Source: a virus (Duplodnaviria; Caudoviricetes). From it: 64,000 bases of DNA. Location of the stretch: the IMG/VR virus record IMGVR_UViG_3300049892_000014, positions 1 through 64,000 of that record; one strand, written 5' to 3'. This document shows positions 1-64,000 of this stretch, piece after piece. The notes below the pieces were generated by a model. That model did not search any database. It was not told the DNA's origin and saw only the letters and a list, made by a program, of their open reading frames with translations. The position numbers and the translations under genes were made by a program. Position 1 is the first letter of the stretch, and the number at the start of each line of letters is the position of its first letter.

Positions 1-1
1 T

Positions 2-715
2 CTATGCGCTAACCTAAATAATAACTGGACCAAACCAGATGGCAACAATGCTTTAATCCTGCGTTCTAAGCCAAATTCTGCCGGTAAATATCTGGAACTT
101 AGTTTTACTGAGAACAACGCTACCACTATAAGTCCTTTTTCTACTAATTCCATGAGGCAGACATGTGGCGGTGGGCCTGTCTTAATTAATGCTAATGGGT
201 CAACTATTAATATATTCTATGGAGATGGGTATTGTTATTTAGAATGCGTCGAAACAGGAGATTGGAGCGGTGCGTGGGTGATGGACGTCGAGCCATGCTC
301 CGAACAATTTGGAGTTCCGGTATCAGTTTGTAGCAACTTTAGAAAGAATGCAGCTTTATTAAACATAACCGGAGCGGGTATCAGAATGTTTTCTGGTAGA
401 TATCCTCCAGAAACAGGGGCGTCTTACGCTAGTAATTCCGGCGCTGCTTGGTTATATGGATGTAATACATTCAAAGATGTTATGGGGTCTTATGTATATG
501 CTCCAGTATTAATAGATCCATCAGGAATGACGGGGGCTGGATGGCAAAATACTACATATTCATGGAGTGGTAGAATTCCTCAGATGATGACTGGATATAA
601 GCAAACCGTTGGTACTACCCATAATATACCCCTAGGCGACGGCAATACTGGAAGTTTTCAGGCGCTATATATGACCCAGATTAGTAACAGATGTAATTTT
701 ATGAGGATTGCATAA
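2..715 (+). CDS. Putative tail-appendage/virion protein, paralog A1 (5' truncated by window edge)
   Basis: Frame is open from base 2 (LCANLNNNWTKPDG...). Paralog of 1522-2331; Asn/Gly/Thr-rich, beta-rich composition, in the virion gene region. Confidence 0.55.
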   Translation, partial: LCANLNNNWTKPDGNNALILRSKPNSAGKYLELSFTENNATTISPFSTNSMRQTCGGGPVLINANGSTINIFYGDGYCYLECVETGDWSGAWVMDVEPCSEQFGVPVSVCSNFRKNAALLNITGAGIRMFSGRYPPETGASYASNSGAAWLYGCNTFKDVMGSYVYAPVLIDPSGMTGAGWQNTTYSWSGRIPQMMTGYKQTVGTTHNIPLGDGNTGSFQALYMTQISNRCNFMRIA

Positions 716-1512
716 TGTCAGTACCAACTAGATATAATACAAGTTTTCAGTACGGGGAGTATACATGCAATGCCAATAATGCCTCTGAGATTATTGGATT
801 CTTCAGGGCGCAAGCCTGCAATAATAATACTGATACTTGGGTAGAAAGCACTGCTAATAACTTCACTAGCCCAACTACATATGGGAGACAAGTTACTTTG
901 AAATTCACTCTTCCGGCGGCAGCTGATCTAGCGGTAGATCAAATAGATGCTCAGAATAATAGTTCTGGAGCTGTTAGATTCGCAATATCTACGACCTTAT
1001 CTAGTATAATCAATATTACTACTGGGCCATGTCATTGGGGACTGTATGTACAAACTATGAATACAGCTGTAGCTGCCAAAGAATTTGCACACGGAGGAAT
1101 GGTAGATATATCTCCCTATAATCAAAATGCTTTTTATCCATACTGTTATAGTTCTGGATCTAGGATTAGTGCTAATAATGCAACGGCCAATGCTAATATG
1201 GAAATGATATGTACGGTCTTCGATGGGCGAAGAAAGAGAATATACTCTTATCCAGAACGTAGTCTTATAGATTTCCATCGTGCTTTTTACCCAGTACAAC
1301 CAATGATATATAATGCAGCTGTAGATGGATCGCAGATATATTGGGGTAAAACTTATCAACAGATTAGTATTAATGGAGTGGAATCAGACCAACAAACATA
1401 TACTATACCAATAGCCGACGGTGTCTCTGGTACCTTTAGAGTTGTAGGTAGATTTTCGGGAATGAATGCCCTTGGTGGTGATACTCAGTCGTTACTAGTT
1501 AGAATAGCATAG
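715..1512 (+). CDS. Putative tail-appendage/virion protein, paralog B1
   Basis: Overlapping TAATG coupling; paralog of 2331-3131; shares a C-terminal IPxxDGxxGTF...RIA with the A paralogs. Confidence 0.55.
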   Translation: MSVPTRYNTSFQYGEYTCNANNASEIIGFFRAQACNNNTDTWVESTANNFTSPTTYGRQVTLKFTLPAAADLAVDQIDAQNNSSGAVRFAISTTLSSIINITTGPCHWGLYVQTMNTAVAAKEFAHGGMVDISPYNQNAFYPYCYSSGSRISANNATANANMEMICTVFDGRRKRIYSYPERSLIDFHRAFYPVQPMIYNAAVDGSQIYWGKTYQQISINGVESDQQTYTIPIADGVSGTFRVVGRFSGMNALGGDTQSLLVRIA

Positions 1513-1521
1513 GGGATTTTA

Positions 1522-2331
1522 ATGGCAATACCACAGTTTTTGCAACGTGAATATGGATACTATCAGATGACTGGTGTGACGAATGTTAACACTATCACTC
1601 CGCAGATATATAATCTATGCGCTAACCTAAATAATAACTGGACCAAACCAGATGGCAACAATGCTTTAATCCTGCGTTCTAAGCCAAATTCTGCCGGTAA
1701 ATATCTGGAACTTAGTTTTACTGAGAACAACGCTACCACTCTCTTTATGGACGCTACTAATTGTCTAAGGCAATCTGCCGGTACTGGATGCTTCGTTATT
1801 AATGCTAATGGATCAACTGTTAATATATTCTATGGAGATGGGTATTGTTATTTAGAGACCACTACTGGTACGTTGGAATATACCGGAGCATTTGTCACGG
1901 ATATTGAGCCATGTAATGACCAGTATGGTAAGCCAAGCTCAGTTGTGACTACATATAGAAAAAACGCAGCTATACTAGACGTAACAAATTATGGAACGAA
2001 GCATTTTTTTGGTAGATATCCAATATCCACAGGGGCGACTCTCACTGGTAATGCCAGTGCATCATGGATGTATGGAGCTAATTCTTTTCAGGATATTCAA
2101 GGCGCTTGGCTATATCAACCCGTTTTAGTTCATCCAGGTGGAGCTGGTTCGTCTGGATGGCAGGGTACAGATGACTCTTGGAGTGGTAGACTGCCACAGA
2201 CGGTACAAAGTTATACCCAAACCGCTGGGACGACTTGGGCGGTGCCACTAGGCGATGGTAATACTGGAACATTCCAAGCTCTATATAAAACCCCAATATC
2301 GAACGAGTGCCATTTTATGAGGATTGCATAA
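1522..2331 (+). CDS. Putative tail-appendage/virion protein, paralog A2
   Basis: Full-length paralog of 2-715; AGGGG SD upstream. Confidence 0.55.
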   Translation: MAIPQFLQREYGYYQMTGVTNVNTITPQIYNLCANLNNNWTKPDGNNALILRSKPNSAGKYLELSFTENNATTLFMDATNCLRQSAGTGCFVINANGSTVNIFYGDGYCYLETTTGTLEYTGAFVTDIEPCNDQYGKPSSVVTTYRKNAAILDVTNYGTKHFFGRYPISTGATLTGNASASWMYGANSFQDIQGAWLYQPVLVHPGGAGSSGWQGTDDSWSGRLPQTVQSYTQTAGTTWAVPLGDGNTGTFQALYKTPISNECHFMRIA

Positions 2332-3131
2332 TGTCAGTACCAACTAGATATAATACAAGTTTTCAGTACGGGGAGTATACATGCAATGCCAATAATGCCT
2401 CTGAGATTATTGGATTCTTCAGGGCGCAAGCCTGCAATAATAATACTGATACTTGGGTAGAAAGCACTGCTAATAACTTCACTAGCCCAACTACCGACGG
2501 GAGATATATAACTTTAAAGTTTACCAATCCAGCGGCGGCGGATTTAGGTGTGGATCAAATAGATGCCCAGAATAATAGTGCTGGTGGCCGTAGATTTGCT
2601 ATTTCAACGACAGCCTCATCACGGATAAGTATGACTACTGGGCCATGCCACTGGGGAATATACGTACAAGATCCAGGTGTTACAGCGGCCAATAAAGAAT
2701 TAGTTCACGGAGGAATGGTAGATATATCTCCCTATAATCAAAATGCTTTTTATCCATACTGTTGGATTTCGGGAACTAGAATTCTCAGTAGTAATAGTAG
2801 TACTAATGCTAATATCTCTATGGCGTCATCGTGTATTGACGGGCCTAGGCGAAGATATATGGGAACCCCTCAAATAGCCTTGCAAGATTTTAGCAAACAT
2901 TTTACTCCGGTAGATTTGCTGTACTATAATAATGCAGTACCTGGAGCGTGGCTTTATTGGGGGAGAGCGTATCAACATATGACGATTAACTATATTCGTC
3001 CAGACCAACAAACATATACTATACCAATAGCCGCTGGTGTATATGGTACCTTTAGGGTTGTAGGTAGATTTTATGGTATGGTCGCAGTTGGAGGCGGAGA
3101 CCAGCGTTCTCTGCTAGTTAGGATAGAGTAA
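2331..3131 (+). CDS. Putative tail-appendage/virion protein, paralog B2
   Basis: Start set at 2331 by identity to the B1 start (TAATG overlap). Confidence 0.55.
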   Translation: MSVPTRYNTSFQYGEYTCNANNASEIIGFFRAQACNNNTDTWVESTANNFTSPTTDGRYITLKFTNPAAADLGVDQIDAQNNSAGGRRFAISTTASSRISMTTGPCHWGIYVQDPGVTAANKELVHGGMVDISPYNQNAFYPYCWISGTRILSSNSSTNANISMASSCIDGPRRRYMGTPQIALQDFSKHFTPVDLLYYNNAVPGAWLYWGRAYQHMTINYIRPDQQTYTIPIAAGVYGTFRVVGRFYGMVAVGGGDQRSLLVRIE

Positions 3132-3526
3132 TGAAATTATCTATAGATGCCTTTGGTCCATCGGATGATATAGTTACACCTTTAACTACGCCTACCTTAA
3201 GGGATATAGATGATCTAATCAGTACGTTAAGATTCATATCCTCAGAAGCGCTGCCTTATTATATGCCAAATCGTGGTATGATAAATATGCAACATGCTTC
3301 TACGATATGGGGTTCATTATCTTCCAATGTTCCTATAGATCGAAGAAGTGTTTCTGTAAATAATACTCAATTTGTAGATTCTGATGATTATTTGATTAGC
3401 TCTAGAAGAATGCAACCACTAATACCGATGAGTTATCAGATTACTCCACGGATGGAAATAGGCGAAATTGGAATTCCTATGACACGTCAAATACCAGACA
3501 ATAAAGAGATTATAGATTTAACTTGA
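3131..3526 (+). CDS. Hypothetical protein
   Basis: Translationally coupled ORF (TAATG). Confidence 0.6.
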   Translation: MKLSIDAFGPSDDIVTPLTTPTLRDIDDLISTLRFISSEALPYYMPNRGMINMQHASTIWGSLSSNVPIDRRSVSVNNTQFVDSDDYLISSRRMQPLIPMSYQITPRMEIGEIGIPMTRQIPDNKEIIDLT

Positions 3527-3551
3527 CATACTGGAATGAGTGTGGTATAAG
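3523..3551 (+). promoter_or_regulatory. Sigma70-type promoter TTGACA-N17-TATAAG with extended -10
   Basis: ttgaca 3523-3528, tg-g-tataag ending 3551, upstream of the glycosyltransferase. Confidence 0.75.
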
Positions 3552-3583
3552 GGTAGGATTATTAACTTTAACATTGGAGAGTT

Positions 3584-4282
3584 ATGAGGGATAAGAGTAT
3601 CAAGAAGACAGTATTCACACTCAATATAGATGGTTATTGTCCAGAGGTAACAGAGTTAACCTTTCCATTATTGAAACGGTACGCAAAGAAGATTGGTGCG
3701 GATTTTCATGTGATAGACCAGAGAAAGTTTCCAGATTATCCTCCCGTATACGAGAAGATACAGATCTATCAATTAAGCCAGGAAATGCAGAATGACTGGA
3801 ATATCTATATAGATGCAGACGCTTTAGTTTGTCCGGATACTCCAGACTTTACTACTCTCATAAAGAAAGATACTGTGATGCATAATGGCAGTGACTTTGC
3901 ACCTATTCGATGGAGGTATGATAAATACTTTCTAAGAGATGGCAGGCATATTGGATCGTGTAATTGGCTAGCTGTTGCTAGTGATCTATGCACTGATTTA
4001 TGGCATCCACTAGAAGACTTAACATTTCTAGAGGCGAAGGAGAATATCTTTCCAGTCATTTCAGAGGAACTATCCGGAGTGATGGATTCGTCTCATTTGA
4101 TAGATGACTATGTACTTAGTAGGAATATAGCAAGATACGGATTAAAATTTAAGACGTTTCTTGATGTGCAGAAAGAAAGCATGGGTGGTCCGGCTGGTTG
4201 GTTATGGCATAAATACGCAGTTCCAAATGAAGAAAAGGTGCGAGAGATGAAGGATGTCTTGCGTGGATGGAGGTTAATCTAA
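3584..4282 (+). CDS. GT-A fold glycosyltransferase-like protein
   Basis: YAKKIGADF...YEKIQ...IYIDADALV DxD motif, typical of GT-A nucleotide-diphospho-sugar transferases. Confidence 0.7.
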   Translation: MRDKSIKKTVFTLNIDGYCPEVTELTFPLLKRYAKKIGADFHVIDQRKFPDYPPVYEKIQIYQLSQEMQNDWNIYIDADALVCPDTPDFTTLIKKDTVMHNGSDFAPIRWRYDKYFLRDGRHIGSCNWLAVASDLCTDLWHPLEDLTFLEAKENIFPVISEELSGVMDSSHLIDDYVLSRNIARYGLKFKTFLDVQKESMGGPAGWLWHKYAVPNEEKVREMKDVLRGWRLI

Positions 4283-5244
4283 TGAGATCATTATTAGATA
4301 TGGCTACTATTCAGATTGAGATAACCAATGCATGTGTTAGGACTTGCAGTAATTGCACTAGATTCTGTGGACATCACGAGAAACCATACTTTATGGATTT
4401 GAATACATTCAAGAAGTCAGTTGATAGTATGGATGGATATCCAAGGATGGTAGGAGTCATGGGCGGAGAGCCGCTACTACATCCTGAGTTTGAGTCATTC
4501 TGCTTATACATACAGACTAAGTTTAAACCACATCAATTAGGACTATGGACAGCGTTGCCATCAGGATTCGAGCGTTATAATAAGCTTATCTGTGATACGT
4601 TTGGAAATATCTTCATCAACGATCATAGTCGCAACGATGTGTATCACCATCCAATACTAGTTGGAGCCGATGAGCTTATCACAGATAAAGATGATATGTA
4701 TTACATTATCGACAAGTGCTGGGTTCAGAATTCTTGGAGCGCCTCTATTAATCCAAACGGTGCATTCTTCTGCGAAGTAGCAGCGGCCTGGGCCTTACTA
4801 CTAGGAGACAAGGGATGGGATGTAAAGAGTCGCTGGTGGACCAAGACTCCGAAAGATTTTAAGGATCAAATAGAAAGATTCTGTCATAGATGTGGATGTG
4901 CAATGCCATTACAGAGGCGCAAGTCTATAGACGTTGTCGATGATATTAGTGAGAATAACTTAGATCTATTGAAGGGTATATCTAAGAAGATTAATGATGG
5001 TAAGTATGTATTGCATGATAAGACGCTAACTGATCCACGTGATCAATTTCAAATGGCTTCTTATAAGGAAATGGATTATAGATCTAGTATTGCCAGGAAA
5101 TATGGAATGATATTACTACCAAATGCCCTAGGTAATCTAACTCCTGTAATAGCTTCCGTACCATTACAGAAGACCAGTTTATTCGATCTATATAAGAGCG
5201 GAGAAACCAAGGTTGATCTTAAGAGGGACTTCGTAAATAGTTGA
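4282..5244 (+). CDS. Radical SAM protein
   Basis: ITNACVRTCSNC (CxxxCxxC), GGEPLLHP, extra C-terminal cysteines (CHRCG). Confidence 0.9.
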   Translation: MRSLLDMATIQIEITNACVRTCSNCTRFCGHHEKPYFMDLNTFKKSVDSMDGYPRMVGVMGGEPLLHPEFESFCLYIQTKFKPHQLGLWTALPSGFERYNKLICDTFGNIFINDHSRNDVYHHPILVGADELITDKDDMYYIIDKCWVQNSWSASINPNGAFFCEVAAAWALLLGDKGWDVKSRWWTKTPKDFKDQIERFCHRCGCAMPLQRRKSIDVVDDISENNLDLLKGISKKINDGKYVLHDKTLTDPRDQFQMASYKEMDYRSSIARKYGMILLPNALGNLTPVIASVPLQKTSLFDLYKSGETKVDLKRDFVNS

Positions 5245-5287
5245 CGTTAAAGGGTATAATATAGGTATAACATAAGGAGAAAGTAAT

Positions 5288-5608
5288 ATGGCGTTTAAAG
5301 CGGCTACAGTATCAATCACGGTTTCCGGAATAGCAAAACCACTCAGCTCAACATCTATCAGAGTGAAACAATTATTTGTTCAGGCTATGCCATCTAATGC
5401 TGGCCCAGTTCTTCTTGGAGATAGTACTGTACTATACTCAGGAGTATCTGGTGGACATATCGTCTTAAGCGCTCCGGTATCTGGGGTTCCTGCTGAGCCG
5501 CTACACCTAGTGCCAGATGGAATAGGTCCGATATTAGATCTTAGTGCTGTGTATATCAATTCTGTTAGCGGGTTACCTGGAGTTAATATCTTTTACGAAG
5601 AGTTCTAA
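5288..5608 (+). CDS. Small beta-rich hypothetical (probable virion) protein
   Basis: AAGGAG SD; beta-strand pattern with QAxxxNxGxVxLG. Confidence 0.6.
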   Translation: MAFKAATVSITVSGIAKPLSSTSIRVKQLFVQAMPSNAGPVLLGDSTVLYSGVSGGHIVLSAPVSGVPAEPLHLVPDGIGPILDLSAVYINSVSGLPGVNIFYEEF

Positions 5609-5610
5609 TT

Positions 5611-6381
5611 ATGACTCAGCCGGAATATAAAGATATTCCTGATAATGACTGGACAAGTTTAAGATATTTTGTCAGGAGATCTAATGAAAGATTAGCATTA
5701 CTAGAGGGGTCGGCTGGCCCTAGTATGATACATGCTAATCTTGATATGGATTATAATAGAATACTCAATGGTCCATATAACCAAACCACGGCTGAATCAG
5801 ATGAATTTATTACTAGGCATTTTTTATATACGCCAGAAGCCAATACTCTGATTAATAAAGTTAAATCAGATGCAGAGGAGAACCTACAGGGATCATCCGC
5901 TGGATCTGGTATGCACAGTGTAACTAATATCCAAATCGTCGCTTCAGATGCGGTTGGTTTAGCAAACATTGGCGGGTATATGTATTACTGGAAAGTTCCA
6001 TTAGATGGGACTGTTTCTTTAATGTACCTACATTTTGACGTACATGCTAATATAGATAGCGCCATTCTAACCAGTACATATATGGATATTATATTACCAG
6101 ATAATCATATTATCTATTATCCGTATACCAATCCATACGTTCAACAGATGTCGTGTATTGCGTATCAAGAAGATGCTACATACCCATCGTACTGGGGCAT
6201 AGTAACCATGCAAAATGAAGTAGACTATCTTAGGATTGGCAGGATACAAACTTGGTTCGAGGGTAGCGTTCCGGCATATAATGCTCAAATGATATACCCA
6301 GTAGATTTTGAACCTAATTCTTTACCAGCACTCGCCAGGACGTTTAATCTATCTGGTCAATTAATTATTCCAGTTATATAG
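5611..6381 (+). CDS. Putative tail fibre/receptor-binding protein, paralog 1
   Basis: Conserved N-terminus shared with the next two genes; NLDMDYNRILNGP...DEFIT resembles a tail-fibre stalk motif. Confidence 0.55.
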   Translation: MTQPEYKDIPDNDWTSLRYFVRRSNERLALLEGSAGPSMIHANLDMDYNRILNGPYNQTTAESDEFITRHFLYTPEANTLINKVKSDAEENLQGSSAGSGMHSVTNIQIVASDAVGLANIGGYMYYWKVPLDGTVSLMYLHFDVHANIDSAILTSTYMDIILPDNHIIYYPYTNPYVQQMSCIAYQEDATYPSYWGIVTMQNEVDYLRIGRIQTWFEGSVPAYNAQMIYPVDFEPNSLPALARTFNLSGQLIIPVI

Positions 6382-6387
6382 GATAAT

Positions 6388-7218
6388 ATGCAAACTGAAT
6401 ATAACGACGTGCAAGATGGTAGCTGGGATAGTGTTAAATACGCTATACGTAGATTTAATGAAAGAATGTCTGCTCTAGAAGGACGCTCTGGTCAAATATC
6501 TAAATACAGCGATATCTACATGTCTGGCAATCAAATAATTCATGGTCCTATTAGGCAACTAAATGCTGAGCAGGACGAGTTTATCACTAAGGATTATCTT
6601 AAAACTACAGAAGCCAAAAGCGCATTTCAACCATTTAAAGAATACTCTCCGCAAACCGTAACCAGCGAGCAAATAAACTCCACGCCTAAAGGTCAATATG
6701 AGTGGCCCAGATATGATCCAGATCATTACTGGGAGCCAGCTTATCAGATTGAAATCATATCAGGAAACCCAGACCCAGACTATAGGGTTATTGATACTCA
6801 GTATCGTATCCCATATGTACTATACCCTATACCAGAGTTTGAGGTAACAAGGGTTGCGTTTCCCAGTAGGACATATAGCGAATTCTTCATGATGCATATT
6901 CCTATGTATACATTTTTTACTACCAATAATCAATTAGCCATCCCATATGCTTGGTGGGTATTACCAGAGGCATTAGTTTGTGTTTTACCTGGAGGTGGAA
7001 TAATACGGGCATTGGCAAATGTTAGGGGATACAAGCAGACTGGGCCTACTCCTACTTATCTATTTGCAGAACTGGGTGCTATGGAATTAGAAAATGAATC
7101 TGATAGAATTAAGATGTATCCAACCAGGTATGGAGTACCAGTAGACTTCCCTAGGCCATACTATAATGATATTAGCTGGAATCTATGGTTTCCTGTCGCA
7201 AGATATGTGGTGGGGTAA
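6388..7218 (+). CDS. Putative tail fibre/receptor-binding protein, paralog 2
   Basis: EYND...W...RRFNERMSALEG...GP...DEFITK N-terminal module; divergent C-terminus. Confidence 0.55.
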   Translation: MQTEYNDVQDGSWDSVKYAIRRFNERMSALEGRSGQISKYSDIYMSGNQIIHGPIRQLNAEQDEFITKDYLKTTEAKSAFQPFKEYSPQTVTSEQINSTPKGQYEWPRYDPDHYWEPAYQIEIISGNPDPDYRVIDTQYRIPYVLYPIPEFEVTRVAFPSRTYSEFFMMHIPMYTFFTTNNQLAIPYAWWVLPEALVCVLPGGGIIRALANVRGYKQTGPTPTYLFAELGAMELENESDRIKMYPTRYGVPVDFPRPYYNDISWNLWFPVARYVVG

Positions 7219-7221
7219 TCT

Positions 7222-8097
7222 ATGTCTCAATCTGAATATAGAGATATCAAACCCAATGACTGGATCGCCCTTCGACAGGCAGCTAGAAGATGTAATGAAC
7301 GTCTAGCTAATCTTGAGGGATACTTCGATACTAGTAAACGATATAATACCATGAAAATGAATGACCATAAAATACTCAATGGTCCTCTTCATCAAAAGAT
7401 TGCAGATGGCAATGAATTTATCACTAAGGGCTACTTATCTAGCTATGAGGTGAATAATTTACTAAGAAGTACTAGTCTTGCCGGAACTTCCTCTTCCTCT
7501 TCTGGTGGTAGTGCGAACGTCAAAGAGTTAATCAGAGTACCCTCTTCTGAGGTGCTATTGATGAATGATTACGATGATGTACTACCAGAGCCAACTGGAG
7601 AGTTGGCGTATATGTTAGAGCAATTAGATACTACTGATATGCGCCCTTGGTATGTTGGTCTTTATGGTCCAGACCTATATATGATGACTGTAATGTTTTC
7701 ATTTTTAGGATACTTCCCGCATACTGAGCGGAATCCAAATGCAGTTAACTTCGTTCTGCCTGGCGGGTTTTATAGTCTAAGTGATTTCTATGGACCATGT
7801 GTATGCCAGTCTACATGGACGGAAGAAATGAATGGTACCTATCATACGGTTGAGCCGCAGAAATCTCAACTAGGTATTATGCAAACATATATGGAGTGGC
7901 CACTGTTACGAGTACAACCCATTGCATTAGCTAAAACATGGTCGGGACCAAGCTATCCAACACAGCCTACTTGGTTAGGCTCTAGGGGGGAATGGGCCTG
8001 GTACTGGTTTAATATATATGGGGCAACCTTGGAAAGTCCAGTGTGGTATTATATCTCTGGTCAGTTTTCGGTAATTGTTGGAATTCCAGTACCATAG
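7222..8097 (+). CDS. Putative tail fibre/receptor-binding protein, paralog 3
   Basis: Same N-terminal module, Ser/Gly linker, divergent aromatic-rich C-terminus. Confidence 0.55.
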   Translation: MSQSEYRDIKPNDWIALRQAARRCNERLANLEGYFDTSKRYNTMKMNDHKILNGPLHQKIADGNEFITKGYLSSYEVNNLLRSTSLAGTSSSSSGGSANVKELIRVPSSEVLLMNDYDDVLPEPTGELAYMLEQLDTTDMRPWYVGLYGPDLYMMTVMFSFLGYFPHTERNPNAVNFVLPGGFYSLSDFYGPCVCQSTWTEEMNGTYHTVEPQKSQLGIMQTYMEWPLLRVQPIALAKTWSGPSYPTQPTWLGSRGEWAWYWFNIYGATLESPVWYYISGQFSVIVGIPVP

Positions 8098-8104
8098 GTA
8101 AATT

Positions 8105-8698
8105 ATGAAAGAAGACTTTAAGTATATACGAGAGAATTTTTTATTACTACCATATGCCGTTGGGGTAATCGACTTCAAGGAAGATGTTTTGGTAGATATT
8201 TATAATAAACTAAGGGACGAGGATTTGTATTCGGTAGTCTTCCACGACAACCCGAAGCAAACACTTAATCAATTCATATCATTCTTTTCCTCTCCCTTAG
8301 TGGCTTTATCATTCTTTGTCTACCTAGATAATGGTATTGAAGTACCTGCTGGTATGTGTTGGTTGACAGATATAGTAAGTTCTGATAATGTGATCAAGAA
8401 GGCCCAGGGTAGCTTTGTATTCTTTAAAGAGTTTCAATCTCCCAGATACACGACTCCATTTAGGGAAATTGGGTTAGATTTCTGGTTTAATAGGCTGAAT
8501 GTTGATATAGTAACTGGCCTAACCCCATCAGACAATAGACCAGCTTTAATATTCAATAAACGGGCTGGTTTTAAGGAGATAGGTAGGATACCAAACTTTA
8601 CTCTATTATTTGGTAAACCTTGCCATGGTGTGGTAACATATCTAGATAAGGTAACATTTAACAGAAGTCAGGAGAGTCCGTATGGGATCGGGGAATAA
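8105..8698 (+). CDS. GNAT-fold acetyltransferase-like protein (podovirus pre-ejection-gene position)
   Basis: C-terminal NRPALIFNKRAGFKEIGRIP GNAT motif; lies just before Gly/Ala-rich ejection-type genes. Confidence 0.7.
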   Translation: MKEDFKYIRENFLLLPYAVGVIDFKEDVLVDIYNKLRDEDLYSVVFHDNPKQTLNQFISFFSSPLVALSFFVYLDNGIEVPAGMCWLTDIVSSDNVIKKAQGSFVFFKEFQSPRYTTPFREIGLDFWFNRLNVDIVTGLTPSDNRPALIFNKRAGFKEIGRIPNFTLLFGKPCHGVVTYLDKVTFNRSQESPYGIGE

Positions 8699-8984
8699 GG
8701 GACAGTCGCCTACAGCGCCATTAAGTACTGGAACAGCGGATATATCCCAGTTAAATCAAAAGACTCAAGGTAATAACTCCGCATGGCGAGCGCCTGCTAC
8801 CCTATCTGGTTCCGGTCCACTTGGGTCTCTCGTAGCGAAGGGCATGGAAGCTGCTAAGGGTAATAGCAATGGGAAGGCCGGTATGGGAGCTTTGTCTGGT
8901 GGTAGTCCGGTGCAAAACGTGTTGTCTCAAGGACTACAATCGGCCAAATCTAGCAATAAAGGAAAAGCTGGATTAGGAGTATAA
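8682..8984 (+). CDS. Gly/Ser/Ala-rich putative internal virion (ejection) protein
   Basis: Low-complexity composition and position after the GNAT gene. Confidence 0.45.
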   Translation: MGSGNKGQSPTAPLSTGTADISQLNQKTQGNNSAWRAPATLSGSGPLGSLVAKGMEAAKGNSNGKAGMGALSGGSPVQNVLSQGLQSAKSSNKGKAGLGV

Positions 8985-9030
8985 TAACTGTAAGGTTTTG
9001 CCGGTAATCTTTACCGACAGGAGAAATAAT

Positions 9031-9519
9031 ATGGGCAAGGGTAATAGCGCAAGCGACAAGGCACAGGATATGATGGGACAGGCATTCAAAGAGATGTCCA
9101 CTTTGAATAAGACCATGCAGACTGAAGCCGCTCCATGGCGGCAGGCTGCTGGTGGAGCATATATGGATGCCCTTAAGAACCCAGCGGCATTTGTAGCTCC
9201 TGGATTAAACGACCTTCGTAGAGGTACCTCCACTGGTCAGCGTAGCGTAGAGCAGATGCAACCAGGAGGAGCCAGGGATCGTGCTGGGAGAGAATTGCAG
9301 ATGAATCAACTAAACCAGGGCGCTACTATGCTTAATCAGGGTAAAGCATCTGCTGCTCAGGCTTTAGGAAATCTTGGGATCGGTGGAACGCAGACTGGAA
9401 TTAGCGCAATGGGACAAGCTAATACAGCTGCTGGTAATTTAGGTCAAATGGGGGCGGCTCAGTCGCAATCAAAAGCATCTGGAGCTGCTGGCTTTGGATC
9501 GTTACTGGGTGGCTTGTAA
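9031..9519 (+). CDS. Putative DNA ejection/pilot protein
   Basis: Gly/Ala/Gln/Met-rich with hydrophobic GFGSLLGGL C-terminus; AGGAG SD before ATG 9031. Confidence 0.55.
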   Translation: MGKGNSASDKAQDMMGQAFKEMSTLNKTMQTEAAPWRQAAGGAYMDALKNPAAFVAPGLNDLRRGTSTGQRSVEQMQPGGARDRAGRELQMNQLNQGATMLNQGKASAAQALGNLGIGGTQTGISAMGQANTAAGNLGQMGAAQSQSKASGAAGFGSLLGGL

Positions 9520-9535
9520 TTAATTTGGGGGTAGA

Positions 9536-10654
9536 ATGAGATTTCATGTATTGGGGTTATTTCATACACAGACAAGGAAAGAGTTTTCTCCTTGTGCATT
9601 TACACTGAAGGTATTTGGCCTATGTAAGATGCTTACAGATCTAGGTCATGAAGTTATTCACTACGGCACGGAGGGATCTAATCCACCTTGCACTGAACAG
9701 GTTGATGTTCTTGATTATGAAACGTATTTTCGACTTGAGGGTCACTTAGATTGGAAAAAGCTTGGATTTAATCCGGATACCTCTAAAGAGATATATAGAA
9801 TATGGACAGATAACTGTATTAAAGAACTAAGAAAGAGAATGCAACCACGAGACTTCCTGTTGTGTACCTTTGGATTAGCGAATGTTGAGCAAGCTCAAGC
9901 GTGTCCCGAAGCTATTATAGTAGAAAGCGGTATAGGATATCCAGCCGGTTTCGCCAACTTTCAAGTTTTTGAGAGTTATGCTTGGCGGAATATTTATTAC
10001 GGTGGAGATGAGCGCAGGAATACACCGAGGTGCTACGACACAGTGATCCCCAATTATCTGGATATGAAAGACTATCCATATGTTGAGGAGAAGAAAGACT
10101 ATGCAATCTTTCTTGGTCGACCAATACCTAAAAAGGGTTCAAATGTGGCCAGTGATGCTTGTAAGGCTGCTGGTGTTCCTCTTTATGTTGCTGGGCAGGG
10201 CGGGTTGCTAGATGGAGTAGAGGCCACATATCTAGGTGTGCTTAATGTAGAAGAACGTGGTAAGTGGGTTAGCGAAGCTAAGTGTTTAATCTGCCCAACG
10301 TACTACGTCGAACCGTTTGGAACTGTTACTATTGAAGCTATGGCGATGGGGACACCGGTGATCTCTACGGACTTCGGAGTGTTCAACGAGAATGTTATCC
10401 ATGGAGTTACTGGATACAGATGCAGGATTCTTAAAGAATTTGTATGGGCCTTAAAGAACATACAAAATATTAAGCCGATTAATTGTAGGACGTTTGCAGA
10501 AAGAAACTTTAGCATGGAAAGAGTTGGTAAGATGTACGAAGACTATTTCTACATGCTACAAGAATTACACCAAGATGGCAGCAAGGGATTTTATACGTTA
10601 GATCCACCGGCTCAAAACTTAGATGGTATATATAAATACTACCCAGGAGAATAG
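9536..10654 (+). CDS. GT-B (GT4-like) glycosyltransferase
   Basis: FLGRPIPKKG and EPFGTVTIEAMAMGTPVI motifs. Confidence 0.9.
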   Translation: MRFHVLGLFHTQTRKEFSPCAFTLKVFGLCKMLTDLGHEVIHYGTEGSNPPCTEQVDVLDYETYFRLEGHLDWKKLGFNPDTSKEIYRIWTDNCIKELRKRMQPRDFLLCTFGLANVEQAQACPEAIIVESGIGYPAGFANFQVFESYAWRNIYYGGDERRNTPRCYDTVIPNYLDMKDYPYVEEKKDYAIFLGRPIPKKGSNVASDACKAAGVPLYVAGQGGLLDGVEATYLGVLNVEERGKWVSEAKCLICPTYYVEPFGTVTIEAMAMGTPVISTDFGVFNENVIHGVTGYRCRILKEFVWALKNIQNIKPINCRTFAERNFSMERVGKMYEDYFYMLQELHQDGSKGFYTLDPPAQNLDGIYKYYPGE

Positions 10655-10656
10655 TT

Positions 10657-11034
10657 ATGAAGAGATTCTTAATAGTGATTAGCTTATTAATATCTTGCGC
10701 TGTACCTTTAATAGCGGGAGATGTCAACCTAGCTTGGGATGCATCAGTGTCTGCTGGAGTTACTAATTATAGAGTGTATGTTGGACCGGCATCCGGAACG
10801 TTCAATCAAAGTTTTACCATTGGTAATATCCTGACTTATAGAGTGGTAAATCTTACTCCAGGGACGTACTACTTTGCGGTTACCGCTATTGATGCGCAGG
10901 CAAATGAGAGTGCTTTTAGTAATATAGTATCTACTACAGTGGGAGGTCCGCCAGCTGCGCCAGGCAACTTTCGACTTCCTCCAGTGGTTATTTCGGGGAC
11001 CAATCCGCCTCCTAAAGTGGTTGTTACACCTTAG
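10657..11034 (+). CDS. Secreted fibronectin type III domain protein
   Basis: Signal peptide MKRFLIVISLLISCAVPLIA; LAWDAS...YRVY...NLTPGTYYFAVTA...ESAFSN FN3 pattern. Confidence 0.85.
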   Translation: MKRFLIVISLLISCAVPLIAGDVNLAWDASVSAGVTNYRVYVGPASGTFNQSFTIGNILTYRVVNLTPGTYYFAVTAIDAQANESAFSNIVSTTVGGPPAAPGNFRLPPVVISGTNPPPKVVVTP

Positions 11035-11085
11035 CGAGTACGGCAACGTTCCGCATTTATACATCGAAGGATGATGGAGGTAGTT

Positions 11086-11481
11086 ATGGCTGGTGAATTA
11101 GGTAATTTTGCCGGAGGCTTTGCGGCTGCTAGAGATGCTAGGAAACAGCGTCAGTCGGCAGATGCGAATACTTCTATGTTGAAGAGTTTAATCTCGGGTA
11201 AGCCTGCAAGTGGCGGCGGCGCTACTCCAGAAGCAGCCACGCCAGTTATTACTGGAGGCGCTACTGGCACTGGAGCCACACCTGCTAAGCCTACATTCAC
11301 AGATAGACTTAAGAAGGGCTTAGCGAAGGCTGGTAAGAGTATTATGGGATTTGAAAAAGGAGGCCAGGTTACCAGAACTGGCGTGGCCCTAGTGCATAAG
11401 GGGGAGCATATTATTCCCGCTGGTCAGAGTGTTGAGCGTAAAGCTATCCGAAAGTCTACACGTAGATCCGGAAGACGGTAA
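11086..11481 (+). CDS. Putative internal virion protein
   Basis: N-terminal LGNFAGGFAAAR; C-terminal FEKGGQVTRTGVALVHKGEHIIP resembles motifs of tape-measure/ejection proteins. Confidence 0.5.
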   Translation: MAGELGNFAGGFAAARDARKQRQSADANTSMLKSLISGKPASGGGATPEAATPVITGGATGTGATPAKPTFTDRLKKGLAKAGKSIMGFEKGGQVTRTGVALVHKGEHIIPAGQSVERKAIRKSTRRSGRR

Positions 11482-11490
11482 GGAGGAAGT

Positions 11491-13476
11491 ATGGGTTGGT
11501 TTAATGGACTTGGTAATTTTCTTGGTGGATACGCCCAGGCTCGAAGACAGAAGCAGTTAGATAAGGCTGGCCAGCATCAGGATATGATGAACCAGGCTAT
11601 GCAATGGGCAAATATCGCAGATAGGGCTAGCGGTCCTGGTGGAGACGCTATCCGTGAGATGGCTACCAAGAATATGCAAGACATGATCGTTCAGTATGAA
11701 AAGGATGCTGGAGAAAAGAACGGTCTGGGATCTATTATTAAACTCTTTAGCGGTGGGAAGTCTGATAAGAATGCTCCTGCTATGCTAAGTAAAATTGCTC
11801 CACTTCTTTCCCAAAGACCAGAACCTCAAATGGCTACACCTCAAGGATTGCAGGATAATACTCCACGCCAATGGACAGATGAAGAGATGAATATGACATC
11901 TCTTCCTAATCCGTCAGAGCAGCCGGTTGGAGAAGAGGCTATGAGGCAGCAAGCAGGACAACGGGTACCACAGCCGCCAGCTCCCGCTGGTCCTGATTTT
12001 AATACTGTATCAGAACAGGCTAAAGCCGCTTCAGAAGCTCCTGCTGTTAGCGGGATTAATGCGCCAGCTGATGCTTATGCTGGTAATAGGGGTGCTGTAG
12101 AAAGATTCCAGAAGATAGCCCAAAATATAGCTCCAGGTAAGAGTGTGTTCGCTCCTCAGTACGCCGGTGGAACTAGATACTCTCCAACGTATGCTGAAAT
12201 TCAGTCCAATGAACTGGAAGCCAAAAAGAAAGAGTATGCACTTAAGAGTGAAGAGGATAGAAAGAACGAAGAGATCATAGCTACCAATAAAGAGAAGAGG
12301 GTGCAAACAGAACGTGAACGCCGCAATAAAGCTATTGATGAGAGTAATATGGACCCACGTCTTAAGGAACGGGCGAAGCTCCAGGTAAATGCAGAACTAG
12401 CTTCGTACCCAACCTTTACTCCAGAAGATAGAGAGGTAGTTGGAGAGCCAAAGGTTAAGAACGGACAGATCTATAATACCACAAGAAACGGGGATGAGAT
12501 ACTCTATACCCAAGCGTGGAAAGCTGCAAATCCAACAGCCGGTATATTTTTTGATCTACAACCAGCTGACAAGAAAGATATCAATGCCGCTTTATCTGAA
12601 GCCGCTGGATATGAACGCTCTAAACAGAAACTGGCGCTCAGAACTGGTGAGGCTCAAATTGCCAGGTTCAAAAATATGAGTCAAAATGAACTCAAGCAAA
12701 TTCTAACGCAGGGTCGATTGATCATGAAGGATGGTCGAGCGTCTGCGCAGAGGATGCTTGATAACGTCAACTCTCAGTGGAACGCTCACGTTAAGACTAT
12801 TATGCCGCCTATTGGTATTAGCGCCGAAGAGTTTGTGACCGGTAAAAGAAATGGTGTACCTTCTCCACGTGTTAAAGAAGGCATGAAAGATGAGACTGGT
12901 AAAACATTTGATACAATGCAGGAATATGAGGACTGGTGGAAGTCTAAACAATTACCAGTGCCAATAGATCAGATCAGGCAGTTTATTGTCGATGGAGTTA
13001 TGGATGACATGCAATTCGCTGGGAATATGCTGAGCGGACAACCAATGAGTGAAGCCTTTACAAATTCTAGAAAGGACAAACCTTCTGGTCCATCTACTCC
13101 TACCCCAACACCGACACCTGCGCCGACTCCAGCGCCTGCTCCGACACCGACTCCAGCGCCGGAACCTGTTCAGAAACCAAAACCGGCAAAACTGCAACCG
13201 CCGCCATCGTCAACTGGTCCGAGTAATCTTAGTGATAAGATGAATCAGTCCAGTATTATGCGTAGCATAGACCAGGCTGGAAAGAATATTGTCGACGCCC
13301 CTTTCAGAGCCTTCTCTAGTCTGAACCCGTTTAAAAAGAATGAACCCAAGGAGAAGGGTAAGAATAAATCAGAAACTAAGAAGGCGGAAACTAAGAAATC
13401 CGATGAACCAAAAAAGAAACCAGAGGCAGCTAAAAAGTCTCAGTCCAAGGCAAAGGAATTGATGGACGAAATCTAG
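11491..13476 (+). CDS. Putative DNA ejection protein (661 aa)
   Basis: Helical, low-complexity; N-terminal LGNFLGGYAQAR; Pro-Thr/Pro-Ala linker; AAGGAGG SD. Confidence 0.55.
   Translation: MGWFNGLGNFLGGYAQARRQKQLDKAGQHQDMMNQAMQWANIADRASGPGGDAIREMATKNMQDMIVQYEKDAGEKNGLGSIIKLFSGGKSDKNAPAMLSKIAPLLSQRPEPQMATPQGLQDNTPRQWTDEEMNMTSLPNPSEQPVGEEAMRQQAGQRVPQPPAPAGPDFNTVSEQAKAASEAPAVSGINAPADAYAGNRGAVERFQKIAQNIAPGKSVFAPQYAGGTRYSPTYAEIQSNELEAKKKEYALKSEEDRKNEEIIATNKEKRVQTERERRNKAIDESNMDPRLKERAKLQVNAELASYPTFTPEDREVVGEPKVKNGQIYNTTRNGDEILYTQAWKAANPTAGIFFDLQPADKKDINAALSEAAGYERSKQKLALRTGEAQIARFKNMSQNELKQILTQGRLIMKDGRASAQRMLDNVNSQWNAHVKTIMPPIGISAEEFVTGKRNGVPSPRVKEGMKDETGKTFDTMQEYEDWWKSKQLPVPIDQIRQFIVDGVMDDMQFAGNMLSGQPMSEAFTNSRKDKPSGPSTPTPTPTPAPTPAPAPTPTPAPEPVQKPKPAKLQPPPSSTGPSNLSDKMNQSSIMRSIDQAGKNIVDAPFRAFSSLNPFKKNEPKEKGKNKSETKKAETKKSDEPKKKPEAAKKSQSKAKELMDEI
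13093..13168 (+). repeat. Coding (Thr/Ala-Pro)n low-complexity repeat
   Basis: Encodes TPTPTPTPAPTPAPAPTPTPAPEP. Confidence 0.85.
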
Positions 13477-13523
13477 ACTAGGCATGATATACTTAATGGT
13501 ATCAATATTAAAGCGGTGAGACG

Positions 13524-16500
13524 ATGCCCGAATGGAATGATCTTAAGTCAGCTTTGAAGGATTATAATTTTCACGATTTATCCCTCGACGCTAAGCGTAG
13601 TGAGTTTAGAAAATATCCTGATTATCAGGATATGCTAGATGAAGATATTGACAAAGTCCTTGGCAAAGCTTGGAATAAATACTACGTTCCTAAAGAAAAA
13701 AGACAACCAGAAGTAAAACTGCCTAAGATAGATATACCTACGCAGGACCAAGAATTACCCAAACCAACCGAGTTACAGGTTGACAAGCCTATCTACGTAG
13801 CTCCTAAATCACCAGATATAAAACCTCCGGCTGCAACGTTAAAAGAACTATATCAAAATCCTGCTTTCCATAGGCAATCTGTGGAAGAAAAACGCAGACA
13901 ATCCTCCCTAGTCGATTCACGTTTTGGAGAATTAGATTCTGCCGGACAGGATCAAGTCTTAAGCAAGGCGTGGAATAAGTACGCCAAGCAATTACCAGCA
14001 CCTCCATCTACACAGTTTGCGCAGACACAGGCACCGCCTGATGAGTCGTCTATTCCACATGAATTCTGGGAAGGTATGAAGCAGGGGACGCAGCAATCCA
14101 TTCAAGCTGGAGGAGGGTTGCTGCAATGGGTAGGACATTTAGCAGGAGTTGATACAGTAAACGAATGGGGTAAGGATATAGAGGATTGGGGTACAAAAAG
14201 TATACAGGTAGACTTGCCGCCAGAAGAAGTAGCTGGCAGTCTATTAGATAAACCTTGGCTACTTACATCTCCGAGATGGTGGTCCAGGGGGGCTGGTTCT
14301 ATTATCCCATACGCCACAATCTTTGCTACCATGGCAGCTGGATCAACCGCTATTGCAACTGCTGCGCTACCAGCTACAGCAACGGCTGGAACAATCGCAG
14401 CTACAGCGGCTGGTATTAATGCTGTTATTAACTCTGTCTTTATCGGAGCATCTCAATATGTAGACGAGAAACAAGCTGGCAGAACAGACGAGGAAGCTAG
14501 TAAGAGTGCAGCCTGGGCTTCTACCGTTGATCTGCCGTGGACTTTCATTACTACAAGGATGGGTATCTTTGGTAATAAAGAAGCCTCTGGATTCCTAAAG
14601 AACGCCTTCAAGAGTATGGTATCAGAAGGCGTACAGGAAGGCGGAGAGCAGGTCATTCAGAATGCTTCCAGTAAGTTCACTGGCGGGAAAAAAGAATTAT
14701 CCGAAGGAGTATTAGAAGCCACTATACAGGGCGGAGTAATGGGTCCAGTAATAGGCAAAGCTGTAGATATGGTTATGCCTCGTTCGTCTAATACCGAGAC
14801 ATTAAAAACACAAGACGTACAAGTTCGAGCGGCATTACGTAAGAAACGATGGGGCGTGATTTTTACTGACCCCAATATTACACCAGAATCTATTAAGGGT
14901 CTCTCAAGATTCGATTACGTTATGAAGAACGTAAACGATGAAACCGGAGAGGTGACCGAAGATCCAGCTGTATTCTTCTATAACCCAGACATGATCACCC
15001 CAGATGATATCAAGCAGTCTATTGATACCAATAATCTTGGAAGGCTTGGGTATGTAGAGCCGAAGAGTAAAGATACAACTCACGTTGTTAGCGTTGTTAC
15101 GAAGAATGGAGATGAGGTGATCTCCGCCGCCGTGAGTGAGCCGAACATTCCAAAACAAAAGGAATTGTTTCAGGAAGCGTTTCCAGAAAATGATGAAGAG
15201 CTAAAAGACTCTGTGATTATCTCAGGACCAGCTGAAGAGATACTCCCGCACATTGAGGGACAGAGAAATAATCCTAGCGTTGATAATATTATAGCTACTA
15301 AAGATAAGATTGATAGTATTATTAGCGGGAAAACCGAAGCTCCAGCTGGAGTTACTATTGAGAAGAATAGTCCCGCTCCTCCTATAGTTGTAGCTACTGA
15401 GTTAGAAGCTCCAGCCTTTGTCCCAGAAGTCATAGAAGAACCAATACAAAAAACAGATACCGATTTACCTGTAGGTGAAAAGAATAAAGTTTCTCCGGAG
15501 GTAACTAAGGAAAATGCCACCCAGCCAGAGACTGCGGCTGATGAGATTAATAGACTCAAAGAAGAAAATGCTAAGATTAAAGCTGATATTGCATCCGCTA
15601 AGTCTAAAAAGAAAGCTGTCAAAGAAGTTGTTAAACCAGTTTCCGAAGCTCCTAGTCTTCCACCCCCACCTCCGGCGACTGAGATTGCAGACAAATCTAA
15701 GGCAGATCTAGAGGAACAGTATCGCCAGGCGCTAGAAGACAATGCTAGACTAAAAGCGCAGCAAGTTGCTAAAGAGCAGATACAAGACCAGGAGGAGGAA
15801 GCTCAGGCTCCACCACCTACACTTGAAGCCCCACCACCTACTCCGACGATTATACAAGACGCTGAGGCGGCTTTAAGAGAGCAGTATGAGAAAGCTTTAG
15901 CTGAGAATAAAGCCTTGAAAGAGGAGAAGTCTGAAGCGGTAGAATCTAAGACTACCAAAACTGGTCAGAAAACTCAAGAGATAATAGATAGAGAAATTAA
16001 ATTTCTAGATGCTATGCCAGTAGGCTCTATAGCAAAACTGAAAGACGGCACTGAGTTATTCAGAGTACAGAAGGGCTGGAAGAAGCACGATAAGCATGGA
16101 AAGCAATCTGGGGCAACTATCCACACTAAGACCCTGGTAACTAAATATGAGTTCGATTCTGATGTTTACAACCATCTATTAGAAGTAGGAAAGCGATTCG
16201 CTCGCCTTCCGATGAACCAGATAGCAACTGGAGAACTGGCTCCGGCTATAGCAGCTGAAACTCCCAAGCCTCGTCGGGGTCGCCCTGTTATGCCAGAGAT
16301 TATTGAGGTTGGCGCTGATCAGGTCGCAAATGAATTAGAAGATCCAAATGCTAGTCCATTAGATAAGATTACTCTAATAGAGGATATTGCCGATGGAACT
16401 GTTCATGTTCAATCTGAGTTTGATGAAGATCCATTTCAAGTAACTCCACTAGAGCAGGCTCCAGCAGATCCCAATTTTAAACCTCCTACTCCTATAAGTG

Positions 16501-19500
16501 AAGTTGCTACAGTGCCAACTAAGACCGTGAAGGGTTGGAAGAAAAAGAAGAAGATAGCACCCCCTCCAATAACACCACCTCTTAATATACTACCCCCAGA
16601 ACAAGTAGTTACTGCTGTGCCATTACAAGCCCAAACTGTCGACCAGCCTCATCCACAAGCTTTAACTGAAGATGATTACAAGCAGTCTGTATCCAGTATT
16701 CAGGCAGCGTTTGAGCAGTTGGCAGATCTGGAATCTGAAATGATTCGTCGGCGTGGAGAAGATCAAACGGGATTATTTAAAGGTGAAAGTAATAGGCGTG
16801 GTCAATTTGGGGCCGTTCCTTCTCAGGATTTATCAGCCGTTAAACTTCGACTGTTAAAGGCTATTGATAAATTAGATCATACTATTAAATTATATGAAGA
16901 GTCTCATCCTGAGACCTCTCCCTTTCAAGCACCAGCCGCCGCTGTTCAGGAGTCTGCGCAGCCTGAAGTGGTTATTAACGACAATTCGCCTGGAAGATTA
17001 TTAGCGGGAGAAGAAAGAAAAAGTATTTCTGAGAAGTTGAAGGCTGGTCCATTAGCGGAACAAGCGGTAGGCACTACTCTTATGGGAGAGTTATCCAGTG
17101 GTCGGCAAATGTCTACTGGTGAATTCTTAGTTGACGGCAGAACATTTAGGGTAGACTTTACGCACGATAGAGATAATCCTAAAGGCAATCAGAGTATAAG
17201 GTATATCTATGAGGTTGGGAAAAATGGACTTCAACCTCCGCCAAGCGAGGGCTTTACTCAGCAGGTAGTTAATGAGCCAGCTCAGGAAATCAGAGATAAT
17301 ATGCAGAAAGACTTGCAGAATCTCGTAGAGGAATATCACGCATCTGGAGATATGGTTTCCAAGGTTACGTTAATCAATCGTATTATAGATGAATCCAACC
17401 AGGCTGGAAGTGGAAAAGCGAGGCTGGAAAACTTTATATTATCGTTAGAGGAAAGCGTAGACACTCCTGAGAAGTTGCAAGCTCTTGAAAGCGAACTAGA
17501 GCAGATACTTGGTCCAGTAGAATCAGTTGAGTCTATCATGGATAAAATGCAAGAGCAAGCATCTGATCCTGATATTAAACCTCAGATGATGTTCCAGTTT
17601 GGAGGTAAGGCACAAACACATCCACAGCAGGTTGTTGGTGGACGTGAGTTTGGAGTCGTTGATCCTAAGACTAACAAACTTCTTGGTATGAGAGCGATCA
17701 CAATTAAGCTAGCTAGATCCTTAGACATACCAGTTAGATTTAAGATTAAAGATAAGCATGTCAATAATGACACTGGAATAGCTGGTCTATTTCACCCGCT
17801 ACATGAGACCATTCATCTGAACATAGACAAGGTGTCTAAGCATAACAAGAAATTATTAGATCCCGCAGCTAGACAGAGTGAAATATTTGTCATGGCTCAT
17901 GAGGTTGGTCATTACATAGATTTAGTATTATTAAAAGATGGGAAGGCTAAGAATATAAATGGGACAGTAGTTCTTCCAGCTGCTGCTGAGGCTGAGATTA
18001 ACGCCCTAGGCGGTAGGTCTCTACAACAAAGCGGACAGGATCTAGCATTAGTTCCACCTGAAACAATTCGAGCGGAAGGAATTGCTGAATTCGTTAGACT
18101 TTATCTGACCGAAAGTAGAACGCAGCTTCAGCAAACGGCTGGGAATTTCTTTAAAATCTTAGAAGGTGAATTATCTAAATATCCAGCGATTAACGATTCC
18201 CTAGAAGAGGCTACTAACGATATAAGGAATTACAATACTAGCGACAACACTGCCAGGCTTGGAGCTAGAATTATGTACGCAGATGAAATGGATGAGATGC
18301 ATAAACCGTCTAATAAGGATAGGTTGTCTTATGCATTTCTAGCTATGCGTAAAATGTTTGAGACCAGGTTGATTGGTATACATGAGTCTATAGATAGGAT
18401 GATTAAATTAGATCCTGGACAGGAAGAGAAGTATCAACACTTACATAGACTATATTTCAATGAACGTGGTAAGGTAGAAGAGCAAACCATGTATTCTATC
18501 GTGAAGCAGATGATTGATCTAGAAGGTAATCCTATTCCAGGAGTTAAGCCTCTAGTTCAAATACTTAAGCAAGTTGATAATATGAAAGAGTTTGATAAGT
18601 ATCTTCTCGCTATTAACTTGAGAGATGTTGAGAGACAGAGAATTAGCAAAGCAAACAAGAAGCTTCCCCTTAAAGATACCGGAGTTCCTGTCGAGGAATA
18701 TATGTCCGAGATCGCACGTGGTCAAGCTAAGTATGGACAGTTAGCTGACGAACTTGGGAAGTGGGCAAATGCTCACTTGCACCTACTTGTTGACGCTGGA
18801 AATATTAGCCAAAAATCGTATAACAAAATCACAGCTTCCAGGTTGACGTATGCTCCATTATGGAGAGTTGTGGAAACCATGGGCAAGGTTAAGTCTAGTC
18901 GGGGCGGGGGAACTGGTTTTGTGAATCTAAAAGTTGGACCGCAATATACAAAGGGCGGAGGCGGAGACGCTGCGTTTCATAGTCCGATTGAATCTCTTGT
19001 GAAGAATATGATTCTATATAGAACTCTTGCTAGAAAGAACTATATACAAGATAAGTTCTTTAGAGCTACGGATGATTTACAGGGCGGAGGTAGAATAGCC
19101 GAGCAATGGAAGGGCGATATTAAGATCACTAAAATACCAGACTCTATGATTGCGGAGAAGTTGGAATCTTTTAATATTGATGCAGATGTATTAAGAGAAG
19201 AAGCGGCTGAACAAATGAGCGCAGAGACTGGTAAAGACGTAGATCCAGATACTATAGATTTTGGTATACAGTTATATAAGACTTTAAACAATGCCAACCC
19301 AGCAGATATGACAGTTGTCCATCTGCGTAAGGGTGAGCCTATTCTTTATAAGCTAGAAGATCCAGAATTGTATAATGCTCTTACTATTTCTGATAGTAGG
19401 TTAAATGCATTTGATAAGAATATCCTTGGTAAGATAATGCGTAAACAGGCTGAGATACTAAGGGCTGGAGCTATCTACGATGTACGCTTTGCCTTAAGAA

Positions 19501-21131
19501 ATATCATTAGAGATCCATTTACTGCGTTTATCAATTCGCATTATGGGTTTAACCCGTATGACTGGGGCAAGGGAATGATCCAGACTATTCTTGGAGACGC
19601 TGCCGTAGATGAATACCATAGACATGCAGCTGGTATGGCCGATCAAATGGGTCAGGATATGAATCAGTTAGAGAAAACTATTGAGCATACCTTAAACTTA
19701 GACAAGAGTCTTATGGAAAAGTTTGGAGCTAAATGGGCAAAGGCTGATACATATGCCAAGAAAACCGCATTAGCCTGGGACATTACTGGTGGTGGCGCTA
19801 TCCATATGATGCAGAAACTTGGCCAAGTATTTGAAGAGGCTACAAGAGTTGGATTATACAATAAGACTTTAAAGGTGTTAACTAACGGAAATCCAGGTAG
19901 TGCAACTCAGGAGCAAATTGAAATAGCTATTAAGGAAGCTAAAGATACCACGCTGCCATATCATAGATCTGGTACTGTGGGTGGATGGTTGAACAAGTAC
20001 ATACCATTTACCAATGCAAACCTACAGGATCTAAGTAAGTTTGCCAGAGAACATTCCTGGGAGCATATTAATACATTTAGCAGAAAAGATGGTAGATGGT
20101 TTACGAATAATACCATTCTCAAGGGAATTATGTATAATATGCCAATGGCTATTATGACATGGATGCTTGGTAAGGATGATGATAAGATCCAGAATCTTCC
20201 AACATGGAGACAAGCAGGATTCTGGAATATAAATCTTAAAGGCGTTACTGATAATGACTTTATTCTATCTATTCCAAAGCCCTTTCTGCTTGGGCAAATC
20301 TATGGGTCATCTGTAGAGACTGCTCTAAGATGGGCTTATAAGAAAGATCCCAATGCAGTAGAGAAGTGGGCGAAGTCAGTGGCCCAGCAAGTACTTCCAA
20401 ACGTGATACCAACCGGACCACTTCCTCTTGTTGAGAACTTTGTAAACTATAACGTATTCAGGGGTGCGCCTATAGAAAATCAATCACTTGAACAGTTGCT
20501 ACCAGAATACAGAGCTAACCCGAATACATCAGCTGTTGCTCAGGCTATTGCTCATGGAACACAGTGGACAGGACAGATCGCTAACTCTCCAGTTAAAATA
20601 GATAATATATTACGTGGATGGACTGGGTCTTTAGGTATGGCGACTGTTGGTGGGGCCGGATTGGTTATGTCGGCATTTTCCGCTGACGATATCCCACTAC
20701 CATCGAAAGAAGTATCTGAATACTTTCCGATTAACTCTCTGACGATAAGTCCATATACGCCTAGTGATTATATGAGAAGATTCTATGACGCTTCTAAGAA
20801 AGCTGATGAATTAGTAAAGACCTTTAGATCGTTTGAGAAGGCTACTGAATTTGGTGAGATGGATAAGTTCTTAACTGAGAACGAGGAAAGCTTGGGTTGG
20901 TATTTAAGCGATCAGGCCACTGGACGAATTGGAGCTGCCACTCATATAGTTAGAGCAAAAGAAACATTAGGTCAAATCTCTAAGGAAATGCTGGTTATCA
21001 AGAACAGTCCAGGCATGAAGTCGGAAGATAAAACGAAGGAACTATTGGAGTTAGCCAAGCTAAGGGATGACTTAGCCAAGGAATATTTTGAATCTTTGTT
21101 CATGGAGGAAGATCAAAAGAGCGTGTTTTAA
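13524..21131 (+). CDS. Large polyvalent ejection protein (2535 aa) with zincin-like metallopeptidase and LPD38-like C-terminal region
   Basis: AHEVGHYID...AEGIAEF (HExxH...E); C-terminal IPKPFLLGQIYG...LVENFVNYNVFRGAPI resembles LPD38; internal repeats. Confidence 0.7.
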   Translation: MPEWNDLKSALKDYNFHDLSLDAKRSEFRKYPDYQDMLDEDIDKVLGKAWNKYYVPKEKRQPEVKLPKIDIPTQDQELPKPTELQVDKPIYVAPKSPDIKPPAATLKELYQNPAFHRQSVEEKRRQSSLVDSRFGELDSAGQDQVLSKAWNKYAKQLPAPPSTQFAQTQAPPDESSIPHEFWEGMKQGTQQSIQAGGGLLQWVGHLAGVDTVNEWGKDIEDWGTKSIQVDLPPEEVAGSLLDKPWLLTSPRWWSRGAGSIIPYATIFATMAAGSTAIATAALPATATAGTIAATAAGINAVINSVFIGASQYVDEKQAGRTDEEASKSAAWASTVDLPWTFITTRMGIFGNKEASGFLKNAFKSMVSEGVQEGGEQVIQNASSKFTGGKKELSEGVLEATIQGGVMGPVIGKAVDMVMPRSSNTETLKTQDVQVRAALRKKRWGVIFTDPNITPESIKGLSRFDYVMKNVNDETGEVTEDPAVFFYNPDMITPDDIKQSIDTNNLGRLGYVEPKSKDTTHVVSVVTKNGDEVISAAVSEPNIPKQKELFQEAFPENDEELKDSVIISGPAEEILPHIEGQRNNPSVDNIIATKDKIDSIISGKTEAPAGVTIEKNSPAPPIVVATELEAPAFVPEVIEEPIQKTDTDLPVGEKNKVSPEVTKENATQPETAADEINRLKEENAKIKADIASAKSKKKAVKEVVKPVSEAPSLPPPPPATEIADKSKADLEEQYRQALEDNARLKAQQVAKEQIQDQEEEAQAPPPTLEAPPPTPTIIQDAEAALREQYEKALAENKALKEEKSEAVESKTTKTGQKTQEIIDREIKFLDAMPVGSIAKLKDGTELFRVQKGWKKHDKHGKQSGATIHTKTLVTKYEFDSDVYNHLLEVGKRFARLPMNQIATGELAPAIAAETPKPRRGRPVMPEIIEVGADQVANELEDPNASPLDKITLIEDIADGTVHVQSEFDEDPFQVTPLEQAPADPNFKPPTPISEVATVPTKTVKGWKKKKKIAPPPITPPLNILPPEQVVTAVPLQAQTVDQPHPQALTEDDYKQSVSSIQAAFEQLADLESEMIRRRGEDQTGLFKGESNRRGQFGAVPSQDLSAVKLRLLKAIDKLDHTIKLYEESHPETSPFQAPAAAVQESAQPEVVINDNSPGRLLAGEERKSISEKLKAGPLAEQAVGTTLMGELSSGRQMSTGEFLVDGRTFRVDFTHDRDNPKGNQSIRYIYEVGKNGLQPPPSEGFTQQVVNEPAQEIRDNMQKDLQNLVEEYHASGDMVSKVTLINRIIDESNQAGSGKARLENFILSLEESVDTPEKLQALESELEQILGPVESVESIMDKMQEQASDPDIKPQMMFQFGGKAQTHPQQVVGGREFGVVDPKTNKLLGMRAITIKLARSLDIPVRFKIKDKHVNNDTGIAGLFHPLHETIHLNIDKVSKHNKKLLDPAARQSEIFVMAHEVGHYIDLVLLKDGKAKNINGTVVLPAAAEAEINALGGRSLQQSGQDLALVPPETIRAEGIAEFVRLYLTESRTQLQQTAGNFFKILEGELSKYPAINDSLEEATNDIRNYNTSDNTARLGARIMYADEMDEMHKPSNKDRLSYAFLAMRKMFETRLIGIHESIDRMIKLDPGQEEKYQHLHRLYFNERGKVEEQTMYSIVKQMIDLEGNPIPGVKPLVQILKQVDNMKEFDKYLLAINLRDVERQRISKANKKLPLKDTGVPVEEYMSEIARGQAKYGQLADELGKWANAHLHLLVDAGNISQKSYNKITASRLTYAPLWRVVETMGKVKSSRGGGTGFVNLKVGPQYTKGGGGDAAFHSPIESLVKNMILYRTLARKNYIQDKFFRATDDLQGGGRIAEQWKGDIKITKIPDSMIAEKLESFNIDADVLREEAAEQMSAETGKDVDPDTIDFGIQLYKTLNNANPADMTVVHLRKGEPILYKLEDPELYNALTISDSRLNAFDKNILGKIMRKQAEILRAGAIYDVRFALRNIIRDPFTAFINSHYGFNPYDWGKGMIQTILGDAAVDEYHRHAAGMADQMGQDMNQLEKTIEHTLNLDKSLMEKFGAKWAKADTYAKKTALAWDITGGGAIHMMQKLGQVFEEATRVGLYNKTLKVLTNGNPGSATQEQIEIAIKEAKDTTLPYHRSGTVGGWLNKYIPFTNANLQDLSKFAREHSWEHINTFSRKDGRWFTNNTILKGIMYNMPMAIMTWMLGKDDDKIQNLPTWRQAGFWNINLKGVTDNDFILSIPKPFLLGQIYGSSVETALRWAYKKDPNAVEKWAKSVAQQVLPNVIPTGPLPLVENFVNYNVFRGAPIENQSLEQLLPEYRANPNTSAVAQAIAHGTQWTGQIANSPVKIDNILRGWTGSLGMATVGGAGLVMSAFSADDIPLPSKEVSEYFPINSLTISPYTPSDYMRRFYDASKKADELVKTFRSFEKATEFGEMDKFLTENEESLGWYLSDQATGRIGAATHIVRAKETLGQISKEMLVIKNSPGMKSEDKTKELLELAKLRDDLAKEYFESLFMEEDQKSVF

Positions 21132-21141
21132 GGAGTAGAGT

Positions 21142-21426
21142 ATGACAGTAACTAAACGACCAAACTTTGGCATTGCATTACAGACCATTATCTTAGTTAT
21201 CACATTAATAGGCATAGCCGTTTCAGCTGACCGTAGGGTTACTGTTGTGGAGGAGCAACTCAAAGCAGAAGTTGCAGTGCGTAATAATGCCGTTATAAAG
21301 CATGAGGCTATTATAGCGAAACTACAGGAGAATGAAGAAAGGTTAATTGAAAATCAAGCTAGGGTGATGGCTATCTTGGAGGTAATGGATAAGCGCCACA
21401 CAATAGAAGATACAAGAAAGAGGTAG
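21142..21426 (+). CDS. Small membrane protein (one TM helix + coiled coil)
   Basis: Hydrophobic IALQTIILVITLIGIAV followed by heptads. Confidence 0.6.
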   Translation: MTVTKRPNFGIALQTIILVITLIGIAVSADRRVTVVEEQLKAEVAVRNNAVIKHEAIIAKLQENEERLIENQARVMAILEVMDKRHTIEDTRKR

Positions 21427-21428
21427 AT

Positions 21429-21632
21429 ATGGCTGAAAAATGGATGCAAAAAGTAAGCGAAGGTATTAAAGAGAGGGGAACAGAAGGATCTTTTACAAGA
21501 GCGGCGAAGCGAGCGGGTAAGTCAGTGGCTGAGTATGCGCAGGAGAAGAAGGGGGCTGGTGGTAAACTTGGCAAAAGAGCTAGGTTGGCATTAGCATTTA
21601 GAAAGGCAAGTCGAGGCAAATCTAGAAGGTAA
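21429..21632 (+). CDS. Small basic phage protein
   Basis: KWMQK...GKRARLALAFRK pattern, recalled from small basic phage proteins. Confidence 0.6.
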   Translation: MAEKWMQKVSEGIKERGTEGSFTRAAKRAGKSVAEYAQEKKGAGGKLGKRARLALAFRKASRGKSRR

Positions 21633-21634
21633 TA

Positions 21635-24600
21635 ATGGCTACCAATAAACCTACAGAGATCCCTAAATTGGAAGAGTTATGGGGACAGGATTCTATTAAG
21701 AAACCGGAACTGCCCCCAATACAAGTTCCACAATTTCAAGCATGGAATAGACTAGCTAATAATGCGATGGCTATCAAGTGGACGCCTACGCCTAAAGCGA
21801 AACCTCAAGGTCCAGCTCAAACTACTATGAGCGCACTTCCAAAGGGAACCCTTCCAGGTCCGATGCCGGAGCCTAAATTTTCTGGAAATAAGGGAGATGA
21901 ATATATTAATCAGTTTATGGGTAAGGCTGCTGAATCGGTTGCCGCTACCGAAGTTGGACTGGTAAATCTTCCAGGTCATATTGTCAATAAGCTTTCTTTT
22001 GGGAAAATTAAAGTACCTGAATTAAAGAATCCAGTAGTACCACCTAAACCTTCTGGTTTACCTGGGGAGGGAGCGGTTAGGGCGGCGGGATCTTTATACG
22101 GAGCTGGGTTGTCCTTAGTTCCAACTGCGGGAGTGTTCCATAAAGCCTTAACTGGAGCCATCTCGACTCTACCCAAACAGATACAGGGATTAGTATCTAT
22201 GGGCGCAAAGGGAAAGTTTACATATGACATAATGAAAAACGCCCTATCAAACTCTAAGGAGTTTATGGATGCCTATCAAGCAGGTGACACTACTCGTATG
22301 TATGATGCCGCTGCGTTAGTCGTGCAAGATACCGCATTTGCTGCTATGATTAGTAAGGGATGGAAGGAAGATGCTAATAGGTTTAAATCTATTTGGGATA
22401 AGCAGAGATTAGAGAAAAGTCCAGAATATCAGGAGAGTAGATTTCAGGAAGCTAGAATCAAATACGCCGAGACCGGAGAATGGCCAGAGGGATATCCCAA
22501 GCCCACAGAAGGTGATGTTCGTGTTGCTGTTAAGCCTAAAGTTAAGCAGCTTGGCCCTGGAGAAAAGGTAGCTGTAGAATCTACTCAGGTTGATCAAACT
22601 CTACCCGAACCATATGAGCCTTGGGATTACAAGAAAGAACCAATTACACCGATACCACCAAAGGGTGGATACGTTAATTACAATCCACTCACTGGAATGG
22701 AGACTAATCCAGGCGGTGCGTTACTATGGCATCAGGCTATGAACCCGATGAAGGAACCACCTCCAATCGGTGCGCTTCCGCATGAAATAGAAAAAATGCC
22801 AGATGTTGTTCAGTATATAGGTATTGGAAATGATGCTGAGGGTAATATATCTCATTATGTTTATCACGATAGCCAGACTAAGACAACCTTTGACGTGAAG
22901 CCTGGCGAATCATTGCAAGAAGCTATTACTAAAGAGGTTAATGATTTCCTAGATAAACCTAAAGCAGCTGTTCTGCCACCACCTCCTGAGCAGATTACCA
23001 AAAATGCTACTTTAAATGCTGGGAAGGTTCCGGATTTGTCACAGATGTCTCTAAACGATTTGTATTCAAATGTAGGACTGAAGACGGCGGAACTTCCAGA
23101 TTGGGCCAAAACTTCTGTCAACGATCCATCTTCCCTTCTGTTCAAGCCTCCTTCTGGAACTCCTAAAATCTATGGTGAATTCACTGCCGCCGCCCACAAA
23201 CCTATTGACCCTGATGATTTTAACGCAGATCAACACGGGATCGTTTGGTATAATGGCTCTCAGGGTAAGTGGCAGCAGTGGCAAGGTTTAAGCTCGCAAG
23301 ACTCCGCTGACTCAATTTACACGGAATTGCACCAACAAGGAATCCCAGCTGCTATAGTCCCCAAAGAGGAAATCTCTAATAACGGAGCGTGGATTGGCAG
23401 TCCATCCAATCCTGGTACAGACTTAGAGTGGTCTTGGATTCATCAGTCCGACAATACTTATTACGTTGAAGCTGTAGATGAGAATGGCACTAAGGTATTA
23501 ATGGATAGTGGCGTGAAGAAGGAGAATCTGATAAAATTACCACCACACGTCTCTCAGGCCATACTTAGCGATACATGGGGAGAAGGACACGTACCAGCGT
23601 CTAAGACGCAAGAATCTTTACCACACGAGCCAATAGTAGATCCATCTGAATATAATTACAAGGATCATACCATTGTTTATAGGCCAAAGGGTTCCGACGA
23701 CTCTTTCTATGATTATCAGCCGAGTAAATGGGATACATATCAGGATATAGAATCATATCTCAGTAAGAATGATTATGAATTTTTTGCCGTTCCAAAGTCT
23801 GATATCAAAGCAAATGGTAAGTGGAATCCTCCAAAAGATTTTGACCAACCAACATCTCAAGAGCATACAACATTATCTTTTACGGAAGGCGCTTCGGTTC
23901 CAACGCAATTAAATAATGTTTCATTTTTCCCTGTTCCAGAAGAATTCTTATGGGATGGCTTAAGTGGCTTCGTTGAAGGTGAGCCGCCTCTTCCTCCGCT
24001 AGAAATGGGCATGGAGCAATCCGCTGGATCTATTATCATGGAGCCTGATGGTAGAATATGGTTACTGGAACCAGCTAACCACTATGGAGGCTACGAACAT
24101 ACATTTCCCAAAGGTCGTTTAGAAAATGCCCTAGGAACAGTGGATACTGCTATTAAAGAAGCTTGGGAGGAGACTGGCTTAAAGGTTCAGCCCAAAGAAT
24201 TCTTTGGAGATTTTAAAGGAGATACGACTAGCACTAGACTATTTATAGCTGAGCGGGTTGGTGGATCACCTAATGTCTTTGGCCCAGAAACTCAGTCGGT
24301 TAAGTTAGTGACACTTGAGCAAGCTGAAAAGTTATTAAATAAGCCAAGAGATAAGGAAATTATTAAGCAGCTAATGAGCAAATATGGCAAGCCTAAGCAG
24401 CCAGCCGCTCCTACTACCAAGGTAGATTTAGATTCTTTGCCGTTAGACGCTAGCAAGATGAATAAGATTACAGGTGCGCTTGGGAGTAATCCTGGTGGAT
24501 GGTATGAAGCGACAAGCGGAGAAAGATATTATATCAAAGAACCACAGACAGCTGAACACGCATTAAATGAAGTGCTAGGAGCTAAGTTATATGGTCTTGC

Positions 24601-25783
24601 TGGTATAGATGTACCAGAAGTAACGCTAGCTAAAACTGCTGATGGTAAACTTGGAGTAGCCTCAAAGGAAGTGGTGGGCGCTACAAAGGGCAAGTCATTT
24701 GAATTAGCTAATGCGCCTGGAGTAAAAGAGGGCTTTGCCGTTGATGCCTGGCTTGGTAACTGGGACGTAGTAGGGATGGGTTTTGATAACTTAATGTTAA
24801 CCCCAGAGGGCAAAGCTATTAGAGTAGATACCGGAGGAAGTCTAAGATATCGTGCGATGGGTTCTGAAAAGGGTGGGGCATTTGGTAATGACGTGACTGA
24901 GATAGCAACGCTAAGAAGTGCTTACGTGAACCCTGAAGCAGAGATGGTATTTGGGCAGATGACAGATAAGGATATAGTAAACTCTATTGATAGATTGCGC
25001 AATATCAGTAATGCCGACATACAATCTCTCGTTGATCAATACGGGCCGGAAGCTAAGGGTGGTTATGGAAAGAAAGGTTTGGCTACTAAATTAATTAATC
25101 GAAGAGATAGCCTACTCTCTCAAGGTGTTATGCTACAAGCTAATGTTAATTACGAGGGTGTCTTTGCAACGAAACCCAATACCGTAGAGCTTAAACAGTT
25201 AACGCCTATGGATATTACAAAAGAAAGTAATCTACGGATCATGTCTGAGACGCCAACCTTTGATGCGTCCGAACCAATGCGTCCAGTGGTGCAGAATTAT
25301 AAAGCCAATGGATATAAGGAAATTAACAGTTTAGTTAGAGGATTGCTAGATCCAAGGTTTGTATCTGCTATGGTTATGGATAGAGCGAAAGCTATGAGAC
25401 TTATGTTTGATAAGCTAAGGCCAACTACATGGTCTGGTACTTTGTTCAGAGGTGTCAATTTGGACATCGTGAAGAATCTTAAGGTAGATGAGTACTACCA
25501 TGACAAAGGCTTTGCTTCTTGGAGTACGAATGCAGCGACGGCTCATAATTGGGATACGTCAAAGGCTGTACTAAAGATCGAAATCACCGGAAAGAATAAA
25601 ATATTTAACGTAGGAAAAGCTCTAGATCAATATGACACCGAGTATGAGAATTTGCTTTACAATGCTAGGATGCGTGTGATAAGAGTAGAAATGGTTCCTA
25701 GGATTAGATACGATGGAACTCCAAGTACAAGTGCTAACGATATGATTAGAGAGGTTTGGGGCGTATTAGAGGTGGAGGAGTAA
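21635..25783 (+). CDS. Polyvalent protein with NUDIX hydrolase, HipA/PI3K-like kinase and ADP-ribosyltransferase domains (1382 aa)
   Basis: NUDIX box FPKGRLE...AIKEAWEETGL; kinase GSNPGG..YYIKE..NEVL..DAWLGNWD..DN..DTGGS; ART YKEINSLVRG..LFRG..GFASWS..EYE. Confidence 0.8.
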   Translation: MATNKPTEIPKLEELWGQDSIKKPELPPIQVPQFQAWNRLANNAMAIKWTPTPKAKPQGPAQTTMSALPKGTLPGPMPEPKFSGNKGDEYINQFMGKAAESVAATEVGLVNLPGHIVNKLSFGKIKVPELKNPVVPPKPSGLPGEGAVRAAGSLYGAGLSLVPTAGVFHKALTGAISTLPKQIQGLVSMGAKGKFTYDIMKNALSNSKEFMDAYQAGDTTRMYDAAALVVQDTAFAAMISKGWKEDANRFKSIWDKQRLEKSPEYQESRFQEARIKYAETGEWPEGYPKPTEGDVRVAVKPKVKQLGPGEKVAVESTQVDQTLPEPYEPWDYKKEPITPIPPKGGYVNYNPLTGMETNPGGALLWHQAMNPMKEPPPIGALPHEIEKMPDVVQYIGIGNDAEGNISHYVYHDSQTKTTFDVKPGESLQEAITKEVNDFLDKPKAAVLPPPPEQITKNATLNAGKVPDLSQMSLNDLYSNVGLKTAELPDWAKTSVNDPSSLLFKPPSGTPKIYGEFTAAAHKPIDPDDFNADQHGIVWYNGSQGKWQQWQGLSSQDSADSIYTELHQQGIPAAIVPKEEISNNGAWIGSPSNPGTDLEWSWIHQSDNTYYVEAVDENGTKVLMDSGVKKENLIKLPPHVSQAILSDTWGEGHVPASKTQESLPHEPIVDPSEYNYKDHTIVYRPKGSDDSFYDYQPSKWDTYQDIESYLSKNDYEFFAVPKSDIKANGKWNPPKDFDQPTSQEHTTLSFTEGASVPTQLNNVSFFPVPEEFLWDGLSGFVEGEPPLPPLEMGMEQSAGSIIMEPDGRIWLLEPANHYGGYEHTFPKGRLENALGTVDTAIKEAWEETGLKVQPKEFFGDFKGDTTSTRLFIAERVGGSPNVFGPETQSVKLVTLEQAEKLLNKPRDKEIIKQLMSKYGKPKQPAAPTTKVDLDSLPLDASKMNKITGALGSNPGGWYEATSGERYYIKEPQTAEHALNEVLGAKLYGLAGIDVPEVTLAKTADGKLGVASKEVVGATKGKSFELANAPGVKEGFAVDAWLGNWDVVGMGFDNLMLTPEGKAIRVDTGGSLRYRAMGSEKGGAFGNDVTEIATLRSAYVNPEAEMVFGQMTDKDIVNSIDRLRNISNADIQSLVDQYGPEAKGGYGKKGLATKLINRRDSLLSQGVMLQANVNYEGVFATKPNTVELKQLTPMDITKESNLRIMSETPTFDASEPMRPVVQNYKANGYKEINSLVRGLLDPRFVSAMVMDRAKAMRLMFDKLRPTTWSGTLFRGVNLDIVKNLKVDEYYHDKGFASWSTNAATAHNWDTSKAVLKIEITGKNKIFNVGKALDQYDTEYENLLYNARMRVIRVEMVPRIRYDGTPSTSANDMIREVWGVLEVEE

Positions 25784-26037
25784 TGAAGAAGAAAAAAGCC
25801 GCTGCAAGAATGGGACTATCATCCGAAGAAGCCAAGGGAATTAGGCATTACAATCCTGGTGAAATTCCAGATCCTAATTGCGGTCTCTATACTCAAGCTG
25901 TAGACATGAATGATCCAGCGGAAATTGAGAAGAAGAAAAATCTGTTGGCTAAATATGGATTGAATTACGAAGACTTTATGGCTAAGAATATCTCTAAGCC
26001 GACAGCTCTTCCACCTCCTCCTGAGTTGAAAATATAA
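25783..26037 (+). CDS. Hypothetical protein
   Basis: TAATG-coupled to the polyvalent gene; GGAGG SD. Confidence 0.6.
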   Translation: MKKKKAAARMGLSSEEAKGIRHYNPGEIPDPNCGLYTQAVDMNDPAEIEKKKNLLAKYGLNYEDFMAKNISKPTALPPPPELKI

Positions 26038-26067
26038 AACTTTGACATAGTGGGGTATAATGTATTT

Positions 26068-26658
26068 ATGGAAATCAAACAGATTCCAGGCTGTAAGAAC
26101 CGATGGGTGGCTACCGGAAATCAAGGGGTGATTAAACCCAAGGCTGTTAAGCCTATATTAGCCGCCGTAATTCACCACACCGGAACCTTTAGCGAACAAT
26201 CAACTATAGGATGGTTTACCAGAGCAACGCAAGATGGTAGTAATAAATCAGCTTCAGCTCATTTCTTAATTGGGCGAGAAGGTGATGTTTGGCAATTCGT
26301 TGACGAAAGCCAACGGGCTTGGCATTCAGGTGTGTCAAGTTTAACAGTCGGTGGAGTTACTTACTCCAACTGGAATATGTTTTCACTGGGCATAGAGTTG
26401 GTTGGTGACGGAAACCTGAAGGCATACACCAGGCAGCAATATGACTCTCTAATTAGCCTTCTATCCATGGAGGTTAACCGTTTTAATATTAAGCGTGAGT
26501 TTTTAGTAGGACATGAACAGATAGCACCAGGTCGAAAGACTGATCCTGGCAAACTCTTTGAATGGGAATATGTGTACAAGATGGTGTACGACGAACGTAC
26601 TCCTGCTTGTAATAGTCCTAGTAATATTATTTATAGCGTTGGAGTACCCAATGGATAA
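26068..26658 (+). CDS. N-acetylmuramoyl-L-alanine amidase (Amidase_2/AmpD-like endolysin)
   Basis: IHHT, SAHFLIG, AWHSG, SLGIEL, GHEQIAPGRKTDPG motifs. Confidence 0.92.
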   Translation: MEIKQIPGCKNRWVATGNQGVIKPKAVKPILAAVIHHTGTFSEQSTIGWFTRATQDGSNKSASAHFLIGREGDVWQFVDESQRAWHSGVSSLTVGGVTYSNWNMFSLGIELVGDGNLKAYTRQQYDSLISLLSMEVNRFNIKREFLVGHEQIAPGRKTDPGKLFEWEYVYKMVYDERTPACNSPSNIIYSVGVPNG

Positions 26659-26851
26659 AGTATCTATAGCATTGTTAATTAGCTCACTTATACTTGGCAT
26701 CGGTGGATGGATGCAGACTCTCTCTAGCTGGGGTGCTGCCACTAATCCTGCTAATATGGCAGGATTACTACTCATTCTAGGTGGCGTAATTCTAAATTGG
26801 ATTAACAAGAGTCCATTATCTAGTAAGCCGCCAAGCGATGGGAAAGCTTAA
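26651..26851 (+). CDS. Putative holin (two TM helices)
   Basis: Two hydrophobic segments; GGAG SD before ATG 26651; directly after the endolysin. Confidence 0.6.
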   Translation: MDKVSIALLISSLILGIGGWMQTLSSWGAATNPANMAGLLLILGGVILNWINKSPLSSKPPSDGKA

Positions 26852-27551
26852 TTCATTTATCGCCGGATTCCTGCTTTTCGTTTCTATCTTTGCTGTAGCT
26901 GAGATAGCTATACTTGTGCATAATACCAATACCCTAATCAAAGAATCCAAGAAGACAGTAGACGAAGCGACTAAAACCCTTCATGAAACTAGACAGATAA
27001 TGGAGCGAGTCCACACGTATACAGAAGCACAGATAAAGAATCTAGAAGCACAGCAGAAAACAATTAACGCAAGCATTCAAACCGTTGCAGTCTTTAATGG
27101 AACAGGCCGCTTGCTCAATACCGCAACAATCCCCCGCATTAACAAAACCCTTGACAACCTCAATGAAACCATGGTATCAATGAATACTATGGTAAAAAAC
27201 ACAGACGCTTCTATTAATAAGGAATTGATACCACAAATAACCGAAACGGCTAAGTCGTTCAACGTCAGCGTTTCTACGTTAAATGAGTCAATTTCTGAGA
27301 TAACAACGCAAACGAGCTTGACATTCCAACAAGTTCGTGATACGATGTCGTCTGATGAATGGAAGGAAGTTCTGAAAAATATGGCGAGTACGACTGATAA
27401 TATTGACTCTATGTCGAAAAACATCGCAGAGGCTACAAATAACCTGCCCACAATAGCAGGATTAGTCGAAAAGATGATGAAGACTAGTAGTAAATATCAG
27501 AAGGCTCTCATATTAAGCCAGATCTTCTCGTTTGTTCTTAGAGCGTTTTAA
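26838..27551 (+). CDS. Membrane-anchored coiled-coil protein (i-spanin-like/MlaD-tail-like)
   Basis: N-terminal TM helix followed by a long Thr/Asn/Ser-rich heptad region; in the lysis cassette. Confidence 0.5.
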   Translation: MGKLNSFIAGFLLFVSIFAVAEIAILVHNTNTLIKESKKTVDEATKTLHETRQIMERVHTYTEAQIKNLEAQQKTINASIQTVAVFNGTGRLLNTATIPRINKTLDNLNETMVSMNTMVKNTDASINKELIPQITETAKSFNVSVSTLNESISEITTQTSLTFQQVRDTMSSDEWKEVLKNMASTTDNIDSMSKNIAEATNNLPTIAGLVEKMMKTSSKYQKALILSQIFSFVLRAF

Positions 27552-27574
27552 CTTTAACAGGAGATAATTTAACA

Positions 27575-28060
27575 ATGAAAAGATTTCGTTTGCTTGGTGT
27601 AGTTGCTTGTTTGTTTGCTTTGATGTGCGTGTTTCCATTTAGCGCTAAAGCGGAATATAAAGAAGTTATTGCGGGTGGTGCGTCGTTTAACCCATACGCT
27701 GCTCCTAATACTTCCGTCAGCTTCTTGTACGCCCATCAACTTCGTGAGGGAACGTACAGTTTTAACATGATTGATATTGTTTCTATTACCAAACAGCCAT
27801 TTACAGTTGGTATTTCCGCTACGCCTGGTATAGCTCAACACGTACTAACGTTTAACGGGATTCGGGTATATGGAGTTGGTACTTTAGGAGCGGTAGTTGG
27901 TGGAACTGGCGATGCTAGTTACTCTCTATCTGGTGGCGGGACTGCGGCTATCGGACTTGGAAAAGGATTTATGCTTATGCCTAATTTCCGAGTACTGAAG
28001 AACGGTCTGACTGATCGTCAATATGTAGGTGGGATCATGCTTGCTTGGGGAAGTAAATAA
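27575..28060 (+). CDS. Signal-peptide protein, probable small outer-membrane beta-barrel
   Basis: Sec signal ending AKA; about eight alternating amphipathic strands ending in GGIMLAW. Confidence 0.55.
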   Translation: MKRFRLLGVVACLFALMCVFPFSAKAEYKEVIAGGASFNPYAAPNTSVSFLYAHQLREGTYSFNMIDIVSITKQPFTVGISATPGIAQHVLTFNGIRVYGVGTLGAVVGGTGDASYSLSGGGTAAIGLGKGFMLMPNFRVLKNGLTDRQYVGGIMLAWGSK

Positions 28061-28076
28061 TCTAACGGGGGATAGA

Positions 28077-28955
28077 ATGATAGCCAAAGCTTCGGGACAA
28101 GCTTCATACGAGGAAGATCTTAAACGATTTTCCAAATGGTTAGGCGTAACAAAGAAGAGGGTGGTCAGCTATCCCCCTCCTACGAAGGGAAAAATGGAAA
28201 GGTATATGCTCTGTAATGACCTGCATATACCATTCCACAACCAAGAAGCAGTAGTTCTTGCCATAGAAACTGGAAAGAAGGCAAAGGTTAATAAGCTCAT
28301 AGTGGGTGGCGATACTATGGATTGCTATAGCTTGAGCCGATTTTCTAAATTTGAATCAGTATCAATAAAAGAAGAAGTTAGGCAGGCTAAGATATTCTTC
28401 GACTATGTATCACGTAGCTTTAGCGAGATTTATGTTTTATCTGGAAATCATGAGGCTAGAGAGAAGAAGCATTTTGCCGACAGACTCACCTCTGATGAGT
28501 TGGAGTGGTTGCTAGACAGATCTATGCTATCCAGAATCACTCACGACATGCCCAATGTTAAAATCCACGAAAATATTGTTCATGGCAATAATCTGAGCTG
28601 GTTTAAGCAGATAGGTAATGATGTCGTGGTTGGACATCCTGAGCGTTCAAGCACTCAACACTTGAAGCCAGCTGATGACTTTAGGAAATGGCTTGATCAA
28701 TGGGGGTCTTCACTTGGAGTTAACCCTAGGCCACGCCTGGTTATTATTGGTCATACTCATAGTGCTGGGCAGACTTTTGCTGGGGATACTATGATTATGG
28801 AGAATGGATGCCTGTGTAAGTTTCAGTCTTACGCCATGACTCCCGCTCTATACAATAAGCCACAGCGTCTTGCCTTTACTATTTGGGATATGGTTGATGA
28901 CAATGTCATCTTAGGAAGCGTTAACCAGTACTACCCATTTGCGGATAAGAAATGA
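28077..28955 (+). CDS. Calcineurin-like metallophosphoesterase
   Basis: NDLH, GGD..D, GNHE, GHTH motifs. Confidence 0.9.
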   Translation: MIAKASGQASYEEDLKRFSKWLGVTKKRVVSYPPPTKGKMERYMLCNDLHIPFHNQEAVVLAIETGKKAKVNKLIVGGDTMDCYSLSRFSKFESVSIKEEVRQAKIFFDYVSRSFSEIYVLSGNHEAREKKHFADRLTSDELEWLLDRSMLSRITHDMPNVKIHENIVHGNNLSWFKQIGNDVVVGHPERSSTQHLKPADDFRKWLDQWGSSLGVNPRPRLVIIGHTHSAGQTFAGDTMIMENGCLCKFQSYAMTPALYNKPQRLAFTIWDMVDDNVILGSVNQYYPFADKK

Positions 28956-29455
28956 TCTACTTCACCGCCGATCTACACCTAGGACACTATAATATCATTA
29001 AGTTCTGTAATCGACCGTGGCGGTCCATAGAAGAAATGGACGAAGCTCTGATTGAGAACTTTAATTCAGTTGTAACAGATCAAGATATTGTATATCTACT
29101 TGGTGACGTTGTTTGGAAAACGGCAAACGTAGACGACTACATGAGTAGGTTGAAGGGAAAAGAACATCACTTAATAGTAGGTAATCATGACAATCCAAGA
29201 AGGTGGGGTAATCAGTTCCTGTCTGTGAATGATGTTAAGCTACTGAATATCCCAGGGTATCCGCAAGTATGGTTGTCGCATTATTCCCATAGGGTATGGC
29301 CAGCATCACATTACAAGTCTATTCATTTGTTTGGCCATTCCCATGGTACGCTTAGGATTGATCCAGAGGTTAGATGTTGCGACGTTGGAGTTGATGCCTG
29401 GAACTATAAGCCCGTCAGTCTAGATGAAGTGGTTGAGTACTTAAAAACCCATTGA
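28952..29455 (+). CDS. Metallophosphoesterase (phage phosphohydrolase family)
   Basis: FTADLHLGH, LGD, GNHD, GHSHG, DVGVD motifs. Confidence 0.92.
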   Translation: MIYFTADLHLGHYNIIKFCNRPWRSIEEMDEALIENFNSVVTDQDIVYLLGDVVWKTANVDDYMSRLKGKEHHLIVGNHDNPRRWGNQFLSVNDVKLLNIPGYPQVWLSHYSHRVWPASHYKSIHLFGHSHGTLRIDPEVRCCDVGVDAWNYKPVSLDEVVEYLKTH

Positions 29456-29480
29456 CATTCTACAAAGAAAGTGATACATT
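29452..29480 (+). promoter_or_regulatory. Sigma70-type promoter TTGACA-N17-TACATT
   Basis: Extended -10 (tga-tacatt); ATG follows after a 6-nt gap. Confidence 0.7.
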
Positions 29481-29486
29481 AATCAA

Positions 29487-29837
29487 ATGAGCGAAGAAAA
29501 TGTTGAATATGATGCGTTAAATAAAACATCTAAATACCTAGATGTGCAATTAAACTCCGTTGATAATATTATTCAATATGTTATCAATAAGACACAACTG
29601 TCTAATGACGAAGTTTTAGAGTCACAGAAACGTGCGCAAGACATGATTGAACATCTAGAGGATAATACGAAATACCTAGGCGAACTCCTTCTTACTGTGT
29701 GCTTCTGTTATGACGGAGCCTTACGCACAATGCTTGCCATGGTACGTGAAAAGATTAAACCGGCCAGCGAAATGAATTTAGATGAAATAGCTGCTGAAGT
29801 TTTTCAAACAATGAAGAGTGAAGGAACTAAACACTAA
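29487..29837 (+). CDS. Hypothetical protein
   Basis: ORF immediately after the promoter. Confidence 0.65.
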   Translation: MSEENVEYDALNKTSKYLDVQLNSVDNIIQYVINKTQLSNDEVLESQKRAQDMIEHLEDNTKYLGELLLTVCFCYDGALRTMLAMVREKIKPASEMNLDEIAAEVFQTMKSEGTKH

Positions 29838-29848
29838 TCGGAGATAAT

Positions 29849-30709
29849 ATGATTATAGATACGGTTGACGCTTTAACCAACCTAGTTAGTCAGTTAAATA
29901 AGGAGGGCAATCTATTATACCCTCTTACGTTCTGTGATAGTATTGCGCCGATGCATAGGGTCAGCGTTAGAAAAGTACAGGTTAACATTGACCCCGACAA
30001 GCAGGAGATTTATCATCCGAAGCAAGTATCTGCTGGCAAGTTTGCGTTAACAAAAATCTCTCTACTTAAGATAGATCTTGCGGCTGGACTAGATTGGATA
30101 AGTCAGCTATGCCATAGGACAGATAATGGTATGGATCAGTTCTTCTGTACCTTCGCCGCATCTGCACGAATACAGGATCTAGATGGCTCATATCGAACAG
30201 TATCTACTGAGTATACATTAGACTACAGACAGGGATCTATAGCTATAGAAGGACTATCTGTAGGAGATGTCCGAATGCGGCGCATGTCTATTGTACAACG
30301 TGCAGAAACTGCTGCTAAGAATAGAGTGCGTAGAGACTGCGTTGGCCTTAAACCTGTCTACACAATAGACGAACTGAAGAAGCCGTTTATCATTCTTAAG
30401 CTTGTGAAGAATTTACCACAAGCGTATGATAATGCTATGGCAGCTTCATTGCTAGGGGTGGACCAGGCAATCTTTGGAGCTAGTATCCAATCAGATACAA
30501 TGATTACGCCTGCAAACGAATCAGCTGAGTTGGTGGCACCAGAAGTTAATCCAGTCGTCACAAAGGACGAGTTGATTCAGGCTATAAATGATCTGTACTT
30601 AGAGAAGCTTGGGATGCCAAGGCCAGCCAATCGAACACCTCTATCTGACCTCAGCGAAGACCAGCTGAAAGAGGTAATGCAAACACTGATCGTAGCGGAA
30701 AAGAAATGA
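29849..30709 (+). CDS. Putative ssDNA-annealing/recombination protein
   Basis: RAETAAKNRVRR...YTIDELKKPF resembles Rad52/ERF-like helix motifs; context upstream of SbcCD and SSB. Confidence 0.4.
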   Translation: MIIDTVDALTNLVSQLNKEGNLLYPLTFCDSIAPMHRVSVRKVQVNIDPDKQEIYHPKQVSAGKFALTKISLLKIDLAAGLDWISQLCHRTDNGMDQFFCTFAASARIQDLDGSYRTVSTEYTLDYRQGSIAIEGLSVGDVRMRRMSIVQRAETAAKNRVRRDCVGLKPVYTIDELKKPFIILKLVKNLPQAYDNAMAASLLGVDQAIFGASIQSDTMITPANESAELVAPEVNPVVTKDELIQAINDLYLEKLGMPRPANRTPLSDLSEDQLKEVMQTLIVAEKK

Positions 30710-30918
30710 AAGAGAAACTTGCACAGATCGACGGTCTTGCGAGGGAACTGCGTAAGGCTGTCGATCTTCTTGATATTAATCCAAGTAAAAAATCTAGCCT
30801 GAAGACAATGTGCCAATGTATGCTTGATGACGTTTATTCTATAACACTAGAACTTGGGAGATTAAAATGCAATACCGAATCCTGCACACCGGAGACTGGC
30901 ACTACTCAGGAGGAGTAG
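30706..30918 (+). CDS. Hypothetical protein
   Basis: ATGA-coupled ORF. Confidence 0.5.
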   Translation: MKEKLAQIDGLARELRKAVDLLDINPSKKSSLKTMCQCMLDDVYSITLELGRLKCNTESCTPETGTTQEE

Positions 30919-32000
30919 ACGATGATGTTGAAATCTCATTAAATCAAATCACAGAACACGCCGCACTAAATCATATCGACCTAGTTACCGTTGGCGGAGA
31001 CGTTTATGATAAGACATCTAGTATTGAAAGCAGGAATATCGTAAAAGAGCGATTGATGAATATTGCTCAATACTCACCCATCATTATCTGTAAAGGTAAC
31101 CACGACCAACCAGGAGACCTGGATATCCTAGCCAATCTAAAGTCTAAATACCCAATCAAGGTATATAGCGCACCTACTGTTGTGCGGTTAGCTGAGGGAA
31201 TTAATTTATACGTTATACCATGGTTTACTAAACAACACTGGATGCAGGCTCATCATGTTGACAGTATCGGAGATCTTAATGCAACACTGTCAGGACAACT
31301 ATTGAGGTACATAACAAGTTTAAAGAAGTCCAATCCAGCTGAACACCACATACTACTCTCGCATACACTGATATCTGGAGCTAGGGCTGAAAACAATCAA
31401 CCACTTATAGGTGAGGGTGTAACTATAGGAGAGTTTGATTTAGAGGAGGCAGGATTCGATGCCGGTCTATTATCCCACATACATCTACGTCAGCAATTCG
31501 GAAATGGTAATTTTTACTACCCAGGGTCGCCAGCTGCACTGGACTTTGGAGAGACCACCGACAAATATTTCTCCGTTTACAGCGTGGGAGATCGTAGCGT
31601 TGAGTGGTATCAGCTTAACTCAGTTAAAAGAATATGTATTGAGGGAAGCTATTCAGAAGGAGAATGGAAGCCAGACACAGAATACGGAAGAGGAAAACTC
31701 TCCGGAGCAAGGTTGAAGTTGATATATACCCTGTCTCCGACTGATGATCACAAGCTGGCGGCTGAAAAGATACGTGCTTATTACATTAATGACTTCGCTA
31801 AAGAGATCAAGTTAAGTCCGATAGTAGAGCAAAAGATGGCGGCAAGGGCTGATAATGTCAGTAAGGCTAAATCTCTGGAAGAAAAACTTCTTGAATACTG
31901 GAAACATACTGGACAAGACATAGAGAATAGTGGTATACTCAAAAAATTAAAACAGGCGGAGGTTGCGTGTACAACAAAAGAATTGCTATACAAGGCTTAA
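30867..32000 (+). CDS. sbcD: SbcD/Mre11-like nuclease
   Basis: ILHTGDWH, GGDVYD, GNHD, SHIH, YPGS motifs. Confidence 0.9.
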   Translation: MQYRILHTGDWHYSGGVDDDVEISLNQITEHAALNHIDLVTVGGDVYDKTSSIESRNIVKERLMNIAQYSPIIICKGNHDQPGDLDILANLKSKYPIKVYSAPTVVRLAEGINLYVIPWFTKQHWMQAHHVDSIGDLNATLSGQLLRYITSLKKSNPAEHHILLSHTLISGARAENNQPLIGEGVTIGEFDLEEAGFDAGLLSHIHLRQQFGNGNFYYPGSPAALDFGETTDKYFSVYSVGDRSVEWYQLNSVKRICIEGSYSEGEWKPDTEYGRGKLSGARLKLIYTLSPTDDHKLAAEKIRAYYINDFAKEIKLSPIVEQKMAARADNVSKAKSLEEKLLEYWKHTGQDIENSGILKKLKQAEVACTTKELLYKA

Positions 32001-34138
32001 TGGGGTTTAATGATATAGACCTAGACCTAAGTACTCTCCAGGGTAATATTATAGCAGTTGTTGGAGAGAACGGCGCTGGTAAGTCTACTCTATTGGAGTC
32101 TATGGGATATGCAGGATTATATAGAACCTTCCCGTCCAGGGAGCAGGGTATACATAAGTATGTTGGTGGTAGCGATGCGTACATAGAGAACGACTTTACG
32201 TGTGACGGTAAAGAATACCGCACGAAGATACTGATCAATCCAGCTGGTACTAGGGTTGAAGCGTATCTATTTGAAAATGGGGTGGCTATCAACGATGGCA
32301 AGACTAGCTCATTCGATAATGAGATAGTTAAAAGGTTCGGGAGTCCTGAGCTTATCCTTTCATCAGTATTCTCTGCACAGAACAACGTTGGTAGCTTCCT
32401 TGAGCTTCCAAGGCCCAAGAGGAAGGATCTCTTTATTTCCATGCTCAATCTTGGTATACTACAGGATGTGGCGAATTATTCGGCTAATATGGAAGCGCAG
32501 TTTGAAGCGCAAGAGAGAGATTTAGCAATCAAGATCCAAACACTCGCACCGGCTTGCTCTGTAATAATACCCGACAAGGAATCTCTATCCAAGAAACAGG
32601 AATCACTTGCCGCCTGTCTTTTGGATAGAGAGACAGAGCGTGATAGTCTGAAGGCTAAACTTGCAGAAGTGAATAATGTATTACTGGACCAGGTAAAGAA
32701 ACAGACTGTGGTTAACAAGCTCACTCTAGAGATAGACAGTCTTACCAGTAAGAGGGCGGCAATAAGAAGTAATCTAGATAAAGCTAGAAAAGAGCTGGAT
32801 AATAATATTGCCCCAACCGACGAAGAGGTTGCTAAACTTCAAGCTGAAGCCGATATGGTTGGTGTATACGAACAGAGAAAAGAGGATAAGGAGGCTGAAT
32901 TAGCTACAGCTGAACGAATTGTGGCGGAGAATAAATTAGCTATATCTAAGGCATCATCTGAGGAGAGTTCGATTAAGCAGAATATATCATTAAGACAGGA
33001 GATGTTATCTAAGTGCATAAAAGACTCGGAAAAGCTAAAGGAAGTACCATGCGGGGGAGAGGGAGAATTCTCTCTATGTCCATTAATAAAAAACTCAGTA
33101 GACAACAAAAACCTATTACCATCAATGGAGTCGCATCTAGTGGAATTGAGCCAGAGGCTGTTGGATGCACAAGTCTACACGAAGACACTGGCACCTGTTG
33201 ATAATTCGTCGTCGCATCTCAAATTAGATATATTAGATCTGAAGCAGAGAATAGAAGTTGCAAGAAAAGCTAGGATGGATATATCTATATATAAGTCCAA
33301 AAAGAATGACAGTACTATATTAAAACAAAGGATAGACGATCTATCTACTCAGCTATTAGAACTTATAGAAAACATACAAGGAAAAGAAGAGGAGCGTGAG
33401 GATCTTTTAAAGCAATTGAGTTGCGCTATGGATGAGGAGTATACAACACTTACTAAAAATGTAGTATCTATAGATAACGACATAGCTTACTATAAGTCGG
33501 CTCAACATCAGGTAATGATGGATCTTGGTAAAGTGGACGCTATTAAAAAGAACGTAGAATCCGCTCAGTCTGAAACCAGGAAAATTGAAAAAGAACTTGA
33601 GCATCTAAGGAAGGAGAAGGGTGAATGGAGTCATATATCCTATGCGTTCGGACCTAAAGCTATACAGGCTCTAGAAATTGACAGCGCCGGACCTTGGGTT
33701 AGTGATTTGGTCAATGATTTATTACGGTCATGCTTTGGTACTCGGTTTACTATCAACCTGATCACACAGGCAATGAAAGCTAATAAGAGTGGCATGAAGG
33801 ACTTCTTTGATATCGAAGTAATAGATGCAGAGAAGAGTAGGACTGGATTAATCAATGACCTAAGCGGCGGTGAGAAGGTGATCTGCTCAGAAGCGATCTC
33901 CCTTGCTATAGCGTTATACAACGGTAACGTGGGTGGGGTAAAATGGGACACTCTGTATCGTGACGAATGTAGCGGGGCGCTGTCGCCCAAAAATGCTTTG
34001 CTGTATATTAAGATGTTGCGTCGGGCGATTGAACTCGGCAAATTCAAACGATGTTTTTTCATTGCGCATCAACCTGAGTTGGTGGATGCCTCTGATAACC
34101 AGATTATCATTAAGAAGGGAAAGATAGAGCTTAAATAG
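31967..34138 (+). CDS. sbcC: SbcC/Rad50-like SMC ATPase
   Basis: Walker A GENGAGKST, Q-loop, coiled coil, LSGGE signature, Walker B DE, IAH. Confidence 0.92.
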   Translation: MYNKRIAIQGLMGFNDIDLDLSTLQGNIIAVVGENGAGKSTLLESMGYAGLYRTFPSREQGIHKYVGGSDAYIENDFTCDGKEYRTKILINPAGTRVEAYLFENGVAINDGKTSSFDNEIVKRFGSPELILSSVFSAQNNVGSFLELPRPKRKDLFISMLNLGILQDVANYSANMEAQFEAQERDLAIKIQTLAPACSVIIPDKESLSKKQESLAACLLDRETERDSLKAKLAEVNNVLLDQVKKQTVVNKLTLEIDSLTSKRAAIRSNLDKARKELDNNIAPTDEEVAKLQAEADMVGVYEQRKEDKEAELATAERIVAENKLAISKASSEESSIKQNISLRQEMLSKCIKDSEKLKEVPCGGEGEFSLCPLIKNSVDNKNLLPSMESHLVELSQRLLDAQVYTKTLAPVDNSSSHLKLDILDLKQRIEVARKARMDISIYKSKKNDSTILKQRIDDLSTQLLELIENIQGKEEEREDLLKQLSCAMDEEYTTLTKNVVSIDNDIAYYKSAQHQVMMDLGKVDAIKKNVESAQSETRKIEKELEHLRKEKGEWSHISYAFGPKAIQALEIDSAGPWVSDLVNDLLRSCFGTRFTINLITQAMKANKSGMKDFFDIEVIDAEKSRTGLINDLSGGEKVICSEAISLAIALYNGNVGGVKWDTLYRDECSGALSPKNALLYIKMLRRAIELGKFKRCFFIAHQPELVDASDNQIIIKKGKIELK

Positions 34139-34167
34139 TTGACAAGCTGTATTGATTATGGTATATT
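34139..34167 (+). promoter_or_regulatory. Sigma70-type promoter TTGACA-N17-TATATT
   Basis: Upstream of ssb, with TG extension. Confidence 0.75.
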
Positions 34168-34206
34168 CAAAATCGGTCAAACAAAACAGACAAAAAGGAG
34201 ATTAAA

Positions 34207-34581
34207 ATGGGTATTCGAGTAAATAACGTGGTGATTGGTGGAACAGTTGGTAAAGATCCAGAAGTGCGCTTTACTGCAAATGGTAAGCCGGTAGCTTCTT
34301 TTTCTATAGCTATTGATGCAGGGAAAGACAAAGAGGCTGAGTGGTTTGAGGTAACCGCTTGGGAACAACAGGCAGAATTAGCTCAGAAATTCATCATCAA
34401 AGGCTCTCAGGTTATCGTTGTTGGTCGCCTGCAACAGAGCAAATGGGAAGAAAAAGATGGTGGAGGAAAGCGTTCTAAGGTGGTAGTCGTAGCTAACAAC
34501 ATTCAGTTGGTTGGCGGGAAAAGAAAAGAGGACGGCGGCGGGGAACCTGCTGCTATAACTGATGCCGATATACCGTTCTAA
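34207..34581 (+). CDS. ssb: Single-stranded DNA-binding protein
   Basis: OB-fold pattern NNVVIGGTVGKDPEVR; acidic DADIPF C-terminal tail. Confidence 0.95.
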   Translation: MGIRVNNVVIGGTVGKDPEVRFTANGKPVASFSIAIDAGKDKEAEWFEVTAWEQQAELAQKFIIKGSQVIVVGRLQQSKWEEKDGGGKRSKVVVVANNIQLVGGKRKEDGGGEPAAITDADIPF

Positions 34582-35005
34582 AGCTAAAGGTAAGAATGTA
34601 GCTGAATTAGGGGAGGGGTTTTTCACACAACTCCTCCCTGGTTTAAAGAATGATAAAGATGGAATCCCAATTAAGGATTGGGTAAAGTATCTACGGATTT
34701 CTATAGCCGTGATTAGATTAGCCGAATATGATTATCTATCCCCTAGCGATGGACCGGATTGGAAAAGCGCAAAGTCTTTCCTGTTTGGAAAGAACAATCT
34801 ATTTACCACTGTATGTCAACTCCTAAAAGTAAATCCCAACATGGCAAGATTAAAGATTATCTCATATAAGAAATCTGGAATAGTTGGAGACCCAATCTTT
34901 AACTCCATGTTAGACGAATATACCGATAAAGAGACCCTATCATTAAATCCAACATCAGAAGATATTAATAGGATAATAGACAATGTGCGGAAAAAGCAAG
35001 ACTGA
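34562..35005 (+). CDS. Hypothetical protein
   Basis: ORF in operon. Confidence 0.6.
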   Translation: MPIYRSKAKGKNVAELGEGFFTQLLPGLKNDKDGIPIKDWVKYLRISIAVIRLAEYDYLSPSDGPDWKSAKSFLFGKNNLFTTVCQLLKVNPNMARLKIISYKKSGIVGDPIFNSMLDEYTDKETLSLNPTSEDINRIIDNVRKKQD

Positions 35006-35180
35006 TATATATTGCGACGATTGCGGCAGAAACCGGAAGCAGGATAGTACGATAATGTTGCGCACCTGTGGTCATATGCTATGTGATGTGTGTAATTATA
35101 ATGATGCGTGTTATAACGATGAGCCGTTTGAAGATTGGGCGGACATAGACGAAACAGATGAATTCTTTGAGGAGATATAA
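34983..35180 (+). CDS. Small zinc-finger protein (RING-like spacing)
   Basis: CDDC-x14-CGHMLCDVC-x5-CYND; acidic tail. Confidence 0.55.
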   Translation: MCGKSKTDIYCDDCGRNRKQDSTIMLRTCGHMLCDVCNYNDACYNDEPFEDWADIDETDEFFEEI

Positions 35181-35905
35181 TGAGTGAAGCGTTAGAGGTT
35201 GTGTCAGTAGATGGTGATGTTGCACGGGCTGTCTTAGCAGAGATAGACTCTATCATTAAGAACACGGAACAGGTCGCTAATCATTCAGTAGCTAGAATGT
35301 CTAAGCTACTAGTGGAGGCTAAGAATGGAGCATATTGGGCAGAGCGTGGCTACAAGAATGAAGACGAGTATGTTAAAACTTTGCCGTATAGTCGGGCGCA
35401 GTATTATAATCTTATTGGGATTGGACTACACCTCGGATTCCTACCCGAAGAAACAATAGCAGAACTTGGCATTAAGAAGTCTGAGGCTCTTGTTAGAATT
35501 TCTAAGCATAGTCCAACACTCACAGATGAATGGGTAGAGAAAGCCAAGAAGTCCACACATCAGGAGTTTTTAAATGATGTTCGTGACTTCTTTAAGAAGA
35601 AGGATGATTCAGATGGAGAAGAGGTCGAGTGGATTAGAATTAAAGCCTCTAAGAGCCAGTCTAATGTAATTCACGAGGCTCTTGCGATAGCAGAGAAGAT
35701 GCTCGGCTCTGATAAGAGTCAGGCACATCAGATGGAAACTATTTGTGCTGAGTTTCTTTCTGGAAAGCTTGACAATGGCGATGACCGATTAGATAATCGC
35801 AACGGGTTTATTATTAGTATTATTAGTGGCCTAGCTAGACAGCTTGATCACGAAGCTATCAACGCTTTAGTTGGTGCGCTGGCCGGTGTGGTAGAGGGGC
35901 AATAA
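35180..35905 (+). CDS. Hypothetical protein (helical, possible DNA-binding)
   Basis: Coupled ORF with GGAG SD. Confidence 0.65.
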   Translation: MSEALEVVSVDGDVARAVLAEIDSIIKNTEQVANHSVARMSKLLVEAKNGAYWAERGYKNEDEYVKTLPYSRAQYYNLIGIGLHLGFLPEETIAELGIKKSEALVRISKHSPTLTDEWVEKAKKSTHQEFLNDVRDFFKKKDDSDGEEVEWIRIKASKSQSNVIHEALAIAEKMLGSDKSQAHQMETICAEFLSGKLDNGDDRLDNRNGFIISIISGLARQLDHEAINALVGALAGVVEGQ

Positions 35906-35906
35906 A

Positions 35907-36098
35907 ATGAAAGCTGATCCTCAAGATCTGTTAACTGGAATATACGCAGATTGGGATTTAGTATCAAACGAAGAGAAGGATTACGTTACGGCTGTGGATG
36001 ATCTCCTAGCTGCCCGTGGACACCTATCTCCATTACAAATCAAAGAACTAAAGAGATTTCTACAGGAGGTCAAGACACGTGCCAGGGACAAACTTTAA
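35907..36098 (+). CDS. Hypothetical protein
   Basis: ORF in operon. Confidence 0.55.
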   Translation: MKADPQDLLTGIYADWDLVSNEEKDYVTAVDDLLAARGHLSPLQIKELKRFLQEVKTRARDKL

Positions 36099-36372
36099 GC
36101 AGAAGAGAGTTAAACTGACACCTGAAGAATACGAGAAATTAAAAAAGGCGGTAATGGTGCGTGATGGCTACCGTTGCCGCCTTTGTCTTTCTATGCTGAA
36201 TCTAAGTGTAGATCATATAGTTAAGCGTAGTCAGGGAGGTGGAGACACTATGGAGAATCTTAGGACTCTGTGTTGGATTTGTCATAATAAAGTGGATAAC
36301 GAAGCGGGGAGTCCGAAGAGTAAGAAGCTCTCTTGCGTTCCAGAAGCCTCGACAGAAGAGGGTTCTGATTAA
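36079..36372 (+). CDS. HNH endonuclease
   Basis: RDGYRCRLC...VDHIVKRSQGGGDTMENLRTLCWICH. Confidence 0.92.
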   Translation: MPGTNFKQKRVKLTPEEYEKLKKAVMVRDGYRCRLCLSMLNLSVDHIVKRSQGGGDTMENLRTLCWICHNKVDNEAGSPKSKKLSCVPEASTEEGSD

Positions 36373-36603
36373 ATATTTCATCCACTAAATGTTTAGACAT
36401 GTACTTAGACATGTATTCATTAAACATCTCCTCTAGTGTCTTTGGGTTCATCTTATCTAAAGATGACATTACATGCTTAAGATCTTCCTCTTGATCATTC
36501 ATATGCGGCAAAAAACTCCTCGGCTAATTGTTTTCCTATTTTCTCAGATGCTCTTTTCATCATCTCGTCTAATATATCTAATGGACTTGGTGTGTTCATT
36601 TTA

Positions 36604-36903
36604 TTAAGAGAACGCATCACATGTGCCAGAGATTCCTCCTGGTCCTCTTCCATTACTCACCTCCATTGCGTTTAATAGTTTAACCAAAGCTCGACTCTTT
36701 GCTGATTCCCTATTTGAATAGTTACTCCATTTAATCATCATATAGTAGCCATTCTCGCCTTCTTTAGTGGCAGTCCATTGTCCAACGTAGCTTTGATATC
36801 CACCTATATGATCTTCATCTGGTCCGTAATAATCCCATTTAATAGTCCAATCATTATGAGTAGCTTCTCCACATAAAGCCACTTGAAGCCTGATACTATC
36901 CAT
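36604..36903 (-). CDS. Hypothetical protein
   Basis: Start trimmed to ATG 36903 so that it does not overlap the tRNA. Confidence 0.5.
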   Translation of the reverse strand: MDSIRLQVALCGEATHNDWTIKWDYYGPDEDHIGGYQSYVGQWTATKEGENGYYMMIKWSNYSNRESAKSRALVKLLNAMEVSNGRGPGGISGTCDAFS

Positions 36904-36914
36904 AATAGAACTAA

Positions 36915-36990
36915 TGGAGCCACTGGAGGGACTTGAACCCCCAACCTTCGCATTACAGGTGCGTTGCTCTGCCAATTGAGCTACAGTGGC
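36915..36990 (-). tRNA. tRNA-Thr(UGU), CCA encoded
   Basis: GCCACTG-TA-GCTCAATTGGCAGAGC-A-ACGCA-CCTGTAA-TGCGA-AGGTT-GGGGGTTCAAGTCCCTC-CAGTGGC-T-CCA; 76 nt cloverleaf. Confidence 0.93.
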
Positions 36991-37005
36991 CATTTTTCTC
37001 ATAGT

Positions 37006-37584
37006 CTATGAACACCCACTAGTTTCGCCGCAGTTAGTGCAAACATGACACGATCCAGATCGCTTGGTTAGCCCGCCACAGTTATGGCATGGAGGAGAGT
37101 CGGCTACCAAGCTTTCTGTATCATCAGCAAAATTAGACTCTACCACATCTTTGATCGGTTTGTCAATAGCGGGAGTTTCCTTTATCTTCTGTGCCAGATC
37201 TGTGTCAATCATCTTCTGCTCTTTAATCTCTTTCGTACCAAAGGTCTTACCTAACCAGCGGAAGATATAATCCACAATAGAAGATGCATAACCAAAGTCT
37301 TCTCCGGTAAACCCTTGAGGCGGGAAGCTCATATAGGATAACTTAGCAGCTAGCTTATCTATAGACACGCCATGCTGTAGGGCCATAGATGTGATAATAC
37401 TAATAGCATTAAACAATCCACCAAGAGTACTACCTTCCTTGGCTATTGCGATAAAGACCTCTCCAGGCTTCCCGTCCGCATACATACCAACAGTAACAAA
37501 ACCCTTTATGCCACTAATGACAAACTCATGGGTAATAGACGTTCTTGTTTTAGGTAACTTCTTCTGTCTTAATTCTTTAGTCAT
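37006..37584 (-). CDS. Stand-alone class II ribonucleotide reductase C-terminal (TSCPD/NrdJb-like) domain with zinc ribbon
   Basis: RTSITHEF...GKPGEVFI..AKEGSTL...SSIVDYIFRWL...CHNCG..RSGSCHVCTNCGETSGCS. Confidence 0.85.
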   Translation of the reverse strand: MTKELRQKKLPKTRTSITHEFVISGIKGFVTVGMYADGKPGEVFIAIAKEGSTLGGLFNAISIITSMALQHGVSIDKLAAKLSYMSFPPQGFTGEDFGYASSIVDYIFRWLGKTFGTKEIKEQKMIDTDLAQKIKETPAIDKPIKDVVESNFADDTESLVADSPPCHNCGGLTKRSGSCHVCTNCGETSGCS

Positions 37585-37595
37585 TTATTCATCCT

Positions 37596-37967
37596 TTATA
37601 TAAATGGGTTTGGTTCTACTTGTTGATAGCTACCAAGTTGATTTAGTTGGTTCTGCTGATGCCTAAAAGCCTGTCCGGCGGCGTAGCCTCCTGCAAATGA
37701 TCCAAACGCATTGCCGCACTGTATGCCACTAAATCCCGTAACTCCAGTACTACATATAGCGCCAGCTATACCTGTAGTCCCTATGAGTCCAACATTACCA
37801 GACGTTCCAGTTATTCCGGTATTACCAGTAGCTCCATAGGTATTTCTGATTTTAGGCGGGGTTGGATTTTCTTTTTCCAGGGCAGCTACCAGCCTTTCTA
37901 GTTCTAATATACTGTCAGACTTAAACTTTAATTCTATTTGACCTATCCACGGTATTCTTATTTTCAT
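37596..37967 (-). CDS. Hypothetical protein with Gly-X-Y (collagen-like) stretch
   Basis: GATGNTGITGTSGNVGLIGTTGIAG. Confidence 0.6.
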   Translation of the reverse strand: MKIRIPWIGQIELKFKSDSILELERLVAALEKENPTPPKIRNTYGATGNTGITGTSGNVGLIGTTGIAGAICSTGVTGFSGIQCGNAFGSFAGGYAAGQAFRHQQNQLNQLGSYQQVEPNPFI

Positions 37968-37988
37968 ATTAGCCTCTTGCTTGCAGGA

Positions 37989-38489
37989 TTATATTATACA
38001 CTCACGGGTAAAGAGTGTGGAATCTGCTAATTCTTTATCTGTATTGTAGCTTTTTGATTGGCTAATATCACGTTCAATATTGGCCATATTAACATCACGA
38101 TTTTTATTCCCTCTACTCTCCTCTTCTCTTCTCTTCTCTACTCTGTTGCTCCTTTTCTCTAGAGGCGTTCTATAAGTTTTATAGAGCTTTTCTTTTTCTC
38201 CTTCATTCACAACGATATAGCCGGACTCCAAAAGTGCCTCCCAATCAATTGGATCGGTCGCATTGATCGCTTGAGTGATCCAAACGGTGTCAAATGGTAC
38301 TAAATTGTTGTGCTGAGAACATAAAACAAAGATGCCAATTAAGTGTGCTTTTGAGACATCTTTTAATCTCCAAAATTCTATCTCATGCCACAGAGTTTCG
38401 TATAGTTTAATCCACCTAGGCTTATTAATCTTGTAATGTTGATACTTTTCCATATTACGAACACTCATCCACTGCTTGGTTTCTTCCAT
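37989..38489 (-). CDS. Phage replication-initiator N-terminal-like (winged helix) protein
   Basis: KYQHYK..PRWIKLY...L.GIFVLCS and an EKRREEESR linker, typical of phage replisome organisers. Confidence 0.6.
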   Translation of the reverse strand: MEETKQWMSVRNMEKYQHYKINKPRWIKLYETLWHEIEFWRLKDVSKAHLIGIFVLCSQHNNLVPFDTVWITQAINATDPIDWEALLESGYIVVNEGEKEKLYKTYRTPLEKRSNRVEKRREEESRGNKNRDVNMANIERDISQSKSYNTDKELADSTLFTRECII

Positions 38490-38518
38490 TCGTCTCTCCT
38501 TTTCTGTTTTATAGAGGC

Positions 38519-38581
38519 ACTCTACAATATTTCTATAAGAATGTCAAGGGGGTTGACATTCCAAAATGTTTGTGCTACTGT
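38519..38581. promoter_or_regulatory. Back-to-back divergent sigma70 promoters on an inverted repeat (AATGTCAA-GGGGG-TTGACATT)
   Basis: + strand TTGACA-N17-TACTGT (38553-38581); - strand TTGACA-N17-TAGAGT (38547-38519). Confidence 0.8.
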
Positions 38582-38587
38582 TGACGA

Positions 38588-39115
38588 ATGGAGGAACACA
38601 ATATGAGCGATTGTTCGGGTTTGATGTTTCCAAAGCCAAGCAAGAAAAGTAAGAAATCTAGCTTCGGCAAATCTAAGAAGGAGAAGAAGGAAAAGAAAGA
38701 AGATGTTATTGTCTTTGAAGCTGAGGTTGATAAACTTATTGATTTCTACGAAACGCATCGTGGAGACATGGTTAGTGTAGAGAATTACAGGTTCACTAAG
38801 AAGTTGAAAGAGCAAGCATCTAGATGGATTCTAGATGTAATGAGAACTCAAAAGTGTGATCGTGTTGAAGACGTTATCTTGGCATGGCAGAACACTGTAT
38901 TACATGCGGCAGAGAAAGCTCATCCGAGTCATAAGGTTGGATCGTTTATGAATATGTTCTGGTTACTTAAAAACGATTCTAATTACATAGATGTTATGGA
39001 AGGTAAATATGATAGAGCGTTCGGAAAGCCTGCCGAAAGGCGGGGAACTCAAGCGTGGGGAGATCCAAGAGATTTTGCAGGAGTTTCACGTGACGATGGG
39101 GACACCGTCATCTAA
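38588..39115 (+). CDS. Phage replication-initiator C-terminal-like protein
   Basis: FWLLKNDSNYIDVMEGKY matches the WLxxxxNxxKVLEGxY motif of initiator C-termini; precedes the helicase loader. Confidence 0.6.
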   Translation: MEEHNMSDCSGLMFPKPSKKSKKSSFGKSKKEKKEKKEDVIVFEAEVDKLIDFYETHRGDMVSVENYRFTKKLKEQASRWILDVMRTQKCDRVEDVILAWQNTVLHAAEKAHPSHKVGSFMNMFWLLKNDSNYIDVMEGKYDRAFGKPAERRGTQAWGDPRDFAGVSRDDGDTVI

Positions 39116-39776
39116 TCAATGCAAGATATGCGGTGATAAGGAATATATTCTCCGCAAGGGTAGCCTAACTCCTTGCCAGTGCCTTATCATGAAGAAGCGT
39201 TTGGCGTATGCCGAATCCATAATACCAACAAGATATAGGGACTCGCATATTAATCGGCTGAAACCAATATCCACTATTAAGATAGCTATGGACAGACAAC
39301 AGAAGGTTATTGAGATCATTCAGTCTGATCCGCTTGGTGGGTATCTATTCTTCGGTCCCACTGGTGTTGGTAAAACTCATTTGATGTACGCTTTAGTGGA
39401 TCATGCTATTAGGGCGGGTCGACGCACAGTGGCGATGACGTGTTCGCAGTTCATTAAGATGTCCAGGGATTCTGAATTTAATAAGGAAGAAACGCCGCTT
39501 CTTGATCAGGATTTAATATCCATATATACTGCGTCTGAGGAACCGATGGGAAAGACGCTCCATGTATTTCTAGATGAGATGGATAAGATCAAGTTGAGCG
39601 AATACAGCCAACTTCTATTGTTTGATTTGGTCAACGCTGCCTATGATTATCCAAATAGAATCAAGATTACTATTACATCAAATCTTCCACCCGTAGACTT
39701 TGAGCAGGCGTTTGGAGCGGCATTTTTACGCAAGTTAAAAAGCATCAGTAAACCTATTATATATGGAGTCAACTAA
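39096..39776 (+). CDS. DnaC/IstB-like helicase loader ATPase
   Basis: N-terminal CxxC...CxC; GPTGVGKT; FLDEMDK; ITSN. Confidence 0.88.
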   Translation: MGTPSSNQCKICGDKEYILRKGSLTPCQCLIMKKRLAYAESIIPTRYRDSHINRLKPISTIKIAMDRQQKVIEIIQSDPLGGYLFFGPTGVGKTHLMYALVDHAIRAGRRTVAMTCSQFIKMSRDSEFNKEETPLLDQDLISIYTASEEPMGKTLHVFLDEMDKIKLSEYSQLLLFDLVNAAYDYPNRIKITITSNLPPVDFEQAFGAAFLRKLKSISKPIIYGVN

Positions 39777-40717
39777 TGAGCGGTGGATTGGTTCAAATAT
39801 CTGAATGCGTTGCCGAGAGGTTTGCTGAGCTTGAGTCCATTAGAAGCGGGAATTTCTCAGGATCTATACCAACTGGATTTGATGAGTTGGATAAAATTAT
39901 GCAGGGAGGCATTCGTCCTTCCGATCTAATAGTAGTAGCTGGCCGTCCTAGTATGGGGAAGACGGCGTTTATGATGGCGTGTGCGTTAAATATTGCACAA
40001 CAAGGTCGGTCGGTTGGTATGTTCTCCCTAGAAATGTCTGCCAGGGGATTGGTTGGTCGTCTCCTATCTATGAAGAGTTTGGTTGATAACTCACACATTA
40101 GAACTGGTGAAGTGAACGAAGAGGAGATGTCTAAGTTAAGATATGCAGGAGAAATATTATCCTCGTTGCCTATCTATATAGACGATACTGGCGGTATACC
40201 GATACCGGAAATGTATAATCGCATCTTAGCTCAACCTGTAGACGTTGTGATGGTTGACTACTTGCAATTATTAGGTGGTCATGGTAATCTGTCTGAGACA
40301 GAGCGTGTAACCAGGGTGAGTCGGGAGTTGAAGGAGTTGTCTAAGACAGTTAAGTTGCCGTTTATGGTAGCGTGTCAGTTAAGCAGGTCGGTTGAGACTA
40401 GAAAAAATAAGAAGCCTATGCTGTCTGATCTAAGGCAGTCTGGACAGATCGAACAAGATGCCGACGCTGTAGTTGCTATGTATAGACCGGAAGTGTATGA
40501 TGACTCACCTGAGTATGCCGGATACGCAGAAGCTCTAGTCATTAAACAGAGGGATGGTGGATTAGGAACTGCCAAGATGGGATTCGCTGGCAAGTACAGC
40601 TTATTCTCAAATTGGGAGCCAGACGTGCCAGTGCCTTCCAGTGAGTATAACGAAGGTATGACCGCCGAGGAGTATTACGGGAAGAGCTATACTGATTTGA
40701 TCAATGAGGATTACTAA
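39776..40717 (+). CDS. dnaB: DnaB-like replicative helicase (C-terminal RecA-like domain only)
   Basis: PTGF..LD, AGRPSMGKT, SLEM, VDYLQL, QLSR, SDLRQSGQIEQDAD, KQRDG. Confidence 0.92.
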   Translation: MSGGLVQISECVAERFAELESIRSGNFSGSIPTGFDELDKIMQGGIRPSDLIVVAGRPSMGKTAFMMACALNIAQQGRSVGMFSLEMSARGLVGRLLSMKSLVDNSHIRTGEVNEEEMSKLRYAGEILSSLPIYIDDTGGIPIPEMYNRILAQPVDVVMVDYLQLLGGHGNLSETERVTRVSRELKELSKTVKLPFMVACQLSRSVETRKNKKPMLSDLRQSGQIEQDADAVVAMYRPEVYDDSPEYAGYAEALVIKQRDGGLGTAKMGFAGKYSLFSNWEPDVPVPSSEYNEGMTAEEYYGKSYTDLINEDY

Positions 40718-41007
40718 TGAGTCCAAATAGTAAGTATAACAGAGGGAGGGCTAATGAGTACAAAGCGATGCGGATTCTTGAAGCTGCTGGATACTATTGC
40801 ATTCGTAGCGCTGGCAGTCATGGTTTTTTTGATATCGTGGCCTTTAATAGTACTGGTATGCGTCTCGTACAGTGTAAAACCAACGGACACGTGACAGCCC
40901 TAGATAGAGAGGGTCTTCAAGAATTTAAAGACCTACCACCTGGTTGCTCTAAAGAGTTGTGGATCTTTTATACTGGCAAGTCTAAACCTACAATAGAAGT
41001 CTTCTAG
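40717..41007 (+). CDS. Hjc-type PD-(D/E)xK Holliday junction resolvase
   Basis: GRANEY...GY..IRSAGS.G.FDIVA....LVQCK. Confidence 0.82.
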   Translation: MSPNSKYNRGRANEYKAMRILEAAGYYCIRSAGSHGFFDIVAFNSTGMRLVQCKTNGHVTALDREGLQEFKDLPPGCSKELWIFYTGKSKPTIEVF

Positions 41008-41018
41008 AAGGAGTCTAT

Positions 41019-41330
41019 ATGAAAGCTAAGAAGGTAGTACAACAGCGAGCGCCTAAACTATTAACAGCACCAGAGCGTGAGACTATAGTACGGATTAGCG
41101 ATGAAGATGACACATGGACTATAGCCACAGCGTCTCCTAAATACAAGAATAAGTTTATCAAGTTGGGTTGGGCTGGTACTGACATTGACGTGTATAATGG
41201 CTATGTTGAGTTCACGGTTCCAGAGAGATGCGTGACCTTCAGGAAGCTGGAAAAGAAAAAGGTCTCTCAAAGCACCAAAGATGCTCTCTTAAAAGCCCGT
41301 TTAAGTCGTAAATCTCTCAATAGCAACTAG
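41019..41330 (+). CDS. Hypothetical protein
   Basis: AAGGAG SD. Confidence 0.65.
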   Translation: MKAKKVVQQRAPKLLTAPERETIVRISDEDDTWTIATASPKYKNKFIKLGWAGTDIDVYNGYVEFTVPERCVTFRKLEKKKVSQSTKDALLKARLSRKSLNSN

Positions 41331-41346
41331 AATTTCGAGGTTAATT

Positions 41347-41508
41347 ATGGTAAAGAGTACCAAAGGTCGGATGCACTGCGGTTATCATCCAAAATACACA
41401 GGTAAACGATATCCTACAAGCGAGTGCCTCGTTTGTCTGGAGATATATTATTTTGAGCAGAAGAAAGATGCGAAAAAGAAAGGGACGGCTAAAAATGTCG
41501 GACATTAG
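41347..41508 (+). CDS. Small zinc-finger protein (53 aa, not in ORF track)
   Basis: MVKSTKGRMHCGYHPKYTGKRYPTSECLVC...; GAGG SD; fills the gap between genes. Confidence 0.6.
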   Translation: MVKSTKGRMHCGYHPKYTGKRYPTSECLVCLEIYYFEQKKDAKKKGTAKNVGH

Positions 41509-41866
41509 AGTGCAAGCCTTCGCAGAGAAGGTGGTGAATAAGGGTGGTGGATGGAAGGGCAAGAAAGAATGGAGGGTTACTAAGGAGGTAATCCAGGGTA
41601 AAGAGGAAGACGTTCACGAACAGGTTTACGTAGAGGTAAAGACTAGTGGATCAGACTATATAGTCTATAACTGTCCGGTGTGTCAAAAACGCAACAAAAG
41701 ATGCGCTTATGATGCGAAGGTTGAAGATGAGGGAAATGTCCTGGTTTTTAGGTGTAATGGATGCCTAAGAATGGTCGAAGTTAAAAGGCCTATTAACCTA
41801 ACTATTCCGAGTGAAAACATGGTTCTTACACCTGGGCAATTAAAAGATAGACAAAAGAGAGGTTAA
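41495..41866 (+). CDS. Zinc-ribbon hypothetical protein
   Basis: CPVC...CNGC. Confidence 0.6.
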   Translation: MSDIRVQAFAEKVVNKGGGWKGKKEWRVTKEVIQGKEEDVHEQVYVEVKTSGSDYIVYNCPVCQKRNKRCAYDAKVEDEGNVLVFRCNGCLRMVEVKRPINLTIPSENMVLTPGQLKDRQKRG

Positions 41867-42316
41867 ATGATAGAGATCATTGAAGATGGAGACATATTCT
41901 TAGAGCCTTCAGAGATGCTAGTGAATCCAACTAACATGCAAGGTACAATGGGTAAGGGTTTAGCGCTGGAATTTCGTAACAGATTTCCAGGTATTTTTGC
42001 ACCTTATTATGAGAAGTGTAAAAATGGCTGGAAATACGGAGAAGTGTTGACATTAAGTAACCCCTCTGAAGAACTTCCTAATTGGATAGTTTGTTACCCT
42101 ACTAAGCATTCATGGAGGAAGCCGTCAAGTATGGACCTGATTGAGAAGAGTATGCACGGCTTATTCGATGAGATTGCTTATACTGGTATTAAGAGTATCT
42201 CTATACCTGCTTTAGGAGCAGGACTAGGTCAGCTACCTTGGGATAAGGTTAAAGCCTACCTACTATCCTGCCCCTTTCCTGAGTTTGTCCACGTGAAGAT
42301 TTTCGCTCCACGATAG
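41867..42316 (+). CDS. Macrodomain (DarG/TARG1-like ADP-ribose glycohydrolase)
   Basis: GDIF...VNPTNMQGTMGKGLALEF...PTKHSWR...SISIPALGAGLGQLPW. Confidence 0.9.
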   Translation: MIEIIEDGDIFLEPSEMLVNPTNMQGTMGKGLALEFRNRFPGIFAPYYEKCKNGWKYGEVLTLSNPSEELPNWIVCYPTKHSWRKPSSMDLIEKSMHGLFDEIAYTGIKSISIPALGAGLGQLPWDKVKAYLLSCPFPEFVHVKIFAPR

Positions 42317-42341
42317 TATCCTAACTACTGTCCGTTGTATT

Positions 42342-42389
42342 CCTTAATCCCTCTCTTTAGTACTGACACTACTAAGGAGAGGAATAAGG
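42342..42389. terminator. Long hairpin at the convergence of + and - transcription units (possible bidirectional terminator)
   Basis: ccttaatccctctctttagta / tactaaggagaggaataagg imperfect inverted repeat; no clear U-tract. Confidence 0.4.
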
Positions 42390-42419
42390 CTACGCCCACC
42401 ACAAGCAGGATTCTTTCGA

Positions 42420-43465
42420 TCATACAATCCTTTCTAAGATCCAGCCTCTTTTATTACAGTATCGTTGTACATTATCCAACCACCAACCCTGGAACTTGTA
42501 AGTAGTCCCAGGGTTGTCACAGACTACCTCGCACATAGATTCCCCAAGATTTCTTGATCCTACAGTATTCCGCTCAAGCTTGGTCTCTAACTGCCAAGTG
42601 CTAGTAGTGTCGTCTACCTTGTAGAAGCTCATAGGTCCATCACCCAACGAATATAACGACCAAGTAGACCGAACGACCATCCGATTAACCGAAACATCCA
42701 TGGTGTCACTAGGATTATTCCAGCTAAGATCAAAAACATTTGCAACCATTTCAGTATTTCATCCATACCACTCACCTCCATACGGCTAATTACTTTTTGC
42801 CAGAACTAGCTAATTCACCTATATTTCTAGCGGCGGCACGACAAAATTCAATCCTCTCCCAGCTGGATTTATTCAAGGCTACATTGTCATCAGCTAGCAT
42901 GGATATCGCATTATGATAGATGCACTCCGCTTGATCTACTATTTGCCGTAGAATCTCTTTTGTTACCCTCATAGTTTATCTCCTCACAATAATCTAGCTA
43001 CATCTTCTGACCTTGCCTTACTATATAGAAGCTCATTATCACTACGTCCTTGATAATGATATATATCCACCTGTTCATGTCTTCTTAGTTTATATAGAAT
43101 GGATGGTATGTAGTCTTGATGGAAGACGATAGTGCCATAATTTTCCTCCTTATCATTTACGCTCCAATCTACTAATCTTATGCTATATTCGATCATCAAT
43201 CCTCCTTTTCTAAGTATTTCCTCTTGTATTTACAAAAGGCGCACACTTTGTCGTATGGCGTCCACTCACTGTCACACATACAGTATCCAGAGATAATCTT
43301 TTCAGCCTTCTTGAGCCTCCTTCTTATCTCTGCCAGCTCACGCATTGGAGTCTTTTGATACCTATCAACCCCATACTTGCGACCATCCGGATAGACACAC
43401 GCTTTCTGTTTATGGACACATCTATTCTCCATCTTACATTCATCGCAATTTAACTTCATGGTCAA
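42420..43465 (-). CDS. Four small hypothetical early genes (42420-42749, 42790-42972, 42984-43199, 43196-43465)
   Basis: Tightly packed ORFs with SD sites. Confidence 0.55.
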
Positions 43466-43680
43466 TCCTCTAACATCTTATCTGCTAGCTTATAGGATAT
43501 TTGCTTAATATCTTCTACGTCATATACGTTTAATCCAGCAGACAGTATTCCCTGCATCGCCATAGCTGCAAAGTATTGACGCATACTAATCCCACCACAT
43601 CCACTTGTGTAGCAGCTTCCTTGTGTGGCATATTCCCCAGTCCACGGAGTAGGGAATGCAGGCAGTTTTCTAGTAGGCAT
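43462..43680 (-). CDS. Conserved small phage protein (AFP...GISMRQYFAAMAMQG family)
   Basis: Recognisable widespread phage motif. Confidence 0.75.
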   Translation of the reverse strand: MPTRKLPAFPTPWTGEYATQGSCYTSGCGGISMRQYFAAMAMQGILSAGLNVYDVEDIKQISYKLADKMLED

Positions 43681-43689
43681 ACAACCCTC

Positions 43690-44256
43690 CTATCTATGTA
43701 TATAAAATAGAACATCTACGCCCTCCCAACACAACATGCACCCAGGGCATGATCCTGGACATTCATGTACATTGGCAGCGTGTCTATTCTCCGTGCCGTC
43801 CTGAGTCCAAGCAAAAGCTACATTACTAGGTACTTTAGGCATCTTCATTCCAGGCCACAAACTAAAGAAGATCTTTAGGTTCTTAGGTAGTTTCTTGTAG
43901 TTCAACTGGAACATCTTAGTGAAACACAAGAATTGAGTATCGGGATATCTATCTGCTATAGACTTCATATTAGACAGATATCTCTGATTCGGAATATCCC
44001 CACCAACATGCCACCTAAAGTATTTTGGTTTTACCTTATCAAGATGGCTTTCCACCATTCCGAAATAAGTAACCGGATCGCACTTAGCTAGGTAAGAATT
44101 TTGATCCCAAGACAATTTAACCGATGGATACATAGCGTAGAACTTCTTAGCATAGCACTTAGATATGCAGGAATTACAATTTTTACAATCCACGCCAGGT
44201 ATAAGTGATATATTAGACACCTTTCCTAGCTTCTTGTTTCCTTTCGATACAGACAT
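43690..44256 (-). CDS. Gp88-like Cys-rich protein
   Basis: GNKKLG, CxxCxxCxxxCYA, FRWHVGGDI, C-terminal CPGCMLCW. Confidence 0.7.
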   Translation of the reverse strand: MSVSKGNKKLGKVSNISLIPGVDCKNCNSCISKCYAKKFYAMYPSVKLSWDQNSYLAKCDPVTYFGMVESHLDKVKPKYFRWHVGGDIPNQRYLSNMKSIADRYPDTQFLCFTKMFQLNYKKLPKNLKIFFSLWPGMKMPKVPSNVAFAWTQDGTENRHAANVHECPGSCPGCMLCWEGVDVLFYIHR

Positions 44257-45155
44257 TACTCCCTCCCTTCCCAGGATTCTTGGTTGACTGGATACACTTT
44301 AAGACCATTACTTCTCCACATAGCTACTACCGAAGGCCTATCGTCTACGATAAAGTCAATAGAATCCTTTCCGTATCTAGCTATAATTTTATCAAGGATC
44401 TCTTGCTTTACAATGGTATCGGCACGATGATCGCCTCCATTGCGCATAAACATGCGAACCGGAGAGACTCCATTACAAATTAGCATATCCTCGGTAAGAA
44501 TAGCCTCGTCAGTTCCTCTCCCGCTAACAATAAATGTTGTTGTAGACCGATTCATCACGTAGAACCAGTCTGCAATAGGTCTGTTAATCTTATCAAGCAT
44601 AGCTTCGTTCTTTAATGCCGATGGATGAATCCTCTTTCCATTCGCATCAACACGTCCCAATCTATGACTAATATTCATCAGGGTGCCATCTACATCCCAT
44701 ATAGTAATCTTAGACCTATTGGGATCAAGGTCTGGTAAAAGATTATATCGCAGCGCCATGTTTTCAATCACAGCCCTACCAACCCTTCCGTTCCCCTGCC
44801 GCATCCTATCTTGATATATACAATCGTTCACAGCTGTCGGCATTTCGATTAACTCAAAGACAGAATCGCACATTTCCGCAATACCACGCCACATATCTTC
44901 ATTCTTCGGGCTAAGATTTGTGTCGTCAATCACTACGTTAAATCCAAGGCCCAAAGACAGTTCTGCTATGGATTTTTCCGCACGAATAACAACATCCTCT
45001 TTCTTTCCAGACCATCGAAAATCTTTCCCGAAGATCATCAACCGAAGATCATCTCTATTGAGTCTAACTGCCGTTTTACCATTTCCCACAATCTCCCTAG
45101 ACTTCGTACTTTTACCGCTAGCTGGGAGACCCTTCATCATTATAAGTTTTGGCAT
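44256..45155 (-). CDS. Polynucleotide 5'-kinase/3'-phosphatase (PseT-like)
   Basis: GLPASGKST P-loop, NRDDLR, DDTN; HAD motifs DVDGTL, SGR, DDR. Confidence 0.9.
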   Translation of the reverse strand: MPKLIMMKGLPASGKSTKSREIVGNGKTAVRLNRDDLRLMIFGKDFRWSGKKEDVVIRAEKSIAELSLGLGFNVVIDDTNLSPKNEDMWRGIAEMCDSVFELIEMPTAVNDCIYQDRMRQGNGRVGRAVIENMALRYNLLPDLDPNRSKITIWDVDGTLMNISHRLGRVDANGKRIHPSALKNEAMLDKINRPIADWFYVMNRSTTTFIVSGRGTDEAILTEDMLICNGVSPVRMFMRNGGDHRADTIVKQEILDKIIARYGKDSIDFIVDDRPSVVAMWRSNGLKVYPVNQESWEGRE

Positions 45156-45438
45156 AGTTCACCTCCATTCTTAACATTAGGCGTAATGCTTCCTTGTCAG
45201 CTTGACTAGATTGTATCCACCACCTACAGGCGTATGACGTGGCATCCATAGATGGGTAATCAGTTCCACATCTTATTCTTTGAACATTATACATGAAAAG
45301 ATTCATATCATCCATACCTTGTATACGAATAAGATATATTCTTTTTTCCTTGATACTTACTTTGTGATAGATGCGGATGCTCTGTAGCTTGTATACTCCG
45401 TCCATATTAATGTATTCCATGTTATATGTATACATCAC
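45118..45438 (-). CDS. Hypothetical protein (weak member of C-terminal-tag family)
   Basis: SSQADKEALRLMLRME near the C-terminus. Confidence 0.5.
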   Translation of the reverse strand: MMYTYNMEYINMDGVYKLQSIRIYHKVSIKEKRIYLIRIQGMDDMNLFMYNVQRIRCGTDYPSMDATSYACRWWIQSSQADKEALRLMLRMEVNYAKTYNDEGSPS

Positions 45439-47411
45439 AACTCCTTAAATGACGAGATAGCTTCTTCTGGAAGTTGCTTCTTATATTTCAGAACAATCTT
45501 CCTTCCTAAAGCAGCGGCCTTTGGAGTAAGCCTGCCCTGTTGGGCTAAGTTTACACCTAACCTGGTATCGAATTTATTAAACCCTATACCGTCCACAGCT
45601 CTAGCTCCATCACAAAGGCCAGCTATCATCTTTAATGCTAGGTGAATATCATCTATCTGCCTAGAGGTTAGCTTTTGAGAATCAAGGGTTAATTGATCTG
45701 GAGAGACTGATTCCGTAGCAACTGGCTCGGCGTAGTTTGCGCTTAATTCCTCTAACTTTAACGCCTGTCCTACGGCCAATCCCTTATCCAATGCCTTATC
45801 GGCTACGTTCTGCTTTGTCACTGTACGTTTTGCCATCATAGAGTCTATGCTACCCTCTAATACATAATGCTGACACAGAACGCTAGACAACTGGCCGTAT
45901 CTGTGTAGTCTATCTTCGCATTGAGTGATCCATGCCGGAACCCAATCTTCTTCAGCGAAGACTGCATGACTACAAACTAGCTGAAGCTTATTTAATCCTA
46001 TACCAGCGGCTTTAATAGATCCAAGAAAAACACGACAGTTTGGATCTTCTACAAACTTCACCACCGCATCATTCTTCTCGTCTACATCTTGCTCTCCCGT
46101 TAGCCTAACGCACATACCAGGAAACTGTTCATAGAGTCCGTTAATCATATCGTGGTGGTGAGCGAAGACTACTATCTTTTTATCTGTCCCCTCAAGCATC
46201 TCACGGAGATGATTGGCTAAGATTGGGAGTTTAAGAATAGCGGTATCATGCCTAACCTTTGCCATTTCCTTAAATGCAATAGCCTGTGAATCTTTAAGCC
46301 TGCTAATAGCATTATGATAATCCTGCTGATTATCGGAAAGCTTAGCTAGTTCAGCCGCCGCTCTTAATTGACTAATATTCTCCATGCAGTTTTCATAGAA
46401 CTGTCTCTCTTTTAAGATACCTGCTAGAGTTTCGTCTTGAGCGGGGATCTCAATAACCTGTCTTATCTTAGGTGGTAGATCTGTTAAAACCTCAGCTTTT
46501 GTTCTCCTAATCATCACAGTAGATCGAAGTTTCTGCTGTAGTTCTTTAAGATTACTATGACCGGTAAAATCCCAGCCAAACCTACCCTTCTTGCCAGCGG
46601 CATATCTTAAGCCAAACTTAAAGAAGTTATCGTAATTAGCAGGATCTAACCAATTTAAGATAGGAAACAATTCTATAGTTCTGTTAAGAATCGGAGTACC
46701 AGTGAGAGCTATCATACGATCAGCCCTTAGTGGATCTAAGATCCAAACATTCCTAGCCTTCTTACCTACTACCTGGGTAGTTCTCTGCGCTTTAGGATTT
46801 TTACAGAAATGACTTTCATCTACGATAACTAGATCCCAATGCCTTTTGCGTACATCTGTAGCAAACTTTTTAAGTATGTCATAGTTGATGATGACAATGT
46901 CATCAGCCGGAAAGCTCTTAGCGCCAATTCCTACGGATAGTTTTCTGGTTAGCCAGTCGTTTAATTCATTTCTCCAGTTAATCTTAAGAGAGTTTGGGCA
47001 TATGATAAGAACTGATTTAATCTCAGGACAGTAGTTAATCACACCAATAGTCTGAGGAGTCTTACCTAATCCCATATCATCGGCTAATAAAGCATGTTTG
47101 TGCTTTAATAGAAAATCTATACCAGCCAACTGAAATGGCCTAAACTCTTTGCCTTCTGGAGTGGGTACGGATATATTACATCCCCTAGACTTACTAGCCT
47201 CTATTGTGGTATCGTATTGCGTAGACAATGCCTCCAACTCAGCCCTGCAACTACTATCAGCATATCCATATAACTTAGCGGCAATGTGTACGTCCTTGGT
47301 ATACCAATGCCTCTTAAGTACATCCCACTTAAATCCAGCCTTCTTAGGCAGATCTTTTTCCTCATATCTAGTGAGAGCTACAAAGGCATCGCCTTCTTTT
47401 TGTAACAGCAT
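45435..47411 (-). CDS. SNF2-family (SMARCAL1/HARP-like) helicase
   Basis: ADDMGLGKT, DESH, LTGTP, RRTK..VL.DLPPK, QCEDRLHR.GQ. Confidence 0.92.
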   Translation of the reverse strand: MLLQKEGDAFVALTRYEEKDLPKKAGFKWDVLKRHWYTKDVHIAAKLYGYADSSCRAELEALSTQYDTTIEASKSRGCNISVPTPEGKEFRPFQLAGIDFLLKHKHALLADDMGLGKTPQTIGVINYCPEIKSVLIICPNSLKINWRNELNDWLTRKLSVGIGAKSFPADDIVIINYDILKKFATDVRKRHWDLVIVDESHFCKNPKAQRTTQVVGKKARNVWILDPLRADRMIALTGTPILNRTIELFPILNWLDPANYDNFFKFGLRYAAGKKGRFGWDFTGHSNLKELQQKLRSTVMIRRTKAEVLTDLPPKIRQVIEIPAQDETLAGILKERQFYENCMENISQLRAAAELAKLSDNQQDYHNAISRLKDSQAIAFKEMAKVRHDTAILKLPILANHLREMLEGTDKKIVVFAHHHDMINGLYEQFPGMCVRLTGEQDVDEKNDAVVKFVEDPNCRVFLGSIKAAGIGLNKLQLVCSHAVFAEEDWVPAWITQCEDRLHRYGQLSSVLCQHYVLEGSIDSMMAKRTVTKQNVADKALDKGLAVGQALKLEELSANYAEPVATESVSPDQLTLDSQKLTSRQIDDIHLALKMIAGLCDGARAVDGIGFNKFDTRLGVNLAQQGRLTPKAAALGRKIVLKYKKQLPEEAISSFKEL

Positions 47412-47421
47412 GAATACTCCT

Positions 47422-47997
47422 TTAGAAGTCTAAATTCTTGTCTAGAAATTCCCTAGCTTCTTTGCCAAGTATCTCCTGCGACAGATAAGAGGTTGTTGAT
47501 GCTATAGACTTATGCCCAAGAAACGAAGAAGCTACCTGGATAGAAGTCGCTGAAGCTAATAGCATCGCCACAGACCTACGAAGTGTATGCGTTGAAGCGG
47601 CAGAACTATCCGTACCTTGTGGCATTAGTTTACTTAGTATGTACTTAAATAATTCATGACAATAGGTTCGTCCAATGGGCTTAGATGGATCTAGACCTGG
47701 AAAGAGATACTTACTTGTACCAACAACCGTAGGTAGGTATTTAATAATCCTCTCCCTAGTTGTATCGTTAATAGACCTCTCTACATACGATCCAGTCTTT
47801 TTCATCTTCCTTCTAATCGACGTGTAGACATTCCCATTCCGATCTACAACGTCCTCTATGAGCAGAGATTTCGCATCGCTAACCCTAAGACCGGTATTGC
47901 CCATAATCCTTAGCAGGACTTCGTCTCTTATAGACCTAGATCCAGCTATATCATACATCTTCTTAATCTGTGCTGCATCTAAAAATATCTTAGACAT
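47422..47997 (-). CDS. Tyrosine recombinase (catalytic domain only)
   Basis: TGLRVSD, K, HTLRRS, LGHKSIASTTSY catalytic residues in 191 aa. Confidence 0.88.
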   Translation of the reverse strand: MSKIFLDAAQIKKMYDIAGSRSIRDEVLLRIMGNTGLRVSDAKSLLIEDVVDRNGNVYTSIRRKMKKTGSYVERSINDTTRERIIKYLPTVVGTSKYLFPGLDPSKPIGRTYCHELFKYILSKLMPQGTDSSAASTHTLRRSVAMLLASATSIQVASSFLGHKSIASTTSYLSQEILGKEAREFLDKNLDF

Positions 47998-48400
47998 ATC
48001 TTGGCCCTCTCAATCTTGCTAATAAAGATAATCTGTCTAATTCATCACTAGAACAATTGTATACATATTTAGTTATTTCTATCCTCTGCTCTACAGTTGG
48101 GTGATACCCTTCGTTAAACAAGACATGTCCAGCTTCCTGCATAATTATACATGGCAGAAATGGAGTTCTAGCCTGATACGGATGGTTAATGCTTTTACCC
48201 CTAGTGACAAACTGGAAAACCATATCACGATCCTTGTCTACTACGGCTCTGTAATATATATAACTCTTCTTTCCATTGTCTGTCAGAGTCATCCTGCGAA
48301 TACAAGAGTTTCCCTTAAATTCTGGATGATTATTTTCTGGGTTGACAATAATATCATTTATGGAATATAGCTCAGCCCTTGCTTTACGTTTTTTAACCAT
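47990..48400 (-). CDS. Hypothetical protein, C-terminal-tag family
   Basis: Ends CSSDELDRLSLLARLRG. Confidence 0.6.
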   Translation of the reverse strand: MVKKRKARAELYSINDIIVNPENNHPEFKGNSCIRRMTLTDNGKKSYIYYRAVVDKDRDMVFQFVTRGKSINHPYQARTPFLPCIIMQEAGHVLFNEGYHPTVEQRIEITKYVYNCSSDELDRLSLLARLRGPRYV

Positions 48401-48401
48401 G

Positions 48402-48677
48402 TTATTTCACTCCAAAAGTTGACAGTAATCCACGACTAATCTTTTTTCTCCTAACTTTTTTCCCATCCATGGATACAGCTACACTTCTTGCTATTGCCAT
48501 TCTGTAGACAGATTCTATAGAGATAACAATCTCATCTTTGCCACGTTGCTTAAATGCAATATATCCATCAGGTAGGATAGTCATAATGCCATAGTCCGAT
48601 TTCCTGGGTTCTATGCGATTATCCATACTTAGATTAACTCTACGCTTAATCTCTTTTCCATCTTTAAGATTGATCAC
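48402..48677 (-). CDS. Basic hypothetical protein
   Basis: ORF in operon. Confidence 0.6.
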   Translation of the reverse strand: MINLKDGKEIKRRVNLSMDNRIEPRKSDYGIMTILPDGYIAFKQRGKDEIVISIESVYRMAIARSVAVSMDGKKVRRKKISRGLLSTFGVK

Positions 48678-49032
48678 GTTTACCCTCCAAGGTATACATC
48701 ATCCATGCTAGTTCCGCTTCTCTACTACACATATTAGCCTCTAAGGCACCTGTATAGCATAGAAAATCAACACACTTATACCATTCAGGATGAGTACGAC
48801 CTTCAGGATACTTAAACACAGTCTTCCAAACATAGAAATAAAAATCCATAGGCCATGTTTTACTAATCACCTTCCATCCTCCATTTTCACCTGGCCTATA
48901 GAAAACAATATCATCAACTTTAGTCTTCCAGTCTTGCGTTCTAATGTACCATCGCTTTTCGCCATTAAGCTCGCAAAGCGTAGGGGGAGTTTCGATAAAT
49001 TTACCACGCAATAGTTTTTTAGCAGCAGCCAT
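48664..49032 (-). CDS. Hypothetical protein, C-terminal-tag family (variant)
   Basis: Ends CSREAELAWMMYTLEG. Confidence 0.6.
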   Translation of the reverse strand: MAAAKKLLRGKFIETPPTLCELNGEKRWYIRTQDWKTKVDDIVFYRPGENGGWKVISKTWPMDFYFYVWKTVFKYPEGRTHPEWYKCVDFLCYTGALEANMCSREAELAWMMYTLEGKRDQS

Positions 49033-49857
49033 TTATACCTCCACTAGGTTAAAGGAACTACGATATAATTTCATATCCTTCACGTCCAAAAACTTACTAA
49101 ATATCTCAGGTTCATACAGCGATATTTTGAAATCAGAGCTACATAAATACTTGTAGAAATTAGCTCCAAAGGCTATGTTTTCAGTGGTTCCAATATCATT
49201 CAAGGCCTCTGTTAAAGCCTGATAATCTACCGGCTTGTACTTCGCTCTCCCTGCGGCTTCATACGGAAGCAGGACAAAATATTTTATTCTTTCTTTGTAT
49301 GTTGTGTAGATAGACTTGAATCGTTCCACACTCTCCGAATCGCTTATGATGATATGCAGATTAGTCTGTACTTTATCATGTAGTAGATCTACCGCATTCA
49401 TCCAGTAATCAGCCAAATGAGGATGGCAACTAATAGCCACTCCACCGCATAGCTTGGCTGTATGATTTACAATCTCTTGCGTCAACCCCATCCCATTAGT
49501 TGTGTAGTTTGGGAGAATGCCATAAAAACTAAACAGTCTCAGTATTTCGTTAAAATCTGGATGCTCGTTAGGATTTCCTCCACCAATAGCTACCTGGAAC
49601 GGTCGTTGGTTGTAGGTTAATCCAAAAAAGTAACTGTCGAGTTTCTCCAGAGCATTCCTATATCCATCGCATTCGTTTCCGCTATCCTGGTAGCAATACA
49701 AGCAATTACCACGACAAGCATTAGTAATCTTCACGTCCATAAACTCAGGATATTTTAGATCAGTAATAGGTAGAGATGGATCTAGCTTTATCCGTAATGT
49801 TTTTCCACCGATAAAGAAAGATTTATAGTTATGCTCTGGAAATACTCGACTTTTCAT
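49033..49857 (-). CDS. Radical SAM protein
   Basis: ITNACRGNCLYCYQ, AIGGGNP..HPDF, NYTTNG. Confidence 0.9.
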   Translation of the reverse strand: MKSRVFPEHNYKSFFIGGKTLRIKLDPSLPITDLKYPEFMDVKITNACRGNCLYCYQDSGNECDGYRNALEKLDSYFFGLTYNQRPFQVAIGGGNPNEHPDFNEILRLFSFYGILPNYTTNGMGLTQEIVNHTAKLCGGVAISCHPHLADYWMNAVDLLHDKVQTNLHIIISDSESVERFKSIYTTYKERIKYFVLLPYEAAGRAKYKPVDYQALTEALNDIGTTENIAFGANFYKYLCSSDFKISLYEPEIFSKFLDVKDMKLYRSSFNLVEV

Positions 49858-50318
49858 TAGTTGTTTACCTCCACGGATTCAAACACATTTCTAATTAAGC
49901 TAGCTAAGCCAGAAGGAGTTCCATCTAGGGCAACTATCTCTATATCCCTAGCTAAGCCAGGATTACCTTCATACTTGTGATAATCATCAACAAAGTTCTC
50001 GAATAACTTTAAGGCTTTTTCCTTGTTTTCAGTAAGCCATACCGAAGCCTTCATTGGGTTCAGGTCGCTATTCGACTCCATAAATTCAGGATGCTCACTT
50101 TCAAGCCACCAGGAAAAATCATTCCACGCCTCATCGCTAGGTACTTCGGCTATGGTGTATAAATCATTAAAGGTCTTATCTGATCCAGCTGCCTTCAAGA
50201 CCTCATTCACGATTTTAACCACCATATTCTTAGCATCTGATGATGGAAACGTATAAATCTCAGTCGAACTATTGGTAATAATATCAATAATTGACTGAGG
50301 ATGTATCCTTATCTTCAT
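49857..50318 (-). CDS. 'TNSS'-motif protein coupled to the radical SAM gene
   Basis: MKIRIHPQSIIDIITNSSTEIY N-terminus; TAATG overlap with the rSAM gene. Confidence 0.65.
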   Translation of the reverse strand: MKIRIHPQSIIDIITNSSTEIYTFPSSDAKNMVVKIVNEVLKAAGSDKTFNDLYTIAEVPSDEAWNDFSWWLESEHPEFMESNSDLNPMKASVWLTENKEKALKLFENFVDDYHKYEGNPGLARDIEIVALDGTPSGLASLIRNVFESVEVNN

Positions 50319-50339
50319 AGACTTCCTCCTTCTTTATGG

Positions 50340-50450
50340 TTATACTAACTTACTAAGACATATCTGTATCCAGATAGGCCACTGCGGCCAGGTTGTCTTA
50401 GTCACTCTTTCTACTATCCTTATGGTACCGAGAACTATTTTACTAATCAT
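50340..50450 (-). CDS. 36-aa Trp-rich peptide (not in ORF track)
   Basis: MISKIVLGTIRIVERVTKTTWPQWPIWIQICLSKLV; AGGTGA SD. Confidence 0.45.
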   Translation of the reverse strand: MISKIVLGTIRIVERVTKTTWPQWPIWIQICLSKLV

Positions 50451-50464
50451 ATGTCACCTAACTA

Positions 50465-50602
50465 ATTGCTCGCATAGCCAATGTCGGGATTTAAACCCGA
50501 TCCCTTGACCTACACCACATAGCAGGAGTCAAACCGTCTTAGGGTAGAGCTATGTTTCGGATGCTATCACGGCTAGCACGGCGCATTGGCTATGCGAACA
50601 AT
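50465..50602 (-). ncRNA. tRNA-like structured non-coding RNA
   Basis: 19-bp terminal inverted repeat, T-arm-like TCGGG-TTTAAAT-CCCGA stacked on a GCCAATG/CATTGGC stem, internal hairpins, own promoter. Confidence 0.6.
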
Positions 50603-50628
50603 ATAACCTATTGTTCACAGATTGTCAA
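50600..50628 (-). promoter_or_regulatory. Sigma70-type promoter TTGACA-N17-TATATT overlapped by palindrome GAACAATA-N5-TATTGTTC
   Basis: -35 at 50628-50623, -10 at 50605-50600. Confidence 0.75.
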
Positions 50629-50646
50629 GATCTTTCCGATGCTAGA

Positions 50647-50949
50647 TTATTTCATACCTTCAAGGAGACATTCTAACTTTAGCATATCAAAATCATCCGG
50701 TGGAAGTTCCTCAAAATAAGTAGATAGCTTAGTCTGCCCGATGATATTAGGATGTTGGGACAGCCCTAATTTTTTACATATCCTACTCCATACACAGGGA
50801 GATAAAGTAAGAGTAGTTCCACGTAAAACATTACGCTCCATCATCTCTACGTTTTTAACAGGTCTACTTCTTTGCATATAGTCTACGTTGATCCAGAACA
50901 TATACTTGCATCTCCTGGCACGTATCACTCTCTCGTATCTTGTACTCAT
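50647..50949 (-). CDS. Hypothetical protein, C-terminal-tag family
   Basis: Ends LPPDDFDMLKLECLLEG. Confidence 0.65.
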   Translation of the reverse strand: MSTRYERVIRARRCKYMFWINVDYMQRSRPVKNVEMMERNVLRGTTLTLSPCVWSRICKKLGLSQHPNIIGQTKLSTYFEELPPDDFDMLKLECLLEGMK

Positions 50950-50950
50950 G

Positions 50951-51241
50951 TTAATCTCCTTGTAGAATTTCTTGTAGGTGAAACGCTTCCCATTCAGCCT
51001 TAGTGAAATTGACCAATATCTTTAACCATTTCTTTCTTCTTCGGCTATCATATTGAGTGTTGATCTCAAATGTTTGATAAGATATTGGGTATCCTAGTTG
51101 TTTTTTAGCACCCTTAGACCTAACTATCCATTCGGTTTTCCAGTCGGGCCAATCACCATCTTTCGGATAAGACCAGCTAGATTCATCTACCTGCTTTACA
51201 AACTCATAGAAGTTATGGTTTCTACGATTCTTCCTTTTCAA
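50951..51241 (-). CDS. Hypothetical protein, C-terminal-tag family
   Basis: Ends FTKAEWEAFHLQEILQG. Confidence 0.65.
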   Translation of the reverse strand: MKRKNRRNHNFYEFVKQVDESSWSYPKDGDWPDWKTEWIVRSKGAKKQLGYPISYQTFEINTQYDSRRRKKWLKILVNFTKAEWEAFHLQEILQGD

Positions 51242-51686
51242 GGGAATCCTTTCTCATGACGTATGTTGTAAACTGTTTATTAGTAATCAGAATAGGTAGC
51301 GGTAGAGCAATCAAACCCTGCCAAGTTCCAGAGGAAGTATAGCCATTAAGATTAGCTTTGTCATTCCTAACTGTAATATAGGCAGTTCCCTGCTCGTCAA
51401 GACGTTGATTGATAAACTGAAGAATCTCCTCACGCTTCGCCGGTTCAGATAATGTATTTAATACATAGGTACATAAAATCGTCTGATAATTCCACGCTAG
51501 CCATGTTCTATTCTTATGGTATTGGTCATAACCTTCTATATCTAATAGCTTCGCATCTGTACCATAACCACATCCATAGTCAAGAGCTGGTTTAAGAATA
51601 AGTCCCCTATCATTCAACATCCTTGCTGGTACGCTTAGCTTCCTTCTTTTAATCGCTGTCTTGTGTGTATTATCTGGTGACTCCAT
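51222..51686 (-). CDS. Class I SAM-dependent methyltransferase
   Basis: LDYGCGYG motif I; YVLN; YITVR. Confidence 0.85.
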   Translation of the reverse strand: MESPDNTHKTAIKRRKLSVPARMLNDRGLILKPALDYGCGYGTDAKLLDIEGYDQYHKNRTWLAWNYQTILCTYVLNTLSEPAKREEILQFINQRLDEQGTAYITVRNDKANLNGYTSSGTWQGLIALPLPILITNKQFTTYVMRKDSLEKEES

Positions 51687-51906
51687 GATTCCTCCAATCT
51701 AAAATACCAAACATATGGATAGCTTCCCATTGTTCGGGTGTTAATGTAGATAGAAACTCGTGGGTTCCGTCAATATCATTCTCATCACGGATGGCCCAAT
51801 AATGAGCAGATAGTATTGGTTGTCCTATCTTTTTTCCAGAGACAGATAATTGGATGAAGTATTTATCATCCATACTTACATATTCTGCACTAATCTTAGC
51901 TCCCAT
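51670..51906 (-). CDS. Hypothetical protein, C-terminal-tag family
   Basis: Ends LTPEQWEAIHMFGILDW. Confidence 0.65.
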   Translation of the reverse strand: MGAKISAEYVSMDDKYFIQLSVSGKKIGQPILSAHYWAIRDENDIDGTHEFLSTLTPEQWEAIHMFGILDWRNHGVTR

Positions 51907-52162
51907 TACCAGATCCCCTTCCCTCTATAACTTCTGTTAGATAGAATAACTCCCATTCTTCTTTAGTGAATTTCATCAGTCTTTCAGCAAACTTAGTCTC
52001 GCCTTCTGACTTTGTATAATGTCTATACGTAGACCCAGAAATAGACCTACCTATTGGTACTTGTACGTTTATCCAAGCTGAACTAGCATCTCTATATAGG
52101 TCAATGGTATCTAGTTCATTCTGCCTATATCTGAAGATAAGTCTAGTGTGATTTGTTTCCAT
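51896..52162 (-). CDS. Hypothetical protein, C-terminal-tag family
   Basis: Ends FTKEEWELFYLTEVIEG. Confidence 0.65.
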   Translation of the reverse strand: METNHTRLIFRYRQNELDTIDLYRDASSAWINVQVPIGRSISGSTYRHYTKSEGETKFAERLMKFTKEEWELFYLTEVIEGRGSGNGS

Positions 52163-52197
52163 GACGCTCTCCTAACTAATTGTGTTATAATAGCTAT

Positions 52198-52749
52198 ATG
52201 GGAAAAGATAATTGGTTAGTTAAAAAAGAGGGGCCAGAACCTTTACTGGCAAAGAAAACTAAAGCATATCCAGAATGGGAAAGGGCTAATGTATCCTATT
52301 CGCATTGGCTCAGCGGTAGAACTGCTGAAGAAATTGAGAAGTTTACAGGAGTAGCTCTAGTCGAAGTGGAAAAGGATATAGCGCATATAGAAAGTGTCCT
52401 ACCTTCTAAGACTCTCATTGCAAACAACAACACTAGACAGCGCATCTTACTACAGCGTACACAAGCTAAAGCATACGCTGATAAGTTACAAGATGCACTC
52501 ACTACTGATGTAGCAGCATATCTAAAAGCGGGATTAAACCCGACAACCCCTCTAAAAGAATATAGAGAGGCTGTCGGGATGACCGAAAAGCCTGGCGCAT
52601 TAAACATTCAAGTCAATCAGCAAACTAACGTAACTACAGGCGTTAGCAGGACTGAAGATATTATTCGCTCCGTAATGAATAAGATGCACCAGAAGGAAGA
52701 TGAGCCACCTATTATAGACGTTGAGGCAGAAGAAGCTGAAGCTGTTTAA
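52198..52749 (+). CDS. Putative terminase small subunit-like protein
   Basis: N-terminal HTH-like GRTAEEIEKFTGV; NIQVNQQTNV strand; acidic IIDVEAEE tail; TGnTATAAT upstream. Confidence 0.45.
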   Translation: MGKDNWLVKKEGPEPLLAKKTKAYPEWERANVSYSHWLSGRTAEEIEKFTGVALVEVEKDIAHIESVLPSKTLIANNNTRQRILLQRTQAKAYADKLQDALTTDVAAYLKAGLNPTTPLKEYREAVGMTEKPGALNIQVNQQTNVTTGVSRTEDIIRSVMNKMHQKEDEPPIIDVEAEEAEAV

Positions 52750-53960
52750 TCTTCTTCTACTTGAATACAACGCTTAACCCAATCAGGCGGCTGACAGTTA
52801 TAGCTGCCTACTTTAACTACAATGACTGGAAACTTGGGAATAAATTTACCCCAATCAGCATCGCAATCTGATACAATGACAAGAAAATCAGGTCTAGGCT
52901 TTAGTTGAGCCGCAGCCTCTATCCCTGGCCCCATATTTGTACCACCGCCACCAACTAAGGAAATCTGCTTCCTAGACTTAACCTTCTGAACATGACCAAC
53001 GCTAGAATCATTACTGATTACAGTAACGTCTACCGCCAGTCCCTTCAGGATGCCGTCAACCTCACCAATAGCATGGGCCAAGTCTTTATTAGACATACTT
53101 CCACTGGTATCAATCTGTACGGCAACATTAGGCTTAGGCGCACGGAGACTTGGCATGATAATCTTGCCATATATAGACTGTCTTCTGGCTGGTCTGCTAT
53201 AAGTATAGTTGACCATACCTTGAGTTTCCCCGATCATGCCACGAATACATCCATTGAGAATTGTTCTCCATGGAACTGTACTCCTTAGCATGTCGTCAGC
53301 CCATCTCTCAAAGCCTCCAGGTATAGAACCCCTGCCCTTAGACCTTGCGTAATCCTGTATATCCTTTGCCACAGTATTCTTAATTACCTCTACTTCTTTA
53401 CCTGTGACTCCCTGTACGCTACCAGTACCATCACCTTCTGGTACACTTTCATCATCGCCCTCTCCAGTAGCACATCCACCACAAGCTCCACCGCCTACTG
53501 TAGGATTAGGGATTTGCTGTTTAATCTCCTCAGCCTTATCCATTAACAGCTTGAAGTATTCCTCAGCCATTAAACCTTCGTCAAAGCCAAAGGTTTCTTT
53601 GGGATAAATAACTCCTTTGGGTAGCTTAATATCTTTAATATCATCGTTAATCTCACAGTCAGCCGCAAGATTCCAGATCATATGTTCCGCCTGGGATGAT
53701 ACGCAGGATCTTATAGGATGATCTCTAAGTAAGTGCATGACCTCATGTACCATAACAGATGCTATCTCGTTAATACTCCATTGGTCAAATATACCAGAGT
53801 TATAAATCATCCTCCATCTCTTATCCACTCCCATCGTAACTTGTCCCGCAGTCCTACTGAGATCATCCGTCTCAATAGGAATAAGCGCAAACAATCCTGA
53901 TGAAAAGTAGGGAAAGAGATACGCTGCCCTAAGTCTTGCGGCGCATATTCTTTCGTCCAT
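52746..53960 (-). CDS. Metallopeptidase + VWA domain protein (DUF2201-like MoxR partner)
   Basis: HEVMH (HExxH), WNLAADCEIN, MIDAS DTSGSM, GGGGT, SD. Confidence 0.88.
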   Translation of the reverse strand: MDERICAARLRAAYLFPYFSSGLFALIPIETDDLSRTAGQVTMGVDKRWRMIYNSGIFDQWSINEIASVMVHEVMHLLRDHPIRSCVSSQAEHMIWNLAADCEINDDIKDIKLPKGVIYPKETFGFDEGLMAEEYFKLLMDKAEEIKQQIPNPTVGGGACGGCATGEGDDESVPEGDGTGSVQGVTGKEVEVIKNTVAKDIQDYARSKGRGSIPGGFERWADDMLRSTVPWRTILNGCIRGMIGETQGMVNYTYSRPARRQSIYGKIIMPSLRAPKPNVAVQIDTSGSMSNKDLAHAIGEVDGILKGLAVDVTVISNDSSVGHVQKVKSRKQISLVGGGGTNMGPGIEAAAQLKPRPDFLVIVSDCDADWGKFIPKFPVIVVKVGSYNCQPPDWVKRCIQVEED

Positions 53961-54231
53961 TGGGTTTCCCTCCTTCGTGATGTTTAATCAGCTCATAAGC
54001 CATAGTTTTATATGTTTCAGTAATACTTCGGAGAGTAGTTTTCATTCCCTCTAGTTGACTGATGACTGTTAGAGCATCCTGTTCTGGAAGAATAAATTTA
54101 GGCCTAAACCTATAGCATCCATACCCCTTGACTCTAGCAAATCCGTCATCATCTAGCTTAACCAACTCATCCCATAAAAGATATGGGAATAAGTCATATG
54201 ACCAAAAAACATATTGTTTCTCTTTCATCAT
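53929..54231 (-). CDS. Hypothetical protein
   Basis: ORF in operon. Confidence 0.6.
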   Translation of the reverse strand: MMKEKQYVFWSYDLFPYLLWDELVKLDDDGFARVKGYGCYRFRPKFILPEQDALTVISQLEGMKTTLRSITETYKTMAYELIKHHEGGKPNGRKNMRRKT

Positions 54232-54404
54232 AAATCCTCAATGTTAATTCCGTAATGCTGGAGTACAACAGCTTCCAGCTTCTCGACTTCGGTAACCCAT
54301 TCAGCAGGTGGCTCAACTCCACTTTCATCTATAGCATCCAGTAGATCATTAGCGGCCTCCAATATATCCTTGGTTGAGTCAAGTATTTCATCAGTCTTAG
54401 ACAT
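54228..54404 (-). CDS. 58-aa acidic protein (not in ORF track)
   Basis: MSKTDEILDSTKDILEAANDLLDAIDESGVEPPAEW...; overlaps its neighbours at both ends. Confidence 0.6.
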   Translation of the reverse strand: MSKTDEILDSTKDILEAANDLLDAIDESGVEPPAEWVTEVEKLEAVVLQHYGINIEDL

Positions 54405-54693
54405 ATTTACCCCCCAACTTAATCATTAGTAAAATTTTCTCTAACTCATCTTCTGACTTGTTCATCAAAAACTTAATAGTATTCGACTGAGCGTGGTGTT
54501 CTCCTCCGTGTAATAGCACAACAAGCTTACTTAATACAACATCATTCCACTCTCTGGGCATCCACTTCTTAATAGGATTACCATAATCGCCAGGGAATGT
54601 TTTGTATAGGATAAATATGCCATTCACGTCGTAAAACCAACCCCACCCGTTAGTCGTATCAATCCATGTTCGACCTATTACACCCACTTCCAT
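54397..54693 (-). CDS. Hypothetical protein, C-terminal-tag family
   Basis: Ends KSEDELEKILLMIKLGG; lies between MoxR and VWA. Confidence 0.65.
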   Translation of the reverse strand: MEVGVIGRTWIDTTNGWGWFYDVNGIFILYKTFPGDYGNPIKKWMPREWNDVVLSKLVVLLHGGEHHAQSNTIKFLMNKSEDELEKILLMIKLGGKYV

Positions 54694-54706
54694 ATATACC
54701 TCCAAT

Positions 54707-54772
54707 TAGTATTCAATTCCAGGCTCACCCTGAGCCAAGACTGAGCTAAGGGTGAGCCAAGATTCAATACTA
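54707..54772 (-). promoter_or_regulatory. Conserved RNA stem, copy 1
   Basis: UAGUAUUGAA-UC-UU-GGCUCACCCU...AGGGUGAGCC-U-GGA-AUUGAAUACUA. Confidence 0.75.
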
Positions 54773-55864
54773 CCAGAGTCCAGCTTGCGTCAATACATCC
54801 TTAAACCGCATAGCTTCTGGCGGCGGGAGCGATGTAGACTTAGGCCGATTCTTAACAAGCAATCTAGCACAAGAAGCCGCTATGTCTGCCACGTTCAATT
54901 CGGCAGCTTTAGCCAACACTCTCCAACCATTCAGCCATCGCTCATTGGTGTTGTTACTGATAACGACAGCTGTTACTGAGGTCAGTAAGGCGTAAGCCCT
55001 ATCTCCACGTTTAGGAAGAACAAGCTTTTCGGGATGAGCCAATACAACTTCAGGATCAGGCAACTCATCACCCTCTTGAAACTTCTTAAACTCTAGAGCT
55101 GGGCCGTCCCCAACACATCCAGCTATAAGTTCAAAGACTACATCGTCAGAGTCTTTGAAACCAAACGCTCTAGCAGCAGCCAATAGCCTTGCAGCCATAT
55201 CCCATGTTCTATTACTTGGCCACGCTTTACCACGACTATCCTCATCCTTAGGAATAGCATTACGCAGATTAGGACGAGTGCGAACAAATGAAACTATCGC
55301 AGTTCGAGCTAATTGGATATTAGCAGGTTTATCCCAATCTTTAGGAAGTTCCTGCTTTTTAGACTGCGGCCATCCAGAGATCATACCCTCAGACCATGAA
55401 TCCAGAGTATCCGCAAAATCAAAGTGAACAAACCTATTAGCCAACGGAGGAGATAGCTCCCATCCATTAGCCGCTTGCTCAGGTGGATTAGCAGCAGCTA
55501 CGATAGTGACATGCTTAGGTAGCTGAAGATCACCAACAGCCTTATCTAAAACCACTCTAAGCAATGCACTCTGTACAGCCGGTGGAGCCGTAGAGATTTC
55601 ATCTAAGAATAAGACTCCAGGAATATCGGTATTCAATCGGTGCGCCCAAGACGGCGGAGCATAATGTACAACTCCATCCGCACCCTGAATAGGTAGGCCG
55701 CTAAAGTCCGAAGGTTCACGGATAGCGGCAATAACTACCTCACAGTTCCAATCCATACTCTTTGCTACGTCAACAAACCAAGAAGACTTACCAACTCCAG
55801 GAGGGCCAGTTAGTAGCACTGGAACGCCCGCCAACATTGCAATAGTCATAGCTTTACCACTCAT
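54770..55864 (-). CDS. MoxR-family AAA+ ATPase
   Basis: GPPGVGKS, REPSDFSGLP, LFLDEISTAPPAVQSALL, AAANPP, PLANRF. Confidence 0.92.
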   Translation of the reverse strand: MSGKAMTIAMLAGVPVLLTGPPGVGKSSWFVDVAKSMDWNCEVVIAAIREPSDFSGLPIQGADGVVHYAPPSWAHRLNTDIPGVLFLDEISTAPPAVQSALLRVVLDKAVGDLQLPKHVTIVAAANPPEQAANGWELSPPLANRFVHFDFADTLDSWSEGMISGWPQSKKQELPKDWDKPANIQLARTAIVSFVRTRPNLRNAIPKDEDSRGKAWPSNRTWDMAARLLAAARAFGFKDSDDVVFELIAGCVGDGPALEFKKFQEGDELPDPEVVLAHPEKLVLPKRGDRAYALLTSVTAVVISNNTNERWLNGWRVLAKAAELNVADIAASCARLLVKNRPKSTSLPPPEAMRFKDVLTQAGLW

Positions 55865-55880
55865 ATGTTTTCTCCTTAAG

Positions 55881-56141
55881 TTATTGTTTTTTCTTCGGGT
55901 TGCAAATAGGACAATCATCTTCCTGGTCTGAGATCCGATCAGGAACTAATGGCCATTGATTTAACTCGCTGACCTGGTTTAAGTCTCCAGTCCATTTTGA
56001 TGATGTGCTATGGATAGTTACAGATGGTATCTTATACTGCTCTACCATAGACTTCACATCATTAAGTTTATGGATATGACGGCTAATAATCTGTCCGTCT
56101 GGCAGTGTGAAATCAACTTCAAAACCTTTCGTCTTACTCAT
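55881..56141 (-). CDS. Hypothetical protein
   Basis: ORF with C-terminal CPIC. Confidence 0.55.
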   Translation of the reverse strand: MSKTKGFEVDFTLPDGQIISRHIHKLNDVKSMVEQYKIPSVTIHSTSSKWTGDLNQVSELNQWPLVPDRISDQEDDCPICNPKKKQ

Positions 56142-56144
56142 CGT

Positions 56145-57107
56145 TTACTCCTTTGGATATTTATTGATATAATCATAAGAATAATTGACTATATCATGTA
56201 TTGATACTGCATAGATAGCTTTTTCTGCTAACGCTACCCGTTCTTGAAGCTCTGCCACATAAGCGTCTACATGTGAACTATTCTCATGCTTACTGGTAAC
56301 TGCCGCTATTTTTGTAGACAAAACTATCTCTCGTAAAGTATTCAGATTACCACCAGCGGCTAGCCAATCAGAGAAGTCTCCCTTTTCTGGAAGGCCTGGC
56401 AATTCTACTACCTTAACTAAATTAGCTAATGCAGCAATGCCATAGAGAATAGTTTTAGCATGTTGTTGTCCAGCCTGGTCATTATCAGGAATAATTACAA
56501 CATTCTTTCCCTTAAACCATTGATTGTAATCTTCCTTCCAACTATTAGCTCCCATCGGATTAGTAGTAGCCGGTAGTCCTAACTTCCACATAGCATCAGC
56601 ATCCTTCTCGCCTTCAACTATGTAGACTACTGGCCTATCTATCCATTCATTGATACGATATGGATATAGTTTAATATCTCCAATCCCAGGTTGCCAATCA
56701 GGATTATGCTCCCAGTCTGCAATGTTTCGATACAAAGCGTAAGACTTCTTATTGTTATCGTCAATAAACTTCTTGACCAATAAGAATGGATTACCCTTCG
56801 GATCTCTATAGACGTGAGAATTAACAAAGTTTCCCTTTGTCCTAGCTCTTTCTTCCATAAGCCCCCTTTCTACAAGCCAAGTAATCACATCACTTACCTT
56901 GTTTTTATTACTGATAAAGAAAGCAAAGTCCCAAGCTCCTCCATGCTTACCGCAAGGCCCACACATCCACACATTCTTATCGGGATGTATGGTTAAGCTG
57001 CCATGTAGATCGTCATGATTGGGACAATGAAAAATAATCTGCTGTCCAACCTTTCGGTCAAACTGCAATCCAACAGTCTTAGCAATGGCTGAACAAGTGA
57101 TATTCAT
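56145..57107 (-). CDS. DNA primase (CHC2 zinc finger + TOPRIM)
   Basis: CPNHDD..SL...CGPC; IVEGEKDA; IPDNDQAG; KGDFSDW. Confidence 0.9.
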   Translation of the reverse strand: MNITCSAIAKTVGLQFDRKVGQQIIFHCPNHDDLHGSLTIHPDKNVWMCGPCGKHGGAWDFAFFISNKNKVSDVITWLVERGLMEERARTKGNFVNSHVYRDPKGNPFLLVKKFIDDNNKKSYALYRNIADWEHNPDWQPGIGDIKLYPYRINEWIDRPVVYIVEGEKDADAMWKLGLPATTNPMGANSWKEDYNQWFKGKNVVIIPDNDQAGQQHAKTILYGIAALANLVKVVELPGLPEKGDFSDWLAAGGNLNTLREIVLSTKIAAVTSKHENSSHVDAYVAELQERVALAEKAIYAVSIHDIVNYSYDYINKYPKE

Positions 57108-57584
57108 GATAGCCTATCCATTAAATATTCTAGGTTCATTTGTTTGTATACAATTCTTTTAATTGTATTTGGAGCTAGTTTATACATGATGCCTAGGGTT
57201 TCCAAGACTTCATTCTCTATATATTGCACATTCTTGCCGTCACAGTCATGCCTCCAATGCGGGCAATCTCTCCAAGATGCTAAGATATTTCTATCTCTAT
57301 TCATTATGGCTATTTTTCTATCTAATCTTTTCATGTTTATCACCTATTAAATCTGATAATTTAATCAAGATGGATAAATCATTTAACTCGTAAATAGATT
57401 TTGCTATTGCAAGCAAATACTCTTTATCGCAATTCAAGCAACAATCGTAACCTAAGTTAATGGTAACGCTATCCGGCCCATGCTTTTCACAATGCGGATA
57501 ATTATAACCTCTTTCAGAAATATTGATAGGCGCACCAGTCATCGCCACACCCCTATTCCTACTATAAGTTATCGTAGCTCTCAT
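57104..57584 (-). CDS. Two small hypothetical genes (57104-57343, 57318-57584)
   Basis: Coupled ORFs. Confidence 0.55.
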
Positions 57585-57595
57585 ACATCCTCCTA

Positions 57596-57643
57596 TAGTA
57601 AACATTCCCAGGCTATACAGAGTATAGCCAAGGATAAAAACTA
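57596..57643 (-). promoter_or_regulatory. Conserved RNA stem, copy 2
   Basis: AUCC-UU-GGCUAUAC-UCU-GUAUAGCC-U-GGGAAU. Confidence 0.8.
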
Positions 57644-58651
57644 AGTAGTGATGATATGTTTTGGATTGTTTTTAGTTACTTCCAATAAAACATCCAAAGC
57701 GGAAGCTTTTACATCATTGCCAGTTCCGAAGATAGCCGACTCCGCCCTAAGCATGTCCTCGGTTAGATTCTTTCTTTTAGCTGTACTACGAACACTCTTT
57801 TCATGGTCTACATAAGCATTAATAGCTCCAAGCAGAGAATAGGCAGAACCCTTAACTTCTGGCACTACGTTGTATTGATTATTGTCAAACAGCTCAATAA
57901 TCCGAAGCATGACATTATCACGCCTTGTACTCTGATCTCCAGGAAATACCTGATCCAAGGCTTCTGCCATACTCTCCTTAGTCATATCACGTTCCGCTAA
58001 GATATTCAACTTCGCTTGAATATCCTGAGAACTTAATACAACTTGATCCATAAGACTCTTAGCAGCCGCTAACTTACGCTCTGCATTAGTCGTATGTTTA
58101 ATCCTTAAAACTTCTCCATTACCATATCGCAATGCAGTCTGTAGAGAAGTTCCACGCTTCACATTGATATGTGTAAGCCTAGCTGTAGTAGCCATAGATC
58201 CATCATGGCTAGAAGCAAATAGGATATGGGCTTTATTCAAATCGTCAGTCCCATTGATAAAGAAGTCACAAGCAGGACAACGTACTAATACCCAAAAGAC
58301 ATTGCCATCTCCCAAAGCTCCAGCGGACTCATAATGAGATCCTCCCGCTTCTCCTATGAGAGTATCGACAAAGTTAAAGGCGTATTCAAACTGTAATGGA
58401 CGATATACGCTGCCAACTGTAGCAAAGAATCTATCGTTATCATCTCTGAATATACCAAAAGCGTTAATCTTTTCACCCGAACCATTCGGATGAACTAACT
58501 GACGCTTAGAGACTGTGAAAGTTAAATGAGCTAGTTGCCTAGCTTGTTCCCAGGTTACTGGCTTATCTGATACTTGAGACAAACCATCGGCCTGGCCTAC
58601 TACAAACGACATATACTCGTTGCTGAGTACATCAAAGGCCATGCTTTTCAT
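57641..58651 (-). CDS. DUF932 (TIGR03299-like) phage/plasmid protein
   Basis: VG..Y.PLQ...AF, ESAGALGDG, SHDGS, IKHT motifs. Confidence 0.85.
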   Translation of the reverse strand: MKSMAFDVLSNEYMSFVVGQADGLSQVSDKPVTWEQARQLAHLTFTVSKRQLVHPNGSGEKINAFGIFRDDNDRFFATVGSVYRPLQFEYAFNFVDTLIGEAGGSHYESAGALGDGNVFWVLVRCPACDFFINGTDDLNKAHILFASSHDGSMATTARLTHINVKRGTSLQTALRYGNGEVLRIKHTTNAERKLAAAKSLMDQVVLSSQDIQAKLNILAERDMTKESMAEALDQVFPGDQSTRRDNVMLRIIELFDNNQYNVVPEVKGSAYSLLGAINAYVDHEKSVRSTAKRKNLTEDMLRAESAIFGTGNDVKASALDVLLEVTKNNPKHIITT

Positions 58652-58965
58652 AAATCCTCCCCATGAAATGCGGCATCAGCTATCGCTTCTACTTCTTCAT
58701 CACTAGCGTAGCCAATGAGAGCTTTATTGATAGGAAAGCCATCATCATCAAAAGCTTTAATAGCTTCCATATCAGTATCTTCGCCATCGTGATCTTTGAG
58801 ACATTCACGTTTATAAGACTCTGTTTCTTCTCTTAGCTGGATCAAAGTCTCATCAATCATGTTTGCCAATATATCCCTGCCTTCCGAAGATGACAAGTCA
58901 ATCTTGTCTATCTCTTCACAGACAGTCCAAGCGGCACCATCATTGTCTTCGATGACTAATATCAT
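58648..58965 (-). CDS. Highly acidic hypothetical protein
   Basis: About 30% Asp/Glu. Confidence 0.65.
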   Translation of the reverse strand: MILVIEDNDGAAWTVCEEIDKIDLSSSEGRDILANMIDETLIQLREETESYKRECLKDHDGEDTDMEAIKAFDDDGFPINKALIGYASDEEVEAIADAAFHGEDL

Positions 58966-58977
58966 ATTCCTCCTTGG

Positions 58978-60079
58978 TTAGTTATTGTAATACTCACTTT
59001 CATACCTATCCATGTACTGCATATTCCCAGGATCTTCAATAATCAATGCTAACCTTGCGCATCCAAGAGAATCTTTCGGTACACTTGTTGGAGTTGAATC
59101 GAAGTCTAGTCCAAAATGCTCAGAAAATCTTCGAGACTCAGCCATCTTAGTTTCGGCAGCATTTAATTTCCATCGCTTAGACCAATTCTCTCTAGCACGA
59201 ACAACTTTAAGTGCTAGAATATCTATATCATCCCTATAATCTTTTAATATAGACTGTAGATGATGATGATATGGCTTCCTATACTTAGATAAGTGAACAC
59301 GAAATACTTTGTATCCACTCAGTAATTCCATATGATCATCAGACCATATGTTATGGTTTCTGATGGCATGAAACGCAGCATAGCTATGCTGTCTAGTAGT
59401 TTGAGACTTACTATCAATACAGTTTAGAAAGACACACTCATCCTTCCCCTCCATTCTAACGAAAGATGCGACAGGATAATGCGCACCAAAACTATAAAGG
59501 GTATCATTTCTATAATATAGTGAGTAATCTGTATTTCTAGCATGGTCTTGCTCTTTTTCAGCCCACAACTCTGCAACTCTACGATTGTTATATACTATCT
59601 TTGGTCGTTTCTTTTTCAGAGTAATAGAAATTTCCATTAGTCTAGCTCCTTAAGAGTCCATAGTATATCACTATCAACCCTACGCAGTCCAATCCAATAG
59701 CCATGCTTCTCATAAGTTACCTTGCGCTCCCAACCAATCTTGGGCAGAACAGGAATATGATAGCCATTAGGATCAGACTGCTGACATAAGATTTTAGCTT
59801 CACTCTCAGTAATATAATACAATCCATTACTGAGAAGTCTTTTTTCTAAATCAAGCTTCATAGCCACTCCTGCATAGGCTTGCAATTCTCTAGCTTCTTA
59901 ACAATTGAAGCCTCATGAGTGTGGCCATCCTGGGTTAGTATTTCAGATATAGTAGGTGATTTCATATCGCAAATTTGCCTAACTATATCCAACATTGTAC
60001 GATAGTGTGCATTGATCTCATTGAGACCTGAGACTTCTCCACACAACGGACAATAATCATCTTGCCACGACATATACAT
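58978..60079 (-). CDS. Three hypothetical early genes (58978-59637, 59637-59885, 59858-60079)
   Basis: Coupled ORFs; 58978-59637 carries a weak C-terminal-tag match VPKDSLGCARLALIIE. Confidence 0.6.
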
Positions 60080-60087
60080 ACTCCTTT

Positions 60088-60217
60088 CACTAATAAATCA
60101 ACCCCAGTCTACGCAGGTCGCTTAAGCTAGAATCTTTCCAGAATGATAGGCAGACACTCAGCCTATCAAACTCGTCCTAGCCCTCTCTACACGTAGACAA
60201 GAGCAAAGCTATTAGCG
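60088..60217 (-). ncRNA. Conserved RNA stem, copy 3 (covariant GUCU/AGAC), enclosing a rod-like structured insert
   Basis: Nested helices CGCUAAUA/UAUUAGUG, GUCUACGU/GCGUAGAC, GCUAGGA/UUCUAGC, UGAUAGGC/GCCUAUCA. Confidence 0.7.
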
Positions 60218-60220
60218 GGA

Positions 60221-60358
60221 TTATTCAGTTGCATACACTAACTGTATGCCACTAACTAAGCACACTATGGATAGCCAAGCTTTAGGGCCAAGAGTATGAG
60301 CTAAGAGACCATACCCTATAGCTATTAAAATATATCCAGCAAATCTTATAGACTTCAT
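60221..60358 (-). CDS. 45-aa membrane peptide (not in ORF track)
   Basis: MKSIRFAGYILIAIGYGLLAHTLGPKAWLSIVCLVSGIQLVYATE; AAGGAGG SD. Confidence 0.6.
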   Translation of the reverse strand: MKSIRFAGYILIAIGYGLLAHTLGPKAWLSIVCLVSGIQLVYATE

Positions 60359-60371
60359 GGAAGCCTCCTTT

Positions 60372-60983
60372 CTAAAACTCAAACTTATCTTTCCCACCTA
60401 TAACATTCATCATCTTATCCATTTCAAAGCGATACATTTCTTCGTCTGATAATCCATAATTGATAGACCATTTAGTAGCTTCGTTGAGATCTGAGACAGT
60501 TTTGAATAAAGTCTCTAGCTCTTGATAAGTCCAATGTTTCCAATATGACGTAGTAGGCTTATCATCTGAAAATAATTTATTAAACCTATCTCTAATTGAC
60601 GCCTGGTATTTTATGGATAGTAACTCCTTATAACAATTCACATCTAAGGCAGCTATACTACCATAATAATTTACCTGAGATATATTATATTTATTACTCA
60701 ACAGTATGCGATAGATGCTGTCAACTCTATTCATAAGGCAATGGCCATCCCGATAAATTCCTAAATCTTTTCCCTTAACCATATAGCCATCATGGTCAAA
60801 CATTACAACTAAATTAGCCGGTCTATCCATATAAGCCATAACAACATTTCCCATAAACAAGAAATCCCGTATAATTGTGACTTCCCGTTTACCTTTGTAC
60901 TTAAAAGATGCGTATTTCTGTCCACGCATCCAGGCCATGGTTACTCCTGCAATATCTGAATAAATAGCTTTTTGCTTAGGCAT
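60372..60983 (-). CDS. Hypothetical protein, C-terminal-tag family
   Basis: Ends LSDEEMYRFEMDKMMNVIGG. Confidence 0.65.
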   Translation of the reverse strand: MPKQKAIYSDIAGVTMAWMRGQKYASFKYKGKREVTIIRDFLFMGNVVMAYMDRPANLVVMFDHDGYMVKGKDLGIYRDGHCLMNRVDSIYRILLSNKYNISQVNYYGSIAALDVNCYKELLSIKYQASIRDRFNKLFSDDKPTTSYWKHWTYQELETLFKTVSDLNEATKWSINYGLSDEEMYRFEMDKMMNVIGGKDKFEF

Positions 60984-60997
60984 CCTATCTCCTTTCT

Positions 60998-61066
60998 CAA
61001 ATACACATTCCCAGGCTTAACAAGCGTCGTTCCAATTACACCAGTTAAGCCAAGGATACATATTCG
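60998..61066 (-). promoter_or_regulatory. Conserved RNA stem, copy 4
   Basis: CGAAUAUGUAUCC-UU-GGCUUAAC...GUUAAGCC-U-GGGAAUGUGUAUUUG. Confidence 0.8.
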
Positions 61067-61129
61067 ATATCCTATTTAGATGTGGAGCCTATCCCTAAAC
61101 AGCACATAATAGATAGACTTGTGGCTTTT

Positions 61130-61306
61130 CTACATATGGGTATCCTCCTTTCTTTTTATAGGAGAAACATAAGTCTTACCATTTCGTAGTTTACACATAC
61201 CCAAAGCTTGATGGCATAGCCTACTATAGTGGCAGCACCAGTTTTTCTTTAGCAAACCCTTATTCCACAAAGATTGACAGTCTCTACATCGCTTTGGGCA
61301 TTTCAT
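61130..61306 (-). CDS. 58-aa Cys-rich protein (not in ORF track)
   Basis: MKCPKRCRDC...WCCHYSRLC...MC; ATGA overlap with the NADAR gene. Confidence 0.55.
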   Translation of the reverse strand: MKCPKRCRDCQSLWNKGLLKKNWCCHYSRLCHQALGMCKLRNGKTYVSPIKRKEDTHM

Positions 61307-61761
61307 TTGTACTCCTGTGTAATCTCATCTCTATGCTCCATAAGCAGGATTCCTAGCATATTCTGCCCAGTATGCCCACAGTCTGGGCAATGACATATAC
61401 CCCAGAAGGTCTCATGGATGTAGTTACCATACTGTAGATCAACTGGATAAGTTTCCTTGAGCATATATTTTAATAACTTATCCAAGAATTTAACCCTTAT
61501 AAGCGTTCTCATGATCTCTAGTTTATATGTTGACCAATCAGGCCTCATATTGGACAGTATGCCAGCTCTGATAGCGTATGTGGGATACTTTTGCTTTCTT
61601 ATATACTCACGATACTGCCTACCTTCTTCGGTTTCGCTAGACATCTTAGAAGCCTGATAAGCATGTTCCACAGTTTTGTAATAGACTCCATCAAACAATA
61701 TAGGCTTACCTATATAATTATTTGAGAGAAAGCTATTACCTTGTTTGAAGAATCTTATCAT
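61303..61761 (-). CDS. NADAR (YbiA-like) family protein
   Basis: FLSN, TVEHAYQASK, RPDW, KF, FWG, GQNMLGILLME.R. Confidence 0.9.
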   Translation of the reverse strand: MIRFFKQGNSFLSNNYIGKPILFDGVYYKTVEHAYQASKMSSETEEGRQYREYIRKQKYPTYAIRAGILSNMRPDWSTYKLEIMRTLIRVKFLDKLLKYMLKETYPVDLQYGNYIHETFWGICHCPDCGHTGQNMLGILLMEHRDEITQEYK

Positions 61762-61776
61762 TTTGTCTCCTAACTC

Positions 61777-61977
61777 CTACAAATAAAAAACCCGATCACC
61801 CTTAACATAGGCTGTTCGGTTATATTTCCAATGTCTATTAGACTCAGTCCATCCAGAATTAACTAGCCCATTCTTTACTCTAATCCATATTCTCCTACAC
61901 TCCTCAATCGGAGCATAGTAAGGATAATACACATGAGCAAAGACTACTCTTTGTTTCTTATTCTTCTTCTTTTTCAT
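61777..61977 (-). CDS. Basic hypothetical protein
   Basis: GGAGG SD directly after stem copy 5. Confidence 0.55.
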   Translation of the reverse strand: MKKKKNKKQRVVFAHVYYPYYAPIEECRRIWIRVKNGLVNSGWTESNRHWKYNRTAYVKGDRVFYL

Positions 61978-61988
61978 AGTCTATCCTC

Positions 61989-62039
61989 CATAAAACAATC
62001 CCAGGCTTAATCCGAAGATTAAGCCAAGGTTATTCTATG
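61989..62039 (-). promoter_or_regulatory. Conserved RNA stem, copy 5, capped by a C(UUCG)G tetraloop
   Basis: CAUAGAAUAACC-UU-GGCUUAAUC-UUCG-GAUUAAGCC-U-GGGAUUGUUUUAUG. Confidence 0.85.
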
Positions 62040-62161
62040 AGTCTTTACTGAACATTCTTGACTGTATCTTATATCTAGCAGTCCTATCCTGTCTAAATCC
62101 AGGATTAAGACTTCCACAGTTTGCCCTACGAGTCATCTTAGGATTAGACTGATGGATTAGC

Positions 62162-63106
62162 CTAGTCTTCTTGTTGACCTCTGACTTCCACAGTTGAGCT
62201 AGACTCATTGATACTCCTGCTAGATTTTATAGTTAGAATCATCAGCACAGCTCCTAATAGATAAGCTATTGCCTTATCATATTGGGTAGAGTGCAGTAGA
62301 GAATCCATACCAATAAAGGTACAGTAGATACCTAATATGCTCACAACGATTAGACATACAAGATTAAACAAATGCCATAGCAATGACAACATATAGTCTG
62401 CCCTCCATAAGCAGGATTAAATACAACCTCCACAACATCCCTGTCTAACTTCGGCATTAACTACATCTATTGCCTCAGCCTTTGCTTCTTCTGGAAAGCC
62501 TTCAGGCCATTCACTAATAAGCCATGGGCCATATTCTACATTCTCTTCCCATTCCTTGGTAAACCATACGCTTCCACCCGAAGACATACAGTATTGTGGA
62601 AACGTAAACTCTTGGCCATCTACCTTGAGAACCAGAATACCAGAGCATAGATTGGGATACTGACCGCTATAAGACACAAACTCAACAGTCATAACTCCTC
62701 CTTAGAGATAGTTAAGTCTAGCCTGGTGCATAACACCATGCCATTTATGAACAGGGACACAACTTGTAATCTTATCCACTATTGCATCAAGACGCTTAGT
62801 CCATAGCCTTCGATCCGCATAAGACAATGGAATGTAATAATCTGCCCCTATAGGCATACAATGATGAGCGTCTATAGGTGACAGATAAAAAGCTACATTA
62901 CGCCAAACATAATAGATAGAGGCATCTCGAAAGTCATATTCTCTATACTGTCCGTAATGCGTATCATCTGCTGGCTTAATGATCGAAGATATTGGAGGCT
63001 TACTAGCCCTAAGAACGCCACCAGAGTTAAGGATAGCTCTTGCTATACCTAACTCATGTTCATCAAACTGTTTTTCATCAAGTTCAATTTTAGGCATATC
63101 ATACAT
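62162..63106 (-). CDS. Three hypothetical early genes (62162-62392 membrane; 62417-62692 ending GCCGGCI; 62702-63106)
   Basis: SD-led ORFs. Confidence 0.6.
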
Positions 63107-63123
63107 AGTGTTTCTCCTTGGTT

Positions 63124-63266
63124 AATAAATCAATCTCAGGCTCAATCTAACTGTTCTAGTCTTACCATTATCGCTATTGCGGCATCTGTACAGCTATTCC
63201 ATTCGGTTGCCTACAGTTTTGCCAGACCATACTATCGCATAGTATTGAGCCAGAAACAAAGCTATC
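63124..63266 (-). ncRNA. Conserved RNA stem, copy 6 (variant), enclosing ~100-nt structured insert
   Basis: AUAGCUUUGUUUC-U-GGCUCAAU...AUUGAGCC-U-GAGAUUGAUUUAUU; flanks nearly match copy 3. Confidence 0.65.
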
Positions 63267-63871
63267 CCTCTGAGTTTAATACTTCGGGTTCACTCACTTC
63301 AAAATCTACAGTCTTAACTGGAGACGTATAGATTGTTTCACTACCAAAAGGCTTAAATATCATCTTAAAGCCTATGGTAATGTATTCACAAGCTGTGAAC
63401 ACGGGACAAAACTCAGGGTGTCCCTGGATATATAGACGATTGCTTACTTCCTCAATCGTATACAGTGTGTTAATGGTTTGTACCTTAATCTTCATCGCAT
63501 TACTTATCCTTTCCTACTGTGGTAGCCAAATCAAAGCCGCCATAGTATCCATTGTGCTTGTTGTGGGTTTGACAGACTATTACTCCATTATCTGTGTAGA
63601 TACGGAGAAACATAATCTCATGACGATCATCTTCATAATCATCTGGGACATCGTTGACAGACTCAGTCTTAATACTGACAAGCTTAGCATTGTCATAAGA
63701 CGAAAGATCATCATCGCAAGTCATATATCTATGCTCACAACAAGACTGTCCTCCATCCCATATGCTCAGGTTAGTCTTGTCTGTGAAATGCAGGATAAGA
63801 GTATCATTCTCCATCTCTACAGACGCAATAGTCTTACCAAAGCAATCTTTTGCATCCTGATCCAAGTACAT
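63262..63871 (-). CDS. Two hypothetical early genes (63262-63495, 63500-63871)
   Basis: Second has the QSCCE...HNGYYGG pattern recalled from phage proteins; AGGAGG SD. Confidence 0.6.
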
Positions 63872-63883
63872 ATCTTCCTCCTA

Positions 63884-63936
63884 TATAAACCATTCCCAGG
63901 CTTGTCCACGTGTAGACAAGCCAAGGATAATCTATA
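63884..63936 (-). promoter_or_regulatory. Conserved RNA stem, copy 7
   Basis: UAUAGAUUAUCC-UU-GGCUUGUC...GACAAGCC-U-GGGAAUGGUUUAUA. Confidence 0.85.
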
Positions 63937-64000
63937 AGCAGGACTATTCTTGATAATCATCCAGAGGATACTGCATAGCATACTCTATGCAATCCTTCGA

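Follow-up and report, generated by a model that had tools for sequence, protein, structure and literature searches.

Introduction

Phages are known to encode small early or accessory proteins in multigene families arranged in tandem, as in the host-takeover module of SPO1 and the hyperplastic regions of T4-like phages. A different kind of system comprises adaptors that use a C-terminal element to dock on AAA+ machines, exemplified by the XB peptide of SspB for ClpX and by MecA for ClpC; in the known cases the docking peptide is a short stretch of a flexible tail.

A locus on an uncultured phage contig of 104.9 kb resembles both; it lies within the first 64 kb (hereafter the window, the whole stretch of 64,000 nucleotides that we analysed). 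As in the SPO1 and T4-like families, its small genes are short, often overlapping ORFs of the early/replication region, duplicated in tandem; they evolve rapidly, are present in some close relatives and missing from others, and lack known domains. As in SspB and MecA, a variable, putative recognition part is combined with a constant C-terminal element, in genes placed beside AAA+ ATPases. The initial annotation had read this element as a docking tag on unrelated proteins. In view of the homology found across a four-gene array, we replace that reading: the tag would correspond to the conserved last two helices of one protein family.

Gene neighbourhood

All ten C-termini quoted in the initial annotation were found at their ORFs, on the minus strand (Table 1; small genes are named by their first coordinate). 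The MoxR and VWA-peptidase identities are borne out by Pfam: the ATPase matches AAA_5 and carries the Walker A motif GPPGVGKS, while its predicted peptidase partner matches DUF2201_N and DUF2201, its translation holding HEVMH (HExxH) ahead of a C-terminal VWA-like DUF2201 domain. Orthologues of MoxR measure 364-366 aa and its bacterial homologues are 50-55% identical; its true start probably lies ~18 codons downstream of the start of the longest ORF. Gene 54397 does sit between the two, alongside two other small ORFs, and 51896, 51670, 50951 and 50647 follow just downstream, as originally placed.

The methyltransferase-like gene occupies an equivalent position, inside or beside the array, in the related phages L001, L006, L012 and L014. 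The product of the opposite-strand gene has no match in Pfam, PHROG or PADLOC; in L001, L005 and L006 its counterparts follow the VWA gene, again on the opposite strand, and it is 84% identical to that of L001. Outside the window, a Cdc48/Afg2-like AAA gene at 68.9-70.2 kb is directly followed by an array of four probable members.

Table 1 Small-protein genes and their neighbours in the window
Coordinates	Strand	Feature	Evidence
45118..45438	-	Small protein with conserved C-terminal helix	hhalign P 0.34; 22-column PSSM p 0.29
47990..48400	-	136 aa, probably carries the family's C-terminal module	PSSM beaten by one control only
48664..49032	-	Possible distant member, 122 aa	Orthologue link
50647..50949	-	Family member, 100 aa, closes the array	Family HMM 1.3e-14, residues 23-98
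50951..51241	-	Family member, 96 aa, structure-modelled	Family HMM 2.4e-19
51222..51686	-	Small methyltransferase-like gene inside the family array	Methyltransf_23 2e-5, under Pfam's cut-off
51670..51906	-	Family member, 78 aa	Family HMM 1.8e-18, residues 6-71
51896..52162	-	Family member, 88 aa, opens the tandem array downstream of VWA	Family HMM 3.2e-21, residues 10-81
52180..52749	+	Conserved opposite-strand gene, 189 aa, parting the VWA gene from the array	
52746..53960	-	Putative metallopeptidase and VWA-like protein	DUF2201_N 4.4e-32, DUF2201 1.7e-21 (Pfam); phrog_1314 8e-53
54397..54705	-	Probable distant member between MoxR and VWA, 102 aa	22-column PSSM above all 153 controls
54770..55918	-	MoxR-type AAA+ ATPase	AAA_5 2.9e-8, AAA_3 2.7e-6, bpMoxR (Pfam); phrog_1297 1e-59
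58978..59637	-	Non-member, 219 aa	phrog_7247 hit in the N-terminal part
60372..60983	-	Longer protein, 203 aa, last helix similar	Borderline PSSM -6.1

A family of small proteins

The family was defined by an alignment (A1) and an iterated HMM, with reversed and shuffled decoys included in the searches. At E <= 1e-3 the HMM collected 45 members and zero decoys; all four array genes are among them, with E-values of 1e-14 to 3e-21 over 63-76 residues, against a membership threshold of 50 columns. Pairwise, 50951 matches 51896 (phmmer E 1.4e-6), 51670 was added to these two in iteration 1 (E 7e-4, 57-60 residues aligned) and 50647 is linked via L006:8284-8601 (blastp 3.4e-8, 52 aa); the orthologue of 51670, L001:13152-13400, is 40% identical. 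E-values in these small databases are soft, since a shuffled decoy reached 1.6e-5 in one single-sequence search. Judged by these alignments, the four genes are paralogues of one family, with homology spanning ~55-75 residues and not 17. The N-terminal domains, initially held to be unrelated, are homologous in four of the seven strong members, which are plain paralogues, and likely so in 54397.

A profile search of 1.84 billion proteins returned ~31 cluster representatives, nearly all of 76-105 aa, and the family was recovered from uncultured phage contigs only; neither Pfam nor PHROG has a model of it. Its consensus reads ...IG-x-P-I-S...T-Y...F-I-x-x-L-L-x-h-T-x-E-E-W-E-x-F-H-L-x-E-h-L-(E-G). 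Related phages carry tandem arrays too: two members in L001, six in L006, five each in L012 and L014, and eight family genes in a row in L013. Across these arrays the tags grade from TxEEWExFHL to SxDEFERhhh, intermediate types being present in that of L013.

The contrast between a constant C-terminal element and a far more variable N-terminal part, noticed from the outset, holds: column identity is 0.38 in the tag versus 0.15 in the N-terminus. Phages that share 66-89% identity in their enzymes share 29-41% in their family genes, and where MoxR is 89% identical the family orthologues align in their C-terminal halves only. This is the fastest-evolving gene set of the region, its N-terminal half diverging most.

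Predicted structure and position of the tag

The AF2 models of 50951 and 54397 (pTM 0.56-0.73) both show beta strands followed by three helices, the tag being helix 3. In 50951, residues 1-34 are disordered and precede a hairpin (38-53) and helices 55-62, 66-77 and 81-93, with pLDDT of 68 overall and 87-93 in the C-terminal half; in 54397, four strands are followed by helices 55-66, 70-81 and 85-98 (pLDDT 79.8, pTM 0.73). The two were compared by the order of their secondary-structure elements, not by superposition, and have many weak structural neighbours in common; a structural search with them gave no fold match exceeding Z 3.9. In both, pLDDT is highest on the tag helix and only the 3-4 residues after it are of low confidence. 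Instead of a free docking tail, as first proposed, the tag is predicted to be helix 3 of a compact beta-strand and three-helix fold (pLDDT ~90). Nor is its position strictly C-terminal: in two longer homologues, P0139 (160 aa) and P0140 (168 aa), it is internal and ends at about residues 100 and 124, respectively.

The tag may resemble the pattern L-[ST]-x-x-E...L-x-h-h-E-G of HTH and ribbon-helix-helix proteins, as in sigma-70 region 4. The small proteins stop at the point where an HTH recognition helix would start, and they have no Pfam match at E <= 1. The terminal Gly falls within the Shine-Dalgarno site of an overlapping downstream gene in six of the eight window genes having one, and this arrangement recurs among homologues on other contigs.

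Motif statistics and distant candidates

That the motif exceeds chance is supported for a longer module and not for the helix by itself. A 15-residue PSSM, made from the seven tags of the initial annotation and scored leave-one-out, matched 6.6% of the small proteins here at their C-termini, or 4.3% without paralogues, against 3.9% in three unrelated control phages. Pairwise similarity of C-terminal 30-mers, with family-internal pairs excluded, was not above that among the control phages either. Since both measures equal the controls, helix 3 alone is generic. A 22-column PSSM covering helix 2, the turn and helix 3 was trained only on 41 independent family segments. It gave 16.9 bits to 54397, 7.2 to 71102, 2.7 to 47990 and -0.8 to 70487, the best of 153 control proteins reaching 13.0 and the second -8.3; scores above -8.3 were obtained by 6/117 proteins here versus 1/153 controls (Fisher p 0.028).

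Candidates outside the array were picked by eye, which biases their hhalign P-values downwards; twelve control ortholog groups gave P 0.01-0.72. With the family HMM alone, 54397, 47990, 48664 and the 70-kb genes lie at E 0.1-0.3 (0.18-0.33 for 54397), the first decoy appearing at 0.17; among the window's own candidates 54397, 47990, 48664, 45118 and 60372, the best value was 0.18. The group of 54397 aligns to the family with P 5e-4 and C-termini in register, and its positional counterpart between MoxR and VWA, L005:11233-11511, scores 4.5e-6 with the family HMM across 70 columns, PIS motif included. Gene 47990 and 54397 find each other reciprocally (phmmer E 0.012-0.017); 47990 also aligns in register to the family (hhalign P 0.036), and its orthologue L001:16257-16646 scores E 0.14. 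Both probably share the family's helix-turn-helix module as distant members. Beyond the end of the window, at 70.2-71.5 kb, a further four small genes bear this module and are probably distant members as well.

Gene 48664 is a possible distant member: its orthologue L006:12746-13024 reaches E 0.006 over residues 34-82, better than all decoys, and the tag is kept in its orthologues, the window protein itself being non-significant by the family HMM and the 22-column PSSM. This PSSM lends no support to 45118 and 58978 either. The alignment of 45118 with L001:17223-17561 is confined to the C-terminal ~36-53 residues; 60372 aligns with L001:2696-3385 along its entire length at 29% identity, and with the family over 18 columns only (hhalign P 0.017). 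Gene 58978 was discarded as a member (hhalign P 0.53, out of register; PSSM p 0.71; orthologue without the tag).

Discussion

We consider it rather likely that the tag represents the best-conserved part of a single unnamed, fast-diverging family of small phage proteins, multiplied by tandem duplication. The homology of the four array genes, the tandem arrays of relatives, the conservation gradient and the fast change are observed; the architecture is a prediction. In proteins of 75-120 residues, predicted to fold as a short beta sheet and a three-helix unit, the conserved piece would consist of helix 2, an N-capping turn and helix 3, with the helices presumably retained as the core of the fold. 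The family would have expanded via tandem duplication and diverged very fast, above all in the N-terminal half, so that older paralogues are visibly similar in their last ~25-45 residues only and seem unrelated on visual inspection. Such old members of the array family probably include 54397, 47990 and the 70-kb array, and possibly 48664, while 58978, perhaps also 60372 and 45118, may simply end in generic N-capped acidic amphipathic helices. The proteins themselves could be accessory host-interaction factors, acting in takeover or counter-defence, with the variable part setting specificity. A member directly after both remodeller-type AAA+ genes is, however, not predicted by a pure accessory-paralogue model.

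Common origin might end at the four-gene array, the other matches being chance generic N-capped acidic amphipathic helices whose Gly is dictated by the Shine-Dalgarno site of the next gene. The 15-residue PSSM rates (3.9% in controls, 4.3% here without paralogues), the control-like distribution of C-terminal similarities, the Shine-Dalgarno overlap of Gly in 6/8 genes and the HMM E-values of 0.1-0.3 outside the array all fit this account. Yet the 22-column PSSM ranks 54397 over all controls and 71102, 47990 and 70487 over all but one, the hhalign match at 5e-4 is in register, L005:11233 and L006:12746 tie two groups to the family, the L013 array has intermediate tags, and 50951 and 54397 share their predicted architecture; we regard such a coincidence as unlikely. 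The similarity might also reside in the nucleic acid, as a repeated DNA or RNA element that is incidentally translated, for example a leader hairpin before the next ribosome-binding site. Indeed, most genes overlap or abut the next start codon and hold translation signals in their 3' ends, but the Shine-Dalgarno overlap is limited to the last few codons. Moreover, identity across nine tag-coding 45-mers is 0.42 at codon position 1, 0.55 at position 2 and 0.31 at position 3 (null 0.28; p 0.08). Similarity at the first two positions and not the third is therefore protein-level, and the chance of a nucleic-acid element seems negligible.

A link of the family to the neighbouring AAA+ ATPases is a minority idea that rests on gene adjacency. 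The conserved helical unit would dock members, as adaptors or cofactors, on phage AAA+ proteins (MoxR-VWA and/or the Cdc48/Afg2-like one) and the variable N-terminus would select targets, compatible with the constant-C, variable-N pattern. A module bearer lies directly downstream of both remodeller-type genes, 54397 after MoxR and 70273-70500 after the Cdc48/Afg2-like gene; judged post hoc, the chance of this adjacency is ~0.003 among all genes and ~0.02 among small early genes. The AAA-then-array order is retained in the relative L037, with 64% identity of the AAA protein, and a member follows MoxR in L005 and L006 as well. All this synteny comes from a single phage clade, however, and so counts as one observation. 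The clustering around MoxR/VWA noted initially stands as far as members directly follow AAA+ genes, but no gene separates MoxR from VWA in the closest relative; MoxR-DUF2201 pairs occur without the family in hundreds of phage records (PHROGs 1297 and 1314), and close MoxR homologues without it are common in bacteria. Also against docking, the opposite-strand gene parts the array from VWA, leaving it beside the methyltransferase-like gene instead, no member adjoins the IstB-like loader, the third AAA+ gene (38991-39776), and the tag, which is internal in P0139 and P0140, is modelled with high confidence as a helix within a compact fold. Taken together, we find docking improbable. It would be a long shot that members are interchangeable specificity factors for phage remodelling ATPases, whose three-helix unit docks on MoxR-VWA and/or the Cdc48-like AAA and whose hypervariable beta part selects host proteins, e.g. 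defence components, for remodelling or cleavage; if true, phages would thereby have a counterpart of F-box-type substrate receptors. Self-association is decidedly unlikely too: the C-terminal helix-turn-helix would be a dimerisation or oligomerisation hairpin, through which paralogues form homo- or hetero-oligomers. The last two helices of 50951 align with the N-terminal hairpin of ribosomal L12 (rmsd 1.2 over 30 residues) and with the CFAP410 and CapH C-terminal domains, which are isolated oligomerisation hairpins, and a conserved hydrophobic face (W, F/L, L, L) is compatible with this role, but Z-scores of 2.1-2.5 are at noise level for helical hairpins and the helices sit in compact monomer models (pTM 0.56-0.73).

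Compared with known systems, the MoxR-VWA pair is of the RavA-ViaA type, strongly matching AAA_5, DUF2201_N, DUF2201 and PHROGs 1297/1314; unlike such pairs in hundreds of phage records and many bacteria, it is accompanied by the small-protein family. Unlike the XB peptide of SspB, the element is a predicted packed helix (pLDDT ~90), internal in two homologues. The anti-CRISPR AcrF1 (PDB 6b46 chain I), likewise a small beta sheet with helices, ranks first or nearly so among the structural neighbours of both models (Z 3.9, rmsd 3.2 over 74 residues; Z 3.0 over 67), a likeness that we treat as a lead only, because Z below 4 falls within the noise of this aligner and sequence identity is 10-11%. 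Among the controls, a high module score (13.0 bits; family HMM E 0.003) was reached only by the hypothetical gp0069 of Vibrio phage vB_VspP_pVa5 (KX889068.2, 82 aa), which ends in ...DLTQDDWDCIALNELLEDK and is encoded 2.5 kb from that phage's MoxR gene; unlike the family, it is single-copy, with a different N-terminal part and an alignment confined to the last two helices. Finally, what distinguishes this family from those of SPO1 and T4-like phages is a signature of its own, IGxPIS ... TxEEWExFHLxEhL.

Genomic setting of the tag-bearing proteins

The window covers the opening 64 kb of a single contig of 104,912 bp. Between about 42 kb and 64 kb, nearly every gene is on the minus strand and overlaps or abuts its neighbours; this region encodes a DUF932 protein, a primase, an SNF2 helicase, a radical-SAM enzyme, an integrase-family protein and a polynucleotide kinase-phosphatase, together with a MoxR-type ATPase and a DUF2201 protein (the VWA gene). 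A DNA search among 50,697 phage records returned no close relatives of a 16-kb stretch. Bacterial homologues of the MoxR protein at 50-55% identity are very numerous (Desulfitobacterium, Desulfosporosinus, Acidimicrobiales), which suggests that the MoxR-DUF2201 pair has been exchanged between phages and bacteria. Elsewhere in the window, two giant proteins are each probably part of the virion or an ejected polyvalent protein.

Features of the region and of its continuation beyond the window
Feature	Coordinates	Strand	Assignment
MoxR-type ATPase	54770-55918	-	strong match to phrog_1297
DUF2201_N + DUF2201 protein (VWA gene)	52746-53960	-	HEVMH motif; strong match to phrog_1314
Gene without family	52180-52749	+	189 aa; convergent with VWA gene
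Minimal methyltransferase-like gene	51222-51686	-	154 aa; LDYGCGYG motif; Methyltransf_23 below Pfam cut-off
ORF-free gap	50319-50646		328 nt, after last array gene (50647)
AAA ATPase, then immediately four module-bearing small genes (outside window)	68919-71467 (L007:4919-7467)		ATPase of 434 aa, PF00004
The four further bearers (outside window)	70273-70500, 70487-70804, 70885-71112, 71102-71467	+
Giant protein	13524-21131	+	2535 aa; LPD38 domain near C-terminus
Giant protein	21635-25783	+	1382 aa; internal NUDIX domain

The initial annotation quoted ten C-terminal strings, a shared helical tag, from small proteins that we name here by the lower coordinate of the ORF; all ten were found in their ORFs. 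Pfam matched none of the ten proteins, and PHROG matched one, in the N-terminal part of 58978. Aligning on the tag reveals a second conserved stretch immediately upstream, a short helix with an aromatic and a hydrophobic residue (for example KWLKIL, IKFLMN, VKWLHT and ITKYVY).

The core proteins form a tandem paralogue array

Within the genome, 50951 matched 51896 at E 1.4e-6, and a profile built from these two recruited 51670 at 7e-4, with alignments spanning 57-60 residues. Contigs of related phages (L001, L005 and L006) were reached through MoxR homologues at 89%, 72% and 68% identity; L001 carries two family members and L006 six, as two tandem triplets. The fourth gene, 50647, matched L006:8284-8601 at 3.4e-8 and the final family profile at 1.3e-14 over residues 23-98. 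The profile homology of 50647, 50951, 51670 and 51896 shows that the four genes just downstream of the VWA gene are one tandem paralogue array. The tag proteins had been taken as unrelated in their N-terminal parts; four of the seven strong cases, being homologous array paralogues, fail this test of modularity. Two of these contigs (L005:7282-8127 and L006:2247-2411) also carry, upstream of the primase, another small paralogue family, marked by the signature Y-x-[TS]-R-x-x-A-R.

A profile search of 1.84 billion representatives yielded only 31 proteins at E <= 1e-3, nearly all of 76-105 residues. The three short contigs retrieved for those representatives are densely filled with members, L013 holding eight consecutive genes. 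An iterated search with reversed and shuffled decoys collected 45 members and no decoy at 1e-3; a laxer threshold of 0.05 admitted a shuffled decoy, and its results were not used. The family consensus reads ...IG-x-P-I-S...T-Y...F-I-x-x-L-L-x-h-T-x-E-E-W-E-x-F-H-L-x-E-h-L-(E-G).

There was no hit at E <= 1 by tblastn with 50951, no relative in IMG/VR scans with MoxR or with the AAA protein, and no usable match in the ESM Atlas. A word-indexed search with 54397 recovered only itself, and with the family profile it stayed within the phage clade of this contig. None of the small proteins obtained a Pfam, PHROG or PADLOC family, apart from the match in 58978. None of 22 loci matching a back-translated EEWExFHLxE contained a family member or an anchor gene, so all are chance matches. 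Searches of the literature on MoxR together with DUF2201 and on multigene families of phages turned up nothing relevant.

Weaker candidate members

The weaker cases were scored with the family profile alone, where the first decoy appeared at E 0.17, and with a 22-column matrix trained only on 41 distinct family segments and applied to the last 36 residues. With the matrix, six of 117 proteins here exceeded the second-best control, against one of 153 control small proteins (Fisher p 0.028); 48664, 45118, 70885 and 58978 could not be separated from controls.

Scores of weaker candidate members
Protein	Family profile alone (E)	22-column matrix (bits)
54397	0.18-0.33	16.9
Best of 153 control small proteins		13.0
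71102	0.11-0.2	7.2
47990		2.7
L001:16257-16646 (orthologue of 47990)	0.14
70487		-0.8
60372		-6.1
Second-best control		-8.3

For 54397, hhalign aligned the family with its ortholog group at P 5e-4 with both C-termini in register, against P 0.01-0.72 for 12 control ortholog groups of the same phages. A gene at the same place between MoxR and VWA in another contig (L005:11233-11511) matched 70 profile columns, including the PIS motif, at E 4.5e-6. In the L001-type phage the best match of 54397 is the gene that directly follows the second AAA gene, which makes 54397 a paralogue of the 70-kb array. The 48664 orthologue (L006:12746-13024) scored 0.006 against the family profile. Some of the weaker cases thus appear tied to the family by several independent lines.

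We rejected 58978 as a member: it gave no match by hhalign, its orthologue does not keep the tag and its matrix score is control-like. A chimera of 47990 with phage primase, hinted at by blastp (0.003), was also discarded, the primase HMM giving only E about 1. Separately, Vibrio phage pVa5 encodes an 82-aa hypothetical protein (L010:35764-36012; KX889068.2 63909-64157) whose end, DLTQDDWDCIALNELL, is close to the last two helices of the family; its N-terminal part differs, and it lies 2.5 kb from the pVa5 MoxR gene.

Generic and specific components of the tag

A 15-residue matrix made from the seven strong tags, scored by leave-one-out, matches 6.6% of small proteins here at their C-terminal end (4.3% without the array paralogues), compared with 3.9% in three phages of no relation to this one (Stenotrophomonas C121, Vibrio pVa5 and Rhodothermus RM378). 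Once family-internal pairs are removed, C-terminal 30-mers are as similar to one another as those of the control phages, which is only 2-4 times the similarity of shuffled C-termini. Small proteins commonly end in this way, with an N-cap (S/T/P), two or three acidic residues and an amphipathic helix.

For six of the eight window genes with the final Gly of the motif, this residue falls inside the Shine-Dalgarno sequence of a downstream gene that overlaps them, and related contigs show gene overlaps as well. As this Gly also recurs across the family, nucleic acid and protein constraints may both act on it. Identity of the tag-coding sequences by codon position is 0.42, 0.55 and 0.31 for positions 1, 2 and 3, against a null of 0.28: positions 1 and 2 are raised and position 3 is not, and on this test a DNA- or RNA-level repeat was rejected as the origin of the tag. 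The similarity resides at the protein level.

Predicted fold and rate of evolution

An AlphaFold2 model of 50951, built on a 12-sequence alignment, shows a disordered N-terminus (1-34) followed by a hairpin (38-53) and three helices (55-62, 66-77 and 81-93), with pLDDT 87-93 in the C-terminal half. The model of 54397 (pLDDT 79.8, pTM 0.73) consists of four strands plus helices 55-66, 70-81 and 85-98. The tag corresponds to helix 3 of either model, and the conserved stretch upstream of it to helix 2; with the turn between them we call these two helices the module. Foldseek (PDB, BFVD) and a wide VIA-align search gave neither model a match better than E 0.2 or Z 3.9, the best fold neighbour (Z 3.9) being AcrF1, not above noise. 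Many of the weak structural neighbours are common to the two models, as expected if their folds are similar.

Conservation is highest in the tag. In a 29-sequence alignment, mean pairwise column identity reaches 0.38 there, compared with 0.15 in the N-terminus, 0.23 in the hairpin and 0.13-0.18 in helices 1 and 2, bearing out a constant C-terminal unit with a hypervariable N-terminal half. Enzyme identity between this phage and the L001 type is 66-89%, that of the tag-bearing genes 29-41%, the latter often aligning over their C-terminal halves only; judged by these identities, the family is thus the fastest-changing gene set of the region. Two longer homologues, of 160 and 168 residues, have the tag at an internal position. 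Taken together, its features agree better with a core structural element of the predicted fold than with a free docking peptide.

Relation to AAA+ genes

Tag genes do adjoin AAA+ genes, as had been proposed: 54397 follows MoxR and, outside the window, the 70-kb array begins directly after a classical AAA ATPase, so both remodeller-type AAA+ genes are directly followed by a module bearer. The nearest solved relatives of this ATPase are Afg2, VAT and p97, its residues 1-180 having no domain assignment. The AAA-then-array order is kept in the related contig L037, with an AAA protein 64% identical. The chance of a bearer after both genes, estimated post hoc, is ~0.003 when all genes are considered and ~0.02 for small early genes; since all this synteny stems from a single clade in which gene order is conserved, we count it as one observation.

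Such neighbourhoods speak for a connection of the family with AAA+ machines; adaptors whose tag docks them on an AAA+ hub are a reading that we consider improbable. No bearer adjoins the third AAA+ gene, which encodes an IstB-like helicase loader, and four bearers lie 15 kb off on the other strand. Two points also speak against a link specific to MoxR/VWA: the closest relative has no gene between the two, and MoxR-DUF2201 pairs are widespread without the small-protein family. The four-gene array is itself parted from the VWA gene by the conserved gene without family, whose opposite strand is kept in four of four related contigs and which, at 84% identity to L001, exceeds most neighbours in conservation. 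The array instead flanks the methyltransferase-like gene, found inside or beside it in five contigs (this one, L001, L006, L012 and L014). A tag that is predicted helix 3 of a fold, and internal in some homologues, also speaks against a docking role.

Discussion

We propose that the core tag proteins form one new, rare, fast-diverging paralogous family, whose last helices would be conserved as part of the family fold. A portable tag on unrelated proteins, if true, would be a new principle; with the core set one paralogous family and the tag part of its fold, that premise fails. The observation behind the initial annotation is partly confirmed, and its interpretation is supported only in its descriptive half (constant C-terminus, variable N-terminus, AAA+ neighbours); neither the premise of unrelated proteins nor the docking mechanism on a MoxR-VWA hub is supported. 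More generally, C-terminal motifs in phage genes can mislead in two ways: through N-capped acidic amphipathic helices, common at the ends of small proteins, and through Gly- and Glu-rich endings imposed by overlapping Shine-Dalgarno sequences.

The small-protein family is previously undescribed, rare and very fast-evolving, and belongs to a clade of uncultured phages of roughly 105 kb. Its function is probably accessory host interaction. On present evidence it does not amount to a novel type of system; families like it are the usual source of new host-takeover and counter-defence factors, which makes this one a reasonable candidate for expression screens.

Follow-up and report, generated by a model that had tools for sequence, protein, structure and literature searches.

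Known systems

The early message of bacteriophage T7 is cut by host RNase III, an enzyme that generally needs little sequence. The sites R0.3, R0.5, R1, R1.1 and R1.3 are not annotated in the T7 RefSeq record, and we take their names and positions to be those given by Dunn and Studier in 1983. Bs-RNase III sites of the early mRNA of phage SP82 were reportedly described by Panganiban and Whiteley (Cell 33:907, 1983). Arbiol et al., in 2010, are said to have described PeSL (promoter-early stem-loop) cassettes of T4-type phages, which include an early promoter. The virion RNA polymerase promoter of N4 is a template-strand hairpin with a short stem (5-7 bp) and a 3-nt loop, and is accompanied by a giant virion RNA polymerase gene.

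The ideal RNase III substrate has 22 bp; loops, bulges and mismatches at the target lead to single-strand cuts that leave 3' hairpins as stability elements (PMC3867540). One published account of the Bacillus phage SP82 speaks of repeated, sequence-similar hairpins in the early mRNA, which are cut by a host RNase III, the "narrow-specificity" Bs-RNase III (PMC4838370). The ESAS of Cluster K mycobacteriophages are 17-bp imperfect inverted repeats, separated by a spacer that varies, directly 5' of translation starts. They are confined to the non-structural genome half, where almost all have the same orientation, and are conserved before unrelated genes in related phages; their function is unknown (PMC3203893).

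Overall architecture of the hairpin family

The hairpins described here are from the 105-kb genome of an uncultured phage (IMG/VR record IMGVR_UViG_3300049892_000014), whose positions 1 to 64,000 are referred to as the window. All seven sites named by the earlier note are present in the window, and two more copies were found just beyond it, so that the genome holds nine. The motif CTTGGCT-N(4-34)-AGCCTGG has five exact matches in the window, on the minus strand only (54719-54761, 57608-57632, 61011-61054, 62001-62028 and 63896-63925); 0.03 matches are expected in shuffled sequence, and 0/100 shuffles reach five. A sixth exact CTTGGCT...AGCCTGG copy is at genome positions 64366-64395, and a third copy of the variant termed type B is at 64770-64859.

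From bottom to top, the hairpin is built of a lower stem, a bulged A, CCU/GGG, a U•U mismatch, the GGCU/AGCC box and a variable top. The "U-rich internal loop" reported earlier does correspond to a conserved defect near mid-helix, which is better drawn as a U·G pair and a 1x1 U•U mismatch with a bulged A three pairs lower. In type A copies, 11-14 bp separate the mismatch and the bulged A from the helix base. Over 23 copies, the length of the main helix is 18-47 bp (median 23), and the loops range from 3 to about 100 nt. The lower stem below the core has about 11 bp and the upper stem at least 8 bp, and covariation keeps both in every copy.

Individual copies

All seven window copies are on the minus strand. 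The hairpin e54719 (54705..54775) lies between the gene for a MoxR-type ATPase, whose stop codon is within the 5' arm, and a 98-aa ORF (AUG 54693). Its core is UCUU-GGCU...AGCC-U-GGA, and its apex contains a nested partial repeat. The fold has 27 bp at -35.8 kcal/mol, with an SD P(unpaired) of 0.19. This copy was absent from the seed alignment, yet it is matched by the covariance model R1 (58 positions, 23 pairs) with 47.5 bits and an E value of 8e-9.

The hairpin e57608 (57594..57646; 58.4 bits), between the DUF932 gene and an 88-aa ORF (AUG 57584), is the shortest copy, having an 8-bp upper stem and a UCU loop; the DUF932 stop codon is within the 5' arm. Its orthologues follow DUF932 in the related phages L121, L125, L126, L156 and L158, with entirely different upper stems. 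It should be mentioned that the gene content of the relatives differs exactly at the element borders: in L121 and L125 the DUF932 element is followed by a SNF2 helicase, which in this genome is found at 45435-47411.

The hairpin e61011 (60997..61068; 58.4 bits) precedes a 203-aa ORF (AUG 60983). All 23 of its 23 modelled pairs form, five of them as G·U, and the fold has -27.1 kcal/mol compared with -14.6 for the antisense strand. The corresponding values for e62001 (61987..62042; 60.2 bits), which precedes a 66-aa ORF (AUG 61977), are -26.8 and -15.5 kcal/mol. The stop codon of a 57-aa ORF is within the 5' arm of e62001, and at the bottom of the helix part of GGAGG is paired (P(unpaired) 0.43). 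The apex of this copy is a c(UUCG)g tetraloop, in agreement with the cUUCGg loop claimed previously.

The hairpin e63896 (63882..63939), with the apex GUCUACACGUGGAC, precedes the DUF7448 gene (AUG 63871) and is the top R1 match at 67.4 bits, with an SD P(unpaired) of 0.22. Its paralogue e64366 shows a compensatory change from U-A to A-U in the upper stem. A motif scan found TCCTGCTTAT at 63934..63943 on the minus strand, comprising an anti-SD-like UCCU and the start of the 5' arm of e63896. In the MFE fold, this motif extends the helix down onto the SD by pairing of its CCU with the AGG of the SD. The same arrangement is found at L126:456 and L121:8516. Variants of the motif precede e60104 (60211-60220), and stand-alone copies are at 62407-62416 and 61340-61349.

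The two sites that had been flagged as variants (60088 and 63124) are, when folded, long hairpins of the same type. In e60104 (60088..60215), which precedes a 73-aa ORF (AUG 60079), the core CUCU-U-GUCUACG...CGUAGAC-U-GGGG surrounds an apical domain of roughly 75 nt; RNAfold gave -48.5 kcal/mol (z -5.0 versus shuffles; antisense -26.7). The base of this copy, AAUAGCUUUG.../...UUGAUUUAUUAG, is the type B base sequence common to e63133, e64784, L121:6445 and L157:164. The weakest of the seven copies, e63133 (63120..63268), precedes a 134-aa ORF (AUG 63106), and its core GUUUC-U-GGCUCAAU...AUUGAGCC-U-GAGAU surrounds a branched insert of roughly 100 nt. In the RNAfold structure, the stem closes the whole 149 nt (-41.7 kcal/mol, z -2.6). 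The 3' arm and SD region of e63133 are nearly identical to those of e64784.

Covariation, RNA strand and relatives

The claim of a covarying stem was borne out by the alignments. Pairing was seen in 91.7% of cells in the 11-copy seed and in 92.0% in a 17-copy alignment drawn from four of the phages, and sliding the partner by 1-3 columns reduced it to 31-49%. Change on both sides was observed in 15/23 pairs of the seed and 17/23 pairs of the larger alignment, values reached by 0/500 shuffles. The GGCU/AGCC box covaries too, appearing as AGCU/AGCU, GGAU/AUCC, GACU/AGUC and AAUU/AAUU.

The ratio of G·U to A·C was 64:1 over 17 distinct copies, and therefore the hairpin acts as RNA on the minus (mRNA) strand, as had been proposed. 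Sense folds were 8-19 kcal/mol more stable than antisense folds in most copies. CCUU and UGGGA are invariant in 16/17 aligned copies, while both stems turn over completely across the four phages, whose DUF932 proteins are 57-81% identical. The core sequence is under selection across related phages.

A search of the 105-kb genome with R1 found copies only on the minus strand between 54.7 and 64.9 kb. The check across relatives that had been suggested earlier gave 12 clear copies in five related metagenomic phages and two weak matches in a sixth; about 250 kb of DNA from unrelated phages gave none. The core is not absolute, because the U•U mismatch is missing from a diverged orthologue in L157, and the bulged A is replaced by C in L158. 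No DNA match to these phages was found among deposited phage genomes, and the best protein match has about 30% identity; they appear to form an uncultured clade that is without a cultured or named close relative.

Placement relative to stop codons, SDs and start codons

Between 54.4 and 64.9 kb of the genome, 9/9 gaps longer than 50 nt hold a copy, and the other genes there overlap or abut. In this genome and four relatives, 4-18 nt separate the element end from the AUG in all copies for which a start was assigned. In all seven window copies the 3' arm ends 8-13 nt before the AUG and the SD abuts or partly enters the helix, which confirms the earlier placement of the right arm at or just before the SD. 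The upstream stop codon is inside the 5' arm in 4/7 window copies and within 8 nt of the arm in two more; in e61011 it is 64 nt from the helix.

The P(unpaired) of the SD was 0.19-0.48 in 5/9 copies of this genome and 0.08-0.44 in 7/11 copies of the relatives. The SD was free in the other 4/9 copies, for example e61011 (0.85) and e60104 (0.86). The suggestion that the elements activate downstream genes thus has partial structural support: the helix base pairs with the SD in about half of the copies, so that it would be exposed there by a cut or by an upstream ribosome. Activation is not general, because four copies here leave the SD accessible in any case. The term "host-takeover mRNA" is likewise too narrow for the whole operon, since the punctuated stretch also has a primase, the MoxR-type ATPase and the DUF932 protein.

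Comparison with known systems

The early gaps of T7 were folded here for comparison. In both phages the elements are intercistronic in an early operon, and both show a two-tier hairpin in which the core at a helix defect is conserved, the apical loop varies and the lower stem covaries. The next AUG follows their 3' sides at about 25-35 nt, and the 5' arm contains or adjoins the stop codon of the upstream gene. However, the T7 cores differ in sequence, and R1 found no match in T7 400-7000. The defect here combines a 1x1 U•U mismatch with a bulged A, against a larger asymmetric loop in T7; the lower stem has 11 bp plus 3 bp here and 5-8 bp in T7. A helix base reaching the SD, as in half of the copies here, is a further difference. 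Judged by these sequences, the element is an analogue, not a homologue, of the T7 sites. Cleavage is known for T7 and is predicted for the present elements.

The "narrow-specificity" Bs-RNase III of SP82 would fit the conserved core here, a likeness drawn purely from the published description. The ESAS resemble the present elements as inverted repeats by translation starts, in one orientation, in a restricted region and conserved across related phages. They were described as DNA repeats, without covariation or a strand test. Longer arms and a constant defect distinguish the elements here. The SAS 13-mer GGGATAGGAGCCC, which is placed 3-8 nt before start codons, had 8 matches at up to 3 mismatches compared with 12.7 expected, and none was inside an element; identity with SAS/ESAS was rejected on this basis. 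One SAS-like match with three mismatches (60979-60991) is immediately 3' of e61011, where it spans the following start codon. The PeSL are similar as repeated stem-loop modules bordering small early gene cassettes that differ between relatives, but they have an early promoter, whereas the elements here are without a visible one. Rfam 15 detected only a tRNA in the window at the gathering threshold, nothing at the elements at E up to 5, and nothing in the relatives at E up to 0.1.

Proposed function

On our best reading, to which we give a probability of roughly one half, the elements would be intercistronic processing and stabilising hairpins of the RNase III type in a leftward early polycistronic mRNA, a transcript that is itself predicted. 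They have the features of an RNase III signal, namely a two-turn irregular helix, a mid-helix defect and sense-strand RNA between cistrons. From the upstream stop codon to the SD of the next gene, the message would form an irregular double-stranded helix of about two turns, to which host RNase III would bind. The defect would lead the enzyme to nick one strand near the core. The upstream message would keep the 3' hairpin as a cap, and the downstream message would start with a short 5' leader, its SD free; the 5' arm masking the SD would be removed by the cut in about half of the copies. The earlier note had also pointed to RNase III, and the geometry and placement of the elements agree with the T7 early sites folded here; that RNase III is the enzyme, that it cuts and what follows from the cut are our inferences.

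Searches of the genome and of 20 further small early proteins gave no RNase III, dsRBD or recognisable RNA-binding domain. The absence of a phage RNase III or dsRBD is neutral, because all hosts have RNase III.

Alternative explanations

The near-invariant CCUU...UGGGA core is more specific than RNase III requires and so could mark another factor. The core (C-G, C-G, U·G, U•U, bulged A) might be the operator, or address label, of a dedicated RNA-binding protein or endoribonuclease of phage or host, possibly an unannotated small early protein. Such a factor would act co-ordinately on the starts of the nine early cistrons, by repression, activation or cutting, and would open or cleave the helices masking the ribosome-binding sites; the long helix would merely present the site. 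The constancy of the core amid turnover of the stems is consistent with this idea, as are the fixed distance from site to start codon and the presence of at least 20 small early ORFs without a Pfam family. We regard it as possible but unlikely: the domain searches described above, which also covered nucleases, gave no candidate, an operator would need neither the 11 bp below the core nor the 8 bp above it, and type B copies and L157 alter or lose parts of the core while retaining the long helix. It is similarly doubtful that the hairpin is purely cis-acting, neither cut nor specifically bound, and serves translational coupling and insulation. The SD would then be masked or framed until a ribosome terminating at the upstream stop melts the lower stem, and exonucleases would be blocked as by bacterial REP hairpins. 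The stop codons in or near the 5' arms, the partly paired SDs and the pairing of the anti-SD-like TCCTGCTWAT extension argue for such coupling. It leaves the invariance of the core unexplained, however, and for coupling a short SD-covering stem would suffice, with no need of 23 bp and a constant defect; the distant stop codon of e61011 and the free SDs of e61011 and e60104 also argue against it.

An element working at the DNA level, namely a promoter (host or N4-type hairpin), a terminator or a recombination or mobility site such as a PeSL- or REP-like cassette border, seems highly improbable. The change of gene content at the element borders, as in the SNF2 helicase case, would suit an element of this kind, and so would the 14-bp palindrome GTCTACNNGTAGAC, which is at the tip of several copies and also elsewhere in the genome. 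Neither duplex DNA nor the template strand can explain the excess of G·U over A·C, and all copies share one orientation. Sigma-70 promoters (-35/-10 hexamers, 16-18 nt spacing) were rejected: none is at an element, and the 45 promoter-like sites found compare with 41.1 expected. No gene for a T7-type RNA polymerase or sigma factor was detected. The N4-type promoter, as described above, was rejected because the stem and loop sizes here vary far beyond it and the fold is selected on the sense strand; the only match of a 2535-aa protein is a PHROG family of unknown function. Intrinsic terminators were rejected as well, since no U-tract follows the stems (3' arms such as GUAACAACUAUA) and no terminator-like site coincides with them, whereas two canonical terminators nearby carry 8-9 T.

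Implications

Processing by RNase III thus remains the preferred reading, and the element most probably represents a new sequence family of the familiar cut-and-cap signal. By itself it reveals no new mechanism. If the reading is correct, it would be a clean, covariation-backed example in an uncultured phage clade and would suggest that T7-style long-hairpin punctuation of early messages is a general phage strategy. The model R1 can be used to annotate such sites. The sharply conserved core offers a precise target for mutagenesis, by which it may be learned what besides helix length directs RNase III or another factor. With the SD partly masked and the stop codon in the 5' arm, it can be tested directly how processing, upstream translation and downstream initiation are linked. 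If instead the core is an address label, these early genes would constitute a phage-wide post-transcriptional regulon, analogous to T4 RegA/RegB but with a structured operator.

Architecture and copies of the element

In its common form on the minus strand, the hairpin has a lower stem of 11 bp that is free in sequence and rich in G·U pairs. The 5' core CCU pairs with GGG as C-G, C-G and U·G; a bulged A immediately follows the GGG on the 3' side, and a 1x1 U•U mismatch is next to the core. The GGCU box pairs with AGCC, and the upper stem of at least 8 bp can carry any loop: UCU, UUCG and GAAA were observed, as well as large inserts. The main helix is 18-47 bp long (median 23).

The earlier note had described a repeated minus-strand stem with two variants, and both parts of this description hold. 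The pattern CTTGGCT-N(4-34)-AGCCTGG occurs five times where 0.03 matches would be expected, always on the minus strand, and a sixth exact copy is located just beyond the window at genome 64366-64395. The variants at 60088-60215 and 63120-63268 form the same kind of helix on folding, as does a further variant at genome 64770-64859. The base of these three has a second sequence in common (AAUAGCUUUG.../...UUGAUUUAUUA), and their apical inserts are 55-105 nt long. Between 54.4 and 64.9 kb of the genome, a copy is present in 9 of 9 intergenic gaps longer than 50 nt; the remaining genes of this region overlap or abut.

Genome setting

The IMG/VR record has 104,912 bp with a G+C content of 42%, and is classed as linear and 82% complete. 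It had no match among deposited phages searched with megablast. Rightward genes occupy 0.3-36.6 kb and 67 kb onward, and leftward genes run from about 66 kb down to 42 kb, with the hairpin array at the beginning of this leftward arm. Many small ORFs are followed there by genes for a NADAR protein, DUF932, a DnaG-type primase, a MoxR-type AAA ATPase and a DUF2201 VWA-peptidase. The 129-aa early protein encoded at genome 63944-64333 (minus strand; 3' end in window 63944-64000) has a weak match to the C-terminal domain of ribosomal L7/L12 (E 5e-4; 20.7 bits, under the curated cut-off of 25.9). Twenty further small early proteins gave no significant Pfam domain. A near-consensus sigma-70 promoter, TTGACA-17-TATATT, at 50600-50628 on the minus strand is the sole one within the scanned 50-64 kb; it sits downstream of the array.

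Relatives and covariation

Megablast and single-protein scans yielded no relatives; these came solely from a large protein database, by way of the DUF932 neighbour. This gave six related phages from metagenomes, at 57-82% protein identity: one represented by contigs L121-L124, and L125, L126, L156, L157 and L158. A covariance model of the element (R1), built from 11 compact copies, found seven matches in the 105-kb genome. All of them fall within 54.7-64.9 kb on the minus strand, and two are copies outside the seed. In the relatives, it matched three times in L121, four in L125, three in L126, once each in L156 and L158, and twice, weakly, in L157. Unrelated phage contigs with a DUF932 gene (191 kb) gave no match, nor did another 55 kb that included the T7 early region. 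A DUF932-profile scan of metagenomes and ATPase-profile scans of viruses and genomes gave only distant phages (at most 42% identity) without the element, which were used as negative controls.

The seed was aligned by MAFFT without use of structure. In it, 91.7% of cells are paired, compared with 32-45% in slid-partner controls, and both sides have changed in 15 of 23 pairs, a level reached by 0 of 500 shuffles. For 17 distinct copies, whose alignment was fitted to the model and thus somewhat favours the structure, the values are 92.0% against 31-49%, with 17 of 23 pairs doubly changed (again 0/500 shuffles). The covarying stem proposed from the window alone is therefore borne out across relatives. 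The GGCU/AGCC box covaries too (AGCU/AGCU, GGAU/AUCC, GGCU/AGUC, GACU/AGUC and AAUU/AAUU), and CCUU and UGGGA are fixed in 16 of the 17 copies. In the orthologous copies that follow DUF932 in six phages, the upper stems are wholly different. At greater distance the core becomes looser: the bulged A is replaced by C in L158, and in L157 the U•U mismatch is gone but a 23-bp helix persists.

The exact core pattern gave 113 single matches in IMG/VR, which by a rough estimate is about the chance number for a collection of this size. The 60 most stably folding ones were inspected; most had no proper hairpin and none had the flanking signature. These matches were therefore not taken as relatives.

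It should be mentioned that the database product of the L158 DUF932 orthologue (Logan contig, L158:274-1323) matches only with TAG read as Q, the gene call reading through the stop for 11 codons and so entering the hairpin. An error of gene calling, not recoding, is the probable cause. A SNF2-type helicase gene at 45435-47411 is about 10 kb from the DUF932 gene in this genome; in relatives it lies 3' of the DUF932 gene and hairpin, directly in L121 (11207-13180) and after three small ORFs in L125 (10860-12308). The early gene content of relatives varies at the hairpin borders, as expected if repeats marked cassette junctions.

Over the 17 copies, the modelled pairs comprise 293 Watson-Crick, 64 G·U and 1 A·C. 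A site in duplex DNA, or a hairpin of the opposite strand, would give G·U and A·C equally; this means that selection acts on the fold as an RNA of mRNA sense, or at any rate as a single strand of that sense. Antisense folds are also far less stable than sense ones. Action as RNA on the minus strand, as first proposed, agrees with both observations, and a role at the DNA level seems very improbable.

Relation to translation signals

The right arm had been placed at or just before the Shine-Dalgarno sequence (SD), and the SD was indeed found immediately 3' of the 3' arm. The distance from the end of the modelled element to the AUG is 8-18 nt in this genome and 4-17 nt in eleven copies of the relatives with an assignable start. 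Of the seven window copies, four have the upstream stop codon within the 5' arm and two more have it at most 8 nt away.

In about half of the copies the helix has a downward extension in which the SD is paired with an anti-SD-like UCCU or CUC. The probability that the SD is unpaired is 0.19, 0.22, 0.32, 0.43 and 0.48 in five copies of this genome and 0.56-0.86 in the rest; it is 0.08-0.44 in 7 of the 11 relatives' copies analysed. This downward extension accounts for the recurrence of the motif TCCTGCTWAT. A phage promoter was first considered, and for hairpin-attached copies the motif is better explained as the anti-SD together with the start of the 5' arm. This reading does not cover stand-alone copies without a long hairpin, at 61340-61349 and 62407-62416 (minus strand) and at genome 64441, 64989, 65476 and 65890. 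The copy at 62407 directly precedes GGAGGG and an AUG, and two other stand-alone copies are in the upstream ORF-poor region.

Other repeats

The 14-bp near-palindrome GTCTAC-NN-GTAGAC has 17 strand-wise matches genome-wide against 1.4 expected, about 13 of the 17 being the 14-bp form when one mismatch is allowed in the second half. It occurs on both genome arms, at 11454-11467, 33173-33186, 52021-52034, 60185-60198 and 63904-63917 in the window and at genome 64374, 65285, 67288, 78432, 90422 and 103548. Several copies are just upstream of an SD. There are also hairpin copies, in this genome and in L121, L126 and L156, whose apex it makes up; either a DNA operator or a favoured RNA stem is conceivable.

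Genome 64,900-66,900 (contig L120, 1100-3100), a stretch of about 2 kb lying upstream of the first hairpin, has almost no ORFs. Two canonical intrinsic terminators are present there, along with odd repeats, both direct and inverted (ctagcctagtctagcctagtc; gggtagggtagg...cctacccctaccc). Scanned with Rfam at E up to 1, this region gave nothing credible, with one chance-level microRNA match (E 0.25).

Possible function

Neither a promoter nor a terminator fits the elements. None of the copies has a sigma-70-like promoter, and sites resembling promoters show no enrichment. The stems are not followed by a U-tract; two textbook terminators 1-2 kb upstream, in the same direction of transcription, provide the contrast. 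The 13-mer of the Cluster K mycobacteriophage start-associated sequence (SAS) was absent, and no ribozyme was found in the equivalent gaps of relatives.

The layout corresponds to that of the T7 early RNase III sites. In five T7 early gaps that were folded, as in the element, a conserved core flanks a helix defect, the loop is variable and the lower stem covaries, the next AUG follows after about 25-35 nt, and the upstream stop codon is at the 5' arm. RNase III requires about two helical turns, and loops, bulges or mismatches in the target lead to a single-strand cut; the 3' hairpins left behind stabilise the RNA upstream (PMC3867540). In early mRNA of the Bacillus phage SP82, RNase III sites are likewise repeated, as documented in work cited in PMC4838370. 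From this likeness, the needs of the enzyme and the SP82 precedent, we infer enzyme, cut and effect alike: the elements may be cut-and-cap signals for host RNase III (probability about 0.5). The host enzyme would cut the hairpin, the upstream RNA would be capped by it, and where the SD is masked the cut would also free it.

Two other readings at the RNA level are each unlikely. A dedicated protein might bind the nearly invariant core; a search of the genome detected no gene for RNase III or a dsRBD. Alternatively, the hairpin might act purely in cis, by coupling and by stabilising the RNA, and the closeness of stop codon, helix and SD would also suit this arrangement.

No sigma factor gene was detected. 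A T7-type RNA polymerase gene was likewise not detectable, in a search not validated by its PF00940 control, which matched no control genome. Since bacteria are not known to have this family, such silence is expected of the control.

Rfam had no match to the elements even at E up to 5, nor to those of the relatives, and the element was found in this small clade only. The sequence family is therefore new, and its kind is known: host RNase III cut-and-cap signals, if the preferred reading is right, set before the early genes of these phages.
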